Positions 1-52,464 of a stretch of DNA of 52,464 nucleotides are shown in pieces. The position numbers were made by a program, and so were the translations under genes. Origin of the DNA: a virus (lineage: Duplodnaviria > Caudoviricetes); the IMG/VR virus record IMGVR_UViG_3300025653_004519, positions 1 to 52,464 of that record, one strand, 5' to 3'. Each line of letters opens with the position of its first letter. The first letter of the stretch is position 1. A model generated the notes under the pieces. It was not told the DNA's origin. It did no database searches and was given only the letters and a program-made list of their open reading frames with translations.

Positions 1-516
1 AATAATTGAATCTGTATCAGTTCCATATATTAATAGTGTTGCACCAGTAGATAAATCTAAATCACCAATAGTTAGTGTAAAGGTCTCACCATCGTTATCA
101 ACTATTACTATTGTTGATGTGTTTAAATCTAAAGATGTTATAGTATATAGTGGAGAAGTAGATGTTAAAGTAGATTTTGAGTTATCTACAAATGTTACTT
201 CATTATCTAAATCAGTAAACTCAATTGAACCTGGTTTAATTTTTTCACCATATTTTTCTTGTGGTAACGAAATAATTTGAAATAAATCTGATTTTACTCT
301 TTCAGATGCTATATTTGCTACATTAGATGTACTACCATATAAATTAAAAACATTTGCATCATCTCTATAATATTTTGCAAGTATAGATTTGTATTTAGAT
401 TTATTAATCGATAGTGAGGCAGATTCTAATGGATATGTACCATTATCAATTGTCCACTCTTTATAAACATTAAAAGAGCGTTTGGTAATATTCGATTTTG
501 GTATTGTCTTTAACAT
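1..516 (-). CDS. Virion/baseplate-associated protein, truncated by window edge
   Basis: Read by hand: ATG at 516 (MLKTIPKSNITKRSFNVYKEW...), frame open to position 1. The IISLPQEKYGEKIKPGS segment echoes the YVINVARGRYKEKMDAG segment of the next gene. Late motif and AGAGGA lie upstream. Confidence 0.7.
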   Translation of the reverse strand, partial: MLKTIPKSNITKRSFNVYKEWTIDNGTYPLESASLSINKSKYKSILAKYYRDDANVFNLYGSTSNVANIASERVKSDLFQIISLPQEKYGEKIKPGSIEFTDLDNEVTFVDNSKSTLTSTSPLYTITSLDLNTSTIVIVDNDGETFTLTIGDLDLSTGATLLIYGTDTDSII

Positions 517-531
517 AGTGTAATTCCTCTA

Positions 532-540
532 TATAAATAT
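532..540 (-). promoter_or_regulatory. Putative late promoter ATATTTATA
   Basis: One of 11 intergenic copies just upstream of minus-strand starts. Confidence 0.7.
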
Positions 541-548
541 ATGGAAAT

Positions 549-574
549 AAAAAACCCCATTCACGATGGGGTTT
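549..574 (-). terminator. Intrinsic terminator
   Basis: AAACCCCAT-CGTGA-ATGGGGTTT followed by a T-run on the minus strand. Confidence 0.85.
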
Positions 575-601
575 GTTATGTTTGAAATGTGTACCTACGG
601 T

Positions 602-1819
602 TTAAAAATCAAGTTTTACTTTGATTAATACTTCTTTATCAAATGATTTTGGAATTGGTTGTGATGTTTTAGCCACAGCAATCATTTCATTTGAGTTATT
701 ATATAAACCAACAGTTGTAATAAATGTATTTGGATTTGTTTCAAATGTTGATTCTGCGAATGAACCATCTGAACCTGTTATGAATGATGGATTATTTGAA
801 AAGTTAAATTCTCTGTTAGTTGCTCTTACGAAGTAATGAGAAGTAGAAACATTTTCTGTTCTTCTTGCTTCGAAATCACCACCTTGTGCAATCGCATCAA
901 ATAAATATTGTTGGTTTTTAGCACTTGCGTTTGTAGCGAGTGAACCAACTAAACTTGAACCATATACACTTCCTGCAGCATTTTGTAATGCATTTGGATT
1001 AAGTACGATTAATCCTTGGTCAGGATAGAATAATCCAAATCCTTGTCCTTGTCCATCTCCAGAACCAGTAGCATATGTAGTGTTTGTACTTGCTTCATCT
1101 TCTGTTCCTAATTTTAATCTTCCTTCTACTACATTAAATACTCTACCAGCTTTACCAACTGAATCTGAGAATTTCTTACCACTATCATCGATAAGTGTAA
1201 TAGTTCTTGTACCTGTTAATTTTAGTGACCAGTTTCCAGCATCCATTTTTTCTTTATATCTTCCTCTTGCAACATTGATTACATAGATGGCATCTGAATC
1301 GTGTGTTCCTGCAGCTGATGAAGATACAAATGTAAATTGACTATCATCTGTTTCTAATAAAATTTGTTTATATTGAGCATAAGTTGCTTTAGTTTCTAAA
1401 GTAGATGTATCATCACCAGATAATGCCGGTGAACCTAAACCTGTTCTATTTCCATAAGCAATTGAGAATTGTACTGATGAAGTTGCTGCCGTATCATAAA
1501 CATTATAATAATATTTACCACTCGTTGCAGCTACTTGAGCAGATGAAGTATAGAAAGTTCTTAAACTTCCAGTATCTCCACTCCATAGACCAGTAGTTAC
1601 TACTTCTACTTTACCTGTGATTTGGTCAAACTCACCAAAACTTTTGTAGATACCATTTGATATCTGACCTCCTGTGCTACCTAATTTATCACCACCACTT
1701 AAGTACTGGTTGATAATCTGTGTTAATTGTTCAGAAGTATAGTTACCTTGGTTTTCCGATAGGTAAGTAGCTAATTCTTGAGATAAATTTACTCCTGCTT
1801 GTCCTTGTATTGTTGCCAT
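602..1819 (-). CDS. Baseplate/tail-collar structural protein
   Basis: C-terminal ITTVGLYNNSNEMIAVAK resembles the ExGL...IAVA tail-collar/fibre attachment motif; lies in the structural module. Confidence 0.6.
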   Translation of the reverse strand: MATIQGQAGVNLSQELATYLSENQGNYTSEQLTQIINQYLSGGDKLGSTGGQISNGIYKSFGEFDQITGKVEVVTTGLWSGDTGSLRTFYTSSAQVAATSGKYYYNVYDTAATSSVQFSIAYGNRTGLGSPALSGDDTSTLETKATYAQYKQILLETDDSQFTFVSSSAAGTHDSDAIYVINVARGRYKEKMDAGNWSLKLTGTRTITLIDDSGKKFSDSVGKAGRVFNVVEGRLKLGTEDEASTNTTYATGSGDGQGQGFGLFYPDQGLIVLNPNALQNAAGSVYGSSLVGSLATNASAKNQQYLFDAIAQGGDFEARRTENVSTSHYFVRATNREFNFSNNPSFITGSDGSFAESTFETNPNTFITTVGLYNNSNEMIAVAKTSQPIPKSFDKEVLIKVKLDF

Positions 1820-1836
1820 CTTATTATTTTCCTATA

Positions 1837-2466
1837 TTAACTTGGTTGTACATAAGTAACTGTTACTGGTATTGATTGTGAACCTCCAGTCTCATTACCA
1901 TATACAGTAATAGTTGTTTTAATTGTTGTTGTAATATTCGGATTAGGAATAAATACAAATGTTAATCCTGTCTCAACAGCAGCAGTTGTAGTAATTTCAT
2001 CACCTAAGAATGAAGGTACAGTTCCTGCTCCACTTGATATTCCACTTCCAACAATCGAACCTGCGTTCTTATTAGAAAGAATTACAGTATATCCACTTTG
2101 TGTATTACCACTTGGTGAAGTTGTTGGTGAAAGTTGTACTTGTCCTGAATTTTGGTTGACTGATATTGAAGGGATACCAAACTCAACTTTAGGAATTTTA
2201 GTAGTACCTTTTGGTAAGGTAACTAACTTATATTTTAAAACTTGAGTTTCATCAGGAGATGCTTCAGTAATTGGTATTGCCTTAATTGCTGAATCATAAT
2301 AAGCACTTCCTTTTGGATGTGCTGGTTCATAAAGGGTATAATCTACTTCGTCATCACCCAAAGCGAACTTTGTGATGTTTAAACCTTGTCCAGCTGCTAA
2401 CTTCTCTCTACCCTTCTTAGTAAGAATTGCATCTACTGTGATTTCGGTGTTATCTAAATAAGCCAT
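1837..2466 (-). CDS. Baseplate/tail-collar structural protein
   Basis: N-terminal ILTKKGREKLA...ITKFALGD resembles the N-terminus of P2 gpH/tail-collar fibre proteins. Confidence 0.6.
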   Translation of the reverse strand: MAYLDNTEITVDAILTKKGREKLAAGQGLNITKFALGDDEVDYTLYEPAHPKGSAYYDSAIKAIPITEASPDETQVLKYKLVTLPKGTTKIPKVEFGIPSISVNQNSGQVQLSPTTSPSGNTQSGYTVILSNKNAGSIVGSGISSGAGTVPSFLGDEITTTAAVETGLTFVFIPNPNITTTIKTTITVYGNETGGSQSIPVTVTYVQPS

Positions 2467-2497
2467 AATTTAAATTCCTTGTTAATGTTATTCAATA

Positions 2498-2506
2498 TAT
2501 AAATAT
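2498..2506 (-). promoter_or_regulatory. Putative late promoter ATATTTATA
   Basis: Repeated intergenic motif upstream of 2466. Confidence 0.7.
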
Positions 2507-2535
2507 AACTATTTTAAAAATTAGTTAAATTACTT

Positions 2536-5500
2536 TTAATCTACTTCTAAAATTGGTTCACCACTACCTCTACCCGCATCTGATACTCTAAGAGTATTTG
2601 GATTAGTTGTAAATGTTTGAACTGGTGCACCACCATCTAAAGTAGTTGATTGTGTTTGTTTAGAGCCATTAAAAAATGAGTTCTCTAAACCAGTTGTTAA
2701 ATCTGTTGTGTTTCTATAATGTGTTGGGAAATATCCATTTAATGGAGTTACAGAAACAATATCACCTCCACTTGGAGTTGTAGAACCACTAAATGGTAAA
2801 ATGGTAACTTTGTGTCTATATTTTGTTATAGTTTCAAGTTCAGTTCCCATTGATGAATCGAGGCTGTTAATATTTTTTGGTACATCTTCTGTATAAGATT
2901 GTTTCAATAAAAATACTTTTACTCTATCCTTTACAATGTTATTATTAAATAATCTTGTTCTTGTTACAGTTCCATCTTTTCCATATAAACCAAATCCCGC
3001 TACTGATAGTGAATCAGGGTCCATTCCAACTGATTGATACTGAGTAGATTCATATTGACCTTGTACTGAACCTGTTACTTGAGCATCTACTGTTATAGAA
3101 ATACCACCCATATCGGAACCTGAATTTCTTGTTATCGTTCCTTCTAATGTTGTAGTATCGGTATTTGTTATAGTTGCTGAATAATCTGATTTTGTACCAC
3201 TTAAAGTTGTATCTGATTCTGTATCAATAATAACCGAATACTGTGAATTTTCTCCTTTAAGAGTTATTTCTTGAGATGCAGTTACCAATGCATTATATTG
3301 TGGGTTTGTAGAAATAACATTTACATCTTGTTCTACATCTATTGATGAAGTAAGTGAACTAAGTGTACCACTTGGTTTTGTCCATTTAGTTTTACTTCTT
3401 TCTAATACATGAGGTTCAATTAATAATCCACTTGAAACTTTTGCTCTTGCAGGTACAAGTGATTCTAAAGTTTTGAAAAGTGATTTATCAATATATCTTA
3501 CTAATTGAATATATTCATGTAAATTTAAAGTATATCTACTAAAGTAATAATTTCTTAATGTTTTTAAATCAGTATATTCATCCGAGTATTCATCTGCCGG
3601 ATTACCAATATAATTATCAATATTAAAATCACCTAAACTTTTAACAATATCTAAATTAACTTCTTTTATTGGTGAAAAGAATAATCCTAATCTATTTGAA
3701 TCAACAGGTGATTGGTCAAATGATTTTTTAGTTGCTCTTTGTCTATAAGATAAATCAATTAATTTTGTTTGAGTTTCAAATCTTACTTTGTTTGCAAAGT
3801 TAAATCCTGTTGAAGGTACATTTGCTGTTACATCTCTATCATAAGGAGTGTATTGATAAGGATAAGTTGTATTGTTATCGAAATTACTTGCCGTTGAATA
3901 TGATGCATATGTTGATGTTACTGCAACATTTTTGATTGCCGTATCACCACTTGAATGTCTATTCTTTGGATATTCAAAATCGTTTCTAAAGAATAAATCA
4001 TGAGTAGAAGCAGATATGTGATTACCATCAATTGCTTCTGGCATCATTGTGTGATTATCAATTCTTGATTGAGATAATGGTGTTCTCCATAATCTAAATT
4101 CATCAACTGAACCTGTAAATGTTTTACCTAAATGTAGTTCACCTGTATATTCCCACCCTTTTGTTGTTGCAGATAATGAAGCCGATACTTGATTTCTTAT
4201 TCTTCCTTGGAATGATTCTTTTGCAAATACTTCAAATGTATCTGAACTTCCACTTGTTCTATTAACAACGATATGTGTATATTCATCATTAAAGAAAGGA
4301 ATTAATGGTGTACTTGCTGAATCTGGTCCTACTGTAAGTTGTATTTTTGCAAGTGAACCAGTATCTTTTAAAATATCTAATGATAAATTTGAACCACTTA
4401 AAATTTGTTGATTTTGTCTTTGTTCTGTATTTAATCTAATTTCAACAGAGTTAGGCCAATCATTACTTAATGTATTGCTAAATTGTTTCCATGGTACTAT
4501 GATTGAACTACCACTAACTAATTCTATAGCTGCCGTTCTATCTTCAAAAGTAAACTGAGTTGTACCACTTTGAGTTGGGTCTTTTGGCCCACCAAATTCC
4601 ATGATAGTTAACATTGATGAAGGTACACCATAACAACTCATTGCCGCATGAAGTGCTCTCTTTGTACCCTTGTGTTTACTTAGATAAGGTAAGTTATTTA
4701 ATAACCTCCTCCAAATTTCATGTTGTCTATCTTTTGGTGTTAATACTGATTTTTGACTTCCATCTCCTCTTGTCTCTTTTTCTTTGTTCCAATATCCAAA
4801 TGCATATTCCCAAAGTAATTGACTTTCAGCACCTGAATCTGCATTAAATCCAAACGATTCTAATAGGTGATAAACTAAATCATCTTTTATACCTGTTTCA
4901 TATTTATGTTCTAATTTTTTTGAACGAGATATACCTTTTATATGTGTATGTATAGTATCAAAGTGTTGACCTATCATATCAAAGAATAAAGTAAATTCAC
5001 TATTTTTATCATCTAATAAAATGTACTCTGGTAAATTATTTGATAATCTTGATGAATTATTATAATCGTAATGCCTTGAAGATGATATAATATTAGAATA
5101 CCAACCTGTAACTGATATATCACTTGATGCAGATAGTTCATTTAATCCAGCACCAGGATAAGTTAATGAACCACTTGTTTGATAAAGATGTTTTTCAAAA
5201 GCATCAAATCCTTTTTTAACATTATTTATTTTTGTTTGTAATTTAGTTTTTTGATTTGATAATGAAATTGTTGATTCTTTAGTATCTATTTCATCAATTT
5301 TATCTTGATATGATTCTATTAATTTTACTTTATAGAAAAAGTTTTCACTTCTTTCTTCTGCAGAAGAGTATTTAACAAACTCATTCCAATTATATACTTC
5401 ACTACCATATGGTAATATAAGGTTAGCAGAACCATTATATTCTTCGAATAATTTTTCTTTTTGTTTAGTAAATTGAATATTAAAACTTGATAAACTAAAA

Positions 5501-7854
5501 TTACTCGATGATACATATTCATTTATTATTTCAGTTGATGATGATGAACCACTTGCAATGATATCATCTAACATTTCATATCCAATTGAATCAGTTACAT
5601 CTAAGTTAAAGTTTGGTGTAAGTGGTTTACACTCTTTAGAAAAATCTTCAGTAATTTCTATTTCATCAATTAAAGGTACTGATTGTATTTTAGATAACCA
5701 CACAACATCATTTGTTCCAATATTTCTTGGTAGTGGTTCATATAATTTTAATACAATTGATTTTTCAACATTTCTATACTTTGTTTGATTTGTTTCTTCA
5801 TCGGTATATTGTTCTGAAAATGTTAAATCGTCAATACCCCAAGTTGAAATTAATTTGTTATTACCACTTCCAAGATGTAAGTAATGAGAAAGTAAAGGTG
5901 AAGTATCTCTAATTAATTTTTTTGAATCAATATTATTTAAAAATGCCTGTCTTAAATCAGCTACAACATTTCCTCTTCTTAGTTTTAAATCTCCTTTATC
6001 AAAAGTAATAGTAATATTTTCTTCTTTACCTTCTGTTAAGGAATCTCCTTCTTCGTTAAAAGGTACAAAAATTAATTTAAATAAAACTATATTTGCATCT
6101 AAATCTAAATTATTTCCAGCTACTCTTAAAACATCTTCTACATTAAAATCTGCTAAAGATGATGCCGGAAACTGTCCTAAAAATGTTTGATTACTTCTTT
6201 TTCCTGCAAATACTCTAACATAATTTGTATTGATTGATTGCCAAGAAACTCTGAAAGGTACATTATATTCTTGAAAATCCGCTCCTTTTATATTTTGTGG
6301 ATAATTAATGTGAGTAATATCAGGACCAGGTAAATAATCTTTTTGTATTACATTTACTAATATTTTTTTGTAATCACCACTACCTCCTCTATTAGAAACA
6401 GGTTGTAAATAAATTACATAATTACCAACACCATTTAAGAAATCCGATTTGGTTAATATTAATGAACCACTTCTTGAAATTTTCTTTTTAGTTTTTCCAA
6501 GTTGGAAATGAACAATATCTGTGTAAGTTGTCTCATATCCTATTTTTAAAGGCTCTTTACTATTAATATTGTATGTTACAAAATCAACTTCCGCCCTTAG
6601 ATTTGGTTTTGTTGGTGGAGGTGTAATCTCTGCTCTTTTTGCAGATACTTTTATAATTTGGTTGTATGGAGATACAACAAATTTTGCATCTATATTTGGT
6701 ATTTCTTTAGTGGGTTTACTATTTTTTGTGTTACCTGTAATGTATTGGTATGAAACATCATGAGTATATGAGGATATACCTACACCAAAAAATTCAATAG
6801 TTGGTTTTATTAAATTCTCACCAGTTAATTGTAATTTACCTGAACTTGGTAATTTACCACTATCACCCCAAGATGTAGTATATTGTATAATACCATCACC
6901 CGCCAAATCTGATTCAATATCAATTATGTATGGAATTGGTAGTGGTGGTGGGTTTATTGACTCCAAAGTAAATGATAAAGCTGCACTTGCTTTTGGTGAT
7001 TTATTATCATTACCAAGAATAGGAACAACTAATCCTTTCGTATCTAATTCAGAATCATATGGTCTTGCTATAGCAACCTTTCTTGAGTTAAATCCTCTTT
7101 TTTGAATTACAAAAGTATAATATTCGTAACTAATATTTCCAAGAATTAATTCAGGTCTTTTTATTGTTTTTGGCTTTACAGGTCTTGTGTATCCAAGATA
7201 TACATCTGGTACAGCCGTATTTCCAAATCCACTTAATCGTAGTGGAGAACTTCCAATGTTTCTAATTTCAGGTAGATTATATGTACCATATGTTTTTATT
7301 GCTTCACCACTAATATTAACTCCAATATCAGCAAATCTAGCTTCATCTAAGATTACATCCTCTTCTGGTAATAAATCTACAATAGGTTTTATTTCTTTTG
7401 TTAGTGTTTGTTTTAATGCAAAGATAGTATATTCTTCTTTGGCTCTACCATTAACATTGGAAATAGTAATAGTTTTTGGAGTTAGAACTTCTTTAGCAGA
7501 AAGTACTAATGTATTTTTTTGTTGTTTATCTACTCTTTTTCCATCTAAAAGTATATCTCTAAATGGTTGATTAGCGTTTAAACTTAATTCTATACTCTTA
7601 TCTTTTATAGGTTGAGTTGGTACAGAATAAGAACAACTTCCATCATCTACGGTTGCAAGTGGATTATAATTTAGTGAAGTTGGGTCTGTACATCCTCTAA
7701 TAATATTTACAGGTCTTGAACCCCCACCTCCACCGGCAGGTAAGTCTAAAAGAACATCATCTCTGAAACCAAAGTTTTCTGCACTATCATATCCCCCCAA
7801 TGATTCTACTTGAGTTGATTGTTGGTCAAAAAATATTTTCTCTTTCTGTGCCAT
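2536..7854 (-). CDS. Large baseplate wedge protein (P2 gpI/T4 gp7-like core) with LamG-like domain
   Basis: YLSKHKGTKRALH (KGT motif); FTGSVDEFRLWRTPLS (LamG-like); one N-terminal GCTDP...DDGSC repeat. Confidence 0.65.
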   Translation of the reverse strand: MAQKEKIFFDQQSTQVESLGGYDSAENFGFRDDVLLDLPAGGGGGSRPVNIIRGCTDPTSLNYNPLATVDDGSCSYSVPTQPIKDKSIELSLNANQPFRDILLDGKRVDKQQKNTLVLSAKEVLTPKTITISNVNGRAKEEYTIFALKQTLTKEIKPIVDLLPEEDVILDEARFADIGVNISGEAIKTYGTYNLPEIRNIGSSPLRLSGFGNTAVPDVYLGYTRPVKPKTIKRPELILGNISYEYYTFVIQKRGFNSRKVAIARPYDSELDTKGLVVPILGNDNKSPKASAALSFTLESINPPPLPIPYIIDIESDLAGDGIIQYTTSWGDSGKLPSSGKLQLTGENLIKPTIEFFGVGISSYTHDVSYQYITGNTKNSKPTKEIPNIDAKFVVSPYNQIIKVSAKRAEITPPPTKPNLRAEVDFVTYNINSKEPLKIGYETTYTDIVHFQLGKTKKKISRSGSLILTKSDFLNGVGNYVIYLQPVSNRGGSGDYKKILVNVIQKDYLPGPDITHINYPQNIKGADFQEYNVPFRVSWQSINTNYVRVFAGKRSNQTFLGQFPASSLADFNVEDVLRVAGNNLDLDANIVLFKLIFVPFNEEGDSLTEGKEENITITFDKGDLKLRRGNVVADLRQAFLNNIDSKKLIRDTSPLLSHYLHLGSGNNKLISTWGIDDLTFSEQYTDEETNQTKYRNVEKSIVLKLYEPLPRNIGTNDVVWLSKIQSVPLIDEIEITEDFSKECKPLTPNFNLDVTDSIGYEMLDDIIASGSSSSTEIINEYVSSSNFSLSSFNIQFTKQKEKLFEEYNGSANLILPYGSEVYNWNEFVKYSSAEERSENFFYKVKLIESYQDKIDEIDTKESTISLSNQKTKLQTKINNVKKGFDAFEKHLYQTSGSLTYPGAGLNELSASSDISVTGWYSNIISSSRHYDYNNSSRLSNNLPEYILLDDKNSEFTLFFDMIGQHFDTIHTHIKGISRSKKLEHKYETGIKDDLVYHLLESFGFNADSGAESQLLWEYAFGYWNKEKETRGDGSQKSVLTPKDRQHEIWRRLLNNLPYLSKHKGTKRALHAAMSCYGVPSSMLTIMEFGGPKDPTQSGTTQFTFEDRTAAIELVSGSSIIVPWKQFSNTLSNDWPNSVEIRLNTEQRQNQQILSGSNLSLDILKDTGSLAKIQLTVGPDSASTPLIPFFNDEYTHIVVNRTSGSSDTFEVFAKESFQGRIRNQVSASLSATTKGWEYTGELHLGKTFTGSVDEFRLWRTPLSQSRIDNHTMMPEAIDGNHISASTHDLFFRNDFEYPKNRHSSGDTAIKNVAVTSTYASYSTASNFDNNTTYPYQYTPYDRDVTANVPSTGFNFANKVRFETQTKLIDLSYRQRATKKSFDQSPVDSNRLGLFFSPIKEVNLDIVKSLGDFNIDNYIGNPADEYSDEYTDLKTLRNYYFSRYTLNLHEYIQLVRYIDKSLFKTLESLVPARAKVSSGLLIEPHVLERSKTKWTKPSGTLSSLTSSIDVEQDVNVISTNPQYNALVTASQEITLKGENSQYSVIIDTESDTTLSGTKSDYSATITNTDTTTLEGTITRNSGSDMGGISITVDAQVTGSVQGQYESTQYQSVGMDPDSLSVAGFGLYGKDGTVTRTRLFNNNIVKDRVKVFLLKQSYTEDVPKNINSLDSSMGTELETITKYRHKVTILPFSGSTTPSGGDIVSVTPLNGYFPTHYRNTTDLTTGLENSFFNGSKQTQSTTLDGGAPVQTFTTNPNTLRVSDAGRGSGEPILEVD

Positions 7855-8735
7855 TACTTAATATTCCTTATATTTACTGGTCTACCTACGAAATCACCAG
7901 GATTAGTATATGGGTTTATTGGGTCTCCCCCACCTTCATCAAATAATACTTCATCTCTAAATGAACCACCTCCTCCACCAGAGCCTCCACCACCAACTGC
8001 TCCTGTACTTGGAGTTGTTGGAGTTTGAGTTACCATACCTTCTCCACAAAGATTACCCTTTATAACTTTAATACCAGGCATTTCTGATATACTTCCTTCT
8101 TGTGCACATACTGTAATAGAACCTCCAATTTCTATTTCAAGTGATGTAACTGTGTTTCCTAATTCATCTTTATATGATACGGCTATAGGTTGTCCTTTAA
8201 ATCCTAAAATACCTGCTCCACTATCTTCAAAATTATATGTTGAAGTAAATGTGTTTCCATATGTTCTTTCTCTAAAGATATCATTTTCATTGAAATCAAA
8301 ATCATTATAACCTCTATCATAGTTTGGAGTTCTATAATTTTTTATTGATGATTGATTTATAATTCTATAAAAATATGTAGTTTTCTTTCTTGTTATTTTT
8401 GGCACTTCTCTAACATCTCCAATAAAAGTTACTTTATTAACTTGATGTACTACTGTAAACGAATCGAACTCTACACCACTTAGGTTCTGAAGAGCTCCAT
8501 TTTTATCTACATAGTTTATTTCTCCTCTATCGGACCATACATAATATTTCTTTTTAACAATATTTACTTCTTCGGCATATTCACAACTTCCATCATCTAC
8601 TGTTGCAAGTGGATTATAATTTAGTGAAGTTGGGTCTGTACACCCTTTAACAACTAAATCTTCTTCTTCATATAAACAACTACCATCATCTTCTGTTGCT
8701 TCTGGATTATAGTTTTTAGAATTAGGGTCTGTACA
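7633..8735. repeat. Three GCTDP-x3-NYNP-x-AT-x-DDGSC repeats across two genes
   Basis: 7633-7692 and 8583-8642 match at 59 of 60 nt; a diverged copy sits at 8676-8735. Confidence 0.9.
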
Positions 8736-9743
8736 TCCTCTTACTGCTCCACTAATACTGTCTGGTATAGAACTTTCATATACTGAAATAGATGAAGTTG
8801 TTTTTAAAATATCTTTTACTTTATCTAAAGTTATTTGTTCTTCTTTTGTTAAAATACTATCTTTTATAATATCTCTTTTAAATAAAAATTTATCTATAAT
8901 GTTTATTAAAGAAGTTTCTAAATCAGATTGTAATTCTTTTAATGAAAGCTCAATACACTCTTGTTCGTTACCAAGAGGTTTGCCGTAGTTTAAATTATTA
9001 ATATCCCAACCATATCCTTCTACATAATATTTGATAGATTCAATCCACTTATCTCTAATCTTTAGTAAAAATATATCAAAATCATTGATTTTGAATTCTT
9101 TCTTAATTAAGTTAATATATTGTTTACCATCAGATTCAGTTCCTTTTCTAAGGGTAATAAAATCTTTTATTTTATCTAAATTAATACTATCAACATATTC
9201 TCTTATATTATAAATTATATCATCTCTAAATTGTTTTTTATCTGTAAAAACTGAATATCTTTTTTCTAAATCTTTATCTACTGCTTTATTTTTTAGAGGA
9301 AGAATTCTTACTTCTGTTCGAGATGGTGATATTTCGTGTATCCATGTTTTATCTAATCCTATTTCTGAACCAACTCTTCTGTTTAGAAATGTTACTTGAG
9401 TTTTAAAGATACCATTATTATATCCTGAATCTAATATTAGTTGTTGTAAATCAACAACATAATCTTCAGAATCATTCATTTTGTTTGTATAAGGATTTTT
9501 TGGTAAATTTAAGAAATATTTTTTATAATCTTCATCATCTGTTGAAATATATCTTACTAACTTTCCATCTTCACCTTGGGGCAATTGATTGTCATTAGAA
9601 TCATAAAGTATGAACTCAATCATATCATTACAACCCAATCCATAGTTTGATTTAGTTAACTCTTGTTCGAATATCTTTCTATCCTCAGATTCAACTAAAT
9701 AACCCTTTCGGTCTACTATTTCTTTAAACTCTTTAATTGCCAT
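7854..9743 (-). CDS. Putative virion protein with two GCTDP repeats and a Gly-rich C-terminus
   Basis: 629-aa ORF coupled to baseplate genes; IHEISPSRTEVRI motif. Confidence 0.6.
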   Translation of the reverse strand: MAIKEFKEIVDRKGYLVESEDRKIFEQELTKSNYGLGCNDMIEFILYDSNDNQLPQGEDGKLVRYISTDDEDYKKYFLNLPKNPYTNKMNDSEDYVVDLQQLILDSGYNNGIFKTQVTFLNRRVGSEIGLDKTWIHEISPSRTEVRILPLKNKAVDKDLEKRYSVFTDKKQFRDDIIYNIREYVDSINLDKIKDFITLRKGTESDGKQYINLIKKEFKINDFDIFLLKIRDKWIESIKYYVEGYGWDINNLNYGKPLGNEQECIELSLKELQSDLETSLINIIDKFLFKRDIIKDSILTKEEQITLDKVKDILKTTSSISVYESSIPDSISGAVRGCTDPNSKNYNPEATEDDGSCLYEEEDLVVKGCTDPTSLNYNPLATVDDGSCEYAEEVNIVKKKYYVWSDRGEINYVDKNGALQNLSGVEFDSFTVVHQVNKVTFIGDVREVPKITRKKTTYFYRIINQSSIKNYRTPNYDRGYNDFDFNENDIFRERTYGNTFTSTYNFEDSGAGILGFKGQPIAVSYKDELGNTVTSLEIEIGGSITVCAQEGSISEMPGIKVIKGNLCGEGMVTQTPTTPSTGAVGGGGSGGGGGSFRDEVLFDEGGGDPINPYTNPGDFVGRPVNIRNIK

Positions 9744-9745
9744 AA

Positions 9746-10954
9746 TTAATTACTATTTAAATATCTCTGATAAAGTTTATCTCCACCATTGAAATCATAA
9801 ACTACATAACATAATTGTTTACCTACTAAGTGAGTTAAGTAACCTCTTAAATTACTTTTTGGTAATACACCCATTTGATGTGCCATCCATTCAGTCCAAG
9901 GTTTAACAAAGAAGTTTACAATAGGCGAATATTGTGGTTTTCTTTTCATAAACTCTACAACTTTTCTTGCCCACATCTGATATCCGATTACCAATCTTGG
10001 GTCTTTATCAAACATCATATCACCATATCTTTCATCCGCATCCCAAATAAGTTGTGGAATAAATCCTTGATGATAAAGTTCATTACAAATAATTTTTTTC
10101 TTCTTAGAGTTAGCTGCATTTGCTGCTGTTGATTGAGCCGCTTTTACTTGTTGATTTGCTTGTGCTATTTGTTGTTCAAATATTTGAGCATTTGTTTCAA
10201 TTGTTTGTTGTAATGTTTCGTTTGCAGCTTGTAAAGATTTAACAATTTCTTTTTCTGAATCTAATTGGGATTGTAAAGTTTCTTTTTGTGCCTCTAGTCC
10301 TCTTGATTGTGCAGTTAATGAAACTCTTTCAATACCTTCCTTAGTTCCCTTAACCACTGCATTTTGGAAATCTAAAGATAACTCTCCAAACTTTTCAGTT
10401 AACTTTCTAAATTCTTGTTCTTGAAAATTTATTTGTTCTTGTAGTGTTAGAATTTGAGCATTTAAAACTTCAACACTTCCTTCTAATGTTTCTACATTTG
10501 ATAATAAATTATCTCTTTCATTAGTAACATCTTGAAGTTGTTGATTTAAATTTTTTATTTCATTTAACTTCTGTTGATATTTTTCGTATAGAATATACCT
10601 TGGTTTTTGAGGTTTTCTTTTCTTTACTAACTCATCAACTTCAACATCAACCGCCTTTACTAACTCCTCTTCATTATATTTTGGTTTAACTAAGTTTATA
10701 TCAGCTTCACCAGAAAAAGTTTCTTGATTTGGATTTATTTCATCATCTCTATATACTAAATCTTCTTTTAGTTTATCTTTAACTAACTTTCCTTTTATTC
10801 GTTCTTCACCAAATGGTTTTGCAAGTTTTGGTGATGGTTTTATTTCTTTACCATCTTTTTTACGCACAACGATTTTACCAGATTCATTTCTACGAATCCC
10901 TTTATCACCTTTTTTGACTAACTCGTCTATTCTAAATTTATCGTTTAACGCCAT
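9746..10954 (-). CDS. Coiled-coil virion protein with C-terminal IICNELY domain
   Basis: Long Q/E/L heptad region, then KKKKIICNELYHQG...GYQMWARKVV. Confidence 0.6.
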   Translation of the reverse strand: MALNDKFRIDELVKKGDKGIRRNESGKIVVRKKDGKEIKPSPKLAKPFGEERIKGKLVKDKLKEDLVYRDDEINPNQETFSGEADINLVKPKYNEEELVKAVDVEVDELVKKRKPQKPRYILYEKYQQKLNEIKNLNQQLQDVTNERDNLLSNVETLEGSVEVLNAQILTLQEQINFQEQEFRKLTEKFGELSLDFQNAVVKGTKEGIERVSLTAQSRGLEAQKETLQSQLDSEKEIVKSLQAANETLQQTIETNAQIFEQQIAQANQQVKAAQSTAANAANSKKKKIICNELYHQGFIPQLIWDADERYGDMMFDKDPRLVIGYQMWARKVVEFMKRKPQYSPIVNFFVKPWTEWMAHQMGVLPKSNLRGYLTHLVGKQLCYVVYDFNGGDKLYQRYLNSN

Positions 10955-10955
10955 T

Positions 10956-12017
10956 TTACTTCTCTACGGTGAAAGTTAACTCTTTATCAGTAAAGTATTC
11001 AATCACACCATTTCTATTTACTTTTATTTCTATATAGTAATCTCTGTTATATTCAAAGTTACTTAAATTTAATTTAAAATAATTACCATTTGAATCACAA
11101 CTAACTTTTGTATATTCATCACTAAATGGAACCACCACTTCATCTGTTACTATATCTTTAATCTGATAGTAAGTAGTTGATGGTAAATAATATACATCTG
11201 TATAAGCATATTGATTGGTGTAATTTTTAAGAGGATATTTTTCTCTCCCAAAAACTCTGATTGTAGGTTTACTTCCTCGTTTATATCTTACTTTTAATCT
11301 CTTAAATGTGATATGAATATCATCGGCAGTTAATGCACTAAGAGAACCAGTAGAGAAAGAAGAATCATCCCAACCAATTCTTATCTTCGGTTGGTATATA
11401 GTATTTGTTTCTTTTGAAAAAAACTTTAATTGTCCATAATCTTCGGTATCATTTTCTAAAGATGAATCGTGTTTTATAATCCAACCCTCATTTGGTATTG
11501 AACTACTTATCCAAGAATTAAGTGGAGTTAGAACATCCATCTCTATATCAGTTGACTCATATGAAAAAGATTGTGATGCTGCAGAACCAGTGTACCAAGT
11601 TCCACCCTTACCATTAAATGAACCAGTTGTTCCACTTGCAAAATCAGTTCCTAACCAAGTTAATGAGGTTGTTCTCTTTTCCCAAGAACATCCATCAGTA
11701 CTTATGTTATCAAACCTTGTTCCTATACCCATATCCCAAGATTGAGAAACAGGATAAGCATAAATTGTATAATCAGTTGGTATTTCACTTGATTCACATT
11801 CTTTTAAAATAAGTTCAGCAGAACTCATTGTAATTTCACCACTTGCTATTGATTCCGAAATAGCATTTGTATCAAACTTGATTAATGTTCTTGCGTTATC
11901 TTTTAAGTTTCCATAATAAGTTTTGGAAACTTCTAATATTTCATCAAACCCAGTATTTTGTGTGGGTTGTTGTAAATAGATTGTAGTATCTTTAGATGAT
12001 GTTACGAAATAATACAT
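10956..12017 (-). CDS. Baseplate-associated beta-sandwich protein (DNRLRE-like)
   Basis: KDTTIY...NTG...RTLIKFD...SAELILK...W...NEGWII...PKI pattern. Confidence 0.55.
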   Translation of the reverse strand: MYYFVTSSKDTTIYLQQPTQNTGFDEILEVSKTYYGNLKDNARTLIKFDTNAISESIASGEITMSSAELILKECESSEIPTDYTIYAYPVSQSWDMGIGTRFDNISTDGCSWEKRTTSLTWLGTDFASGTTGSFNGKGGTWYTGSAASQSFSYESTDIEMDVLTPLNSWISSSIPNEGWIIKHDSSLENDTEDYGQLKFFSKETNTIYQPKIRIGWDDSSFSTGSLSALTADDIHITFKRLKVRYKRGSKPTIRVFGREKYPLKNYTNQYAYTDVYYLPSTTYYQIKDIVTDEVVVPFSDEYTKVSCDSNGNYFKLNLSNFEYNRDYYIEIKVNRNGVIEYFTDKELTFTVEK

Positions 12018-14053
12018 TATACAACCCTCCCTTTTATATCTTTGTTTGGAAACTTCACTTCAAATATAGATGGGTCTAAAGATGGGTAAACCATTTTACC
12101 TTTAGTTGCATCTAATATATTATAAGAATGTGATGAATAGTTTCCTAAACACTTGTTAGTAATTTCACACTTGGGTACTGATTGTACTCCTTCTACTCCT
12201 GCAATCAATAATTCAATTTCAGAAATATTAATTGGCATATTAAAAGTCCAATTATCAATATTAAAATATTCTTTTAATTCGTTTATACATTTAGTAAGAA
12301 CTTCTCTTTTAGTATATCCACCATAAACTCTAATTTCAAAATCTAATCCAATATTAATAACATAACCATCAATAAAGTTAACTCCATCTGTTAACATTCT
12401 GTACTCACCTAAATAAGTTTTTAAGTTTTCTTTTACTGCTCTGTTTAGAGGTTGTAATTTTTTATTAGTATCGTATCCAAGTAAATACAAATTAATTGCA
12501 AAAGGATTGTTTTTTTCATTTTGATTTCCTTTTTTACTTGCTAAAAAGTTTCTTAATTCATCTTTGATTTGTTGCTCTGTAAGTTTCTTTTCTCCTAAAG
12601 TTTGTACTAATCCTGCAAACTCTTCTAATGAATTAGGATTGTTAAGGATAGAAGAAGGAGAATTATTATCTAACTCACCATCTGGTGCACAATATGCCTT
12701 TGCAACTCCACCAAATTTAGATGGCATAGAAAGTGCTCTTACTTGATAATCTTTTCTTGTTACTGCTCTATTTTGTGAACCAAAGTTTGCAAGAGCGTTT
12801 TCTCTTATTTCATCGATAGTTTCTTCACCTCTACCACCTGTTGCTGGTGTTTCGTTATCACACGCAATAGATGCTTTACCTTGATTATACAATCTTAATT
12901 CACTTGGAGTAAATATTGTAGTATCTTCATCATATTCTATTCTTTGTATAGATGTAAGTTCACCTTTAGCAACATTTGATTCTACACCACCACCAATTAA
13001 ATATTGTATTGTAAATGTTCCACTCGGTGCCTGTCCATAAGATTTTGTTTTCAAAAAGTTTGATGGGTCAAATGATGCTCCTAATTTATCAATAGAATTA
13101 TTTAATCCCAATCCAACATTTTTAAAGTTTGGTATTAGTGTTTCATCATCACTCGCAGTACCACCACCAAAAACAAGTGAGGTAGTATTATCATCATTAA
13201 CTTGTGTTGTGAATCTTCTTGATGTTTTTAATGTTTTTAATATTCTTGATACTCCATCAGTTTGGTGTTGTGATAGGTCTTTATCATATTGTTCGGTATT
13301 TGGATAATCAATGTAAACTAATTCTTGTGCAAGATAAGGAACATTATACCACTTATTACCATTTGAATCTCTTACATCAACAATGTCAACAACATCAGTA
13401 TCTGCAATATTAATTTTAGAGAAAGAAGTATTTCCATTGAAAGTTTGAGTAAACTCCTTTAACTCTGCCGATATTGCCTTTATTGTTTTTTTAACCAAGT
13501 ATTGAATTGGTTTTGTAGGGTCATTAGGGTCATATGCCCATACTGTAATTTCTCTATCGTTTTCATCATTAAAATCTAAAAGTTCACTTGTTCTAAATCT
13601 TGTATTTGATTTTGAAGATTGGATAATCATACCTTCTTTTACTCTAAGATAAAATCTTGAATCAGGTTCATAGTTTGTACCTGATTTACTATTTGAGTTA
13701 TAAATCGATGGAACGAGTTGATATACAGATACCTCTGCTACTGCTGGTGAAGTTACCTTTGGTTGGTATCCTAAGTACTTTGCAAGAGCAATAACATTTG
13801 CCTTATCTTCAGCATATAACATTAAAGATTCTTTTAATGAATCATCAGTATAATAAGAAAGAATATCTCCAACATAAGATGCCATTTCTATGAACATCAT
13901 ACCTGGTGAGGATTCATTGAAATCAGAATGTGTTTTTGGGAAATAAGTTTTAGCATACTCAATTAGATTTTGTCTAAACTGTGCAAAATCTTTGTTAAGA
14001 TATTTTATATCTCTTCCCTTATTACTTTTAAATGTTGCTGAATTTAATGCCAT
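12017..14053 (-). CDS. Baseplate wedge subunit (T4 gp6/baseplate J-like)
   Basis: DFNESSPGMMFIE, GGRGEETIDEIR and QNRAVTRKDY motifs. Confidence 0.85.
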   Translation of the reverse strand: MALNSATFKSNKGRDIKYLNKDFAQFRQNLIEYAKTYFPKTHSDFNESSPGMMFIEMASYVGDILSYYTDDSLKESLMLYAEDKANVIALAKYLGYQPKVTSPAVAEVSVYQLVPSIYNSNSKSGTNYEPDSRFYLRVKEGMIIQSSKSNTRFRTSELLDFNDENDREITVWAYDPNDPTKPIQYLVKKTIKAISAELKEFTQTFNGNTSFSKINIADTDVVDIVDVRDSNGNKWYNVPYLAQELVYIDYPNTEQYDKDLSQHQTDGVSRILKTLKTSRRFTTQVNDDNTTSLVFGGGTASDDETLIPNFKNVGLGLNNSIDKLGASFDPSNFLKTKSYGQAPSGTFTIQYLIGGGVESNVAKGELTSIQRIEYDEDTTIFTPSELRLYNQGKASIACDNETPATGGRGEETIDEIRENALANFGSQNRAVTRKDYQVRALSMPSKFGGVAKAYCAPDGELDNNSPSSILNNPNSLEEFAGLVQTLGEKKLTEQQIKDELRNFLASKKGNQNEKNNPFAINLYLLGYDTNKKLQPLNRAVKENLKTYLGEYRMLTDGVNFIDGYVINIGLDFEIRVYGGYTKREVLTKCINELKEYFNIDNWTFNMPINISEIELLIAGVEGVQSVPKCEITNKCLGNYSSHSYNILDATKGKMVYPSLDPSIFEVKFPNKDIKGRVV

Positions 14054-14054
14054 C

Positions 14055-14492
14055 TTAATTTGTTCCTTGTACTGTAAATGTTAATTCGTGTAAATCAATT
14101 TGATTACCAACTGTAAACTCTAAACTTAAGTTTACTCTATTTTGGTCTTTCAATTCATTTGTCATTTCAACATCTATATTTTTTATATTAACATATGGTA
14201 ACCAATAATTTACATTTTTTGTGATTGTTTCTTGAATCTTTGATTCTAAATTATCATCTATTTGTTCAAATAATAAAGAATGTAAACCAGTACCAAAGTT
14301 TGGTTGCATAACTCGTTCTCCCTTTTTTGTAAGAAGTAGATTTTTCAAATTTGATTTTGCTTGTTCAAATGAAACAAAAGCTTGTTCAAAAAATCCTGTT
14401 TCTCCTCTTCTTAAAGGTAGGGTAATACCATAGGCATAGGAATCAAAATCTTTTGTATCCTTTACAATTTTTCTACCGATTACATATGCCAT
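14055..14492 (-). CDS. Baseplate wedge/sheath initiator (T4 gp25-like)
   Basis: LKNLLLTKKGERVMQPNFGTGL. Confidence 0.9.
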   Translation of the reverse strand: MAYVIGRKIVKDTKDFDSYAYGITLPLRRGETGFFEQAFVSFEQAKSNLKNLLLTKKGERVMQPNFGTGLHSLLFEQIDDNLESKIQETITKNVNYWLPYVNIKNIDVEMTNELKDQNRVNLSLEFTVGNQIDLHELTFTVQGTN

Positions 14493-14502
14493 CTATAAAT
14501 TC

Positions 14503-15078
14503 CTATCTTTTAAACTTTTTTACAAGTGCAGAATTATCTCTATTTAGAATTCTATCTAAACCAGGTAATCCTGTTTGAACTCCAAGACCTGTTTTACTTG
14601 GTCCTTTTTTTAAATCACCATAACCCATTTTTTGTGCCATCTGAGCTCTCATCATATCAGTACCACCTTGTGCACCTTGAGAGTTAAATGTTACAGTTTT
14701 ATCCATACTTTCATTTACAGGTTGTTGAAAATTATCCAATACTGATTTAGTAGTTGGTGTACCTTTTCTTTGTTCTGCTGAAAATGGTTTTGTATTATTT
14801 AGTACCTCGTTTAACTTTTCATTTTTAGTGAATTGTCTTTTAGGTTGTGTTCTTTCTTCTTGTAAAGCAATTTCTGCTTGTTCGAATGGGTCTACCACAT
14901 CATCTTCTACTAATTGCGTAGAGGACGGCACAATACCCCCCTTCACCTCTTTTAATCTTTTGTTAACTTCTTCCTCTAATATTTTAGGAAAAGTTTTAGT
15001 TAAAAACTTCTCGTGGTTTTTAGCCACTTCAGCTTCTACTATTGTTTTTATTATTTTAACTAATTGTTTCGTTTCCAT
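14503..15078 (-). CDS. Hypothetical late protein
   Basis: 191-aa ORF with late motif and AAGGA upstream. Confidence 0.6.
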   Translation of the reverse strand: METKQLVKIIKTIVEAEVAKNHEKFLTKTFPKILEEEVNKRLKEVKGGIVPSSTQLVEDDVVDPFEQAEIALQEERTQPKRQFTKNEKLNEVLNNTKPFSAEQRKGTPTTKSVLDNFQQPVNESMDKTVTFNSQGAQGGTDMMRAQMAQKMGYGDLKKGPSKTGLGVQTGLPGLDRILNRDNSALVKKFKR

Positions 15079-15101
15079 AATCTTTTATTTTCCTTGTCTA
15101 A

Positions 15102-15110
15102 TATAAATAT
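15102..15110 (-). promoter_or_regulatory. Putative late promoter ATATTTATA
   Basis: Repeated intergenic motif. Confidence 0.7.
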
Positions 15111-15123
15111 ATTATTATTGATT

Positions 15124-16533
15124 TTATGGTTCAACACAATCAGGTGGAATTACAAAACCTAAATATTTTTTTGGTACTTTTCTAAAAGCACCACATCCAT
15201 TCCTATTAAAACCACCACCACTTGTATTTCCCTCTATTGTCATTATACCACCAGATTTAGTTACAGCTGATACAATTCCTATGTGATGAGCATCTGCATG
15301 AGAACCATATAACACTGCTGCTCCTATCTTTGGTGTATCAGACCAATATCCATTTTGTTTTCCCCACTGCATCCAAAAATCACATCCTGCTCTTCCATTT
15401 GGTGGTAAAGGTAATCCTGCTTCTTTCCACCAAGTTGTTACTGCGGCAGCACACCAATAATAACCACTACCAGTTTTTCTAACCTTAGCTTGATTATCTA
15501 ATCCACAATTATCAAACATTTCATCTATTCTACCAGGTTCATCTTTTTGAACTCCACCAGGAAATCCACCATAGTTTTTACCAGGAGGAGAACCTGTTTC
15601 AAGAATACCAATATCTCTTTTAGCTATCTGAACTACTTTTTCTCCTGATTCACATTTATATTCTTCTGGTGTTTCTTTTTCTAGTTCCTCTGCTTCTTCA
15701 TCAGTTATATCAGCAGGAACACTATTTACTTTTCCTTCGTTAAGTTGAGTTTGTTTAAGTTTAGAATATTCTTGTGCAGATGTTCTTCCTTGTGATGGTA
15801 AAGAAGTATCATTGGCAACCGCATCAGCTTCCAACTTTTCTTTTTCTGCTTCTTGTTTGTGTTCCTCATCCATCTCATCATTCTTTAAAAGATTTCCAAG
15901 TTTCTTTAAAACTTTTGTAAGAAAACTTTCCTGTGTAGGTTCTGATGCCGTTGTAGATGGAGCTCCACCACCGACAACTGTATATCCTTGAAATAGTAAT
16001 ACTCCTTGATTTGGTATAGGAGAAGGTACTGAGGGATATAATGATACAGTAAAATAAAATCCTTGGATAGTTGTCAAGTGTTGTTGTATTCCTAAAATAA
16101 AACTATCAAGTAAAATGTTTGAATCTTCATTTGGTGGTGTAGGTGGTTGTGGTGTCCATACTCCTATATTTGAAATGATTGCAGCATCTAAAAGAATATT
16201 TCCTATCGTGGCAACAGCTGGTATTACAGGTGGTACTCCTACAATAAACTCTGCTTGAATCCAATATTGTCTTGTTGCATCTCCCAAATCATTTACAAAA
16301 TCATGTAACCCTTTATCTTTTTGTAAGGCCTTTCTACACGCATTTTCAACTGATGTACGCATCAAATCAGTATTACCACTTATTATTTTATTACCATTTA
16401 TACTTTGAAATCCTGATTTTATTAATAAATCATATTCAAAAACAACTTTATCAGCAAAATCCTCAAACTTATTTATGCCGTTAGGATTCTGCATATATCT
16501 TAACAAGTTATTTTTAAACAAAGAAAGAGACAT
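15124..16533 (-). CDS. Tail-associated CHAP-domain peptidoglycan hydrolase
   Basis: YYWCAAAV (catalytic Cys), HHIGIV (His), TIEGN; next to the spike gene. Confidence 0.8.
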   Translation of the reverse strand: MSLSLFKNNLLRYMQNPNGINKFEDFADKVVFEYDLLIKSGFQSINGNKIISGNTDLMRTSVENACRKALQKDKGLHDFVNDLGDATRQYWIQAEFIVGVPPVIPAVATIGNILLDAAIISNIGVWTPQPPTPPNEDSNILLDSFILGIQQHLTTIQGFYFTVSLYPSVPSPIPNQGVLLFQGYTVVGGGAPSTTASEPTQESFLTKVLKKLGNLLKNDEMDEEHKQEAEKEKLEADAVANDTSLPSQGRTSAQEYSKLKQTQLNEGKVNSVPADITDEEAEELEKETPEEYKCESGEKVVQIAKRDIGILETGSPPGKNYGGFPGGVQKDEPGRIDEMFDNCGLDNQAKVRKTGSGYYWCAAAVTTWWKEAGLPLPPNGRAGCDFWMQWGKQNGYWSDTPKIGAAVLYGSHADAHHIGIVSAVTKSGGIMTIEGNTSGGGFNRNGCGAFRKVPKKYLGFVIPPDCVEP

Positions 16534-16535
16534 GA

Positions 16536-17801
16536 TTATTCAGTAAAGTTTGTTGTGGATAATATTGTTTCCAATTCACTTTTAATATTTTTAAAAGTTC
16601 CACTATTGGTTGGCCCTACAGCAGTTGGTCCTGATGGGGTTTTATATATTTGTTGATTGATTGCATCTATTAGTTCTCCTAAAAGTTTAACTAATGTTTG
16701 ACCTCGTACTACTGGTTCATTTTCATTTTCTATATTAAGGTATATTTTACCTTCTTCTCCTTGACCTAAAAGATATATCGGATTATCATTGGTAGTCATT
16801 CTAACCTCACCATTAAAGTCCATCTGAGCACCATCCAATCCATTATCGATTGTAAGTTTACCATCTGAAATAAATGAGTAATTTCCTTTTGAGAAAAATA
16901 TCATTTCTGAATCTTTAGCAGATAAAACTATTCTACCACTATTCATTAGGATTTGGTCTGTTCCTTTTAATTCTGGTGGTTCGTAGTAAACTACATTATC
17001 ATCTGTTTCTAAAGTAACTTCTTCATTACCTGGTGCAAATGGGATTTCGTATTCACCACTTGCTAATACAATTGATGAACCATCATTTATAATATCTTCT
17101 TCTGTTGGTTCAAACTCTTTTAAATCTTCAATAGATTTATCACTTTGTCTGTTACGAATTATTATTGTAGGTGCAAAAAGATTATCTTCGTTATTGTATC
17201 CACTAAATCTTATTGATTGTCCAAATCTTGATTGAATAAGCTTATCACCTTCATATAATCGTAAAGGATTTATTTGTGTTGGTTCAAAGTATTCACCAAA
17301 TTTTGTTTCTCTAACAGAGTTATCAGTATTGGTGGTATTGTTTGCAATACCTGTCTGTGATGATTCACTATAAGATGATGCTTGATTTCCTGGTTTTTCT
17401 TCTTTAGGTGTTCCTTCTAATAATGCATTTTCTTCTGAATTTCCTGTATTAATATCAATACTTGGAATTCGTTTATAAAATAAAGTACTACCAATCTTTA
17501 CTAATTGTACAACTTCTCCTATTAGTGGGATTCCTTCATCAGGATTTGCTGGTGGATATTCTGGTATGTTTTCTAAATCGTGTGTGGAATCAGTTCTACT
17601 TGCAATCTTACAATGACCAATAACCATTTCTTTATCAGATACTTTATCAACAAGGTCATCTATTAATGTAATACCTGTTGCTTCACTATCATCAAGGTGA
17701 ACATATACTACAATACCGGTGCTTCCATCAAGTGAGTTGTTAGAAATCTTTTTCTTATTAGAATAAAAACTACTATTTGATATTGAGGTTCTAAATGGCA
17801 T
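16536..17801 (-). CDS. Baseplate central spike (gp5/gpV-like)
   Basis: IPLIGEVV OB-fold motif, EGDKLIQSRFGQSIRF, beta-repeat region, C-terminal PVVRG...TPSGPT. Confidence 0.65.
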   Translation of the reverse strand: MPFRTSISNSSFYSNKKKISNNSLDGSTGIVVYVHLDDSEATGITLIDDLVDKVSDKEMVIGHCKIASRTDSTHDLENIPEYPPANPDEGIPLIGEVVQLVKIGSTLFYKRIPSIDINTGNSEENALLEGTPKEEKPGNQASSYSESSQTGIANNTTNTDNSVRETKFGEYFEPTQINPLRLYEGDKLIQSRFGQSIRFSGYNNEDNLFAPTIIIRNRQSDKSIEDLKEFEPTEEDIINDGSSIVLASGEYEIPFAPGNEEVTLETDDNVVYYEPPELKGTDQILMNSGRIVLSAKDSEMIFFSKGNYSFISDGKLTIDNGLDGAQMDFNGEVRMTTNDNPIYLLGQGEEGKIYLNIENENEPVVRGQTLVKLLGELIDAINQQIYKTPSGPTAVGPTNSGTFKNIKSELETILSTTNFTE

Positions 17802-17803
17802 GT

Positions 17804-18211
17804 TTATTTATTTACTTTCTGTTTTAATTCTTCAACTTCGTTTGTTAAATCATCAACTTTTGTTTTTTCAGATTCTACTTCGTAAACTGTATCTTCTAAT
17901 TGTTGTAGTAATTGTTCTTTTTCTTTATCAGTAAGGAAACCAGTATCTCCTTCTGATTTATCTTTTGATGCAATCATTCTTTGTGCAATTGCCGCCATCT
18001 TAATTAGTGATTCATCGTTTCTAACCGAAGTATCAACTAAATCTTTTATGATTGGACCAATTACAGCCATATCACCAGAATGTCTAATTACTTTTTTCAT
18101 TTCAGCAATTAGTTCTGATATCCTTTGTTTCTTGTTTTGTTGGTTATCATAGATATCCTCAAACAACCCACTTAGGTTTTTACCAGGAAATAATTCAAAA
18201 TTCGTACTCAT
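17804..18211 (-). CDS. Hypothetical helical late protein
   Basis: 135-aa ORF, first gene behind a late motif. Confidence 0.6.
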   Translation of the reverse strand: MSTNFELFPGKNLSGLFEDIYDNQQNKKQRISELIAEMKKVIRHSGDMAVIGPIIKDLVDTSVRNDESLIKMAAIAQRMIASKDKSEGDTGFLTDKEKEQLLQQLEDTVYEVESEKTKVDDLTNEVEELKQKVNK

Positions 18212-18233
18212 GATTATACCATATTATGTTGTA

Positions 18234-18242
18234 TATAAATAT
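18234..18242 (-). promoter_or_regulatory. Putative late promoter ATATTTATA heading the baseplate operon
   Basis: Repeated motif directly after a terminator. Confidence 0.7.
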
Positions 18243-18250
18243 GGTAAAAT

Positions 18251-18274
18251 AAAAAACCTCTCCGAAGAGAGGTT
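18251..18274 (-). terminator. Intrinsic terminator
   Basis: AACCTCTC-TTCG-GAGAGGTT plus T-run (UUCG tetraloop). Confidence 0.9.
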
Positions 18275-18456
18275 CAGTCTCTATTTCTCCTCATCTTTTG
18301 TGAGAGCTTGGAGATGACCTTGATTTGGTTCAAGTGCCATTAAATATTCATCGCTCATATCAATCCTTTCTTTTAAAGGTTCAACATATGCAACGATTGT
18401 TTCGGATGCGTTCACTCCACCCGCGACTGTATTGTAAAGACCAGTCCACACGGTCT
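18275..18456 (-). ncRNA. Candidate structured RNA, or leader plus 25-aa peptide (ATG 18358 to stop 18281)
   Basis: Has its own late motif and terminator; more GC-rich than its flanks; several hairpins visible by eye. Confidence 0.4.
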
Positions 18457-18459
18457 ATA

Positions 18460-18468
18460 TATAAATAT
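18460..18468 (-). promoter_or_regulatory. Putative late promoter ATATTTATA
   Basis: Repeated motif abutting the upstream terminator. Confidence 0.7.
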
Positions 18469-18495
18469 AAAAAAACCCCACAAAGTGTGGGGTTT
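18469..18495 (-). terminator. Intrinsic terminator
   Basis: AAACCCCAC-ACTTT-GTGGGGTTT plus T-run. Confidence 0.85.
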
Positions 18496-18531
18496 AGTTC
18501 TTAACGCGTTTTGAAAATTATTAAGTAAATC

Positions 18532-18762
18532 TTACTTCTTAATAATATGGTAAAGTACGAAAGCACCAACTAGTCCTAATAGACCTTCAGCACTCAAACT
18601 TCCTAAAATGCCCATAATGTTATCAACTACTGATACTTCTGGCCAAAATGGAATGTTTGCACCTTTGAATAATACTTCAAGTACAACTCCCAAGGCAACG
18701 ATACTAATACCGATTTTTGTTAATTCATCAGCCCATGTGCCGATTTTCTTTAAAAAATCCAT
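18532..18762 (-). CDS. Small two-helix membrane protein
   Basis: 76 aa with two hydrophobic segments; strong AAGGAG RBS. Confidence 0.75.
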   Translation of the reverse strand: MDFLKKIGTWADELTKIGISIVALGVVLEVLFKGANIPFWPEVSVVDNIMGILGSLSAEGLLGLVGAFVLYHIIKK

Positions 18763-18909
18763 ATTGTTTCTCCTTTGTTTTAATTAAGAATAATAACTTT
18801 TTCATATTCCAAAACATCGGACTTGTCCACAAATAACTATTGTATATATGAAATAAAAAGTATGTTTTTGATTTTAACACCTAATAGGCAAACAATATTG
18901 GGTGTCAAT

Positions 18910-18935
18910 AAAAAAACCCCACTAATTGTGGGGTT
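18910..18935 (-). terminator. Intrinsic terminator
   Basis: AACCCCAC-AATTA-GTGGGGTT plus T-run. Confidence 0.85.
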
Positions 18936-18964
18936 AAAACTTTACTAATCACTTTGAATTACGA

Positions 18965-19342
18965 TTAGGGCTTGTTACTTGCCAGTTTGTTTTCTAAGTC
19001 TCTAATACGAGCCTTCATTTGTTCGTACTCTATCTCTCTATAAGTATAACGAGGTTGTCCCTTTGGTTTAATCCAAACTAACTTTCCTTTGTTATAGAGA
19101 GCCTTTGTACCTACATCATCACTCCAATAAGAGTGGACTAATAGTTTGCCATCTTCTGTTCTGATGTATGTTCCTTTTTGGTGTATAGAACCATCTTCGT
19201 TGTAAGCTCTATACTCGTAAAGATTGTTGTCTATCTGTGTAATAACTTTGGATTCTTGTCCGAAGAGCGGAATGGTACACAGAGAAAATAATAGGATTGC
19301 TATTATTTGAACAATCTTTACTTTGAATAATTGTTCATTCAT
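18965..19342 (-). CDS. Exported protein with MORN-variant-like beta repeats
   Basis: N-terminal signal-like segment; YNEDGSIHQKGTY; AAGGAGG RBS. Confidence 0.55.
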   Translation of the reverse strand: MNEQLFKVKIVQIIAILLFSLCTIPLFGQESKVITQIDNNLYEYRAYNEDGSIHQKGTYIRTEDGKLLVHSYWSDDVGTKALYNKGKLVWIKPKGQPRYTYREIEYEQMKARIRDLENKLASNKP

Positions 19343-19356
19343 AATTCCTCCTTTAG

Positions 19357-19365
19357 TATAAATAT
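19357..19365 (-). promoter_or_regulatory. Putative late promoter ATATTTATA
   Basis: Repeated intergenic motif. Confidence 0.7.
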
Positions 19366-19405
19366 ACCTATGTTAAGAAATTGTTAAGTAAATATTATGG
19401 AAAGG

Positions 19406-21124
19406 TTAAAGGATTTTCTTTTTTACAACATAAGAACCAAGAATCAAAATATCCATTTCACAATTTAGAAATGTTTTGATTGCATCTGTTGGGGTTAAAA
19501 CCATTGTTTGGTCTTTTAAGTTAAATGAAGTATTAATTACAATTGGAAATCCATTTACTTTATTTAACTCTTTAAGTAATAAAGAAATATATCTATTAGA
19601 GTTATGAGTTACAGTTTGTACTCTTGCAGAACCATCAATATGAGTTATTGAAGGTAATTTATCTTTAAACCTATCATTTACCTTTACAACTTGATTCATA
19701 TAAGGGATTTCTGAATCATAATTAAAGTAAGTTGTTAATGAATCAAAAGTACAAATAGGTGCAAATGGTCTAAATCCTTCTCTCTTTTTAATTACTCTAT
19801 TTAATCTTGATTTCATTTGAGGGTCACATGGATTTGCTAATATAGAACGATTACCCAATGCTCTTGCACCAAATTCTATTCTATCTTGAAATAAACCAAT
19901 GATATTATTTTCAGATATTTCTTTTGCAATATAAGGAATCATTTGTTCTCTTGGTTTCCATTCATAATAAACATCTTTAGAGTAATCATTAAGTGATTTT
20001 AAAATATCTTCTTTAGGATAAAAAGGTCCTAAGAATGGATTTATATTTGTTACTCTTTCTTGTTTTTTATTAGTATAAAATTTAGATAAAGATGCACCAA
20101 TACATGAACCAGCATCAGATGGAGCAGGTGGAATCCAAACATTTTGAAATTTTGTTTTTTCTTTTATCTTTCCATTAGCAGTTCCATTGTATGCACATCC
20201 TCCACTTAAACATAGATTTGGCGATTCTGTAATTTTATATAACTTATCTAATAGTTTAAAGAAATACTTTTCATATTGAAACTGTACAGATGCAGCTAAA
20301 TCTTTATGGTCTTGGGTTAGTGGTTCTTCTGGTAATCTATTTGTTATACCTAAATGTTCTGATAACTTTTCATTAAACATATCAGTATCAGAATATTCGT
20401 ATGTAAAGTAATCCATATTAAGTTCATATAATCCTTTATCAGATTCTTTTATAATATTTTCAAATTTAAGATTATATTTTTTTGGATTACCATATGGAGC
20501 TAATCCCATAACTTTATACTCACCTTCATTTGGTTTAAAACCTAAGAATGCTGTCATAGCTGAATACAACATACCTAACGAATCAGGAAATCCAACAGAT
20601 TCAAGTTCTTTTATTTTATTATCTCTACCTATAGCTAATGAGGTTGTTTTCCATTCACCAACCCCATCTACTGAAAGTATTGCTGAATTTTTAAATGGAG
20701 ATGTAAAATATGAATATGCTAAGTGTGAAGTGTGGTGGTCTGTAAAAGATACTTTGGTTTTCTTTCCTTTAATACTATCGATATCTTTTAATAAAATATC
20801 ATATGCCTTTTTATTTCTATCAAGTATAGTATTGTTGTTTTTCTTTGAAAAAAAATCATACCACTTCTTTGGTCTTTTTTGAGTGGTTGTTTCAATTCTA
20901 TCTAACTTTTCAGTTGGATTTTCATAAAAACAAATATAGTTTATATCTTCTTTGGTAATTGAGTTTGATTCAAATATCCATTTAATTGTATTGTGTGGAA
21001 AAGATGAATCGTGTTTTATACCTGTAAATCTTTCTTCTTCACAAGCCGATACAACTTTTCCATCTTTTAATAAACATGCTGCACTATCGTGGTAACCACA
21101 ACTTATTCCTAAAATATAACTCAT
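19406..21124 (-). CDS. Carbamoyltransferase (NodU/CmcH family)
   Basis: HDSAA, EEERF, DHHTSH, DGVGE, EYKVMGLAPYG, EFGARALGNRS, KKREGFRPFAP, NTSFN. Confidence 0.92.
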   Translation of the reverse strand: MSYILGISCGYHDSAACLLKDGKVVSACEEERFTGIKHDSSFPHNTIKWIFESNSITKEDINYICFYENPTEKLDRIETTTQKRPKKWYDFFSKKNNNTILDRNKKAYDILLKDIDSIKGKKTKVSFTDHHTSHLAYSYFTSPFKNSAILSVDGVGEWKTTSLAIGRDNKIKELESVGFPDSLGMLYSAMTAFLGFKPNEGEYKVMGLAPYGNPKKYNLKFENIIKESDKGLYELNMDYFTYEYSDTDMFNEKLSEHLGITNRLPEEPLTQDHKDLAASVQFQYEKYFFKLLDKLYKITESPNLCLSGGCAYNGTANGKIKEKTKFQNVWIPPAPSDAGSCIGASLSKFYTNKKQERVTNINPFLGPFYPKEDILKSLNDYSKDVYYEWKPREQMIPYIAKEISENNIIGLFQDRIEFGARALGNRSILANPCDPQMKSRLNRVIKKREGFRPFAPICTFDSLTTYFNYDSEIPYMNQVVKVNDRFKDKLPSITHIDGSARVQTVTHNSNRYISLLLKELNKVNGFPIVINTSFNLKDQTMVLTPTDAIKTFLNCEMDILILGSYVVKKKIL

Positions 21125-21870
21125 TATAAATAATCTTCGTCAATATATTTATTGGATTCAAAAAATGTATTTTTGTTTTCCTCTATATATCCATGTTCTA
21201 AGTATTCATTTAACATTTTTTTCTGATGTTGTTTCATTACATTTACAACTTTAGTAATGTAGTGAGTTTTACAATCAGTCATTTCTCTTATAAGAAGATA
21301 TAAATGTTTTTTGTTAAAGTTTTCTATATGTTCACTTCTTCTAAATAATTCTAATATTGCATCTGCAATCTGAATATCTCTTTTTTTACTAAATACTGTA
21401 CTTAAGTTTTTATCCCAATAATCTAACATTATTTGTTTAAACTCTTTAAACTCATTATTTTCTTCTACTTCATAATGGTCATTTTCAGGATTCCAAGTTT
21501 CTGGCATCTGAGATAACAAAGAATTTTGTTTCCATCTTTTGTAGTTACCATTGTTCTTTAAAATCAAATGATTTTTTGCAATAATAGTAAAATAAGAAAA
21601 AGCCCTACCTTTACCTTCTTGAAACATATGTATTTTTTCTACCATTGTAGAGACAACTTCCATTTGAATATCTTTTTTTGGTACATCAAAGTAAGTAAAC
21701 TTAAATGTATTTAAAACATTTTCTGCCAATTTTTCGAAAGGATATTTAATTCTTTCTTCATAAATTTTAGACCTTTCTGCTGGGTCGGTTGATTTGTTGT
21801 ACTCTATGATTGCTTCTTGAGCAGGTGTACCAAAATATATTTTGGATTTTTTTCTTCTTTTTTTGGGCAT
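21124..21870 (-). CDS. Phage late-transcription sigma factor (T4 gp55-like)
   Basis: Region-2-like KGRAFSYFTIIAKNHLI (compare gp55 AYFTQI); N-terminal KxYF. Confidence 0.7.
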   Translation of the reverse strand: MPKKRRKKSKIYFGTPAQEAIIEYNKSTDPAERSKIYEERIKYPFEKLAENVLNTFKFTYFDVPKKDIQMEVVSTMVEKIHMFQEGKGRAFSYFTIIAKNHLILKNNGNYKRWKQNSLLSQMPETWNPENDHYEVEENNEFKEFKQIMLDYWDKNLSTVFSKKRDIQIADAILELFRRSEHIENFNKKHLYLLIREMTDCKTHYITKVVNVMKQHQKKMLNEYLEHGYIEENKNTFFESNKYIDEDYL

Positions 21871-21871
21871 A

Positions 21872-22147
21872 TTATATATCTTCGTTTAATTCTTCAACAA
21901 TCTTTTTCAGTTGACCAAAAGTGGCTCCAACTTCATCATCTTTTTCAAATGCTTGTTTTGTATCAATAACTCTCATTTGGTCAAGAGCCGTTATAACTCT
22001 ATTTCTAACTGAAGTAACAGTTCTAACTAACCTATCTTCAAGTTGTTCGTTCTGTCTTAAAAGGTTTCTAATACCCACCAATAAGACAATGTTCAGTATT
22101 ACTGAAACTCCTATAATGATATTATAGGTTGTAAATATTTCTAACAT
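21872..22147 (-). CDS. Single-TM coiled-coil protein (possible lysis accessory)
   Basis: N-terminal hydrophobic helix; directly downstream of the lysin-like gene. Confidence 0.45.
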   Translation of the reverse strand: MLEIFTTYNIIIGVSVILNIVLLVGIRNLLRQNEQLEDRLVRTVTSVRNRVITALDQMRVIDTKQAFEKDDEVGATFGQLKKIVEELNEDI

Positions 22148-22148
22148 A

Positions 22149-22736
22149 TTATTCTAAGTTTAATTTGTATCCACTAAATTGTGTAAGGTAGGAAGTTAAT
22201 TTTGTACCATTACCATCTCTGAATTCTTTTCCTTTTCTTAAAAACCTTTTAACATTACCTGGTCCTGCTAAGTGTGCAGCTGCTAATATTCCACTTTCGG
22301 TAATCTCGTTACCATTTATAGTTTTACCTTCCCATTTATCAATATACTTCTGAAGTATTTTTTTGTTGTGTAAAAGTAAATCTAACATTGCTTTTTCTTG
22401 TAAGTAAGGTGAATTAAGAAATTGTTCTTTTGATACATCGTATCCTAATGATTTGAGAGTTCGTTTACCAAATTGGTATTTTCCCATATAACCCCAACCA
22501 TTTACAACATCGTATCTGTTTGAGGATTCTCTCATTCCTATTGCTTCAAGAAACATATCGTGTTGATTTATTTCTATCTTAATAGGTTCTATTTCTATTT
22601 CTACAAGTTCAACTGGTTTAGGTTCTAATACCTCTGCTACTGGTTGAACTTTTGGTAATATAATGTTGGCTGTGAAACCAACTAATCCCAATGTTACAAA
22701 CATTGAAATTAATACTGTTAATATTTGTTTTCTCAT
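22149..22736 (-). CDS. Lysozyme-fold lytic transglycosylase with N-terminal membrane anchor (endolysin candidate)
   Basis: RESS (catalytic Glu), GKYQFG, AAAHLAGPG. Confidence 0.75.
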   Translation of the reverse strand: MRKQILTVLISMFVTLGLVGFTANIILPKVQPVAEVLEPKPVELVEIEIEPIKIEINQHDMFLEAIGMRESSNRYDVVNGWGYMGKYQFGKRTLKSLGYDVSKEQFLNSPYLQEKAMLDLLLHNKKILQKYIDKWEGKTINGNEITESGILAAAHLAGPGNVKRFLRKGKEFRDGNGTKLTSYLTQFSGYKLNLE

Positions 22737-22763
22737 AGGGATTGCTCCTTTTGATTTACTATG

Positions 22764-22795
22764 TAAATATACGAAAAATTTTCGATATATCCAAA
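22764..22795 (-). promoter_or_regulatory. Bacteroidota-type housekeeping (early) promoter
   Basis: TTTG-N20-TATATTTA; compare TTTG-N19-21-TAnnTTTG. Confidence 0.8.
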
Positions 22796-22811
22796 TTTTT
22801 AGGGAGTTTTT

Positions 22812-23090
22812 TTAACACTCACCTATCGGCCCATAGTATAAACCTTCTGTAACTTCATCTTCTTCATCTGGTATTCTTTCTAATACCTCATTTGTCATTT
22901 TAAGAAGTTTTTTATTTTCTTCTACTAATTCTCGCCACAACTCCATATTAAAATCAATTTGTTCTTTGATTTCTTCTTTAGTAAAAACTTTTTTTTCTAT
23001 AAGTAAATCCATAATACTCTGAGTTACTAAACTCTGAGTTAATAGTTTACTCTGTAATTGTTTTATCATTGTTTTTGATATTAAGTTCAT
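22812..23090 (-). CDS. Hypothetical protein (start may be ATG at 23069)
   Basis: ORF in the tiled array. Confidence 0.55.
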   Translation of the reverse strand: MNLISKTMIKQLQSKLLTQSLVTQSIMDLLIEKKVFTKEEIKEQIDFNMELWRELVEENKKLLKMTNEVLERIPDEEDEVTEGLYYGPIGEC

Positions 23091-23346
23091 CTAATAAATC
23101 TTTTAATTCATTTTTATCTTCATTTCCAAAAACCAAATCACCAAATGATTTATTGATTGATTTATTACCATAACCTAATGCGGATGCTAATCTAACACAA
23201 ACAACTTTATACTCATTGATATCCATATCATCTGGTACATCAAATTCTATTTTGTTAGCCTCTCTATTTGATTCTATAAAGTCTTTATCAGTATAGCTAA
23301 ATATAAGTTTTCCCATGTTTTCGTTTCTTTTATAAGATTTCAGCAC
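23047..23346 (-). CDS. Hypothetical protein (start probably MGKLIF)
   Basis: ORF in the tiled array. Confidence 0.55.
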   Translation of the reverse strand: MLKSYKRNENMGKLIFSYTDKDFIESNREANKIEFDVPDDMDINEYKVVCVRLASALGYGNKSINKSFGDLVFGNEDKNELKDLLDELNIKNNDKTITE

Positions 23347-23938
23347 CTTGTGAAAGTAAAGGTTGTGCCTTTTTATATTTCATAAATTCGGTAGTTCCAT
23401 CTGATAGTTTAACCATCACTCTTTCATTTCTACCATATTTTTTTTCTCGTATGATTGTTTGTGTATATCTTCTATCTGTTATCAATCTACCTTCAAGGTG
23501 GTCAATCTCGTGTTGTGCTACAACACACTCTAACATACCTTCATCATTATAGAATTCTTCAGATGTTTTCCATTCTTCTTTTGAATCAGGTGAAAATATT
23601 ACTGTTCCTAAATTATCACACTCTACTGTTAATGTTTTAAATCTTACTGTTTGAACCGGTTTACGCATTGTCTTAGGCATAGATAAACATTGTTCTACAT
23701 AAACAACTGATTCCTCTGATACTTCTGCAACTCTTGGGTTGATTAGTACCAATGGTTCCTTTACATTGATTACACAGGCTCTTTTATTTATTCCTATTTG
23801 ATTTGCCGATAACCCTATACCACCATGTTTCTTTAACTCTTGAAGAAGTGTTACTGATATTTCATCAATCTCTTCTTGAGTGAATGGCGATGGTTCTATC
23901 TTTGTTTTAAGTTTACTTGGGTCTTGTATTAATTTCAT
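23330..23938 (-). CDS. def: Peptide deformylase with C-terminal extension
   Basis: GIGLSANQIG, EQCLS, QHEIDH. Confidence 0.9.
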   Translation of the reverse strand: MKLIQDPSKLKTKIEPSPFTQEEIDEISVTLLQELKKHGGIGLSANQIGINKRACVINVKEPLVLINPRVAEVSEESVVYVEQCLSMPKTMRKPVQTVRFKTLTVECDNLGTVIFSPDSKEEWKTSEEFYNDEGMLECVVAQHEIDHLEGRLITDRRYTQTIIREKKYGRNERVMVKLSDGTTEFMKYKKAQPLLSQGAEIL

Positions 23939-24132
23939 TTAACTAATTTTTTTGTTGTATAATCTCCACCGAAAGGTCTTTCATAAACTGTTTCTCCTCC
24001 ATCTGGTGATTCAAAGATTTTAATATCTTTGTGTTCTTCTAAAAATTTTTCTCTTTGTAAGTAAATACTTCTTACTGCTTTTCCAAGTTCCATATCGTTT
24101 GGATACTCTTTAACTAATTTTTCTAAATTCAT
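23935..24132 (-). CDS. Hypothetical protein
   Basis: YPNDMELG and IFESPDGGETVYERPFG segments; translationally coupled. Confidence 0.6.
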   Translation of the reverse strand: MNLEKLVKEYPNDMELGKAVRSIYLQREKFLEEHKDIKIFESPDGGETVYERPFGGDYTTKKLVK

Positions 24133-24136
24133 AATT

Positions 24137-24610
24137 TTATTCTGCTATGTTTAAATATTTTTCCAATAACCAAGATGATGATTGAATCTTTTTACCAAGA
24201 CCCCATACTGAATCTATTCCGTATGAATTACATACATCATTTTCTGGTGTAGTTGTTTCGGTTCTATCACCACCATTACCAAATGCCATTTCACCTTTTA
24301 GTAAATCACCATTTTCGTTTACATATTTTTTTCTTGCATGGTCAATGAAATCAATTGCTGTATCATCTCCATGTATAAGTGGATTCATCACATAAACATA
24401 ATCCACATCTTTAAGGTTTTCCATTATGAATTTTCTTTCATCTTCTTTCATAAATTGTTTTCCTTTTTTTCTAAACAACCAACTATCGTTGTTTAATCCT
24501 ATCCAAACTTCATCTGCTAACTTTTTAGCATTTTGGATACATTCTATGTGGCCTTTATGAACAGGGTCAAATCCACCACTAATTAATATTACTTTATATT
24601 TTTTACTCAT
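24137..24610 (-). CDS. HxGH-family nucleotidyl(cytidylyl)transferase
   Basis: SGGFDPVHKGH, NGGDR, KIQSSSW. Confidence 0.85.
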   Translation of the reverse strand: MSKKYKVILISGGFDPVHKGHIECIQNAKKLADEVWIGLNNDSWLFRKKGKQFMKEDERKFIMENLKDVDYVYVMNPLIHGDDTAIDFIDHARKKYVNENGDLLKGEMAFGNGGDRTETTTPENDVCNSYGIDSVWGLGKKIQSSSWLLEKYLNIAE

Positions 24611-24628
24611 TATAAACTATTTGTTATA

Positions 24629-24660
24629 CAAATATACGAAAATTATTTTACAATTCCAAA
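24629..24660 (-). promoter_or_regulatory. Bacteroidota-type early promoter
   Basis: TTTG-N20-TATATTTG, exact consensus. Confidence 0.85.
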
Positions 24661-25626
24661 TTATTTCCAAGAAAATCCTGCACCCATGTGTCCAAACTGT
24701 GCTGTATTACTAAATATTGGTTTTCTTAATTCTAAGAAATCTATAATTCCTTTAGGTGATAAATCATATCCTTTGATAAACTCGTGTTCTCCATCAACTA
24801 TTGCAGTTGCTTGAAGTGGTTGGTCATATCCAATTGCATAAGCAAGTTGAACTACAACCTCTTGTACCTCTGGTCTTTGTTCTAAGATATCTACTGCGAT
24901 TCTTCTTCCCATATAAGCTGCACTTCTATCAACCTTAGTACAATCCTTACCACTAAATGCTCCACCACCAAGTGGAACTCTTGGGCCATAATTATCAACT
25001 GCTAGTTTTCTACCAGTTAACCCAGCATCGGCAGTGAACCCACCAATGTTCCAATCACCTGCAGGATTACAATGTAGAGCTTCAATATGATACTGAGGGA
25101 AATCTTCAAAGTATTCCATTACTAATTTTTGTAATTCATCTGCTGGTGCGCTCTGAAATGAACATACAACTCTTAATGAGTTTCCATTCATTGTTACTTG
25201 TGTTTTACCATCGTAAGGATACTTATCAAATACAGATTTATTAAGTTCTCTCGATAGGTAATATTCTTGTGGTAAAAATTCTTCATTATCTCTACAAGCA
25301 TAACCAATCATAATTCCTTGGTCTCCTGCTCCACCTATATCAACTCCTTGAGCAATCTCGGGTGATTGAGTATTTAAGTTAGTAATTACTTCAATAGAAT
25401 CATCAGTAGTAATATCTTTCACTACTTGAATAATTTCATCATCTGTAATTTTGTATTGAGAAGTAACTTCTCCTGTAACATAAACCAAACCATTACCACC
25501 AGCAGTTTCAATTGCTACTCGTGAATTTGGGTCGTGTGTTAAGTGAATATCTAATAGTGTGTCTGATATTCTATCACACATTTTGTCTGGGTGCATCGGT
25601 GATACACATTCTGCTGTTCTAATCAT
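24661..25626 (-). CDS. metK: S-adenosylmethionine synthetase
   Basis: HPDKMCD, GAGDQG, DGKTQVT, GLTGRK, GGGAFSGKD, KVDRSAAY. Confidence 0.95.
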   Translation of the reverse strand: MIRTAECVSPMHPDKMCDRISDTLLDIHLTHDPNSRVAIETAGGNGLVYVTGEVTSQYKITDDEIIQVVKDITTDDSIEVITNLNTQSPEIAQGVDIGGAGDQGIMIGYACRDNEEFLPQEYYLSRELNKSVFDKYPYDGKTQVTMNGNSLRVVCSFQSAPADELQKLVMEYFEDFPQYHIEALHCNPAGDWNIGGFTADAGLTGRKLAVDNYGPRVPLGGGAFSGKDCTKVDRSAAYMGRRIAVDILEQRPEVQEVVVQLAYAIGYDQPLQATAIVDGEHEFIKGYDLSPKGIIDFLELRKPIFSNTAQFGHMGAGFSWK

Positions 25627-25809
25627 TTATTCTGATTTTGTAATTAATGTTGTTATAATATATAAAATAAAAATTGGTACTGATGGTATAAAGAAAAGGA
25701 GTATAAAAAGTAATCTCCATAACAATGGGTCTGAATCTGTATAATTTCCTAACCCACCACATATACCAGCTAAACTTCTTTCAGTTTTACTTCTTCTAAA
25801 ATTTCTCAT
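25627..25809 (-). CDS. pspC: PspC-domain membrane protein
   Basis: RSKTERSLAGICGGLGNY..DPLLWRL plus TM helix. Confidence 0.8.
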   Translation of the reverse strand: MRNFRRSKTERSLAGICGGLGNYTDSDPLLWRLLFILLFFIPSVPIFILYIITTLITKSE

Positions 25810-25912
25810 CTAATTCTTGTTGTAATTTTTGAATTTCTTTTTTAATTTTTTGAGTTTGTGGTTTGACCATTTTTAACTCTATGATTTTTTCAATTTTTTC
25901 TTTCTTATCCAT
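25796..25912 (-). CDS. Small helical protein (38 aa)
   Basis: Read by hand: MDKKEKIEKIIELK...; overlaps both neighbours. Confidence 0.5.
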   Translation of the reverse strand: MDKKEKIEKIIELKMVKPQTQKIKKEIQKLQQELDEKF

Positions 25913-26075
25913 TTTGAATCTGTGATTTTAAATCTTTATACTTTTTATTCCACTTTGATATTTCTTCTTTATATCCTTTTTTAATTAAATCTTGTTTTTC
26001 AAGTTCTTGTTTAAGTTGTAGATTTTCTTTTTCGAGTTGTTCTATTTTCAACTCATATAGTTTTAAACTTTGCAT
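25905..26075 (-). CDS. Small coiled-coil protein (56 aa)
   Basis: Read by hand: MQSLKLYELKIEQLEKEN...; fills the gap after thyA. Confidence 0.55.
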   Translation of the reverse strand: MQSLKLYELKIEQLEKENLQLKQELEKQDLIKKGYKEEISKWNKKYKDLKSQIQNG

Positions 26076-26077
26076 AA

Positions 26078-26986
26078 TTAATTTGATAAGGGTGCTTTAA
26101 TTGTTGGTTGTGATTGATATCCGATAATCTCGTATTCAAACTCACCATCTAAAAGATTTACATTTGATAATTTCAAACTTGGTAACTGAAAAGATTTTCT
26201 TATTCTTTGTTCTTCAGCTTGTTCTAAATGATTTTTGTACAAGTGAGTATCACCCAAGTTACCAATTAGTTCACCTGGTTCTAAATTAGTTTCTTCACAT
26301 AATAGTAGTAATAACATTCCATAAGATGCAATGTTAAATGGCAATCCTAAGAAAGTATCAACACTTCTTTGATTCCACATTAAAGATAGTTTACCATCGT
26401 TTACATAACATTGAAATCCATAATGACAAGGTGGTAGAACCATCTCATCTAACTCTGAAGGATTCCAAGAGTTTACCATTAATCTTCTACTATCAGGATT
26501 TTCTTTTATAAGTTCTATAAGGTTTTTAATTTGGTCTACTTTATATGTTGGTGATGAACCATGTCTTTTTTCAATTCTTCTCCATTGTTTTCCATAAACA
26601 GGTCCAAGTTCTCCCCAAACCCTAGCGAAATCATCATCTGTTTTAATTTTTTCTACAAACTCAGGAAGAGTAAGTGGTGCATCTTCCAACTCATAGTTAT
26701 ATGTTCTTTCATATGTTTTATAAGCATCACCATTCCAAATATTACATCCATTATCCACAAGATACTTAATGTTTGTATCTCCTTTTAAAAACCATTTTAA
26801 TTCTGTCATGATTGATTTAATTGCCATCTTCTTTGTTGTAAGAAGTGGGAATCCCTCACTCATCTTATGTCTAATTTGTTTACCGAAAACAGATATTGTT
26901 CCTGTTCCTGTTCTATCGGTTTTTTCTTTACCCTCAAGTAAAATATCTTGAAGTAAGTTTTGGTATTGTAAATCTAAGTTATTCAT
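26078..26986 (-). CDS. thyA: Thymidylate synthase
   Basis: DRTGTGT, LGPVYGKQWR, LPPCH, QRSVDTFLGLPFN, HLYKNH. Confidence 0.97.
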   Translation of the reverse strand: MNNLDLQYQNLLQDILLEGKEKTDRTGTGTISVFGKQIRHKMSEGFPLLTTKKMAIKSIMTELKWFLKGDTNIKYLVDNGCNIWNGDAYKTYERTYNYELEDAPLTLPEFVEKIKTDDDFARVWGELGPVYGKQWRRIEKRHGSSPTYKVDQIKNLIELIKENPDSRRLMVNSWNPSELDEMVLPPCHYGFQCYVNDGKLSLMWNQRSVDTFLGLPFNIASYGMLLLLLCEETNLEPGELIGNLGDTHLYKNHLEQAEEQRIRKSFQLPSLKLSNVNLLDGEFEYEIIGYQSQPTIKAPLSN

Positions 26987-27644
26987 TATTTTCTAACATT
27001 TTTTTAAGTCCTCGATATCCCTCTTTTTCACTATAATCGTAATCTGAATTTATACTTTCTGCCTTTTGCATAAATGGGTCGTTGTTTACTTTACTCCAAT
27101 TAATTTTATCATCATTTTCAAATTGTTGTTGAGTTACAAACATATCTTCCCAACCAATTGTAAGTAAGGGACTGGTATAAACTTGGAATCCATTAGCAAG
27201 TAATGATACTATTCCAAATGTTCTATTGTGTACACAAATACCAAAAACTCTTCCGGCAATTAAAAACTTATCAGTTTTATTAAATTTTTTAGTAATATCA
27301 AGGTAGTTGGAGTCTCTTTTATTCTTAAGATAATAGTTTTCACCCCTTTCACCTAACACATAAGTATTAATATTGTTTTCGTTTGCAATATTTTCTATAT
27401 AATTAGAAACATTTTTTTCAGGCCTAATCCATTCTCTATTTTTTAAGTTAGGACCAAGATTACCATTTGATATTAATATATTTTTAAATGTAAACCCTTG
27501 AAGATTATTAAGTAAAGTTCTATTCATAGCATTATATACATCTATATTATGTGGTAACTGTCCTGGTTCACCTGTTTGTTTCAAAACATCCACATTCCAT
27601 AAATCTATTATTACTAAGTAATCAAATTCTATATTTTCCTTCAT
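26979..27644 (-). CDS. Divergent isochorismatase/cysteine-hydrolase-like protein
   Basis: LVIIDLW and LIAGRVFGICV pattern. Confidence 0.4.
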   Translation of the reverse strand: MKENIEFDYLVIIDLWNVDVLKQTGEPGQLPHNIDVYNAMNRTLLNNLQGFTFKNILISNGNLGPNLKNREWIRPEKNVSNYIENIANENNINTYVLGERGENYYLKNKRDSNYLDITKKFNKTDKFLIAGRVFGICVHNRTFGIVSLLANGFQVYTSPLLTIGWEDMFVTQQQFENDDKINWSKVNNDPFMQKAESINSDYDYSEKEGYRGLKKMLENNE

Positions 27645-28261
27645 ATGAGGTTTTCTTTATATTGTCTTAGTTTATATTTAGGGTCTAAATATTTGTTAAG
27701 TTTATTTTCATTAATATTAATATTCCATGATTTAATTATATCTAAAGATTTTTGCCTATCCTTACCATATAAATCCTCGTAATAAGTAATAGGTATGTTT
27801 AATTTTTTTGATATTAATTTTATTTCTTCTTTTTCTTTTTTTAAATCTTCAAACCTGTTATCTGATTTAAAATCTTTTTTATATTCTTGAGGTATATCAC
27901 TTGGTGTCCACTTTAACATAACTGACTGTTTGTTATCCATTCTCCACATCATGTGTAAGTAACTTTCTTTATGTTCTTCTTTATTTAATCTATCAAGTAT
28001 TATAACTCTATCAAACTCTCTAATAAATTTCTTATAAAAAGATAAACCATCTGTATCTAAGTTTTTAGGCTTTTGCTTACACAAACATTTTACACAAAGC
28101 TTTGTATAATCATTAAAATTAGAAATTGGATAATCTAAATTCGTACCATAATTAATACCTGAGTTAAATGGTTCACTTAATTGATAAAACCCTTGGTCTC
28201 CGAATCCTTTTAATAAAGAAGATGTTCCACTTCGTGAAATACCAAGTATTAATATTCTCAT
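27641..28261 (-). CDS. Sulfotransferase-like protein
   Basis: GISRSGTSSL PAPS-binding loop, EPF, IILDR, YEDL. Confidence 0.75.
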   Translation of the reverse strand: MRILILGISRSGTSSLLKGFGDQGFYQLSEPFNSGINYGTNLDYPISNFNDYTKLCVKCLCKQKPKNLDTDGLSFYKKFIREFDRVIILDRLNKEEHKESYLHMMWRMDNKQSVMLKWTPSDIPQEYKKDFKSDNRFEDLKKEKEEIKLISKKLNIPITYYEDLYGKDRQKSLDIIKSWNININENKLNKYLDPKYKLRQYKENLI

Positions 28262-29643
28262 TTACTTATATTTTCTAATCTTTCTATTTCGTTTTTAATT
28301 TTTATATTCCAAGGACCCCAAGTAATATTATCAACCATCCACTTTCTATAATAAGGTGGGATTGATGCAACTGGTTTACCTTTATATTTTCCAAAGGTCA
28401 TATATACTTTTTCTATATCACCATCTTCGTTTGTTTTTTCTGCAAGATTAATACCACCTTCTAAGTGAATACCAATTTCGTGCATTGGAATACCTGTGAT
28501 TTGTTTCTTACCCTCACCAAACAATTCCCATTCTTCACCACCAGTATCTTTGTAATAAAGTTCTTCTACTTTACCAAACTTTTCTACTGAACCTACAAAA
28601 TCAACCACCAAACAATTTTCTTTTTGTGGATGAATACGAGTTCCTCTACCAACAAATTGATACCACCAAGATATAGATGCGGTTGGTCTACCTGTAATCA
28701 AACAATCTAATTCAGGATAATCAAACCCAACTGTAAGTACATTAACTTGTACGATAACTCGTATCTGTTGGTTTCTAAATTCTTCTATGATTCTTTTTCT
28801 TTCTTGCTTAGGTGTACCACCATGTACTACTGCTGCTTGAGGAATCTTTCTAGCAAGTTCTGTTGCTTGTTCTATCGTTGGTACTGCAACTAATATAGAT
28901 TTTCTATCATATACTTCTTCAATCTTTTTTACAATCTTATCACCAATGTTTTGGTTCTCATAAGAACGAGCAATAGATTCTTGTGTATATTCTGCACCAC
29001 TCGAATTATAAACTAAAGCACCAGTATCGAAATCATAAGATTGATATTCTAATGGAGTCCAATAACCTAACTTAACAATATCTTGAATCTGAGAAACATG
29101 AAGGATGTATTTAAAGAACACTCCATGTTTAGAACGATTTGTTAGCATTACCAACTTTGAAAATGGACCGGTATCTCCCATGTTGGTTTGTAATTTTAAG
29201 GGGGTAGCAGTAAGACCAAGTATGTGAGTTGCTTTCATACCATCCACAAATCTCCTTAATTGTCCTGATTTGTTTCTTGGGTATCTATCGCACTCATCTA
29301 TGATAATCTTAGTGACCCCCATCTCTTTAAACTTATACGCAATATTGATTATGGAACCAATCGTTGCATAAGTTACATCACCTAATTCTTTACTTCCCAT
29401 TGAAGCAGAATAGATAGATGCCTCTCCACCGAGAGTTATAAACTTGTCATAGTTTTGTTCTAAAAGTTCTTTTGATGGTTGTAGAACCAAAATCTTCTCA
29501 CCAAGTTCTTTTGCAATTGCAGCGATAACAATCGATTTACCGAAGGCAGTTGGTGCTACGATAATCGATGGTTTCATTTTTGGAGTTCGTAAAAACTCAA
29601 CTCCAATTGCTACTGGTTCTATTTGGTTTTCTCTTAGTTTCAT
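28258..29643 (-). CDS. SF2 DNA helicase (RadD/YejH/UvsW-like)
   Basis: PTAFGKS, DECD, TAT, GFDYP, QFVGRGTR; C-terminal MTFGKYKG module. Confidence 0.88.
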   Translation of the reverse strand: MKLRENQIEPVAIGVEFLRTPKMKPSIIVAPTAFGKSIVIAAIAKELGEKILVLQPSKELLEQNYDKFITLGGEASIYSASMGSKELGDVTYATIGSIINIAYKFKEMGVTKIIIDECDRYPRNKSGQLRRFVDGMKATHILGLTATPLKLQTNMGDTGPFSKLVMLTNRSKHGVFFKYILHVSQIQDIVKLGYWTPLEYQSYDFDTGALVYNSSGAEYTQESIARSYENQNIGDKIVKKIEEVYDRKSILVAVPTIEQATELARKIPQAAVVHGGTPKQERKRIIEEFRNQQIRVIVQVNVLTVGFDYPELDCLITGRPTASISWWYQFVGRGTRIHPQKENCLVVDFVGSVEKFGKVEELYYKDTGGEEWELFGEGKKQITGIPMHEIGIHLEGGINLAEKTNEDGDIEKVYMTFGKYKGKPVASIPPYYRKWMVDNITWGPWNIKIKNEIERLENISK

Positions 29644-29667
29644 TTAGTGACAACTAACATTATATTT

Positions 29668-30699
29668 TTAAATTAAGGTATTATTGTTATAATTTTTTAC
29701 AAATGTTGACCAAGATGAAATTGGAAATGGTATAAATGATTTACAATTAATTAGTGAAAATAAATCAATTAAATTTCCTAATACTGAATTGTTAGGCCAC
29801 TTTGTAAATTTGTTTTCAATAATATTTCCAATATCTTTATAAAGATGATTTTTAGTATAAATACTTTCTTTAAATTTATTAATAATTGGTTCAATAAATT
29901 TATCATCAACATCATATGATATATAAAATTTTTGATTTTTGTTTTTTTCTAATATAGATTTAATTAAATTAACATAATACTCGTTTGATATATATCTTGG
30001 GATTGGTTCTGCATCGGAAATACAAAATTCATATTTTTTCATATATGGTATTATATCCATATCTTCTTCTTTTACAACCCCACTAATACCAAGAACATCT
30101 TCATATCGTTTTCCTAGTTCAGGAGGAAAAACTCCATTACCCCTTCTTATATGAATTCCAATTAAGTTATTACATTTATTTTTTATATATTCGTTTACTT
30201 TATCGTTTTTAAATTTTATTTTAGCTATATTTTTTTTAGCCTTATAGTTAATTAAATAACTACCATCACTATATAAAAAATTAGTATAATATTCATTTAT
30301 GTTTTTAAACTCATCAGAAAAACATAAATCTAAGTTATTAATTGGTTGGATATTATTTTCTATTAAAAACTCTTCTTTATCTTTTTTATAAGTTTCATAT
30401 AAATCATATCCATAGTCAAAACAAATTGTATTTGGTAAATCTATATATTCCAACTCTGGCCACCATTTTTTTTCTACATATATTTTATATTCAAAATTAT
30501 GATATCTTGATATGTTATATACTTCATTCCAATGAAATAATCTGTTAGTTAATGCGGAATCAGGTGCTATTTCTGAAAAGTGTTTTTCTTCATTACTTAG
30601 CTCATCAATTGATTTAAATCCACGAATGATACAACCTAAGTGAATTTTTTTCATAATTTGTATTTTTTTTTCCACAACTCCTCGAAGCCAGAACCCCAT
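29668..30699 (-). CDS. Fucosyltransferase-like glycosyltransferase (GT11/GT23 type); start probably ATG at 30654
   Basis: IGIHIRRG, FYISYD, DLFSLINC...SSWS. Confidence 0.7.
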   Translation of the reverse strand: MGFWLRGVVEKKIQIMKKIHLGCIIRGFKSIDELSNEEKHFSEIAPDSALTNRLFHWNEVYNISRYHNFEYKIYVEKKWWPELEYIDLPNTICFDYGYDLYETYKKDKEEFLIENNIQPINNLDLCFSDEFKNINEYYTNFLYSDGSYLINYKAKKNIAKIKFKNDKVNEYIKNKCNNLIGIHIRRGNGVFPPELGKRYEDVLGISGVVKEEDMDIIPYMKKYEFCISDAEPIPRYISNEYYVNLIKSILEKNKNQKFYISYDVDDKFIEPIINKFKESIYTKNHLYKDIGNIIENKFTKWPNNSVLGNLIDLFSLINCKSFIPFPISSWSTFVKNYNNNTLI

Positions 30700-30866
30700 C
30701 CTATTTGAAGGATTTCGTTTTCGTGAGGAATATATGGTTTTCTTTTATTACCATCTAAGATATCATCCGGTCTTATGTGAGTAAAAACCTCTAATTTAAT
30801 TTTAGAATTTTTACGAGGACTCTTATGTACTACAACTACCGGTATTGATTTATTTAAATTACCCAA
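30651..30866 (-). CDS. Hypothetical protein
   Basis: ORF in the tiled array. Confidence 0.55.
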   Translation of the reverse strand: MGNLNKSIPVVVVHKSPRKNSKIKLEVFTHIRPDDILDGNKRKPYIPHENEILQIGWGSGFEELWKKKYKL

Positions 30867-31128
30867 CTATCTTTACAATTTTTACTTCACACTCTTTCCA
30901 ATTTTTTAAGAGTTTTTCTGAAGCTTGTTTATAATAATCTCTTTCTTTTTTTACTTCGTGATACTTTTGTTCCCACGAAACTTCTTTTTGTACTGTACTA
31001 AAACTTGTAAGTAATACTACACCCAATACTAAGATAGTGGATATTACCAACCACTTAATATTCCATTTAATAATTTTTGAATCTTTCATAACTTTTTTTT
31101 TAAACCCAAGGAAATAGTAGTGAAACAA
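30859..31128 (-). CDS. Single-TM coiled-coil protein (start probably MKDSK)
   Basis: Hydrophobic helix then coiled coil. Confidence 0.5.
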   Translation of the reverse strand: MFHYYFLGFKKKVMKDSKIIKWNIKWLVISTILVLGVVLLTSFSTVQKEVSWEQKYHEVKKERDYYKQASEKLLKNWKECEVKIVKIVG

Positions 31129-31342
31129 GAAATGCAGTAACCAAACCGATTACAGACCAAACTAATATTTTGTAATTGTTTTCAACTTGTCTATCACTTC
31201 TACCTTGTTGACTTCTGTATTGTCTTTCGTTCTCGATGTCATTGATTAAGAAACCAATTCTTTCTTTTGCTATTATTGGAGATTCTTCTTCCAATAACTT
31301 TTTAATCTGTTTTAGATTTTTTGTAATTTCTGATTTATTCAT
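31100..31342 (-). CDS. Small protein with C-terminal TM anchor
   Basis: ILVWSVIGLVTAFLVSLLF. Confidence 0.55.
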   Translation of the reverse strand: MNKSEITKNLKQIKKLLEEESPIIAKERIGFLINDIENERQYRSQQGRSDRQVENNYKILVWSVIGLVTAFLVSLLFPWV

Positions 31343-31350
31343 AGTTTATA

Positions 31351-31479
31351 TTAATTACCACGACCTACTTTACGAATACCCATATTCTTTCCTTTACCCT
31401 TTGAATTGGATTTAGGATTGAATTTAGTATTCTTATTATTCTTGTTATCGTGTTTGTTTCCGAAAAATTTACTTCCCAT
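31351..31479 (-). CDS. Small basic Lys/Asn/Gly-rich protein (42 aa)
   Basis: Read by hand: MGSKFFGNKHDNKNNKNTKFNPKSNSKGKGKNMGIRKVGRGN; AAGGAG RBS. Confidence 0.55.
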   Translation of the reverse strand: MGSKFFGNKHDNKNNKNTKFNPKSNSKGKGKNMGIRKVGRGN

Positions 31480-31630
31480 CGTGATGTCTCCTTTTTATTT
31501 TTTTATATTTCTTTTTAAGATTTTTAGCATCTGCACTTGCTCTCTTCTCAATTGTTTCTAAAGTTTCTTTAACTTTTTTTCTTTTCTCTCTTGCAGTTTC
31601 TGATTTCTGTAATCTTTTACCTCTGTCCAT
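31469..31630 (-). CDS. Small basic helical protein (53 aa)
   Basis: Read by hand: MDRGKRLQKSETAREKRKK...KRRHHDGK. Confidence 0.55.
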   Translation of the reverse strand: MDRGKRLQKSETAREKRKKVKETLETIEKRASADAKNLKKKYKKIKRRHHDGK

Positions 31631-31645
31631 AATTAAATAAATTTA

Positions 31646-32548
31646 TCATTCGTATTGAATATTAACCGCATTTTCAAAAGCGGAATAATTTGGATGATTT
31701 ATTGGTAAATATTTATTATTATAATTATTTTCTACCCATTCATCGTAATGTACTTCCCACATTTCTGAAATACCTCTTCTTATAAATTTTGTGGACAATC
31801 CGCCGTTGCTTGGATTTTTATGTTTTAATATTTTTTTATCCACCAATTCTTTTGTTGCTACAGCAAGTCCTGTATGTGATGTTTTATGTTTTTCTATATC
31901 TAAGTATTGAATCCATGTTTTCATAGATTCTTTAGTACCATACATCCATATATCATTAAAAAAGGTACCATTGAATAAATCAGAAGGAGTGTTGGTATAT
32001 ATGGTATTATTGTTTAGATTATATAATGATTCTAATTCAAACATAGATTTATGATTATGTGGTGCTATAATTACACTATCCATTCTTATCATAAATATAT
32101 TTTCATATGAATCCCAATTATTACTTGTAAGTACATCATCTAACGCATGTTTCCAATGATATATCATACAAGCAGTGGTATAATCTTTATTTGCCTTTTT
32201 CCATGAATGTATTCTACATGCCTTTGGGTTCAAAGATGAAAACATTTCTTGCGTTATCCATTCTTTATATTCAAATGATATCTGATGTTTGTTATCTTTT
32301 GGTAAAAAATATTCATTTGAATTTTCAGTAAAATTAGATAAATCAAGATTTTTTGGATTAAAATAAGGTATTGTTTTGATTTTCCAATCATTTATTAATT
32401 TATCAAATTCTACCCAACAACATCTTTTTTCGGTACTTAAATCCCAAGTAGATATAAAAATATCAAAATTATCAGGTATGTTCCAAAACTTACTTGCAGT
32501 TTCAAAAGTTCTATATTCACCAAATATTATAAGTGCCTGTTTTTTCAT
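31646..32548 (-). CDS. Putative glycosyltransferase-like protein
   Basis: ALIIFGEYR, DIFISTWD, IFMIRMD, FNDIW pattern. Confidence 0.5.
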   Translation of the reverse strand: MKKQALIIFGEYRTFETASKFWNIPDNFDIFISTWDLSTEKRCCWVEFDKLINDWKIKTIPYFNPKNLDLSNFTENSNEYFLPKDNKHQISFEYKEWITQEMFSSLNPKACRIHSWKKANKDYTTACMIYHWKHALDDVLTSNNWDSYENIFMIRMDSVIIAPHNHKSMFELESLYNLNNNTIYTNTPSDLFNGTFFNDIWMYGTKESMKTWIQYLDIEKHKTSHTGLAVATKELVDKKILKHKNPSNGGLSTKFIRRGISEMWEVHYDEWVENNYNNKYLPINHPNYSAFENAVNIQYE

Positions 32549-33444
32549 TTTATAAATGGTAATATAGATAACTCTTTTGCCTTAGCCTCTACCATAACAT
32601 CTACATCGTTACCATATAAGTTAGGTAACTCGTTGATATAATCTGAGTGAGCCTGTGGTTTGAGTTTCTCATTGTTTTCATGTAATTGTTTTGATTCCGA
32701 ATAGTGAACTATCGGTTTAATATCTTTTGGCCATGTAGAGATTGCCAACTCCAATGCCTCTTGTTCTGATAAACCACCTGTATTGAATGTGTGGTGATGA
32801 TAATCAAATACAATAGGAATACCAATTCTTTCGTGTATGTACATCAAATCTTTTACTGAGTACATAGATGCTTTATCATCGTTCTCTACTGTCAATCTAC
32901 CTTGTACTGCTGGAGAGAGTTTTTCAAAGTTCTTACAGAATCTATCCATAGCAGAAATCTTATCACCATACACACCATTACAATGAATGTTTAGTTTGTT
33001 GTATGGAGTACGAGATAGCCCCAACATATCAAATACTTTACCATGTAATTCTAAATCGGTAATTGTATTTTCTACAACATGGTCACGAGGAGATACAAGT
33101 ACATTGAAAGGGCCAGGATGTGCGGTAATACGAATACCATTGGTAGTTGCATAATGACCACACGCCTGAAGTATTGTTTCAATTCGTTTGTAGTATGGTG
33201 AGTTTTCAATACCATACTCTGAAGCCCATGGAAATATATCAGAAGATAATCTGAAACATTTGATGTTATTCTGATTGTTCCATTCTAAAATAGTGAATAA
33301 GTCTCTGGCGTTTTGAAGAGATAATTCACCAGCATAATCTACACCCTTCTCTAAGAAGGTTCTTTTAATCATTGAACGATTAGTAGTTACTTTTGGTTTT
33401 TGTTTACCAAGAGTCATGTTAATACAAGCGTATCCTAAATTCAT
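32545..33444 (-). CDS. uvsE: UV-damage endonuclease
   Basis: LGYACIN, FRLSS, HPGPF, ENDD, FDYHH, HSDY, MVEAKAKE. Confidence 0.93.
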   Translation of the reverse strand: MNLGYACINMTLGKQKPKVTTNRSMIKRTFLEKGVDYAGELSLQNARDLFTILEWNNQNNIKCFRLSSDIFPWASEYGIENSPYYKRIETILQACGHYATTNGIRITAHPGPFNVLVSPRDHVVENTITDLELHGKVFDMLGLSRTPYNKLNIHCNGVYGDKISAMDRFCKNFEKLSPAVQGRLTVENDDKASMYSVKDLMYIHERIGIPIVFDYHHHTFNTGGLSEQEALELAISTWPKDIKPIVHYSESKQLHENNEKLKPQAHSDYINELPNLYGNDVDVMVEAKAKELSILPFIK

Positions 33445-33474
33445 ATTTATTCTTTTATAGTTTATTTACTAATG

Positions 33475-33506
33475 TAAATATACGAAAAAAAATTGATATA
33501 TCCAAG
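33475..33506 (-). promoter_or_regulatory. Bacteroidota-type early promoter
   Basis: CTTG-N20-TATATTTA. Confidence 0.75.
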
Positions 33507-33508
33507 CT

Positions 33509-33847
33509 TTATAGTGAAAAACTTTCACCACATCCACAAGTTCTTTGCGCATTTGGATTAGACCATTCAAATCCTTTACCATTCAATCCACTTGAATAAT
33601 CCAATTGTGAACCTAAAAGATACATAAAAGATTGTTTATCTACAACTACATTTATACTTTCGGTTTCGAATGTTTTATCTCCTTCAAGTAAATCATTCTT
33701 TTCACCAAACTCCATAAAGTATTGTAAACCACTACAACCACCACTTAATACACCAACTCTAAGGTGATGTGTTTCTGGTGATTTATCTTCTTCTTGTAAG
33801 TTTTGTAGTAATTGTTTATTTGCTCTTTCTGTAATCTGTACTGACAT
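33509..33847 (-). CDS. iscA: A-type Fe-S carrier (IscA/HesB family)
   Basis: GGCSG, NPNA..TCGCGESF. Confidence 0.9.
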   Translation of the reverse strand: MSVQITERANKQLLQNLQEEDKSPETHHLRVGVLSGGCSGLQYFMEFGEKNDLLEGDKTFETESINVVVDKQSFMYLLGSQLDYSSGLNGKGFEWSNPNAQRTCGCGESFSL

Positions 33848-33848
33848 A

Positions 33849-35051
33849 TTAATATGTTTTTGAGTTAAAATCTGTTGGGTATTGTTCTTTAATTCTATCT
33901 AATTGACCTTGAGAACCTCCCTTTTTAGTTATCCAATAGTTAATTGCGTTTCTATCATTAATCCATCTTTCTCTTCTTGACCAATCAAACCAAGGATGTT
34001 GGTAATATGGGTTACCATCAAAAGAGTTTTTCCATCCTGTTGATTCGTAGTATTTTCTTTTTTCTTCTTCAGTTACAATACCATCTTTATCTAAATCTGC
34101 AATATCAAATTCTTTTTTCTTTCTTGGTTTTCTTTTTTTAGGTAATGGTTTAATTTCTAATAATTCTTTTACTTCAATTTCTTCCAATGGAGTTTCATCT
34201 TCATCTGGCTTTTCATCATATAACTCTCTCTTACGAATTACTTTATCTTTTTTAACAATACCACTATCTACTCTAACTGCATTGTTAAAAGCAACTACAA
34301 GTGCAACTGCAAGTGGGTCAAATACAAATATAATAATTAAGATTAGGTAATTAATAATCCTATCCATACCAACACCAGTCAATCCACTTAGATATTGTAG
34401 TGGTCCTAATTCTGATGCTCCTTCTAAGTTTGTATCTAACTCTAAGATTTTTATCTGTATTGATTGTAGTGAATCTGCTGCTACTTCTCTTTTGGATTGA
34501 ACACCTTTCCTATTTTCTTCTTCAACTTCAATACGAGATTGTGATAACCTAAGTTCTGCAGTGGAGATTGTGGTTCTAACGCCTCCAACCACCGAGGTGT
34601 CTCGTACTTGGATTTGTTGAGATTTAGCATTGGAAAGAGTACTAATGTTATTAGATATTCTTTCAAGTTCTTTATCATATCTAGCAACATCATCAGAGTA
34701 GAACTTTTCTTTTTGTTGTAAGAATACTTTTTGTTTTTCATTTACTGAGAATTGATTAAAGGTATCTTGAAACGCAGATGTAAGGAATCCATATATACCA
34801 AGTGAAGTAATTAATACAAGTATAACCACACCTGTAACTAAATACCATCTAAATACTTTATTTATCTTTTCCCAATAGTTGTAAAGATATCCTGCGGTAA
34901 TTAGTTTTGCCGCTTCAAGTGAACTTGCCATTAAGATTACAGATAATGAAGCACCAGCAAATAGTTTCGATAATCCACTTACCGAAAAGAAAGCGGCATT
35001 AAATGCTACAAAAAGAGCTGATAACCCTAATAGTAAAGTTCTAAATTTCAT
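33849..35051 (-). CDS. Multi-TM coiled-coil membrane protein
   Basis: Three N-terminal TMs, coiled coil, ELGPL, IFVFDPLA TM; EF-hand-like loop DLDKDGIVTEEE. Confidence 0.7.
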   Translation of the reverse strand: MKFRTLLLGLSALFVAFNAAFFSVSGLSKLFAGASLSVILMASSLEAAKLITAGYLYNYWEKINKVFRWYLVTGVVILVLITSLGIYGFLTSAFQDTFNQFSVNEKQKVFLQQKEKFYSDDVARYDKELERISNNISTLSNAKSQQIQVRDTSVVGGVRTTISTAELRLSQSRIEVEEENRKGVQSKREVAADSLQSIQIKILELDTNLEGASELGPLQYLSGLTGVGMDRIINYLILIIIFVFDPLAVALVVAFNNAVRVDSGIVKKDKVIRKRELYDEKPDEDETPLEEIEVKELLEIKPLPKKRKPRKKKEFDIADLDKDGIVTEEEKRKYYESTGWKNSFDGNPYYQHPWFDWSRRERWINDRNAINYWITKKGGSQGQLDRIKEQYPTDFNSKTY

Positions 35052-35057
35052 TTGATA

Positions 35058-35237
35058 TTATCCTCGTTCTACAACCTCTTGGATTTCACCAAGTACTTTG
35101 ATTACTTGTTGTAGATTCGAATCTGCCATTTTGGAATCAGCAGGTCTTTTTCCTGTTACCATCTCTTGTACTACTGTTAATTTAGTAATAGAAGATTCTA
35201 AACTGTTTGTAACCCTACCTTTATATATTTCTTTCAT
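35058..35237 (-). CDS. Small hypothetical late protein (59 aa)
   Basis: Read by hand: MKEIYKGRVTNSLESS...VVERG; late motif upstream. Confidence 0.6.
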   Translation of the reverse strand: MKEIYKGRVTNSLESSITKLTVVQEMVTGKRPADSKMADSNLQQVIKVLGEIQEVVERG

Positions 35238-35261
35238 ATATGATATGTTTTATTGTGTACT

Positions 35262-35270
35262 TATAAATAT
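35262..35270 (-). promoter_or_regulatory. Putative late promoter ATATTTATA
   Basis: Repeated motif after a terminator. Confidence 0.65.
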
Positions 35271-35278
35271 TAAGATAT

Positions 35279-35307
35279 AAAAAAAGGGAGATTTTACAAC
35301 CCCCCTT
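35279..35307 (-). terminator. Intrinsic terminator of the Hsp20 gene
   Basis: AAGGGGG...CTCCCTT plus T-run. Confidence 0.7.
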
Positions 35308-35328
35308 CCTTTTTTCTGATTATGGATA

Positions 35329-35700
35329 TTAATAAGAAATTTTCAAAGACTTGGCCTTTTTATTTACTTTCTTATCAATTTGGAGAGTGAGTAACCCATT
35401 ATCAAACTTAGCAGTTGTTTTTGTACCATCGTAATCAGTACCAACCGTAAGTGTTAAATCAATATCTTTTACAAAATGAGAAGTTCCTTCTCCTTTTTTA
35501 GATTTGATTTTGATTTCTTCTTCAGTAACATCTACTGTAATATCTTTCGGATTATGTCCAGCAGTGTTTACAATAACTTGTTGTTTTCCATCTTCTAACA
35601 CTTCTGCCTCGAAAGATGAGTTTAACCTGTTTGTTGTTTTTGTTGTGTAGATATCTCTAAAAAAATTATCTACGAAATTTTCATTAATTGTGTAAAACAT
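35329..35700 (-). CDS. Small heat-shock protein (Hsp20)
   Basis: AGHNPKDITVDV, AKFDNGLLTL, terminal LKI. Confidence 0.85.
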   Translation of the reverse strand: MFYTINENFVDNFFRDIYTTKTTNRLNSSFEAEVLEDGKQQVIVNTAGHNPKDITVDVTEEEIKIKSKKGEGTSHFVKDIDLTLTVGTDYDGTKTTAKFDNGLLTLQIDKKVNKKAKSLKISY

Positions 35701-35767
35701 AATATTCCTTTTTTAATTATTAAACATTTACTATATATTGTACCAAATCTATACCAATCTCAAAAGT

Positions 35768-35814
35768 ATGACAATTTGTCATTATATTCACTTTTGGTTA
35801 TGACAATTTGTCAT
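35768..35814. promoter_or_regulatory. Two ATGACAA-T-TTGTCAT palindromes, putative operator pair
   Basis: Identical 15-mers at 35768-35782 and 35800-35814, upstream of Hsp20. Confidence 0.75.
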
Positions 35815-36140
35815 TCTAAATCTCTCTTGGTTAATGCACGATATAAAATTTCTAATTCTTCTTCTGTTTTACAAATACCTAAACCAAAAAAATCAGATAT
35901 CTCAACAATATATTCTCCTTTATTTAAACCAAGTTCTTTCCACTCATCATTAGCAGAAGAAATAAATATAGGTGCATGTTCATCTGGATTATCTTTTGGT
36001 AGAGGTAAAATATAATATGTATATTTAGTTGGTTCTTCTGAATTAGTTTCTTCATATTCAGTATGTTTTTCCCAACCTTGCCTTTCAAATGTTTCCTTGG
36101 TAATTGGTATAAAAGGAAATTCAATAAAATCTTTACTCAT
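35811..36140 (-). CDS. Hypothetical protein
   Basis: 109-aa ORF in the tiled array. Confidence 0.6.
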   Translation of the reverse strand: MSKDFIEFPFIPITKETFERQGWEKHTEYEETNSEEPTKYTYYILPLPKDNPDEHAPIFISSANDEWKELGLNKGEYIVEISDFFGLGICKTEEELEILYRALTKRDLE

Positions 36141-36622
36141 TATTCTAATACAATTTTTATAGTATCAGTAACAAGATATTCTCGTATTGTACCTGTTAGT
36201 ATTAAGGTATCTCCCACCATTGTATTGATTGGTGCTATTACATTATGAACTTTACCATCAACCACATAAGATGCTTGATTAGATGTACTTACATCCTCTC
36301 CTTGATATACCCAAGTAAGATTACTATCCCAACTTACTTTTAATGGTTGATTTGAATAATAATTATCAATAGTACCACTAACTGTGTGTATTGTTTGGTT
36401 TGTATCTTGATTTAATTCTAAATGATAATACCCATTACCATCGATTGGTAACCTACCATCTATTTCTAATGTTGGTTGTTCTAATAAAAATATATCATCA
36501 TCTTGTGTTGTACATGATGATGCTAAAATCATTAGTACTACTATTAATACAAGTACAAAGTAGTTTGATAGTGTATTTAAAAAATCTTTCATTATAATAA
36601 ATAATCTAAGATAGAATCCCAA
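36140..36622 (-). CDS. Putative lipoprotein (start probably MKDFL)
   Basis: Hydrophobic leader, LASS-C lipobox, then TTQDDD. Confidence 0.6.
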   Translation of the reverse strand: MGFYLRLFIIMKDFLNTLSNYFVLVLIVVLMILASSCTTQDDDIFLLEQPTLEIDGRLPIDGNGYYHLELNQDTNQTIHTVSGTIDNYYSNQPLKVSWDSNLTWVYQGEDVSTSNQASYVVDGKVHNVIAPINTMVGDTLILTGTIREYLVTDTIKIVLE

Positions 36623-37107
36623 TCAGGATATTCGTTTGGTTTGTTATCATTTTCCCAATCATATCCAAATCTTAATAGTTCACCACTAAACTCACCAGCA
36701 CCATTCTTTAATCTATCATCAATAAGATAATCACCCATCAACAAATCTTTTCTGTGAGTGGTAAATAATCTTTTATGGAAGGTATCACCGAAGTAATCTT
36801 CTAACCAAAATCTTTTGTCAGTAAGAGATTGTGGATTACCCCAAGGAGCCGAGGTAGCTATGAACAATTCATACTTACCACTTTCGTGTAATTTTTTTAT
36901 AGCTTCGATAGCTCCTTTATATGGTGGAGCAATTCTAAACAAACCTTGTATGTGGTCAGGAAATGATTTGTATCTTTCTTTTAGGTGGGGATGATTTGTA
37001 AACCAATCTTCAATTGCTTTACCAAAGTCAACTAAGACTCCATCCATATCAATGTAAACTATTTTTTTGTTCAATATGTTTTTTTTAATGTTATTATTAT
37101 CACGCAT
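36592..37107 (-). CDS. 5'(3')-deoxyribonucleotidase (NT5C, HAD family)
   Basis: YIDMDGVLVDF, K..WL, HRKDLL.GDYLIDD. Confidence 0.88.
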   Translation of the reverse strand: MRDNNNIKKNILNKKIVYIDMDGVLVDFGKAIEDWFTNHPHLKERYKSFPDHIQGLFRIAPPYKGAIEAIKKLHESGKYELFIATSAPWGNPQSLTDKRFWLEDYFGDTFHKRLFTTHRKDLLMGDYLIDDRLKNGAGEFSGELLRFGYDWENDNKPNEYPDWDSILDYLL

Positions 37108-37115
37108 TTACTATG

Positions 37116-37147
37116 TAAATATACGAAAAATATTTGGATTTACCAAG
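37116..37147 (-). promoter_or_regulatory. Bacteroidota-type early promoter
   Basis: CTTG-N20-TATATTTA. Confidence 0.75.
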
Positions 37148-37164
37148 CTTTTTCTTACTTTTTT

Positions 37165-37824
37165 TTATATAATATTTTTTTTGTTATCTAAGTATTTAAA
37201 CCGAGGGTGTAGGTCTTTATTTAATAATTCTTCATCTATATCAAGATTCCATGATTTTATTATAGATAATGATTTATTTCTATCTTCTCCATATAAATCT
37301 TCGTACCAAGTAATATCAATTTTTAATTTTTTTGATAATAGTAGCAGTTCTGATTTCATTAAATATAAATGAGTGTGAATATTATTAGTAATAAACTTTT
37401 GTATATATGATTTTGGTATTTCACTTTCTTGCCACTTTGTGTTAACAGAAGATTTATTTTCTATTTTATAAGTAAGATTAATAAAACTATTTAAATGTTC
37501 TATTAGGTTTTTTCTATCTAACAAAATTATTTTATCAAAGTATTTTGTAAAATCAAGCTGATGTTGAAAATAAATTGTAGGGTTTATGTGGGGAAATGGA
37601 TAAAATTCAACAGATTCTTTTTTAGATGTTGGTATATCCCACATTAATTGTTTTACTACAACATCATTACTTTCGGTTAATTCTTTTAATGGATATGGAT
37701 AATTATGTATTTTTTTAGCATTATCTCCATATGGTTCAAAGAACCCTTTGCCTTTTTGTTTTTGGATATGGCGTAATAATGAGGTAGTTCCTGCTCTTGG
37801 TAACCCCAATATTAATAATTTCAT
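37165..37824 (-). CDS. Sulfotransferase-like protein (paralogue of 27641-28261)
   Basis: GLPRAGTTSL, EPY, IILLDR, YEDLYG. Confidence 0.75.
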   Translation of the reverse strand: MKLLILGLPRAGTTSLLRHIQKQKGKGFFEPYGDNAKKIHNYPYPLKELTESNDVVVKQLMWDIPTSKKESVEFYPFPHINPTIYFQHQLDFTKYFDKIILLDRKNLIEHLNSFINLTYKIENKSSVNTKWQESEIPKSYIQKFITNNIHTHLYLMKSELLLLSKKLKIDITWYEDLYGEDRNKSLSIIKSWNLDIDEELLNKDLHPRFKYLDNKKNII

Positions 37825-37827
37825 TTA

Positions 37828-37995
37828 CTATTTTATATGAGACCTGAATCCTAATACTGGTACATGGCCTGTGATTTCTATTTCTCTTTTCTTAATAAAT
37901 TGTTTAGATACTTTAAGAGTTTCTAAATCAGTTTCGTTCATTACCCAGTCTTTGAATAAGTAAGTTAGTAATTTACTTTTAATTGTTTTAATCAT
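37828..37995 (-). CDS. Small hypothetical protein (55 aa)
   Basis: Read by hand: MIKTIKSKLLTYLFKDW...GFRSHIK. Confidence 0.55.
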   Translation of the reverse strand: MIKTIKSKLLTYLFKDWVMNETDLETLKVSKQFIKKREIEITGHVPVLGFRSHIK

Positions 37996-38006
37996 AATTT
38001 TAAAAT

Positions 38007-38201
38007 TTATAGTATTTGTGATTTATCTATTAGTGTGTTTACAGTTCCTATTATACTACTACCATAATCTACTGATACTCTAACACAACCATTAAGGTCT
38101 GCATCCCATTCACATTGGTAGTTATTATCGGTAACAATTCCTTCTTGAATTTGTCCGTACTTGTTTTCAAATTTTACTTTATCGTTTACTTTAACATTCA
38201 T
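38007..38201 (-). CDS. Small SH3/KOW-like beta protein
   Basis: VKVNDKVKF...EGIV; first gene after an early promoter. Confidence 0.5.
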   Translation of the reverse strand: MNVKVNDKVKFENKYGQIQEGIVTDNNYQCEWDADLNGCVRVSVDYGSSIIGTVNTLIDKSQIL

Positions 38202-38220
38202 ATCTTAATTATTTACATAG

Positions 38221-38252
38221 TAAATATACGAAAAATAAATGAGAAAAACAAG
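38221..38252 (-). promoter_or_regulatory. Bacteroidota-type early promoter
   Basis: CTTG-N20-TATATTTA. Confidence 0.7.
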
Positions 38253-38289
38253 CTTTTTTTCAATTATTTTATGTTAATATTATGTTAAA

Positions 38290-38796
38290 TTATTTACTAT
38301 GAACAACCCAATTTTCTACTATATACGAAGAGTTTGATTCAGTAGATAATGAATAAACAGGTTCATCTTTACAAGAAATAAATGTAATATCATTAACAGT
38401 TGTCCATCTGTTGTTATCTTTTAGTATAACATCATTTGTTTGAAAAATTTCTTCAGGAGTACCAGTACTATATGGTTTTATTGTTGAAAGTGGTGTGATT
38501 GCTCTCCAACCCATTAATGTTAAAAATGAAACTGTTGGTGTAAATTTAATAGATAAATTATTAAAAGAAAAATATCCAATTTTATTATATCCAACACTTT
38601 CGTTTAATTCAATAAAATCACTTAACTTTTTATCAGAATAATTTTTTTTTACTTTTGAATATGTCCATTCTTCTGATAAATCATCCCAAGAAGCAACCGT
38701 ATCTCCTTTTTTAACATCAGATATATTTACTTCATCTAATAAAGAAGAATTTCTGTTAAGTATCTTTACTTTACAGGAACCTAAAAAGTATGCCAT
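38290..38796 (-). CDS. Stand-alone degenerate Hint-domain protein
   Basis: NISDVKKGDTV, GW, PVYSL...SSYIVENWVVHS; no Cys1, block-B His or terminal Asn. Confidence 0.7.
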   Translation of the reverse strand: MAYFLGSCKVKILNRNSSLLDEVNISDVKKGDTVASWDDLSEEWTYSKVKKNYSDKKLSDFIELNESVGYNKIGYFSFNNLSIKFTPTVSFLTLMGWRAITPLSTIKPYSTGTPEEIFQTNDVILKDNNRWTTVNDITFISCKDEPVYSLSTESNSSYIVENWVVHSK

Positions 38797-39153
38797 CTAT
38801 ATAACTTTTTTTATTTGTTTATTTTTTATTTTTTTTCTACTCCTTGAAAGTGTTGTTATATATTTTTTAATTTTTCCACACATTCTATAATCTTCTGCTT
38901 TCAAAAACCAATCAGTAGCCACTTCTAAAAATTCATCATATTCATAATCATTAATTACAATTGCATTACCTGCATTTGGATGAACTATCAGAACAATCTT
39001 TTCTTGATTTTTTCTAATAGCACTACATACTCTATCGGTAACTTGTTGGTAAACATGCACTCCATTTTCTTCTAAAAAGTTATCAACTCGTTTTGAGGTA
39101 CCAGGTATAAGGTACTTTCTCCAATCAACTGTATTTAATAATCTCTGCTTCAT
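38797..39153 (-). CDS. Hypothetical protein with UVR-like C-terminal motif
   Basis: AEDYRMCGKIK. Confidence 0.55.
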   Translation of the reverse strand: MKQRLLNTVDWRKYLIPGTSKRVDNFLEENGVHVYQQVTDRVCSAIRKNQEKIVLIVHPNAGNAIVINDYEYDEFLEVATDWFLKAEDYRMCGKIKKYITTLSRSRKKIKNKQIKKVI

Positions 39154-39157
39154 TCTA

Positions 39158-40219
39158 TTAAAATCCCCCTGCTTTCCATCTCATAGTTGCTGAGTTCCAA
39201 GTGTATCGTGTTCCTTGATAAAACCTTTGTTCACCAGGAAAGTTACCAGGTGTATCAAAGGGTTGGTATTGGTTTCTTGGTTTTTTATTACCAAATAATC
39301 CACCAGTTGATTGAGCATTTTCAGCTTGTTGCCTTCCTCTTTCTCTTAATCTATTAAAAAATCCTTTTTGCTCATTATCTAAATCAAAATCAAGTTCACT
39401 ATCTTGGAATCCAAAATTTTCAACACCTGTTATGTTACTTCCTTGATATTGTGAAATACTAAAATCTGTTCTTTCTTGTATCTTAATTGTACCACCTTTA
39501 AAATTTCGTGTATTAGATATATCTAGTAATTCATCTCCTGATGCAACTTCCCATTTACCCATTTGATTTACATCTCTTAGTTCTACATTTTGTTTATTTT
39601 CTGCAGGAGATAGTAACCACTCAATGTGAGCTCTAAGTGTTGGAATATCTGAAATAGAATCTGTTACTGTTACTGCAGCATACTCTTCTTTACTTTTAAA
39701 TATTTCATTTAACCAATACTCACCTTCCTCTATTTCTTTAAAAACTATATCTAATAAACTAGGATATCTTTTTTCAAATTCAGCTGTTTCATTAGCTCTT
39801 TTAATATCTTCTTCTAATCTATTAATATTAGGATTCGTTTCATCATTAATATCTGATGATGTTTCTATCTCATCTAATTTAAATAAGTTTTCAGAACTAT
39901 CGTTGTGGAATTTACCTGTCATTTTAATCCCACCATCCATTTCATGATAGTAACCAACAAATGAGGTTCCATCTGATAAATAAAATTCATCACCAGATGT
40001 ATATTTTGCTTTTGTTGTTGGAGGTTTTAAAATATCAATTTGTATTGGTTTTGGTTTTAGGGGATTTACTATTGAACCAATACCACCCCCACCATAGAAA
40101 TTTCCTATACTAATTCCACCTTCGAATCCGCCTCCATCAAAATCACCAAGCATAGATTCGTTTCTATCTCTCTGCTTAAAATATTCCTCTAAATTTAAAT
40201 CAGGTACTTTGTATTCCAT
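39158..40219 (-). CDS. Putative late/virion protein
   Basis: Late motif and AAGGA; Gly-rich N-terminus; YTSGDEF...FVGYYH. Confidence 0.55.
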   Translation of the reverse strand: MEYKVPDLNLEEYFKQRDRNESMLGDFDGGGFEGGISIGNFYGGGGIGSIVNPLKPKPIQIDILKPPTTKAKYTSGDEFYLSDGTSFVGYYHEMDGGIKMTGKFHNDSSENLFKLDEIETSSDINDETNPNINRLEEDIKRANETAEFEKRYPSLLDIVFKEIEEGEYWLNEIFKSKEEYAAVTVTDSISDIPTLRAHIEWLLSPAENKQNVELRDVNQMGKWEVASGDELLDISNTRNFKGGTIKIQERTDFSISQYQGSNITGVENFGFQDSELDFDLDNEQKGFFNRLRERGRQQAENAQSTGGLFGNKKPRNQYQPFDTPGNFPGEQRFYQGTRYTWNSATMRWKAGGF

Positions 40220-40236
40220 TTATAATATTCCTTTTA

Positions 40237-40245
40237 TATAAATAT
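40237..40245 (-). promoter_or_regulatory. Putative late promoter ATATTTATA
   Basis: Repeated intergenic motif. Confidence 0.7.
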
Positions 40246-40256
40246 TATAAATTATA

Positions 40257-40421
40257 TTAGTTGGTAAGTGTGTAATATGCTTTTTCTATTGCTTCGTGTA
40301 TGGTAAGAAAGGGGTCATCTTTTCTGAGTTGCGAAACAGTTTTCCACAATTCATCCTTAATTCCTAATGAATGTGATTTATATAATAGTTCTTCTGAATA
40401 TTCTTCGCTTGTAAATCCCAT
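40257..40421 (-). CDS. Small late protein (54 aa)
   Basis: Read by hand: MGFTSEEYSEELLYK...; perfect AAGGAGGT RBS. Confidence 0.65.
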   Translation of the reverse strand: MGFTSEEYSEELLYKSHSLGIKDELWKTVSQLRKDDPFLTIHEAIEKAYYTLTN

Positions 40422-40442
40422 TGATACAACCTCCTTGTATTA

Positions 40443-40451
40443 TATAAATAT
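40443..40451 (-). promoter_or_regulatory. Putative late promoter ATATTTATA
   Basis: Repeated intergenic motif. Confidence 0.7.
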
Positions 40452-40453
40452 AG

Positions 40454-40909
40454 TTATCCTAAAAATTCATCATCATAAAACTGAATTTTTACTCCAGCTT
40501 CTTCTAACATTTTCCAACTTCTTTCGTAGTTTTCTTCCCAATGGTCTCCTTTGGTAGTATTACCTCGTTCACAAAAGATTCGTGTAATACCAGCATTGAT
40601 AATTCCTCTTGCACAATCACAACAAGGAATACCACAACTTAGATACATTGTACAACCTTTAGTTGATACTCCTATTCGAGCTGCATTGTAGATAGCGTTT
40701 CTTTCACCATGTTCAAACCAAAAGTATTTTTCTGGTCTTTCTTGTCTTTCTCTGATGTTATCTTGTAAACCTCGTGGGAATGAGTTATAACCAGTAGATA
40801 CAATTTCCTTATCCTTACCAACAATGATTGCACCAATTTTAGTATTTTCATCTTTGGATTTAAGTTTGACTGTGTGAGCCAATGTTCTAAAGTATTCTAC
40901 CCATCTCAT
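40454..40909 (-). CDS. dCMP deaminase
   Basis: STGYN, HGERNA, PCCDC. Confidence 0.9.
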   Translation of the reverse strand: MRWVEYFRTLAHTVKLKSKDENTKIGAIIVGKDKEIVSTGYNSFPRGLQDNIRERQERPEKYFWFEHGERNAIYNAARIGVSTKGCTMYLSCGIPCCDCARGIINAGITRIFCERGNTTKGDHWEENYERSWKMLEEAGVKIQFYDDEFLG

Positions 40910-40918
40910 ATTATATAA

Positions 40919-41122
40919 TTATATTGGTTCCCAAATTGCTTCTTCTATTGTTTCACAAAAATAATAAACACCGTCTCTTTGAACTTTAAAAGTAGTATCA
41001 ACTCCTAACCATTCTTTTATCATACTTACATTCTTACACCTTTCGATTGGTATAATTGCATGAATAACATATGGTGTGTTGTTAATATATTGTATCGGTC
41101 TTTTATAAGAAGGGAATCTCAT
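40919..41122 (-). CDS. Hypothetical protein (nearly leaderless)
   Basis: ATG lies 5 nt from the -7 box. Confidence 0.55.
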   Translation of the reverse strand: MRFPSYKRPIQYINNTPYVIHAIIPIERCKNVSMIKEWLGVDTTFKVQRDGVYYFCETIEEAIWEPI

Positions 41123-41127
41123 TTATG

Positions 41128-41159
41128 TAAATATACGAAAAATATTTTAATTGGCCAAA
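41128..41159 (-). promoter_or_regulatory. Bacteroidota-type early promoter
   Basis: TTTG-N20-TATATTTA. Confidence 0.8.
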
Positions 41160-41191
41160 CTTTTTAACAGTTTTTTATTATTATTCATCTA

Positions 41192-41857
41192 CTAAGAATA
41201 TTGTTGTAACAATCTTAATATCTCATCTAATGATTCGTGTCTGTGATTATCTAAAAGAGTTACTGCATAAACATACTTAGATTCCTTAACCTTTGGTACT
41301 TCATGTATCGCTGAATCATTAGCAAACTTTAAATCAATTTGTTGTGGGTCTCCTGTAAGAATCATAGTTGATTTTTTTCCTAATCTACCCAATACCATAC
41401 CAAGTTGTTGTTTAGTTAAGTTCTGAAACTCATCTACAATCACACAAGCATTATCAAAAGTTCTACCTCTAAAGTGAGATAGTGATACTAACTCAATGTG
41501 TTCATCTGATTCCATCTTTTGTAATATAGTTGGTTTGTTGTAAACCTTTCTCATATTAGAACGAATAGGAACTAACCAAGGTTCCATCTTCTCATCAAGT
41601 GAACCTGGTAGATATCCATTATCTTCATTTGATACTGTTGGTCTTGTTATAACTATTTGATTTATCTTACGAGTAAAAAACATATCTAATGCAATTTGTA
41701 CCGCAAGAAGTGTTTTACCACTACCAGCTTTACCCATTATGAAGTTATATGGATGATATAAGATGTTGGTCTTTGCCATCTTTTGTTCTTCAGATAAAGT
41801 TATTGAAAACTTTATTTTACCCTTTGGGGCTTGTTTGTTAACATTTTGTGTTGCCAT
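41192..41857 (-). CDS. phoH: PhoH-family ATPase
   Basis: GKAGSGKT, GYLPG, RGRTF, DEFQN, GDPQQID. Confidence 0.92.
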   Translation of the reverse strand: MATQNVNKQAPKGKIKFSITLSEEQKMAKTNILYHPYNFIMGKAGSGKTLLAVQIALDMFFTRKINQIVITRPTVSNEDNGYLPGSLDEKMEPWLVPIRSNMRKVYNKPTILQKMESDEHIELVSLSHFRGRTFDNACVIVDEFQNLTKQQLGMVLGRLGKKSTMILTGDPQQIDLKFANDSAIHEVPKVKESKYVYAVTLLDNHRHESLDEILRLLQQYS

Positions 41858-41866
41858 TTTATTCCT

Positions 41867-42307
41867 TTATATTTTTACCCATCCAGCTTTTTGCTGTACT
41901 CTTATACTATTTTTATTCCAATCATCAACCTCACATTTAAGTTTATCAATACCCAACTGTTTTGATAATACCAACATATACTTTTTTAATTGTAGTCCAT
42001 ATCCTTTATTAGTATGGAGTTTTGAAACAAATAAATTATGAGTAGTTTTTGTATTAACATCTAACCAATTCCATCCACATATTTCATTATCTAATATTAG
42101 TGTTATAAGCTTCCAACCACTATTAAATCTGGTTTTAGCATCTTCTATATCCCACATACCATCCCATTCAATCTCTGAATTAAATGTATCTATTCCTTTT
42201 TGTAATGCGATATAGTCTCCATTAAATAGGGAAATATTTGCAGGCTGAATTTCTGATGTTGGGGGGTTTTCTAAAAGATTGTATTCGAAATGAAGTTTGT
42301 GACCCAT
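41867..42307 (-). CDS. GNAT acetyltransferase
   Basis: LFVSKLHTNKGYG, N..S....KAGW. Confidence 0.8.
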   Translation of the reverse strand: MGHKLHFEYNLLENPPTSEIQPANISLFNGDYIALQKGIDTFNSEIEWDGMWDIEDAKTRFNSGWKLITLILDNEICGWNWLDVNTKTTHNLFVSKLHTNKGYGLQLKKYMLVLSKQLGIDKLKCEVDDWNKNSIRVQQKAGWVKI

Positions 42308-42328
42308 TAATTAAAACTTTATGTTTAA

Positions 42329-42337
42329 TATAAATAT
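42329..42337 (-). promoter_or_regulatory. Putative late promoter ATATTTATA
   Basis: Repeated intergenic motif. Confidence 0.65.
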
Positions 42338-42364
42338 TATAACCACATATTAATTAAGTGGTTG

Positions 42365-42991
42365 TTATAAAATATTTTTTTTATTACTAAACCCAATGTT
42401 TGTTGTTAATGTCCATCTTTCACTATCTGTAAGATTTGGTTGAGAACGATGCCAGATTGCAGAATCAAATATTAAAACATCCTCTTGTTTTACCTTAACC
42501 TCTTCCCATAACCAAGAATCATTAGTTTTTAAATATTTTTTTCTATGAGAATAATAAGGGTTTTTAAATTCAATATTACCACCATTTTTTGGTAACTCAA
42601 TATAAAGACAAGCAACAACAACTGAATCATTGTGTGAGTGTTGTCTTACATAACCATCTTTACCATATCGAGAAAACCAAGCGTTTTGTATTTCTAATTC
42701 ATATTCATTTGGGTATTTTAAATAATCGAATACAAATTTTTTACAAATTGGTTTAATAAAATTATAGTAGTTTTTTAATTCAGGGAGTTGATGTGTTGGT
42801 AAAATTTGATTTTCAAAAGAAGTAACTCCATTTTCTTCAAGATGATGTTGGTGTGGATGAGATACTAATTTTTCTGCTATTGGTTTTATAGTTGTCCAAT
42901 CTAATTTATATTGAGATTTAACCGCAGAATTTTTAAATAAATGAATATTCATTACTTTGTTATATTTTTTATTTTTAATTTTGTTTCCCAA
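42365..42991 (-). CDS. 2OG-Fe(II) oxygenase, HxH type (start probably ATG at 42952)
   Basis: W...HSH...LY...GNIEF...LIFDSAIWH...R..LTTN. Confidence 0.8.
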   Translation of the reverse strand: MGNKIKNKKYNKVMNIHLFKNSAVKSQYKLDWTTIKPIAEKLVSHPHQHHLEENGVTSFENQILPTHQLPELKNYYNFIKPICKKFVFDYLKYPNEYELEIQNAWFSRYGKDGYVRQHSHNDSVVVACLYIELPKNGGNIEFKNPYYSHRKKYLKTNDSWLWEEVKVKQEDVLIFDSAIWHRSQPNLTDSERWTLTTNIGFSNKKNIL

Positions 42992-43350
42992 TATTTTTTA
43001 TTACCATACCAATGAAGTACTTCTTCTCCTTTTTTTATATCCTTGACAGCATAAAACTGAATAATTTTTTTATCAAGTATTTGTCTCCAAGTAGCATTAT
43101 AATTATCAGAGTGATTGTAAATACAACCATACCCCAATGGTAAAACTTGTTCTATATCTCCACTCTCAGTTTTCCATTTAAATTTATAATCCATAAAGAG
43201 GTGGGGTAAAAATCCTTTCTTAAGTGGTATTTTTATAATATAGCAATCTTCTATGATTTCATCTTTCTTAATATCATCTGTTGCAAATACACCATATCCA
43301 TGTATTGAGGAATCTCTTACTTCTAGTTTTTTTGGTTGTATAAGTTTCAT
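42952..43350 (-). CDS. SET-domain lysine methyltransferase
   Basis: HGYGVFA, YNHS, DIKKGEEV..WY. Confidence 0.9.
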   Translation of the reverse strand: MKLIQPKKLEVRDSSIHGYGVFATDDIKKDEIIEDCYIIKIPLKKGFLPHLFMDYKFKWKTESGDIEQVLPLGYGCIYNHSDNYNATWRQILDKKIIQFYAVKDIKKGEEVLHWYGNKKYWETKLKIKNITK

Positions 43351-43878
43351 TTATATTAATGTTGTGGTCTGATAAAAATCTTTTTCTGTTAGGAAAATTG
43401 TTAATGAGAATCGTTCTCCATCAATAACCTCGGTTACTTCATGAATATCTGAACTGCTGAATAAAGAATATGAACCAAGGTCTCTATTTTGTGGTTTATC
43501 CTTTACTATCAAATCACCTCCAATATAACTATTTGGATTTGATAGTTGGATTACAAGTGTTTTAACAATAACATCATTAGCGTACTTTGTAAAATCAGTA
43601 TGTTTTTCAAAATAATCACCTTTAGAGTATTTAACTATTTTTACTGCTTGTTTAGTGATTGACTTAATATTAAGAATGTTAAGTTTTTTAAGAATGAATG
43701 ATATTAAAGATTTGTTATAACAATCAATATAATGTGCACTTGCGTTTCTTTTTATTGATATTGTCTCATTGTTTGGAAGATTTACAACAAGCGGTTTATT
43801 TCCGTCTAATGCCGTATCCTTGTTATAAAAAGATTTAATATAATCACATTCTTCTTTAGTGAATATGATATTTTGCAT
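43351..43878 (-). CDS. 2OG-Fe(II) oxygenase (prolyl-hydroxylase/PKHD-like)
   Basis: Y..GDYF.KHTD, YIGGDL, HEVTEV..GERFSL. Confidence 0.85.
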   Translation of the reverse strand: MQNIIFTKEECDYIKSFYNKDTALDGNKPLVVNLPNNETISIKRNASAHYIDCYNKSLISFILKKLNILNIKSITKQAVKIVKYSKGDYFEKHTDFTKYANDVIVKTLVIQLSNPNSYIGGDLIVKDKPQNRDLGSYSLFSSSDIHEVTEVIDGERFSLTIFLTEKDFYQTTTLI

Positions 43879-43883
43879 AAAAG

Positions 43884-44027
43884 TTAATCTATGTGTTTTG
43901 CCTTGAAGTATGTTACAAAGTTAGATAAAGTAGTATTTATGTTTTGTTTTGTAGTATCATCTACTGATACTGTTCTTCTTGTATCAATATCTTCTTGTGA
44001 AAATGTCTTATATATTGTTACGCTCAT
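43884..44027 (-). CDS. Small Thr-rich protein (47 aa)
   Basis: Read by hand: MSVTIYKTFSQEDIDTRRTVSVDDTTKQNINTTLSNFVTYFKAKHID; AAGGAG RBS. Confidence 0.65.
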   Translation of the reverse strand: MSVTIYKTFSQEDIDTRRTVSVDDTTKQNINTTLSNFVTYFKAKHID

Positions 44028-44038
44028 TTTAACTCCTT

Positions 44039-46333
44039 TTATTTGTTATGTACTATAATTCCATTCGCGATATACGAACTCAAATCTTTTACAGTAATGT
44101 TATATACCTTTTCTGATGCATCGGAACGAACTACTTTAATAGATTCTATTTCTATCCACTCTCCATCATGAGATATAGAATCACCAACTTTTAATTCAAG
44201 TGGTTCTTGTTCTGATTTATATGGTTCTTGGTTAGAATCAGGTACAAGAGATTTCCATACAAATGGACCACCTTCAACAGTTTCATCAGCTGTAAGGAAT
44301 GGATGTTCTGGTGTAAATTCTATACCAGTATCGTTAATTGTATAAAGAGATGGTTCATCTCCTAATGATTTACATGCTTCAGCGTGAGATGCAACTGTAT
44401 GTGAACTATCTACTGCGATTACTTCTCCATCAGCTAAATCATCATTAGTACTATCCCATCCTTTTACAACATCACCTACAACGATATCTTCAATATTTTT
44501 TTCACTATCATCTGCCAATGTAATCTTAGTACCAGCCGCAAAACAAGTTGGACCTGGTAAGGATTTAATATTGTGTACCAATAAATCTTCTGCAAAGTAT
44601 GTATGGTCATCTTTTACATCAATCAAGTGGAATACTTCAAATTCTCCGTCTAAAACTTCTCTTTCAGATAATTTTACTAACTCACCATTTTTGTTAAATA
44701 AAGAATCGCCAATTACTAATTCTTCAGCAGCTTTCCATCCACCATTTGTATATATCTTATGTCTTGGTGTTGATTTAATTTCTTCACCATTATCAGTAGT
44801 TAATTTAATTAACTTATTTTGAGTTGTAACTCTAATAGTTCCAACCTTTCCTGCTCCATATTCTTTCTTATCATTATTATATGTTAATAATATATCACTT
44901 GTGGTTATATCTTCAATATTTTTATAAGTACCATCTTCTAATAAAATTTTAGTTCCTGCAGGGAAACAGTTGTGAGTAATAATTTTTAAGTTGATATCAC
45001 CATCCTTAAGAATAAATGTATCTGTACTTTCTAAATCTAAAATATATGTTTTATGGTCTCCTTCTAAAACTTGAATATCTTTTGATGAAATATTTACTAA
45101 ACTACCTGTTGTATCAAGTAATTTATCATTAGAAATATCTAAATCATAAATATCTTTATATCTTAATTTGTCTCCAGCTGTATCGTATATTAAAAGGTGT
45201 TGGTTAGCTTGTGCTCTGAAAGTTGCTCCTGTATCTGTTTCTAATTCATAAATTAATTTTCTTGGTAAATCTTCTGATATTGAATTTACAAGTGCAGAAG
45301 ATGTTGTATATGAACCAGATGGGAATGAACTACCTGGTGATGACCAGCTTGTAAACACATCTACTGAATCGGAATCGGGTGCTCCTTCTATATATGTTGA
45401 TTTATATCTATTACCAACTACCGTGTCTTTTACTTTAACCGCAGTACCATCTTCATTTACAATTTCTTCTTCCTCAAATATACCACCATATCCATTAAAT
45501 ATTGGGAAGTTAGTTGCAAATTCATAATAGTGTTTTGTATCTACTAAGTTACTACTACCCGATGTGGTTAATGTAGTTGCTTTTTGTAATATAGCATCAA
45601 CTTCAACAGTTGCAAGATTCATTAAACTTAAATCAGTACCATATATTATATTAAATGAACGAATTGAAGATGCAACAGATGCATCAGTATCATTGTAGTA
45701 GTTCATTACAATTGAACCACTCGCTGCACTACTACTAACAAAAGCATCAACTTTTTCAGTTATTGTACCACTTGATTGTAGTTTGTAAAACTTTAAAGAG
45801 TGTTTAGGGTTTTCAACATCTTTAACAACAACATCAGGTATATTAGATGCATTCTCACTTCTTAAAAGTGTATCAACTTGATGTTCAGATGTGTTTTGAA
45901 ACATATTTGGTATAGAACCTGTATCGTTGTTATCGTAATATAATTTTAATAACTCATCATCTTGCTTACAATAAGTACTATCAAATATTGCAGATTCATC
46001 ATATGCTAATCGTAATATAAATTTACTATCACTATCAGCAACAGAAGTAGGATATATAGTTGAGTATGCCTCAGGATGAGTTACATAACTACCTGTAAAT
46101 CCATTTACTGCTAAACTCTGTGATAATTCACTTACGAAATTATCGTGAACAACACTTTTATAAATTACATTTACTTCATCAATATTACTAGATGAAATTA
46201 GATTAAAAAATTCGGTGAAATCAGTATTGTGCAATGCACCACTTGTAAAGGCAGTATCTGTGTTAAATTCTAATAATCTTAAGTTATCAGAACTGTCTTT
46301 TACAAAATCAGCTGAGAATAAAGTACCTTTCAT
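44039..46333 (-). CDS. ATP-grasp-like domain plus three tandem Hint (intein-like) domains
   Basis: N-terminal LFSADF...LLEFNTDT; Hint ends THN, VHN, VHN; Hint starts CFPAGT (aa 456) and CFAAGT (aa 597); TPRH and TPEH block-B motifs. Confidence 0.8.
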   Translation of the reverse strand: MKGTLFSADFVKDSSDNLRLLEFNTDTAFTSGALHNTDFTEFFNLISSSNIDEVNVIYKSVVHDNFVSELSQSLAVNGFTGSYVTHPEAYSTIYPTSVADSDSKFILRLAYDESAIFDSTYCKQDDELLKLYYDNNDTGSIPNMFQNTSEHQVDTLLRSENASNIPDVVVKDVENPKHSLKFYKLQSSGTITEKVDAFVSSSAASGSIVMNYYNDTDASVASSIRSFNIIYGTDLSLMNLATVEVDAILQKATTLTTSGSSNLVDTKHYYEFATNFPIFNGYGGIFEEEEIVNEDGTAVKVKDTVVGNRYKSTYIEGAPDSDSVDVFTSWSSPGSSFPSGSYTTSSALVNSISEDLPRKLIYELETDTGATFRAQANQHLLIYDTAGDKLRYKDIYDLDISNDKLLDTTGSLVNISSKDIQVLEGDHKTYILDLESTDTFILKDGDINLKIITHNCFPAGTKILLEDGTYKNIEDITTSDILLTYNNDKKEYGAGKVGTIRVTTQNKLIKLTTDNGEEIKSTPRHKIYTNGGWKAAEELVIGDSLFNKNGELVKLSEREVLDGEFEVFHLIDVKDDHTYFAEDLLVHNIKSLPGPTCFAAGTKITLADDSEKNIEDIVVGDVVKGWDSTNDDLADGEVIAVDSSHTVASHAEACKSLGDEPSLYTINDTGIEFTPEHPFLTADETVEGGPFVWKSLVPDSNQEPYKSEQEPLELKVGDSISHDGEWIEIESIKVVRSDASEKVYNITVKDLSSYIANGIIVHNK

Positions 46334-46359
46334 AAATAAGCTTCCTATCGTTTTACTTA

Positions 46360-46368
46360 TATAAATAT
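46360..46368 (-). promoter_or_regulatory. Putative late promoter ATATTTATA heading the Hint cluster
   Basis: Repeated intergenic motif. Confidence 0.7.
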
Positions 46369-46417
46369 ACTATTTTATATTTTCAATAAATTTTAAAGGA
46401 TATTAATTTTTTATCTG

Positions 46418-46502
46418 CGGAGAGAGAGGGATTCGAACCCCCGGATGCTTTCACATCGCTGGTTTTCAAGACCAGTGCATTCGACCGCTCTGCCATCTCT
46501 CC
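46418..46502 (-). tRNA. tRNA-Ser(TGA)
   Basis: Acceptor GGAGAGA/TCTCTCC, anticodon arm CTGGT-CTTGAAA-ACCAG, long variable arm, GTTCGAATC; no encoded CCA. Confidence 0.95.
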
Positions 46503-46516
46503 TACCAAGGTATCTA

Positions 46517-46735
46517 CTATTGTTCGATAACCTTTTCTACAACTTCAGGAGTTGGTGTTTCCAATTCGGTAGTATCTGCATTTATCAAACCTTCTAACTT
46601 TACCGAATTTGAATCTGTTACAACTTCTTCTGTCATTTGTTTTTTACAAACATCACATACTTTTTTATCTTTCTTTTTGTCAGTACAACTAACAAAGATT
46701 GATGTTATAAAAAATAATACTAATAGATTTTTCAT
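46517..46735 (-). CDS. Small lipoprotein
   Basis: [17 protein letters not shown] lipobox; CxxC. Confidence 0.65.
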
Positions 46736-46755
46736 AATTAATTAATTTAAATTAG

Positions 46756-46829
46756 TGGAGGATATCGGAGTCGAACCGATGACCTCTTCGGTGCAAGCGA
46801 AGCGCTCTAGCCAGCTGAGCTAATCCCCC
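46756..46829 (-). tRNA. tRNA-Ala(TGC)
   Basis: GGGGGAT/ATCCTCC with G3:U70; CTTCG-CTTGCAC-CGAAG; no encoded CCA. Confidence 0.95.
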
Positions 46830-46852
46830 TAACTATCGTTCAATTTAATATC

Positions 46853-47215
46853 TTACATATTCATTCTTAATCTGTAAGATTCTTCTTCCATTTTTTCGAT
46901 TCGTTTTATCAACTCTTGGTTGGTAGGTGGAATCATACCTTTTAATTTAGATTCTAATTTATCTAATCTTGAATCAATAAGAGAATGAACATCCTTATCT
47001 AATTCAGTAATGTTACTAGCTAACATTTCAGCATCAGTATCTACTCTATGGTGTATATCTCTATCGAGATTTCTTACCATTCTTTCAGTATCCTCTATAT
47101 AGGATTCTAAATAATTTAATCGCTTTTTTCCATTAAGTACACCATTCACCGAATACCCCAAAAGGAATATAAAGATTGATGAGAATGCACCTATTACAAT
47201 ATAAAGTGTTTCCAT
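46853..47215 (-). CDS. Single-TM coiled-coil protein
   Basis: N-terminal hydrophobic helix. Confidence 0.6.
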   Translation of the reverse strand: METLYIVIGAFSSIFIFLLGYSVNGVLNGKKRLNYLESYIEDTERMVRNLDRDIHHRVDTDAEMLASNITELDKDVHSLIDSRLDKLESKLKGMIPPTNQELIKRIEKMEEESYRLRMNM

Positions 47216-47262
47216 AATTTTATTTTTATTTAATTAAACAATATTTCAATGAACAATAGTTG

Positions 47263-47334
47263 TAGCCCCTAGGAGAATCGAACTCCTCTTTCTAGGATGA
47301 AAACCTAACGTCCTAACCGATAGACGAAGGGGCC
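47263..47334 (-). tRNA. tRNA-Glu(TTC)
   Basis: GGCCCCT/AGGGGCT, TTAGG-TTTTCAT-CCTAG, GTTCGATTC; no encoded CCA. Confidence 0.93.
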
Positions 47335-47813
47335 AAGAGTTTCTTTTCAGAATATCTAAATGAGTATTTCAATAGATAACTGAAAAAGAAATCTCCAGCA
47401 ATAGAGTTAAGAAAGAATGGTAGTGCCATTGTATAACATAATAGAATTCCTTCTATTGTTTTTGGATAACCACCCATTAACCAAACTCCAAAGTTGGTAA
47501 TAATAAAAAAGATAAGTGATGAAATAAACACATTCTTAACCCTTATCTTTTTCCAATAAGTTCCTAATATACTAATAAGGAAGAAAGAACCATACACCCA
47601 ATAAGAGATACCATAGAAACCTAAATACACATCAGATAATCCCATTGCTATTAAAGGTAAAGAGATACCTAACCACTTATTTTTAAATGTTGTTCCACCA
47701 AATAAAGCAAGTGCTGTTATTGGTGTAAAGTTTGGTGGATGTGGTAACAACCTTACCAATACCGCCATAATAACAAATCCTATAAGTAGTAGTTCTCTTT
47801 TATTCATCTTCAT
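47313..47813 (-). CDS. Membrane protein, ECF S-component-like (DUF6580-type)
   Basis: RLLPHPPNFTPI.A.ALFGG, SD..LGF, FFIITNFGVW, YTMALPFF. Confidence 0.7.
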   Translation of the reverse strand: MKMNKRELLLIGFVIMAVLVRLLPHPPNFTPITALALFGGTTFKNKWLGISLPLIAMGLSDVYLGFYGISYWVYGSFFLISILGTYWKKIRVKNVFISSLIFFIITNFGVWLMGGYPKTIEGILLCYTMALPFFLNSIAGDFFFSYLLKYSFRYSEKKLLAPSSIG

Positions 47814-47982
47814 AATTTGTCCAATCTTTTTTTGATTTACCTTTACGAGAATAATCCTTTTTTGATTTGTGAACTTTCTCAGTAGTTTTCTTACCTATGT
47901 GATGAGATGCCTCACCATAGGTCATATCATCCCAACTTAACTTCTCTTGATGTAGGCTCTTTCTCTTCTGTTTCTTCATCAC
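47800..47982 (-). CDS. Small basic protein, ArfA-reminiscent
   Basis: KVHKSKKDYSRKGK. Confidence 0.5.
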   Translation of the reverse strand: MMKKQKRKSLHQEKLSWDDMTYGEASHHIGKKTTEKVHKSKKDYSRKGKSKKDWTNYEDE

Positions 47983-48133
47983 TTACCAATTCCATTAATG
48001 TGTTACTTCTATGTCTTAAGTATTGTTGTTCTGTCCATTCTGGTGTTCTATCAGTTATGAACTCAATATGATAAATAGTTTGTGATTGAGATTTTTCTTC
48101 TGTTATTTTATATATTAGTTTTCTCATTACCAA
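47927..48133 (-). CDS. Hypothetical protein
   Basis: ORF in the tiled array. Confidence 0.55.
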   Translation of the reverse strand: MVMRKLIYKITEEKSQSQTIYHIEFITDRTPEWTEQQYLRHRSNTLMELVSDEETEEKEPTSREVKLG

Positions 48134-48507
48134 TTACCATTATCATGTAGGGATTGAAAATGCCCTGTCTTTCTATACTCTTCGTTTTTGTGACCAAGTT
48201 CAACCCAATCATCTCCATACTTTTCTCTTGAATCAGAATAGATTTTTCTATCGTGGTATCCATCTTCTAATAAAAGGTCTTGTAGTTCATCTTCACCGTA
48301 AACTTCTTTATTAGTTTCAATGAATTCATCTTGGTTATCCCAATCGTAAACATTCGCTTGTAGATAATCCCAAAGTTCTTCTGATGTATTTCCCTCATAT
48401 GGAGGTTCACATTTTCTTAGTTTGTCAACATCAACCTCAATCGGTTCTGCTGTTGCTTCCCATAAGGTGTATTTCTCACACCTTCTTACATAAAATTTTT
48501 CACTCAT
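48127..48507 (-). CDS. Acidic hypothetical early protein
   Basis: First gene after an early promoter. Confidence 0.6.
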   Translation of the reverse strand: MSEKFYVRRCEKYTLWEATAEPIEVDVDKLRKCEPPYEGNTSEELWDYLQANVYDWDNQDEFIETNKEVYGEDELQDLLLEDGYHDRKIYSDSREKYGDDWVELGHKNEEYRKTGHFQSLHDNGNW

Positions 48508-48532
48508 TGTTTTTAATTTAAATTTATTTTTA

Positions 48533-48564
48533 CAAATATACGAATAATTTTTGAATTATCCAAA
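48533..48564 (-). promoter_or_regulatory. Bacteroidota-type early promoter
   Basis: TTTG-N20-TATATTTG, exact consensus. Confidence 0.85.
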
Positions 48565-48568
48565 TTTT

Positions 48569-49279
48569 TTATAATATTTTTTGACTTTTTGTTTCGTAGA
48601 AATCGTTTTTGGTTATAATATTATACTCTTTAATGTGGTTTATGATACATTCAGAAATGTGTTTATGTCCAGCTGAATTAAAATGTCCATCTGAAACATT
48701 TAAACTAGCATCTAATTGGAACCCATTATGAAGTTGGAGAAGATGTTCAAATCCATTTTGTAAACCAAACTTAACTACATATTTATTTCCAAGAAGTTCT
48801 TTTACTCCATCACCTAATTCAGGTAACCAAGATAGTATAACAATTTTAATCCATTTATATTTCTTTTCAAAAGATTTAATAACTAATTCAAGTTCCTTTG
48901 CATCGGTGGGAATTGCACTATCTACATTATAATGTGAAGTTTTAATATGTCTACTAGAATGTGTAAGTTGAATTACAATTAAATCTAAGTGTTCTGGTAT
49001 TATAAATTGACTAAGATTATTTAAGATATGATATATGTTCCCATTACTTCCACCATTTCCAAACTTACCAATATGATATGATTCATTAAAGTACTCTGAA
49101 ACTAATCTTGGAAAATGATGCTTTACACGATAATCATATAAATCGATAGGTAATTTTTCATTGGAATGTTTTGGTGGAATTAATTTGTTTATATCTTTAG
49201 ATGACCATCCTTTAGATTTTAACACTTCCCACTCAAGTCCCTGTCCCCAAGTAAATGAATCTCCCAAAAATAAAATCAT
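48569..49279 (-). CDS. SGNH/GDSL-fold hydrolase or acyltransferase
   Basis: FLGDSFTWG, GGSN, DGHFN..GH. Confidence 0.8.
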   Translation of the reverse strand: MILFLGDSFTWGQGLEWEVLKSKGWSSKDINKLIPPKHSNEKLPIDLYDYRVKHHFPRLVSEYFNESYHIGKFGNGGSNGNIYHILNNLSQFIIPEHLDLIVIQLTHSSRHIKTSHYNVDSAIPTDAKELELVIKSFEKKYKWIKIVILSWLPELGDGVKELLGNKYVVKFGLQNGFEHLLQLHNGFQLDASLNVSDGHFNSAGHKHISECIINHIKEYNIITKNDFYETKSQKIL

Positions 49280-50193
49280 ATTATATCTTTCTTTATATTA
49301 TTTGGTAATGTTTTTAAATAATTATATATATCAGTTTCTTCAGATAATACATCTGATAATATACTTTGATATTTAGGTTCTTTTAATTTTGCCTCTACCA
49401 ATTCATTAAGTTCTACATTTCTCCAAGAGGTTTTATATTCTGTACTCTTTATGGTTTTTTTGATATTTCTATACTTGTCCAAAACCTTTGGGTTACTTTG
49501 ATATTTTTTAAAAACCTGCTCTACATCCATTTCTCCTATATCAAGTAATTTAACTTTACTAACATCTAAAATATCTTCTTTAAAAATTTGATATAAGTTT
49601 GATAAATATAATCTTGTATGATTTAAGTTTACAACCTTTTCTTTATCTTCAACAAATGTTTTTAGGAAATCATCTAAAAGTAATTTTAGTAATTTTATTT
49701 CTAATGGCTTAAATACATGAGATGATGGTATTGTTGCCCAATCCCAATCTACACTTTGTATATCTATAAAATCATAAATCTCTTTTGGATTATCAAAGTT
49801 ATCTTCTATTATTTTAGAGTAATCTTTCTTTTTTAAAAAGTATTCATGTGAACCATCGTATCTATCAAATGAAGATATAAATTCTTGATATAATCCACTA
49901 ACAGTTCTTTTATAGGGATTTCTATAAAGCAGTATAATATCTCTATCTGATGTTTTATTAAAAGCTTCTTCAATTACTTGAACTCCTTCTTCAAAGTTAT
50001 AATCAATACTTGATTTATCATTAATTACTATTTCTAAATTATTCTTAAGTTTATCTGTGGTAGGTGAGTAATTGTAATGAAATGCTTTTCCAAAATATGC
50101 CTGAGTCATTCTTGATGCTACTTTGGGGAATGTACTAACAATACACTTATCATTATACCACAAATCACCACTTATTTTATAATTTGTTTCCAT
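49276..50193 (-). CDS. Sulfotransferase-like protein (second family)
   Basis: FPKVASR and LYRNPYKRTVSG (5' and 3' PAPS-binding motifs). Confidence 0.65.
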   Translation of the reverse strand: METNYKISGDLWYNDKCIVSTFPKVASRMTQAYFGKAFHYNYSPTTDKLKNNLEIVINDKSSIDYNFEEGVQVIEEAFNKTSDRDIILLYRNPYKRTVSGLYQEFISSFDRYDGSHEYFLKKKDYSKIIEDNFDNPKEIYDFIDIQSVDWDWATIPSSHVFKPLEIKLLKLLLDDFLKTFVEDKEKVVNLNHTRLYLSNLYQIFKEDILDVSKVKLLDIGEMDVEQVFKKYQSNPKVLDKYRNIKKTIKSTEYKTSWRNVELNELVEAKLKEPKYQSILSDVLSEETDIYNYLKTLPNNIKKDII

Positions 50194-50196
50194 ATT

Positions 50197-50565
50197 TTAT
50201 TTCATATAAAATTGTACGAACAATATTGAAACACAAAGACCCATTTGAATCCAAACTTTTCTTGTCATTTCTTGGTCAAAGAACCATTGTGTTAATACTG
50301 CATATACCATCATTCCTACTACAAATCCTAAGAATCTATTAGCCCATACCGAACCACCAAAACCATTTACTCCTAATTGAGTTGATTTAAGGAATAACCA
50401 AGTGATTGGAATAGAAGCTAAATACCAACCCCACCATTCAGGCCCAAGTTTTGGGTATTTGAATTGAAGATTGTGTTGTAACCAAGCTCCTCCTTGTGCA
50501 AAGATGAATAAGAAAGAGGCCATTAGTATTAGTTTAATGTTGATGTTATTTGGGTTAATTTCCAT
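50197..50565 (-). CDS. Four-helix membrane protein
   Basis: Hydrophobicity pattern. Confidence 0.65.
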   Translation of the reverse strand: MEINPNNINIKLILMASFLFIFAQGGAWLQHNLQFKYPKLGPEWWGWYLASIPITWLFLKSTQLGVNGFGGSVWANRFLGFVVGMMVYAVLTQWFFDQEMTRKVWIQMGLCVSILFVQFYMK

Positions 50566-51914
50566 TATAATTTTGTTCTTGTTAATTTTCCGTTTATTAG
50601 TTTAAATGAATTCCATCCTTGTTGAGTACTATACCAATCAGATGAAGCTTCTATGAGTAATTCTTTATTACCATCATTATCAATATCCCAACTCTTTATA
50701 AGGCCGGAATTGTTTGCAAAACCTTCATTTTGATTTCCCTCAAATAATTCTTCGGTTTTGTTTGTAAATACATTATCATTATTTTGAAAGTAGTTAATAG
50801 AAAAATACATATCATCTCCACTATTAACTCCATATGTTGATGTGAATAAATCATAATCACCATCATTATCCCAATCAGTAATTGATACATCAAACATACA
50901 ATCATAGTTTCTACTTTCTTCTATTGTAGTTAATGTTACAGGATTATCACTATCAAAGTATGGATACTCAGGTTTTCCATAAACAATAACACCAATATCA
51001 TTCCAACGATAATCAGGGTCTGCGTTTACATTGTTTGAGTTACCACCTGAATTTGATGTTATTAAATCTAAATAACCATCTTGATTTATATCAAAAACAG
51101 TAGATGAACATATGAATCCATTCTCATAAATGAAAGGTGTTTCTTTTTGAAAGCTTAAATCACCTTGATTAATCCATAATCTTATTTCAACAGTACCAGC
51201 AATGATATCAATTAATCCGTCTCCATTTACATCACCAAGAGTTCCACCATGATAAAACCATTGGTTACCACCAGCTTGATATGGTTCTATTTCAATAGGA
51301 AAATATCTTTTAGATGTTTCATCATATATGAAAGCATATATACCACCTGCGGGGCCATCGTTTCTTCCTTCAAAATAATATCCTGTATCATCGGAAATAA
51401 AAATTACAAAATCAGTATCTCCATCATTGTCGATATCTCCTTGAGTTATCTTTCTTCCACCACTTGGTATTCTTTTTCCATTTGGTAGTATTTCAGATAT
51501 AACATCTTTTCTTCGTTTCCATTGTGTTACTCCACCAACCGTTCCTTTATTTTCAATTATAAAAGTTTGAAAGAATTGTGAATTTGGAACATCATCGTGA
51601 AAATCCGATTGTGCATGAAAGAATACATCTTGGTCACCATCATTACCATAATCAAAGTAAGTCATTGTACCCATAGCTTGAGCATCCGAGGTTCCACCAT
51701 TTCCGTATAATTCTCTATGACCATACCAACCATCATTCCATTCGTGATTTTGAAATGAGGTTTTGTATTGTGATATAGGGGATAGTTCTGGCACTACTAC
51801 TTCGTTATTAACTTCATCTTCAATATCTATAATATCTTCCTTCTCACACGAGGTTGATAATGTTAATAATAAAAATCCTAAAATTAGGATACAATAATTT
51901 CTCCAATGTTCCAT
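50565..51914 (-). CDS. FG-GAP/VCBS-repeat lipoprotein (beta-propeller)
   Basis: LSTS-C lipobox; repeated DxxxDGxxD loops (DIDNDGDTD, DVNGDGLID, DINQDGYLD, DWDNDGDYD). Confidence 0.85.
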   Translation of the reverse strand: MEHWRNYCILILGFLLLTLSTSCEKEDIIDIEDEVNNEVVVPELSPISQYKTSFQNHEWNDGWYGHRELYGNGGTSDAQAMGTMTYFDYGNDGDQDVFFHAQSDFHDDVPNSQFFQTFIIENKGTVGGVTQWKRRKDVISEILPNGKRIPSGGRKITQGDIDNDGDTDFVIFISDDTGYYFEGRNDGPAGGIYAFIYDETSKRYFPIEIEPYQAGGNQWFYHGGTLGDVNGDGLIDIIAGTVEIRLWINQGDLSFQKETPFIYENGFICSSTVFDINQDGYLDLITSNSGGNSNNVNADPDYRWNDIGVIVYGKPEYPYFDSDNPVTLTTIEESRNYDCMFDVSITDWDNDGDYDLFTSTYGVNSGDDMYFSINYFQNNDNVFTNKTEELFEGNQNEGFANNSGLIKSWDIDNDGNKELLIEASSDWYSTQQGWNSFKLINGKLTRTKL

Positions 51915-52105
51915 GATGGTATATAATATTTAAAGTTATGTTTTACTAATATTTCGTTTATGATTTTATCTTGTAATGATTTAGAATTGCCGGTAATGAT
52001 TCTACATTGAAAACCAAAACCCTTTTGGGATTCCCTTAACACAAAATCCTCAGTTGCGAATATCGCTTCATCGTGGGTAAACCCATGCAAATCTATTTCA
52101 TTCAT
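51884..52105 (-). CDS. Stand-alone Smr-domain protein
   Basis: IDLHG, IITGNS, N.G. Confidence 0.8.
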   Translation of the reverse strand: MNEIDLHGFTHDEAIFATEDFVLRESQKGFGFQCRIITGNSKSLQDKIINEILVKHNFKYYIPSWNIGEIIVS

Positions 52106-52113
52106 AAGTTACA

Positions 52114-52145
52114 CTAATATACGAAAAATATTTGATATATCCAAA
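52114..52145 (-). promoter_or_regulatory. Bacteroidota-type early promoter
   Basis: TTTG-N20-TATATTAG with the conserved TTCG. Confidence 0.7.
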
Positions 52146-52210
52146 TTTTTTAACATTTATTTTTGTTAATAACTTTTTTTTCATTTTTTTTAAAACTCGT
52201 ATAGTTATAT

Positions 52211-52287
52211 ACTCCAGACACTCCAGACAACTTAAAACAAGACAATTTAAAAAGAAAGTAAATAACCTACTACTAAGACACTAAGAC
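52211..52287. repeat. Short tandem repeats ACTCCAGAC x2 and ACTAAGAC x2 in a non-coding region
   Basis: 52211-52228 and 52272-52287. Confidence 0.6.
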
Positions 52288-52464
52288 CGTGTCGGTTTTT
52301 TAAAAATTTTTTAAGGTCGTTCATTTAAAGATTTTTTTAAAGTCGAAGAATAAGTTTTTCAGTCGAAATTTTTTCCCTTTCTTTTTATTGATAGTATTCT
52401 CAGATGATATGCTTGTATCCAAAATATCAAAACATTTAAAGACATTAAAGGTAAAGACCATATA

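Follow-up and report, generated by a model that had tools for sequence, protein, structure and literature searches.

A group of uncultured marine phages encodes dozens of small, mutually unrelated enzymes that end alike, in a tail with the consensus K-K-[S/T/N/K]-[L>I]-[I>L]-COOH. We found that this tail is real, selected at the level of the peptide, conserved within families, predicted to be unstructured, specific to a lineage and centred on one gene island. The phages carry a baseplate wedge and are therefore tailed phages of prokaryotes. Our preferred explanation, to which we give about an even chance, is that the tail is a pathway-specific recognition tag that is read in trans and co-localises the enzymes of the island; the reading in trans and the purpose of co-localisation are what we infer from this pattern.

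The window analysed here is the whole 52,464-nt stretch of DNA. All the C-termini quoted in a first-pass annotation of it were present at their genes. Every gene given below with both its coordinates lies on the minus strand, and the tail codons of 37165..37824 are at its low-coordinate end. That gene encodes a P-loop sulfotransferase/kinase-like enzyme (219 aa, tail KKNII) whose AF2 model weakly resembles P-loop kinases and Stf0/TPST sulfotransferases. In its family, 28 of 30 aligned database homologues have a basic linker and then a hydrophobic pair at the very end, and the tail is kept down to ~36% identity with a linker of variable length. A paralogue at 27641..28261 (206 aa, KENLI) matches Pfam Sulfotransfer_4 weakly (E = 0.013); because the two are full-length paralogues (39% identity), their tails are not independent, and both are in the window count. 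The sulfotransferase-family-2-like protein at 49276..50193 (305 aa, KKDII) is a lead only, from an Atlas feature score of 0.96 to a Sulfotransfer_2 cluster; its database homologues end in [IL][IL] in 8/8 cases, one alone of them divergent (44% identity, KQNLL). The name sulfotransferase rests on the weak Pfam match, the P-loop kinase/sulfotransferase-like fold and the Atlas lead.

The other bearers belong to different families. A putative glycosyl(fucosyl)transferase-like protein (29668..30699, 343 aa, NNTLI) had no significant PDB or Pfam match (NodZ, E = 0.35, was non-significant), and its fucosyltransferase-like label rests on an HxRR motif and that NodZ hit. [IL][IL] closes each of the 7 nearest of its 77 homologues; overall 26/77 do so and 35/77 have a hydrophobic pair, while many others end in KSAI or KSVI. 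Pfam identifies two 2OG-Fe(II) oxygenases. The first (43351..43878, 175 aa, TTTLI; 2OG-FeII_Oxy_3, E = 3e-9) comes from a family with [IL][IL] in 23 of 28 unique members in related loci and a hydrophobic pair in 27/28; the sole relative of the second in those loci (42365..42991, 208 aa, KKNIL; 2OG-FeII_Oxy_5, E = 7e-13) ends KNNHI, without the tail. An SGNH/GDSL-like hydrolase (48569..49279, 236 aa, SQKIL) has an N-terminal GDS motif and a Pfam GDSL match at E = 0.037; the 65 cluster representatives of near-full length include 10 with [IL][IL] and 21 with a hydrophobic pair at the end. A protein without an assigned family (38797..39153, 118 aa) has the variant tail KKVI, with [IL][IL] in 3/7 and a hydrophobic pair in 5/7 unique members of its family. 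Finally, the small protein at 38007..38201 (64 aa, KSQIL), earlier called a partial match, shows K[SE]QI[IL] in 4/5 unique relatives, the remaining one being extended by 2 residues.

Three further endings are different. The carbamoyltransferase (19406..21124; Pfam Carbam_trans_N and _C) is a doubtful member: its C domain extends to residue 569 of the 572, and relatives at three loci end IIIKK, SKSNK and LIYK. With the tail in 1/4 family members, we rejected its KKKIL as a conserved tail, an exception to a conservation among orthologues that was seen in most of the named families. Peptide deformylase (PDF; 23330..23938, Pfam Pep_deformylase), the other supposed partial match, ends GAEIL and has relatives ending GAEIL and GYEIV; it too is doubtful, and its ending is without the basic/polar context and probably a separate signal. 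The NT5C/HAD 5'-nucleotidase at 36592..37107 (Pfam NT5C, E = 4e-12), absent from the first-pass annotation, ends LDYLL, and L-x-x-L-L is found in 12/12 unique relatives; this is probably a different, helix-type ending. Pfam supports the names given to the carbamoyltransferase, both oxygenases and PDF; the enzyme names as a whole are only partly verified.

The structural and replication proteins of the window lack the tail. As claimed before, baseplate proteins are without it, [IL][IL]-COOH being absent from every ORF between 602 and 19342, and so are ThyA (APLSN), MetK (FSWK), PhoH (QQYS), UvsE (UvdE; PFIK) and the helicase (NISK). GNAT (WVKI), SET (NITK) and the ORFs at 31646 (IQYE) and 26979 (ENNE) are likewise untailed in the window.

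The ending is more strongly enriched than had been stated. It occurs on 11/71 window ORFs, where composition would predict 1.9 and a nucleotide-context null, built from all other stop codons of the coding strand whatever their frame, would predict 3.6 (152/3012, 5.0%; p = 8e-4). The internal frequency of [IL][IL] dipeptides in the window is 2.71% (binomial p = 3e-6), and the pair was the top enrichment among 1089 residue-class pairs scanned there. In 32 related loci, 160/685 ORFs have the ending (internal 2.6%, null 5.9%), as do 258/1110 unique ORFs in a second, independent hub-anchored set; in some arrays 14/17 consecutive genes are tailed. AT-rich cultured marine phages of similar GC and compact genomes showed no excess (Flavobacterium phage immuto 6/217, HTVC008M 3/182, P-SSM2 3/298; observed ratios 0.6-1.3), whereas in the same comparison the tail-bearing genomes, at ~30% GC, gave 11/65 for the window, 25/321 for G001, 18/258 for G002 and 13/205 for G004.

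Selection appears to act on the peptide rather than on the DNA. Nine different codons occur at -2, in near-genomic proportions; the stops that follow are TAA (73), TGA (40) and TAG (9), and the bases 3' of the stop also vary. As synonymous codons and all three stops vary, the peptide is what is selected, and together with the similar-GC controls this variation means that AT bias does not account for the ending. The logo repeats in the second set, with K at -4 in 118/254 and [K/S/N/T] at -3 in 201/254. In the AF2 model of the 37165 product (pLDDT 90.8) the final 4 residues fall below 50, and the Pfam domains of the oxygenases stop 12 (43351) and ~11 (42365) residues short of the C-terminus; the tail is therefore predicted, with the model as guide, to be disordered and outside the fold. 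Position-wise enrichment found no longer amphipathic pattern across all families. The 2OG family seems to be the source of W at -9 and F at -12.

How widely is the tail spread? Among 277 BLAST families it is carried by at least half of the members in 40, never in 229, and is mixed in 8. Matches of 78 tail proteins to 31 Pfam families show that at least 31 families are tagged, which bears out the claim that unrelated folds share the ending. The first-pass annotation described it for tailoring enzymes, but the tag extends beyond them: relatives also have it at the end of APS kinase, dCMP deaminase, a Trp-halogenase-like flavoenzyme, radical SAM, SET and AMP-binding proteins.

The tails concentrate around one gene, itself untailed (44039..46333), which we call the hub. 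By Pfam and AF2 its product starts with a permuted ATP-grasp-like domain (about residues 1-285) and continues with three Hint/BIL domains (Pfam Hint at 453-582 and 597-764); modelled by AF2, residues 1-450 match inteins/BIL as well as YjfC and glutathione synthetases. Directly after it lies a conserved 47-aa ORF (43884..44027, AAGGAG upstream of the ATG), a candidate carrier or precursor peptide, and a homologous small ORF follows 18/19 hub genes in the first set and 46/49 in the second. With increasing gene distance from the hub, tail frequency is 32/80, 24/79, 21/126, 16/215 and 44/701; the decay repeats in the independent set (169/443, 69/376, 20/291). Over the two sets the frequency drops from 38-40% among the nearest 5 genes to about 6-7% at a distance. 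In G005, 14/17 island ORFs are tailed versus 9/152 elsewhere, and neighbours of a tailed anchor gene have the tail more often (119/486) than those of an untailed anchor (24/227). The hub gene is present as a single copy in 8/8 tail-rich records and absent from all three control phages, a co-occurrence confounded by phylogeny and by locus sampling. In G004 tails lie away from the hub gene, which counts against an island-centred reading. Island contents include sulfotransferase-like, APS kinase, GT-like, SGNH, carbamoyltransferase and dTDP-sugar epimerase-like proteins.

The main rival to a recognition tag is a degron, to which an AAA+ protease or unfoldase of the host would bind (ClpX C-motif-2 type, Lon, or FtsH on non-polar C-termini). 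We consider this unlikely; if true, the island enzymes would be short-lived or remodelled on schedule. Two papers describe phage proteins as classic clients of ClpX and Lon C-terminal degrons, both short autonomous signals at a flexible end (PMC12723719, PMC11986505). As given there, the MuA C-motif-2 tag, ...RRKKAI, resembles the tail in its basic cluster and hydrophobic end but has a single terminal hydrophobic residue after Ala (PMC12723719), and the Lon degron, x-[LI]-[LIV]-H, shares a hydrophobic pair near the carboxyl terminus but requires a terminal His that the tails lack (PMC11986505). A basic cluster, a small then a hydrophobic residue, a free disordered C-terminus and the KSAI endings of some FucT-like relatives all fit a degron, as does the untailed state of structural and replication proteins. 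Lineage specificity would suit a host-specific reader, and because four partial records yielded no Clp protease gene, the reader would have to be host-encoded. However, a degron does not predict clustering at one locus over early or auxiliary genes generally, and ThyA, MetK, PhoH, UvdE and the helicase are spared. To our knowledge, neither ClpX C-motif-2 nor the Lon degron marks a whole gene island.

Could two lysines and two aliphatics tether the enzymes to the inner membrane, the site at which a lipid-linked substrate would undergo tailoring? The basic and hydrophobic character of the tail and an island content that suggests glycan or surface chemistry would agree, but two aliphatics next to a charged carboxylate would anchor a protein very weakly, the families share no longer amphipathic pattern, and nucleotide enzymes in relatives are also tailed, making a minimal membrane anchor improbable. 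We regard as slightly more improbable still a signal in RNA or translation, in which the last codons are shaped by what the downstream start codon requires (coupling, re-initiation or an A/U-rich unstructured leader) and the peptide is a by-product. Tails are indeed commonest at gene overlaps (85/448) and rarer before long gaps (24/288). Inside islands, too, the share of tailed genes is higher before an overlapping or close gene (22/51, 10/36 and 6/20) than at gaps >60 nt (4/23) or with no gene downstream (1/9), so that RNA or translation may make some contribution; a preference for ATA over ATT at -1 (59 vs 18) and over-used TGA stops fit ATGA overlaps. However, 30% of island genes with 16-60 nt spacers and 17% of those with >60 nt are still tailed, against a null of 5-6%; A/U-richness would equally favour K, N, F and Y, and only I and L are fixed at -1/-2; Leu codons containing G/C stand at -2 in 27/80 cases; and the three compact control genomes of similar GC have no excess. 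The least probable explanation, that AT drift at unconstrained ends, paralogy and family-specific cis-structural roles produced endings with no common function, would suit genomes of ~30% GC, the two paralogues and the family-specific or coincidental look of the carbamoyltransferase, PDF and NT5C endings, but it is already largely refuted by the similar-GC controls, and the 40 separate tailed BLAST families, a tail conserved though disordered in the model, and a distance decay that repeats independently also argue against it.

Several known systems resemble the tag in part. According to PMC8346489, the targeting (cargo-loading) peptides of Family 1 encapsulins are C-terminal, sit on unrelated cargos and dock to a partner encoded nearby, and the encapsulin fold, HK97, is a phage capsid fold. 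There too unrelated enzymes share a short C-terminal peptide; the consensus there is ~10 residues and SDGSLGIGSLKRS-like, whereas the phage tail is 4-5 residues long and must close with a hydrophobic pair at the carboxyl end. Encapsulins take one or few cargos, in contrast to tens of tagged enzymes per island. Peroxisomal PTS1 (-SKL) is likewise a tiny C-terminal peptide by which one receptor binds enzymes of many folds, but it is eukaryotic and has the order [SAC]-[KRH]-[LM]. Class I PDZ ligands, alongside which tail-specific protease substrates are grouped, are [S/T]-x-hydrophobic-COOH; many phage tails have S or T two before the terminal aliphatic (KSLI, KTLL, KTII) and a free carboxylate, although S/T is just one of four common residues there. 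Bacterial PDZ proteins are mostly periplasmic, and four related phage genomes yielded no PDZ_2 domain. The LysW/LysX, Pup/PafA and BIL-ubiquitin-like loci are carrier- or small-protein pathways with carboxylate-amine ligases, and the invariant core of the island, with its predicted ATP-grasp-type ligase domain, Hint/BIL domains and ~47-aa protein, is similar. However, the ~47-aa protein has no acidic or GG-type end such as those of LysW, Pup and Ubl, and the enzymes of those systems, unlike those of the island, share no tag.

The first-pass annotation had suggested a docking, targeting or degradation tag that recruits interchangeable enzymes to one scaffold. That suggestion is partly supported, and the concentration of tails around a locus with the Hint protein that the annotation had pointed to fits it. 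Against a recognition tag count the partial tailing of the SGNH (10/65) and FucT-like (26/77) families and tailed relatives, such as dCMP deaminase, with no obvious place in a tailoring pathway. If the tail is nevertheless such a tag, it would be a short linear motif carried by flexible extensions at the C-termini of many unrelated small cytoplasmic enzymes, kept by selection within one phage gene island and recognised in trans by a common partner. The motif would then serve as a shared address for the island's interchangeable enzymes, with the ATP-grasp/Hint protein and the ~47-aa peptide gene at its centre, and its most likely role would be to recruit these enzymes to the pathway's shared hub, carrier or substrate complex.

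We found that proteins of the window end in two aliphatic residues more often than expected. Eleven of the 71 minus-strand ORFs end in [IL][IL], against 1.9 expected from an internal dipeptide frequency of 2.71% (p = 3e-6), and this pair ranks first among the 1089 residue-class pairs scanned for C-terminal enrichment in the window. At all other stop codons on the coding strand, in any frame, 152 of 3012 readings (5.0%) end this way, and the excess holds against this nucleotide-context null as well (p = 8e-4). The window count is slightly weakened because 27641 and 37165 (37165-37824; enzymes are named here by start coordinate) are paralogues. The first-pass annotation had proposed that unrelated tailoring enzymes share such a tail. 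Every C-terminus that it quoted is present in the sequence, and its list is correct as far as it goes, having overlooked 36592-37107, which ends LDYLL. Most of its gene names also hold by Pfam, which supports a carbamoyltransferase, two 2OG oxygenases, PDF, ThyA, MetK, a helicase, UvdE, PhoH, GNAT, SET, dCMP deaminase, NT5C, Hsp20, and Hint proteins; the names "sulfotransferases", "fucosyltransferase-like", and SGNH protein are weakly supported.

The contig is 52.5 kb long at about 30% GC, with all genes on the minus strand. We regard it as an uncultured myovirus that is only distant kin of cultured phages, because its baseplate wedge protein (12017-14053) has 42% identity to that of Microcystis phage Mel-JY01 and 38% to that of Flavobacterium phage immuto. 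Among GenBank phages, megablast with 19406-31000 and tblastn with 37165 each gave zero matches, and a search of one genome per prokaryote species with alignment A1 gave zero matches and hence no clue to the host. Two further features of the contig may be recorded here. The large adjacent structural ORFs 2536-7854 and 7854-9743 (minus strand) have a short repeat in common (67% identity over 36 residues, 55% over 44). By eye, a TTGGATA or TTGGTAA ... CGTATA(A/T)T-like sequence that looks like a sigma-70-type promoter recurs 3' of the stops at 22812, 24661, 33509, 37165, and 48569.

Is the tail a property of this contig alone? A collection of 5.8 billion proteins yielded 31 homologues of 37165, and 30 of these were aligned, one 152-aa fragment being left out. 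In 28 of the 30, two hydrophobic residues close the protein, preceded by a lysine or polar residue and a linker of variable length. An IMG/VR scan with the alignment of this family retrieved 32 loci (483 kb in total), unlike a scan with the single protein 37165, which gave zero matches. Of the 685 ORFs in these loci, 160 (23%) have an [IL][IL] ending, whereas the pair makes up 2.6% of internal dipeptides and precedes 5.9% of non-gene stops. Tails run through arrays of consecutive genes (12 of 16 in locus L021, 14 of 18 in L024), and in the related phage record G005 they occur on 14 of the 17 ORFs at 10.4-21.7 kb versus 9 of 152 elsewhere. Where the 37165 homologue used to fetch a locus is itself tailed, so are 119 of 486 neighbors, versus 24 of 227 where it is not; in six loci whose anchor lacks any hydrophobic pair, the looser class of ending, a hand-summed 3 of 64 neighbors are tailed. 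We reject AT bias, which the first-pass annotation had seen as a risk to its claim, as the cause of the tail. The enrichment persists against the nucleotide nulls, and three control phages of 33-36% GC show no excess (immuto 6/217, HTVC008M 3/182, and P-SSM2 3/298). With the same ORF caller, the tail-bearing genomes gave 11/65 for the window, 25/321 for G001, 18/258 for G002, and 13/205 for G004.

What is conserved in the tail is the class of amino acid and not a word in the DNA. The logo of 122 non-redundant tails reads K(-5) K(-4) [S/K/T/N/Q](-3) [L80/I42](-2) [I78/L44](-1), and position -2 is written with nine kinds of codon in roughly genomic proportions. A second set of loci gave the identical logo, with KTLI, KSLI, KSII, KTII, and KTLL as the commonest endings. 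The stop is TAA in 73 of the 122, TGA in 40, and TAG in 9, with variable bases beyond it, and on this ground we reject a DNA motif spanning the stop (TATAAT or late-promoter-like). A preference for ATA at -1 agrees with frequent ATGA overlaps. The tail is present in every class of spacing to the next gene and is commoner with overlap: from overlapping genes (first class) to gaps of more than 60 nt (fourth) and no downstream gene (fifth), the counts are 85/448, 36/271, 22/182, 24/288, and 8/108 overall and 22/51, 10/36, 6/20, 4/23, and 1/9 inside the tail-rich islands. Translational coupling may contribute to the tails and cannot alone account for them. We count an effect at the RNA level among the less likely explanations.

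The tail crosses many folds. BLAST clustering sorted 756 ORFs into 277 families, of which 40 are tailed on at least half of their members, 229 never, and 8 are mixed. When the 131 unique tail proteins were reduced to at most three per family, the remaining 78 matched 31 Pfam families, including 2OG oxygenases, dCMP deaminase, NT5C, Trp-halogenase-like proteins, PDF, APS kinase, zeta-toxin-like kinase, carbamoyltransferase, AMP-binding proteins, SET, radical SAM, and GDSL; the island proteins mostly have no Pfam match. Conservation in orthologues, the other point on which the first-pass claim could fall, holds for most of the families that it named, though not for all. [IL][IL] endings are kept in the 2OG family of 43351 (23/28, with a hydrophobic pair in 27/28), in the family of 49276 (8/8, just one of them divergent), and in that of 38007 (4/5), and they are not kept in the carbamoyltransferase family (1/4). 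The fucosyltransferase-like family has them in 7/7 of its closest members and 26/77 overall, the SGNH family in 10/65 (hydrophobic pair, 21/65), the 38797 family in 3/7, and the 42365 family in 1/2. The NT5C family ends L-x-x-L-L in 12/12 and PDF ends AEIL or EIV; both look like a different kind of ending, particular to the family. Many distant relatives of the fucosyltransferase-like 29668 end K-S-A-I, K-S-V-I, or K-S-P-I, without a hydrophobic pair; such endings may represent a form of the tag nearer to the ...KKAI of MuA. An AlphaFold2 model of 37165 from a 32-row alignment (pLDDT 90.8, pTM 0.89) falls below 50 at residues 216-219, placing the conserved tail outside the predicted fold, and in both 43351 and 42365 the 2OG domain assigned by Pfam stops about 11-12 residues short of the C-terminus.

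Each tail array contains one large untailed gene, here called the hub, whose window copy is 44039-46333 (minus strand, 764 aa). It occurs once in each of the 8 tail-rich records and is absent from the 3 controls. Tails thin out with distance in genes from the hub: 32/80 at 1-5, 24/79 at 6-10, 21/126 at 11-20, 16/215 at 21-40, and 44/701 beyond 40, with the island of G005 being identical to that of G006. A hub-anchored IMG/VR scan found 79 new loci, and removing 12 on contigs already used left 67. In these, the counts are 169/443 at 1-5, 69/376 at 6-10, and 20/291 beyond 10, with identical proteins counted once and near-identical genomes from other samples possibly remaining. In relatives (G005 at 10.4-21.7 kb and loci L021, L022, L024, L025, and L012), the islands include an APS kinase, a Trp-halogenase-like flavoenzyme, several 2OG oxygenases, SGNH proteins, and a small nucleotidyltransferase-like pair; their flanks hold dTDP-sugar-epimerase-like cupin, amidinotransferase-like, and DNA-methylase-like proteins, all untailed.

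The hub matches Pfam Intein_splicing, PT-HINT, and Hint, with two Hint domains by Pfam, and phmmer against the PDB matches its Hint part to the BIL domain 2lwy. Its junction sequence is HN|CFPAGT and the protein ends ...VHNK; with this N-terminal Cys and C-terminal His-Asn, the region can be classed by sequence as Hint/intein-like (BIL). A model of residues 1-450 (pLDDT 74) has a third Hint-like domain by fold. Foldseek relates the N-terminal model to YjfC (7uk6) and to eukaryotic glutathione synthetases (1m0w, 8fbz) with probability 0.99-1.0 and a TM of about 0.3, which suggests, despite the low TM, a permuted ATP-grasp with the glutathione-synthetase domain order. The N-terminus is conserved (MKGTLFSADF...LLEFNTD), with E22 and N24 invariant in an E-x-N motif that we take to be the Mg-binding motif of ATP-grasp; an Atlas search with it matched only its own viral clusters. 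Directly 3' of the hub lies a 47-aa ORF (43884-44027, minus strand), below the 60-aa cut-off of our other counts, whose start is preceded by the strong Shine-Dalgarno sequence AAGGAG. A homologue follows the hub in 18/19 cases in the first set and 46/49 in the second, most ending ...[FI]xx[FL]K-x-K-H-[S/L/T], and the 47-aa product may be a carrier or a precursor peptide. A stand-alone second Hint-like ORF, 38290-38796 (minus strand, 168 aa, ending VVHSK; Pfam Intein_splicing E = 2e-4), resembles the hub's C-terminal Hint domain, with 28% identity across 156 residues. Between the hub and the DUF6580 gene are three minus-strand tRNA genes, Ser(tga) 46417-46502, Ala(tgc) 46755-46829, and Glu(ttc) 47262-47334.

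How might such a tail act? We propose that it would be a short linear motif, carried by a flexible extension of the C-terminus, read in trans by a partner, and marking the enzymes of one island. The reading we favor, at about an even chance, is that these enzymes are recruited to a hub, carrier, or substrate that they share, because the tails concentrate around the ATP-grasp/Hint gene and the small ORF beside it. A predicted complex of the hub ATP-grasp domain (residues 1-285) with 37165 scored 0.02 against a mark of 0.32 in a run without controls, and speaks neither for nor against binding.

The main rival, that the tail is a protease degron, we judge unlikely. A degron of the ClpX C-motif-2 type makes a stable protein to which it is attached subject to ClpXP-dependent degradation or remodeling. 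In favor of this rival, the tail resembles the C-motif-2 tag of MuA, RRKKAI (PMC12723719), in which clustered basic residues precede a small/hydrophobic end at an unstructured C-terminus: K stands at -4 or -5 in 174/254 tails, the hydrophobic pair is terminal, and the tail is disordered in the 37165 model. However, MuA ends Ala-Ile, whereas island tails end in two aliphatic residues. There is also partial likeness to the Lon degron x-[LI]-[LIV]-H, but the terminal His that is invariant there (PMC11986505) is absent from island tails, since a terminal I or L is part of how they were defined. A search of the partial records G005-G008 for a phage Clp protease found none. Less likely are a weak membrane anchor and a recurring pattern without a common function.

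Other known signals and readers were also compared. The C-terminal targeting peptide of Family 1 encapsulins resembles SDGSLGIGSLKRS (PMC8346489); the logo K-K-[STNK]-[LI]-[IL] lacks its G-S-L repeat, and Family 1 has as its own feature a non-capsid HK97-fold shell gene beside the cargo genes. At the class I PDZ-ligand position (-2 relative to the terminal hydrophobic residue), S/T occurs in 96/254 tails and K/N in 105/254. The one PDZ_2 model used (PF13180) had zero matches in the four related phage records G001-G004, three of them complete, and matched 14/14 control genomes, so we reject a phage-encoded PDZ_2 reader for these four. Phage Hsp20 is unlikely as a specific reader, since HTVC008M and P-SSM2 encode Hsp20 without a tail excess. 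The family B DNA polymerases of G001 (191173-193395, plus strand) and G002 (165813-168326, minus strand) end ...TAEKFFSF, presumably the clamp-binding type known from T4/RB69; this aromatic end is unlike K-x-L-I, and we reject a sliding-clamp-binding tail.

A bolder reading, which we hold to be a long shot, is that the tail serves as the docking-and-acceptor site of a phage protein-conjugation system. The ATP-grasp/BIL-Hint hub would join the approximately 47-aa peptide, or its own processed domain, to lysines just before the Leu/Ile pair or to the tail's free carboxylate, so that the enzyme set is covalently assembled or marked. This would resemble the logic of pupylation or BIL-ubiquitin, here in a virus that infects prokaryotes.

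Address peptides shared at the C-terminus are familiar from other systems; encapsulin targeting peptides (PMC8346489), degrons, and PTS1 are examples. The island tag is set apart from these by its sequence, by its scale, with tens of enzymes in each island, and by its occurrence in a virus. No description of the tail motif or hub architecture was found in the literature searched, most subscription journals and supplementary files lying outside its scope. That search also found no paper joining halogenase, sulfotransferase, and carbamoyltransferase with phage, none linking a bacterial intein-like domain and ATP-grasp in phage, none on Mel-JY01, and nothing relevant on phage C-terminal short linear motifs from metagenomes. 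If one tag of 4-5 residues does address dozens of unrelated enzymes, it would provide a sequence rule for recognizing otherwise unannotatable members of a viral pathway, and the single hub (ATP-grasp/Hint and small peptide) would be the place to seek the pathway product. It would also offer a portable tag with which to recruit or destabilize proteins, and would be a rare example of a short linear motif organizing metabolism in a virus of prokaryotes.

What the first reader, a model, noticed from the sequence alone, without database searches (positions are those of the whole stretch)
41867..46368. Candidate new system: ATP-grasp/triple-Hint protein heading a peptide-modification cluster
Seen: late motif, 764-aa protein, 47-aa ORF, 2OG oxygenase, SET, 2OG oxygenase, then late motif and GNAT. 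The N-terminus LFSADFVKDSSDNLRLLEFNTDT aligns by eye with the RxD...LLExNADT motif of glutathionylspermidine-synthase-type ATP-grasp ligases (Arg replaced by Ser). Three Hints follow: aa ~284-455 (Gly at position 1, ends THN), 456-588 (Cys1 directly after Hint1, ends VHN) and 597-763 (ends HN-K). There is no endonuclease and no interrupted host protein, so these are not ordinary inteins. Inference: a self-processing ligase/precursor plus hydroxylation, methylation and acetylation enzymes, forming a phage RiPP-like or protein-tagging pathway.
Basis: partly seen in the sequence, partly recalled or inferred. Interest (0 to 1): 0.88.

Follow-up and report, generated by a model that had tools for sequence, protein, structure and literature searches.

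The report
Phage ligase fused to self-cutting domains
An uncultured large phage encodes a protein that joins an ATP-driven ligase-like domain to three self-cleaving Hint domains and always travels with a tiny partner protein, a combination that has not been described and whose product is still unknown.

Summary
ORF 44039-46333(-) encodes 764 aa. Residues 1-~280 fold (AF2 pLDDT 92.6) like glutathione-synthetase/GspS-type ATP-grasp ligases (Foldseek E 8e-6; only YjfC/YgiC/GS chains are significant), and hhalign lays D9..E22-x-N24-x-D26 on D102..E115-x-N117-x-D119 of YgiC. Residues 284-455 are a Hint fold with Gly at position 1 but an invariant terminal His-Asn. Residues 456-588 and 597-763 are intact Cys1...His-Asn mini-Hints, and the protein ends HN-K. 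It belongs to a large unannotated phage family (328 clusters at 50% identity; none in 50,697 deposited phage genomes). The constant parts of that family are ATP-grasp + Hint1-HN + a mostly Lys-bearing tail. Between HN and the tail sit 0-3 Cys1 Hints or, in a sister clade, a six-Cys Trp-rich peptide. The 47-aa ORF is the fixed partner (118 of 119 loci; predicted complex ipSAE 0.84, best control 0.00). 2OG oxygenase (51/59 within three genes), SET (18/59) and GNAT (8/59) are frequent but facultative neighbours. Best reading: a two-subunit, self-processing amide ligase whose extra Hints are exchangeable BIL-like modules. The RiPP-like reading fits the sister clade better than this gene. Nothing has been tested at the bench.

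The parts
46359..46368 (-). promoter-like word ATATTTATAT, 26 nt upstream of the ATG of the 764-aa ORF
   Evidence: 9 copies, all on the - strand, 1.6 expected; sequence read
44039..46333 (-). 764-aa ATP-grasp + three-Hint protein ('AGH'), stop codon included
45494..46333 (-). aa 1-280: minimal GspS/glutathione-synthetase-like ATP-grasp domain. Family-invariant residues D9, E22, N24, D118, R225; near-invariant R108, D112, K171
   Evidence: AF2 pLDDT 92.6; Foldseek PDB; hhalign to YgiC/YjfC/Gss; invariants
44969..45484 (-). aa 284-455: Hint1, a degenerate Hint with Gly284 at position 1 that ends in invariant His454-Asn455
   Evidence: AF2 pLDDT 86.5; Foldseek BIL and mini-intein hits, E 6e-9; conservation
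44570..44968 (-). aa 456-588: Hint2, Cys456 ... Thr522-x-x-His525 ... His587-Asn588; the +1 residue is Ile
   Evidence: Pfam PT-HINT E 4e-15, Hint, Vint; TIGR01445; 119/119 conservation
44546..44569 (-). aa 589-596: variable linker IKSLPGPT between Hint2 and Hint3
   Evidence: length and sequence vary among homologs
44045..44545 (-). aa 597-763: Hint3, Cys597 ... Thr674-x-x-His677 ... His762-Asn763, with no endonuclease domain
   Evidence: Pfam Intein_splicing E 1.4e-17; TIGR01443; exchanged independently of the rest of the protein
44042..44044 (-). terminal Lys764, the only residue after the last His-Asn
   Evidence: 114 of 120 homologs end HNK plus 0-2 residues; K764 in 113/119
43884..44027 (-). 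47-aa partner protein (o47), 11 nt after the stop of the 764-aa ORF
   Evidence: present in 59/59 loci; predicted complex ipSAE 0.84 against 0.00
43351..43878 (-). 2OG-Fe(II) oxygenase, P4H-like (PF13640); a frequent but facultative neighbour
42952..43350 (-). SET-domain methyltransferase; facultative neighbour
42365..42991 (-). second 2OG-Fe(II) oxygenase (PF13759). Listed from the TTG at 42991; the likely start is the ATG at 42952
42328..42337 (-). second copy of the promoter-like word, 21 nt before the GNAT ATG
41867..42307 (-). GNAT acetyltransferase, behind its own promoter-like word; facultative neighbour

Best explanation
The 764-aa ORF and the 47-aa ORF behind it form a two-gene module of a large, unannotated phage family. 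The family core is a minimal ATP-grasp amide ligase of the GspS/glutathione-synthetase type (aa 1-~280) fused to a Hint domain that has lost its N-terminal nucleophile but keeps the C-terminal His-Asn (aa 284-455). The 47-aa protein is predicted to clamp the two domains together: its N-terminal strand adds to Hint1 and its C-terminal helix packs on the back of the ATP-grasp sheet.

What follows the His-Asn varies across the family. It can be a short Lys-bearing tail, a six-Cys Trp-rich peptide, or, as here, one to three intact Cys1 mini-Hints placed just before the terminal Lys.

Inferred mechanism:
- The bond Asn455|Cys456 is cut by succinimide formation at Asn455, helped by the N-to-S acyl shift of Cys456.
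- The same chemistry at Cys597, Asn588 and Asn763 dismantles the rest of the chain.
- This leaves an ATP-grasp-Hint1 core bound to o47.
- By analogy with YgiC/YjfC, the ligase domain couples a peptide carboxylate to an amine through an acyl-phosphate. The many invariant acidic residues suggest a basic amine (Lys or a polyamine). The enzyme's own Lys-bearing tail is the most likely substrate in cis.
- The extra Cys1 Hints behave as exchangeable, BIL-like modules.

Shown by computation: the domain architecture, the invariant residues, the gene linkage and the predicted complex. Inferred: cleavage, ligase chemistry and substrate.
For: ATP-grasp domain:
- AF2 of aa 1-283 gives pLDDT 92.6 and pTM 0.88.
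- In Foldseek against PDB, the listed hits with E<=1e-3 (ranks 1-12; the tool counts 14) are all E. coli YjfC/YgiC, human/yeast/soybean glutathione synthetases or nematode GS-like proteins (best E 8e-6, prob 1.0). The next listed hit has E 0.03.
- hhalign of the N-domain profile against YgiC/YjfC/Gss lays aa 8-48 on YgiC 101-141, E 4.8e-4. D9, E22, N24 and D26 fall on D102, E115, N117 and D119, which are invariant in that alignment.
- D9, E22, N24, D118 and R225 stay invariant down to ~20% identity.

Hint domains:
- AF2 of aa 270-460 gives pLDDT 86.5. In Foldseek, 61 hits have E<=1e-3, led by the Tetrahymena BUBL BIL2 domain and the C. thermocellum BIL (TM 0.88).
- G284, H454, N455, C456, T522, H525, H587, N588, C597, H677 and N763 are each present in 119/119 homologs.

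Family:
- 1053 proteins among 8000 scored candidates.
- 328 clusters at 50% identity, with the N-domain starting at or near residue 1 in nearly all of the 150 listed.
- Architecture classes are given.

Partner protein:
- o47 follows in 59/59 loci, at -1 to 99 nt. Its counterpart follows in 59/60 sister-clade loci, and the o47 HMM hits only that cluster among the locus ORFs (6 ORFs of it, E 3e-4 to 2.5e-3).
- The predicted complex scores ipSAE 0.84 (three runs: 0.85, 0.84, 0.83); the best of 3 controls scores 0.00. Partner pLDDT is >=87 and 96% of contacts agree between runs. In the tool's calibration, 58 of 80 solved complexes and 2 of 110 mismatched pairs reached the mark.

Modularity: Hint3 is 97% identical to that of P0061, while the rest of that protein is 30-37% identical.

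Chemistry of the closest relatives: YgiC and YjfC are named peptide--spermidine ligases in RefSeq, and this activity is reported in passages of PMC11762307 that cite Pederick 2023.
Against: - No sequence model recognises the N-domain: Pfam, NCBIfam, PHROGs and a PDB profile search give nothing for aa 1-455, and PF03738 does not hit the window.
- The fold match has modest TM-scores (0.37-0.44) and rmsd of 8-11 A.
- hhalign probability is only 32% and covers 41 columns.
- At 280 aa the domain is about 100 residues shorter than YgiC, and I did not map ATP-binding residues.
- Cleavage is inferred from conserved residues only.
- H379, the block-B-like His of Hint1, is present in only 93/119 homologs.
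- The interface residues of the ATP-grasp hairpin (8, 10, 18, 20) alternate with the catalytic ones, so o47 looks like a subunit rather than a substrate. The true substrate remains unknown.
- The predicted complex used my own unpaired alignments, so the calibration holds only roughly.
Confidence: 0.55

Rival explanations
1. Hint2 and Hint3 are selfish BIL-like mini-inteins parked in a tolerant site: the disposable tail just before the terminal Lys. They play no part in the function of the module. They splice or cut themselves out, and the working protein is ATP-grasp-Hint1 plus a short tail, as in the Hint-free relatives.
For: - The number of Cys1 Hints varies from 0 to 3.
- Hint3 is exchanged independently of the core: 97% or 81% identity in Hint3 against 30-41% elsewhere, and the reverse pattern in P0010.
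- 'Empty' forms exist that end HNK, HNKPKQPKK or HNPAPPPKL.
- In hybrids the Hint sits between the Cys-rich peptide and the final KK.
Against: - All 58 unique IMG/VR proteins of the window's own clade carry at least one Cys1 Hint directly after His-Asn: 27 carry one, 27 carry two and 4 carry three. At least one Hint is therefore fixed in this clade.
- The +1 residues are not nucleophiles, so canonical splicing is excluded.
- There is no homing endonuclease.
Confidence: 0.3
2. One reading: a RiPP-like or peptide-modification gene cluster. The large protein is both precursor and ligase, and the 2OG oxygenases, SET and GNAT tailor the product.
For: - A 2OG oxygenase lies within three genes after o47 in 51/59 loci, and SET in 18/59.
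- The 764-aa ORF, o47, 2OG, SET and 2OG lie behind one promoter-like word with none in between.
- Sister-clade proteins carry a conserved six-Cys, Trp-rich 25-35 aa peptide right after His-Asn. A Trp halogenase cluster (PF04820, E 1e-88) lies nearby in 40/60 loci.
Against: - The window's protein has no core peptide; the inter-Hint linker varies in length and sequence.
- The loci with the closest backbone (PhoH ~90% identical) have GNAT-PhoH after o47 and no 2OG or SET there.
- These phages carry many 2OG paralogs in this region anyway: 141 cluster members in 54 loci.
- GNAT has its own promoter-like word.
Confidence: 0.15
3. Protein tagging through a Hint thioester, as in the Tetrahymena BUBL locus. 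The thioester made by Cys456 or Cys597 is attacked by an amine of a host or phage protein, which attaches the upstream part covalently.
For: - The best structural match of Hint1 is the BUBL BIL2 domain.
- Intact Cys1 and His-Asn with non-nucleophilic +1 residues favour cleavage or aminolysis over splicing.
- A conserved Lys is present at the C-terminus and in o47: Y6 is invariant and K7 near-invariant.
Against: There is no ubiquitin-like or other cargo between the Hints in the window. Family members without any Cys1 Hint cannot work this way. No target is known.
Confidence: 0.1
4. An effector-immunity pair of the polymorphic-toxin type. The ATP-grasp domain would be a host-directed modifying enzyme released by the Hints, and o47 its inhibitor.
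For: Hint2 passes the Pfam PT-HINT cut-off (56.6 bits against 27.7). A tiny, tightly linked downstream ORF is predicted to bind the enzyme.
Against: - The domain order is the reverse of polymorphic toxins: the enzyme is N-terminal and nothing follows the last Hint.
- No trafficking domain was found.
- o47 is predicted to contact the back of the sheet and Hint1, not the D9/E22/N24 face.
- PADLOC gives nothing.
Confidence: 0.07

Closest known systems
E. coli YgiC/YjfC (peptide-spermidine ligases), the GspS synthetase domain and eukaryotic glutathione synthetases (GS/GspS-type ATP-grasp)
   Same: Best and only significant fold matches of aa 1-283. They share the D..E-x-N-x-D strand-hairpin motif, placed early in the domain. 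By inference, the chemistry is carboxylate plus amine.
   Different: No Pfam PF03738 hit. The domain is about 100 residues shorter. The Arg of R-x-D is Ser here. It is fused to Hints and depends on a 47-aa partner. The substrate is unknown.
Bacterial intein-like (BIL) domains and the Tetrahymena BUBL BIL domains
   Same: Hint fold (top Foldseek hits). Cys1 and terminal His-Asn with a non-nucleophilic +1 residue. They sit in a non-essential, variable protein and occur in tandem.
   Different: Hint1 has Gly at position 1 in 119/119 homologs. There is no ubiquitin-like cargo. The fusion is to an ATP-grasp enzyme. The defining BIL sequence motifs are recalled, not tested here.
Canonical mini-inteins, including class 2/3 inteins that lack Cys1 (recalled; PMC2807308 seen as a search listing only)
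   Same: Blocks A, B and G are recognised by TIGR01445 and TIGR01443. Intein-free alleles of the host gene exist. The modules exchange between alleles.
   Different: The +1 residues of Hint2 and Hint3 are F/Y/K/L/I/W and K. The C-extein is a single Lys. The host gene is not a conserved housekeeping gene.
Hedgehog C-terminal autoprocessing domain
   Same: An N-terminal functional domain is followed by a C-terminal Hint that can release it through a thioester. PDB 1at0 and 6tyy are among the hits.
   Different: There is no sterol-recognition region, there are several Hints, and the Hint next to the cargo lacks the nucleophile.
PT-HINT modules of polymorphic toxins
   Same: The Pfam PT-HINT model matches Hint2, and a small downstream ORF is present.
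   Different: No C-terminal toxin and no trafficking domain. The enzyme lies upstream of the Hints.
ATP-grasp systems with small protein or peptide partners: graspetide RiPPs, LysX-LysW (recalled, not tested)
   Same: An ATP-grasp ligase is genetically coupled to a ~45-55 aa protein.
   Different: The fold class is GS/GspS-like. The partner is basic at its C-terminus (K-x-K-H) and is predicted to be a clamp, not a substrate.

Membership tests
ATP-grasp superfamily, GS/GspS-like clade | ATP-grasp fold resembling glutathione synthetase / GspS synthetase domains | tested here: met
   AF2 pLDDT 92.6. In Foldseek PDB the listed hits at E<=1e-3 are all of this clade; TMq 0.37-0.44; the next listed hit has E 0.03.
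ATP-grasp superfamily, GS/GspS-like clade | Metal-binding acidic/Asn motif (R-x-D ... E-x-N-A-D in YgiC/YjfC/Gss) | tested here: met
   hhalign E 4.8e-4, prob 32%: D9=D102, E22=E115, N24=N117, D26=D119. R100 is replaced by S7. The residues are invariant in the family. Their role as metal ligands is recalled, not tested.
Pfam GSP_synth (PF03738) | Score above the curated cut-off of the family model | tested here: not met
   No hit at E<=0.1. 0 matches of PF03738 in the window. The protein is therefore not filed as a member, only as a distant structural relative.
ATP-grasp superfamily | ATP binding and acyl-phosphate-mediated ligation | not testable with these tools
   Needs enzyme assays. I did not map ATP-binding residues.
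Hint superfamily | Hint fold | tested here: met
   Hint2 and Hint3: Pfam PT-HINT, Hint, Vint, Intein_splicing and Hom_end_hint all above cut-off. Hint1: Foldseek gives 61 hits at E<=1e-3, all listed ones being BILs, inteins or hedgehog.
Hint superfamily | Nucleophile (Cys/Ser/Thr) at position 1 | tested here: inconclusive
   Met for Hint2 (C456, 119/119) and Hint3 (C597, 119/119). Not met for Hint1 (G284, 119/119).
Canonical inteins | Terminal His-Asn | tested here: met
   H454-N455 and H587-N588 in 119/119; H762 in 113/119; N763 in 119/119.
Canonical inteins | Cys/Ser/Thr at +1 of the C-extein, so that splicing can join the exteins | tested here: not met
   +1 of Hint2: F45, Y17, K12, L10, I9, W8 of 119. 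+1 of Hint3: K113, E6. +1 of Hint1 is Cys456 in this clade but V/A/P/S/G/K elsewhere in the family.
Polymorphic toxins with PT-HINT | C-terminal toxin domain after the Hint and an N-terminal trafficking domain | tested here: not met
   The protein ends HN-K. No further domain is found by Pfam, NCBIfam or PADLOC.
RiPP precursor-plus-enzyme clusters | A recognisable core peptide that is released and tailored | tested here: not met
   Window: only a variable 3-8 aa linker. Sister clade: a conserved six-Cys peptide after His-Asn. Release and tailoring are untested.

The most novel reading that the evidence does not exclude
The family is a phage-borne 'enzyme-as-leader' peptide factory of a new kind. 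An ATP-grasp ligase holds its own C-terminal cargo in cis through a Hint domain that has been reduced to a dedicated His-Asn C-terminal autoprotease, stabilised by a 47-aa clamp subunit. The cargo is modified or cyclised at its Lys-bearing C-terminus and then cut off. In the sister clade the product would be a six-Cys, Trp-rich (possibly halogenated) peptide. In the window's clade the cargo has been replaced by Cys1 Hints. Flanked by His-Asn on one side and Cys1 on the other, they reproduce in nature the I_C-peptide-I_N layout used for engineered peptide cyclisation, and they give thioester-activated ends for ligation.
Probability: 0.25. Interest if true: 0.92.

Novelty: categorically new. Interest (0 to 1): 0.8.

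Why it matters
If the module works as inferred, three things follow.
- It would be the first natural case of an ATP-grasp amide ligase coupled in one chain to Hint autoprocessing.
- It would be the first case of a Hint domain kept only for its C-terminal Asn-cyclisation step.
- It would define a large family, restricted so far to phage and metagenome contigs, that no deposited phage genome or curated protein-family library holds.

The family was found in hundreds of IMG/VR contigs, and this stretch itself in freshwater, salt-marsh and marine runs. The sister clade's cleavable six-Cys peptides next to a Trp halogenase point to phage-made modified peptides, an almost unexplored field.

For protein engineering, the natural His-Asn | peptide | Cys1 arrangement and the self-contained C-terminal-cleaving Hint could be useful tools. 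The question is directly testable by expressing two small genes in E. coli.

Tried and rejected
- Sequence-level identification of aa 1-455 failed. Pfam, PHROGs, NCBIfam and PADLOC give only Hint hits. A PDB profile search gave one chance hit, E 1.1. BFVD viral structures gave 0 hits at E<=1e-3. The ESM Atlas gave only scores of 0.79-0.81, below the level that counts, and they point to the family itself.
- Deposited phage genomes hold nothing. tblastn of the 764-aa protein hit only the Hint part of 4 records. The sister-clade protein P0258 gave no match. Megablast of 12 kb found only a tRNA-Ser.
- T4-like or cyanophage identity was considered and dropped. The helicase's best cultured hits are a crAss-like phage and Cellulophaga phages at 36-39%.
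- One 2.8-kb contig in an uncultured Cyanobium MAG was the only hit among one genome for each of 185,579 species. This is too little to name a host.
- GSP_synth sequences could not be drawn from 41 genomes of that MAG's order: 0 of 41. I therefore took YgiC, YjfC and Gss from E. coli K-12.
- The Cys-rich tails, o47, its sister-clade counterpart and the conserved upstream 95-aa ORF have no significant Pfam match: none at all for three of the five, and only E 0.05-8 rows for the other two.
- Literature searches: 'ATP-grasp' + 'Hint domain' + 'phage' gave 2 papers, seen as listing only. 'ATP-grasp' + 'intein-like' gave 0. Passages on ATP-grasp, intein and Hint in the jumbo-phage review PMC7824862 mention R2K and RNA-ligase ATP-grasps but no Hint fusion. 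The searches gave nothing closer. Subscription journals are not covered.
- Depth differences between genes in RNA-library contigs are not used as evidence, because the tool warns against ranking genes by contig depth.

Full report
What is there.

All genes of the region lie on the - strand. The order is:
- a promoter-like word;
- a 764-aa ORF (44039-46333);
- 11 nt later, a 47-aa ORF (43884-44027);
- a 175-aa 2OG-Fe(II) oxygenase (PF13640);
- a 132-aa SET protein;
- a second 2OG oxygenase (PF13759);
- the word again;
- a GNAT;
- PhoH.

Three tRNA genes (Ser, Ala, Glu) lie directly upstream. The word ATATTTATAT occurs 9 times, all on the - strand, against 1.6 expected. Seven of the nine copies lie 15-31 nt before the start codon of a listed ORF; I did not check the other two. 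The window is the whole record, a virus fragment that CheckV rates 31% complete. Its GC content is about 30%.

The large protein, domain by domain.

Pfam, NCBIfam and PHROGs recognise only aa 456-588 and 597-763, as Hint/intein modules.

For aa 1-283 an AlphaFold2 model built on 119 homologs is confident (pLDDT 92.6, pTM 0.88). Its listed significant PDB matches are E. coli YjfC and YgiC, human, yeast and soybean glutathione synthetases, and nematode GS-like proteins. The tool counts 14 chains at E<=1e-3; the best has E 8e-6, and the next listed hit has E 0.03. TM-scores are modest (0.37-0.44), as expected for a domain about 100 residues shorter than its relatives.

Independently, a profile of 48 N-domains aligns by hhalign to a YgiC/YjfC/Gss profile over aa 8-48 (E 4.8e-4, probability 32%). 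D9, E22, N24 and D26 fall on D102, E115, N117 and D119, which are invariant there, and S7 falls on R100. D9, E22, N24, D118 and R225 remain invariant, and R108, D112 and K171 nearly so, in relatives only ~20% identical.

YgiC and YjfC are named peptide--spermidine ligases in RefSeq. That activity is reported in passages of PMC11762307 that cite Pederick et al. 2023 (I did not see the primary paper). I therefore treat aa 1-~280 as a distant GS/GspS-type ATP-grasp. It is not a member of Pfam GSP_synth, whose model does not hit it.

For aa 270-460 the model (pLDDT 86.5) matches 61 PDB chains at E<=1e-3. All listed ones are Hint folds, led by the BIL2 domain of the Tetrahymena BUBL locus, the Clostridium thermocellum BIL (TM 0.88, rmsd 2.4 A) and DnaB mini-inteins. 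The triple-Hint claim is therefore correct.

In 119 three-Hint homologs:
- position 1 of Hint1 is Gly284 in all, and the block-B-like His379 is kept in only 93;
- D433, E435, D438, H454 and N455 are kept in all;
- Hint2 and Hint3 keep Cys1, T-x-x-H and His-Asn (113-119 of 119);
- the residue after Hint2 is F/Y/K/L/I/W;
- the residue after Hint3 is Lys (113), which ends the protein.

The reactions that remain chemically possible are C-terminal cleavage by Asn cyclisation at all three Hints and thioester formation at Cys456 and Cys597. Canonical splicing is not among them.

The family.

The protein has 1053 relatives among 8000 scored candidates. The best 120 are 726-788 aa long, 113 of them cover the query fully, 118 begin MKGT (117) or MKAT, and 114 end HNK plus 0-2 residues.

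IMG/VR holds 103 loci, of which 80 were fetched and 58 proteins are distinct. Of these, 27 have two Hints in all, 27 have three and 4 have four; 46 of the 58 end HN-K.

A profile of the N-domain alone, run against 1.84 billion representatives, finds 328 clusters at E<=1e-3, with the domain starting at or near residue 1 in nearly all of the 150 listed. Those 150 fall into these classes:
- 38 with one extra Hint;
- 35 with two extra Hints;
- 2 with three extra Hints;
- 11 that stop a few residues after the His-Asn of Hint1 (HNK, HNKPKQPKK, HNPAPPPKL and the like);
- 17 that carry a 25-45 aa Cys-rich peptide after His-Asn;
- 9 that carry that peptide followed by one Cys1 Hint and KK;
- 2 other tails, 6 without His-Asn at the expected place, and 30 fragments.

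A Lys lies within the last three residues in 95 of 120 complete-looking proteins.

The Cys-rich clade is common: 289 IMG/VR relatives, 60 distinct among the 80 fetched. Its tail reads HN-x-C-W-C-P-W-x-Y-C-G-x-(W/Y)-C-x4-C-x2-C...K-(L/I/V).

The constant parts of the family are thus ATP-grasp, the Gly1 Hint with His-Asn, and a Lys-bearing end. What lies between His-Asn and that end is a variable cargo.

No member was found in 50,697 deposited phage genomes or in BFVD. Only one was found, on a 2.8-kb MAG contig, among one genome for each of 185,579 prokaryote species.

The partner.

In all 59 loci of the window's clade (58 distinct plus the window), a 43-53 aa ORF homologous to the 47-aa ORF follows the large gene at -1 to 99 nt. 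Y6 is invariant, K7 is near-invariant, and the C-terminus reads F-K-x-K-H-(S/L).

In the sister clade a 41-49 aa ORF ending I-K-x-K-H-L-S follows in 59 of 60 loci. Among the locus ORFs, it is the only cluster that the o47 HMM hits: 6 ORFs of it, E 3e-4 to 2.5e-3.

A complex prediction of aa 1-460 with o47 passes clearly. ipSAE is 0.84 (three runs: 0.85, 0.84, 0.83) against 0.00 for the best of three controls. Partner pLDDT is >=87, and 96% of contacts are shared between runs. In the tool's calibration, 58 of 80 solved complexes and 2 of 110 mismatched pairs reached the mark; the counts hold only roughly because my own alignments were used.

In the model, o47 residues 4-8 add a strand to Hint1 (418-425). 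Its helix 33-45 packs on ATP-grasp helix 128-137 and on residues 8, 10, 18 and 20, which alternate with the catalytic D9, E22 and N24. That looks like a clamp subunit that supplies a missing cover for the minimal ATP-grasp sheet, not like a substrate.

The neighbours.

Directly after o47 come 2OG in 25 loci, SET in 15 (plus one SET-like), GNAT in 6 and other genes in 12, out of 59. Within three genes, 2OG occurs in 51, SET in 18 and GNAT in 8. The loci whose backbone is closest to the window (PhoH about 90% identical) carry a large protein only 32-42% identical and have GNAT-PhoH behind o47.

The region is rich in 2OG paralogs, radical-SAM-like genes, carbamoyltransferase and, in the sister clade, Trp halogenase. 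The tailoring-enzyme linkage is thus frequent but not obligatory. Only 2OG approaches constancy, and these phages have many 2OG genes.

Modularity of the extra Hints.

Compared with the window, P0061 is 37%, 30% and 35% identical in ATP-grasp, Hint1 and Hint2 but 97% in Hint3. P0111 gives 41/33/32 against 81%. P0010 gives the reverse, 53/60/79 against 31%. At least three Hint3 types of different length occur. The Cys1 Hints therefore move between alleles, always landing just before the terminal Lys. Yet every distinct member of the window's clade keeps at least one. Whether they are tolerated passengers or working parts stays open.

Expression.

Six runs filed as metatranscriptomes hold 68-85% of the sampled words of the stretch. 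In the three that I laid, contigs without any difference cover the large ORF, o47 and the first part of the 2OG gene:
- 43545-46342 in one piece in one run;
- 43419-44507 plus 44478-46485 in a second run;
- 43646-44507 plus 44478-46600 in a third run.

Contigs cannot show strand or level, and DNA carry-over is not excluded. This is presence in RNA libraries, no more.

How it most likely works.

Shown by computation: the architecture, the invariant residues, the strict gene pair and the predicted clamp.

Inferred:
1. The two proteins are made together and o47 locks ATP-grasp to Hint1.
2. Cys456 shifts the Asn455 carbonyl onto sulphur and Asn455 cyclises. This cuts the chain at 455|456. The same steps at 596|597, 588|589 and 763|764 release Hint2, the octapeptide, Hint3 and Lys.
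3. The ATP-grasp-Hint1 core bound to o47 couples a peptide carboxylate to a basic amine, as YgiC/YjfC do. Its own Lys-bearing tail, held in cis until the His-Asn cut, is the likeliest substrate.

I put the architecture at above 0.9, self-cleavage at about 0.65, ligase activity at about 0.6, and the tail as substrate at about 0.25.

Comparison and novelty.

Each domain has known relatives: the GS/GspS ATP-grasp, and BIL, intein and hedgehog Hints. I found no description of three things: an ATP-grasp fused to Hints, a Hint kept only for its His-Asn step, or this 47-aa partner family. The searches and the passages read gave nothing; subscription journals and supplements were not covered. No curated library holds the N-terminal 455 residues or o47.

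I rate the module as categorically new as a system. The caveat is that its function rests on inference and that its parts are familiar folds.

Noticed in passing
L081-L160 (e.g. L101:7001-8488 with tail L101:8399-8485): A sister clade of ~495-aa proteins: the same ATP-grasp and Gly1 Hint ending His-Asn, then a conserved six-Cys, Trp-rich 25-35 aa peptide (C-W-C-P-W-x-Y-C-G-x-W-C-x4-C-x2-C ... K-L). 289 IMG/VR relatives; no Pfam match for the peptide.
   Followed up: partly
L101:2797-4011 and equivalents: A Trp halogenase (PF04820, E 1e-88) lies on the same strand within 3.5 kb upstream of the sister-clade gene in 40 of 60 loci. With it occur several 2OG oxygenases and a weak radical-SAM match. 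The Trp-rich cleavable peptide makes this a candidate phage peptide-modification cluster.
   Followed up: partly
L083, L084, L139; P0225, P0237, P0241: Hybrid proteins: His-Asn, Cys-rich peptide, then a Cys1 Hint ending HN-KK. The peptide is flanked by a C-terminal-cleaving Hint and a thioester-forming Hint, the layout used in engineered intein-mediated peptide cyclisation.
   Followed up: no
L101:6638-6925 and equivalents: A 95-102 aa ORF without a Pfam family lies directly upstream of the sister-clade gene in 51 of 60 loci. No equivalent constant upstream gene exists in the window's clade.
   Followed up: no
window, 9 sites, e.g. 531-540, 2497-2506, 15101-15110, 40236-40245, 40442-40451: ATATTTATAT occurs only on the - strand, 9 times against 1.6 expected, mostly 15-31 nt before start codons. 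It is a candidate phage promoter element of unknown timing class.
   Followed up: partly
window 46417-47334: Three tRNA genes (Ser-TGA, Ala-TGC, Glu-TTC) lie directly upstream of the 764-aa ORF, interleaved with small ORFs. The tRNA-Ser is 90% identical over 62 nt to one of Synechococcus phage S-H38.
   Followed up: no
window 42950-42991: The second 2OG gene was listed from a TTG that overlaps SET by 40 nt. The ATG at 42952 overlaps the SET stop by one base and gives 195 aa, matching homologs of 189-195 aa.
   Followed up: partly
window 47313-47813 and 19406-21124: A DUF6580 membrane protein (E 2e-48) and a NodU/CmcH-like carbamoyltransferase (PHROG E 3e-116) are carried by the phage as auxiliary genes.
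   Followed up: no
window 28258-29643: The helicase's closest cultured relatives are a crAss-like phage and Cellulophaga phages phi17:2 and phi4:1, at 36-39% identity. The phage belongs to an uncultured lineage, and the host is unknown.
   Followed up: partly
L161 (2.8-kb contig of an uncultured Cyanobium MAG): The only family member found in one genome for each of 185,579 prokaryote species. It is probably a phage contig binned with a host and is a weak lead to picocyanobacterial hosts for part of the family.
   Followed up: no
window 41800-46600 in coded runs X14, X16, X17, X7: Near-identical DNA occurs in freshwater, salt-marsh and marine runs. Three RNA-library runs hold identical contigs across the large ORF, o47 and the start of the 2OG gene.
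   Followed up: partly
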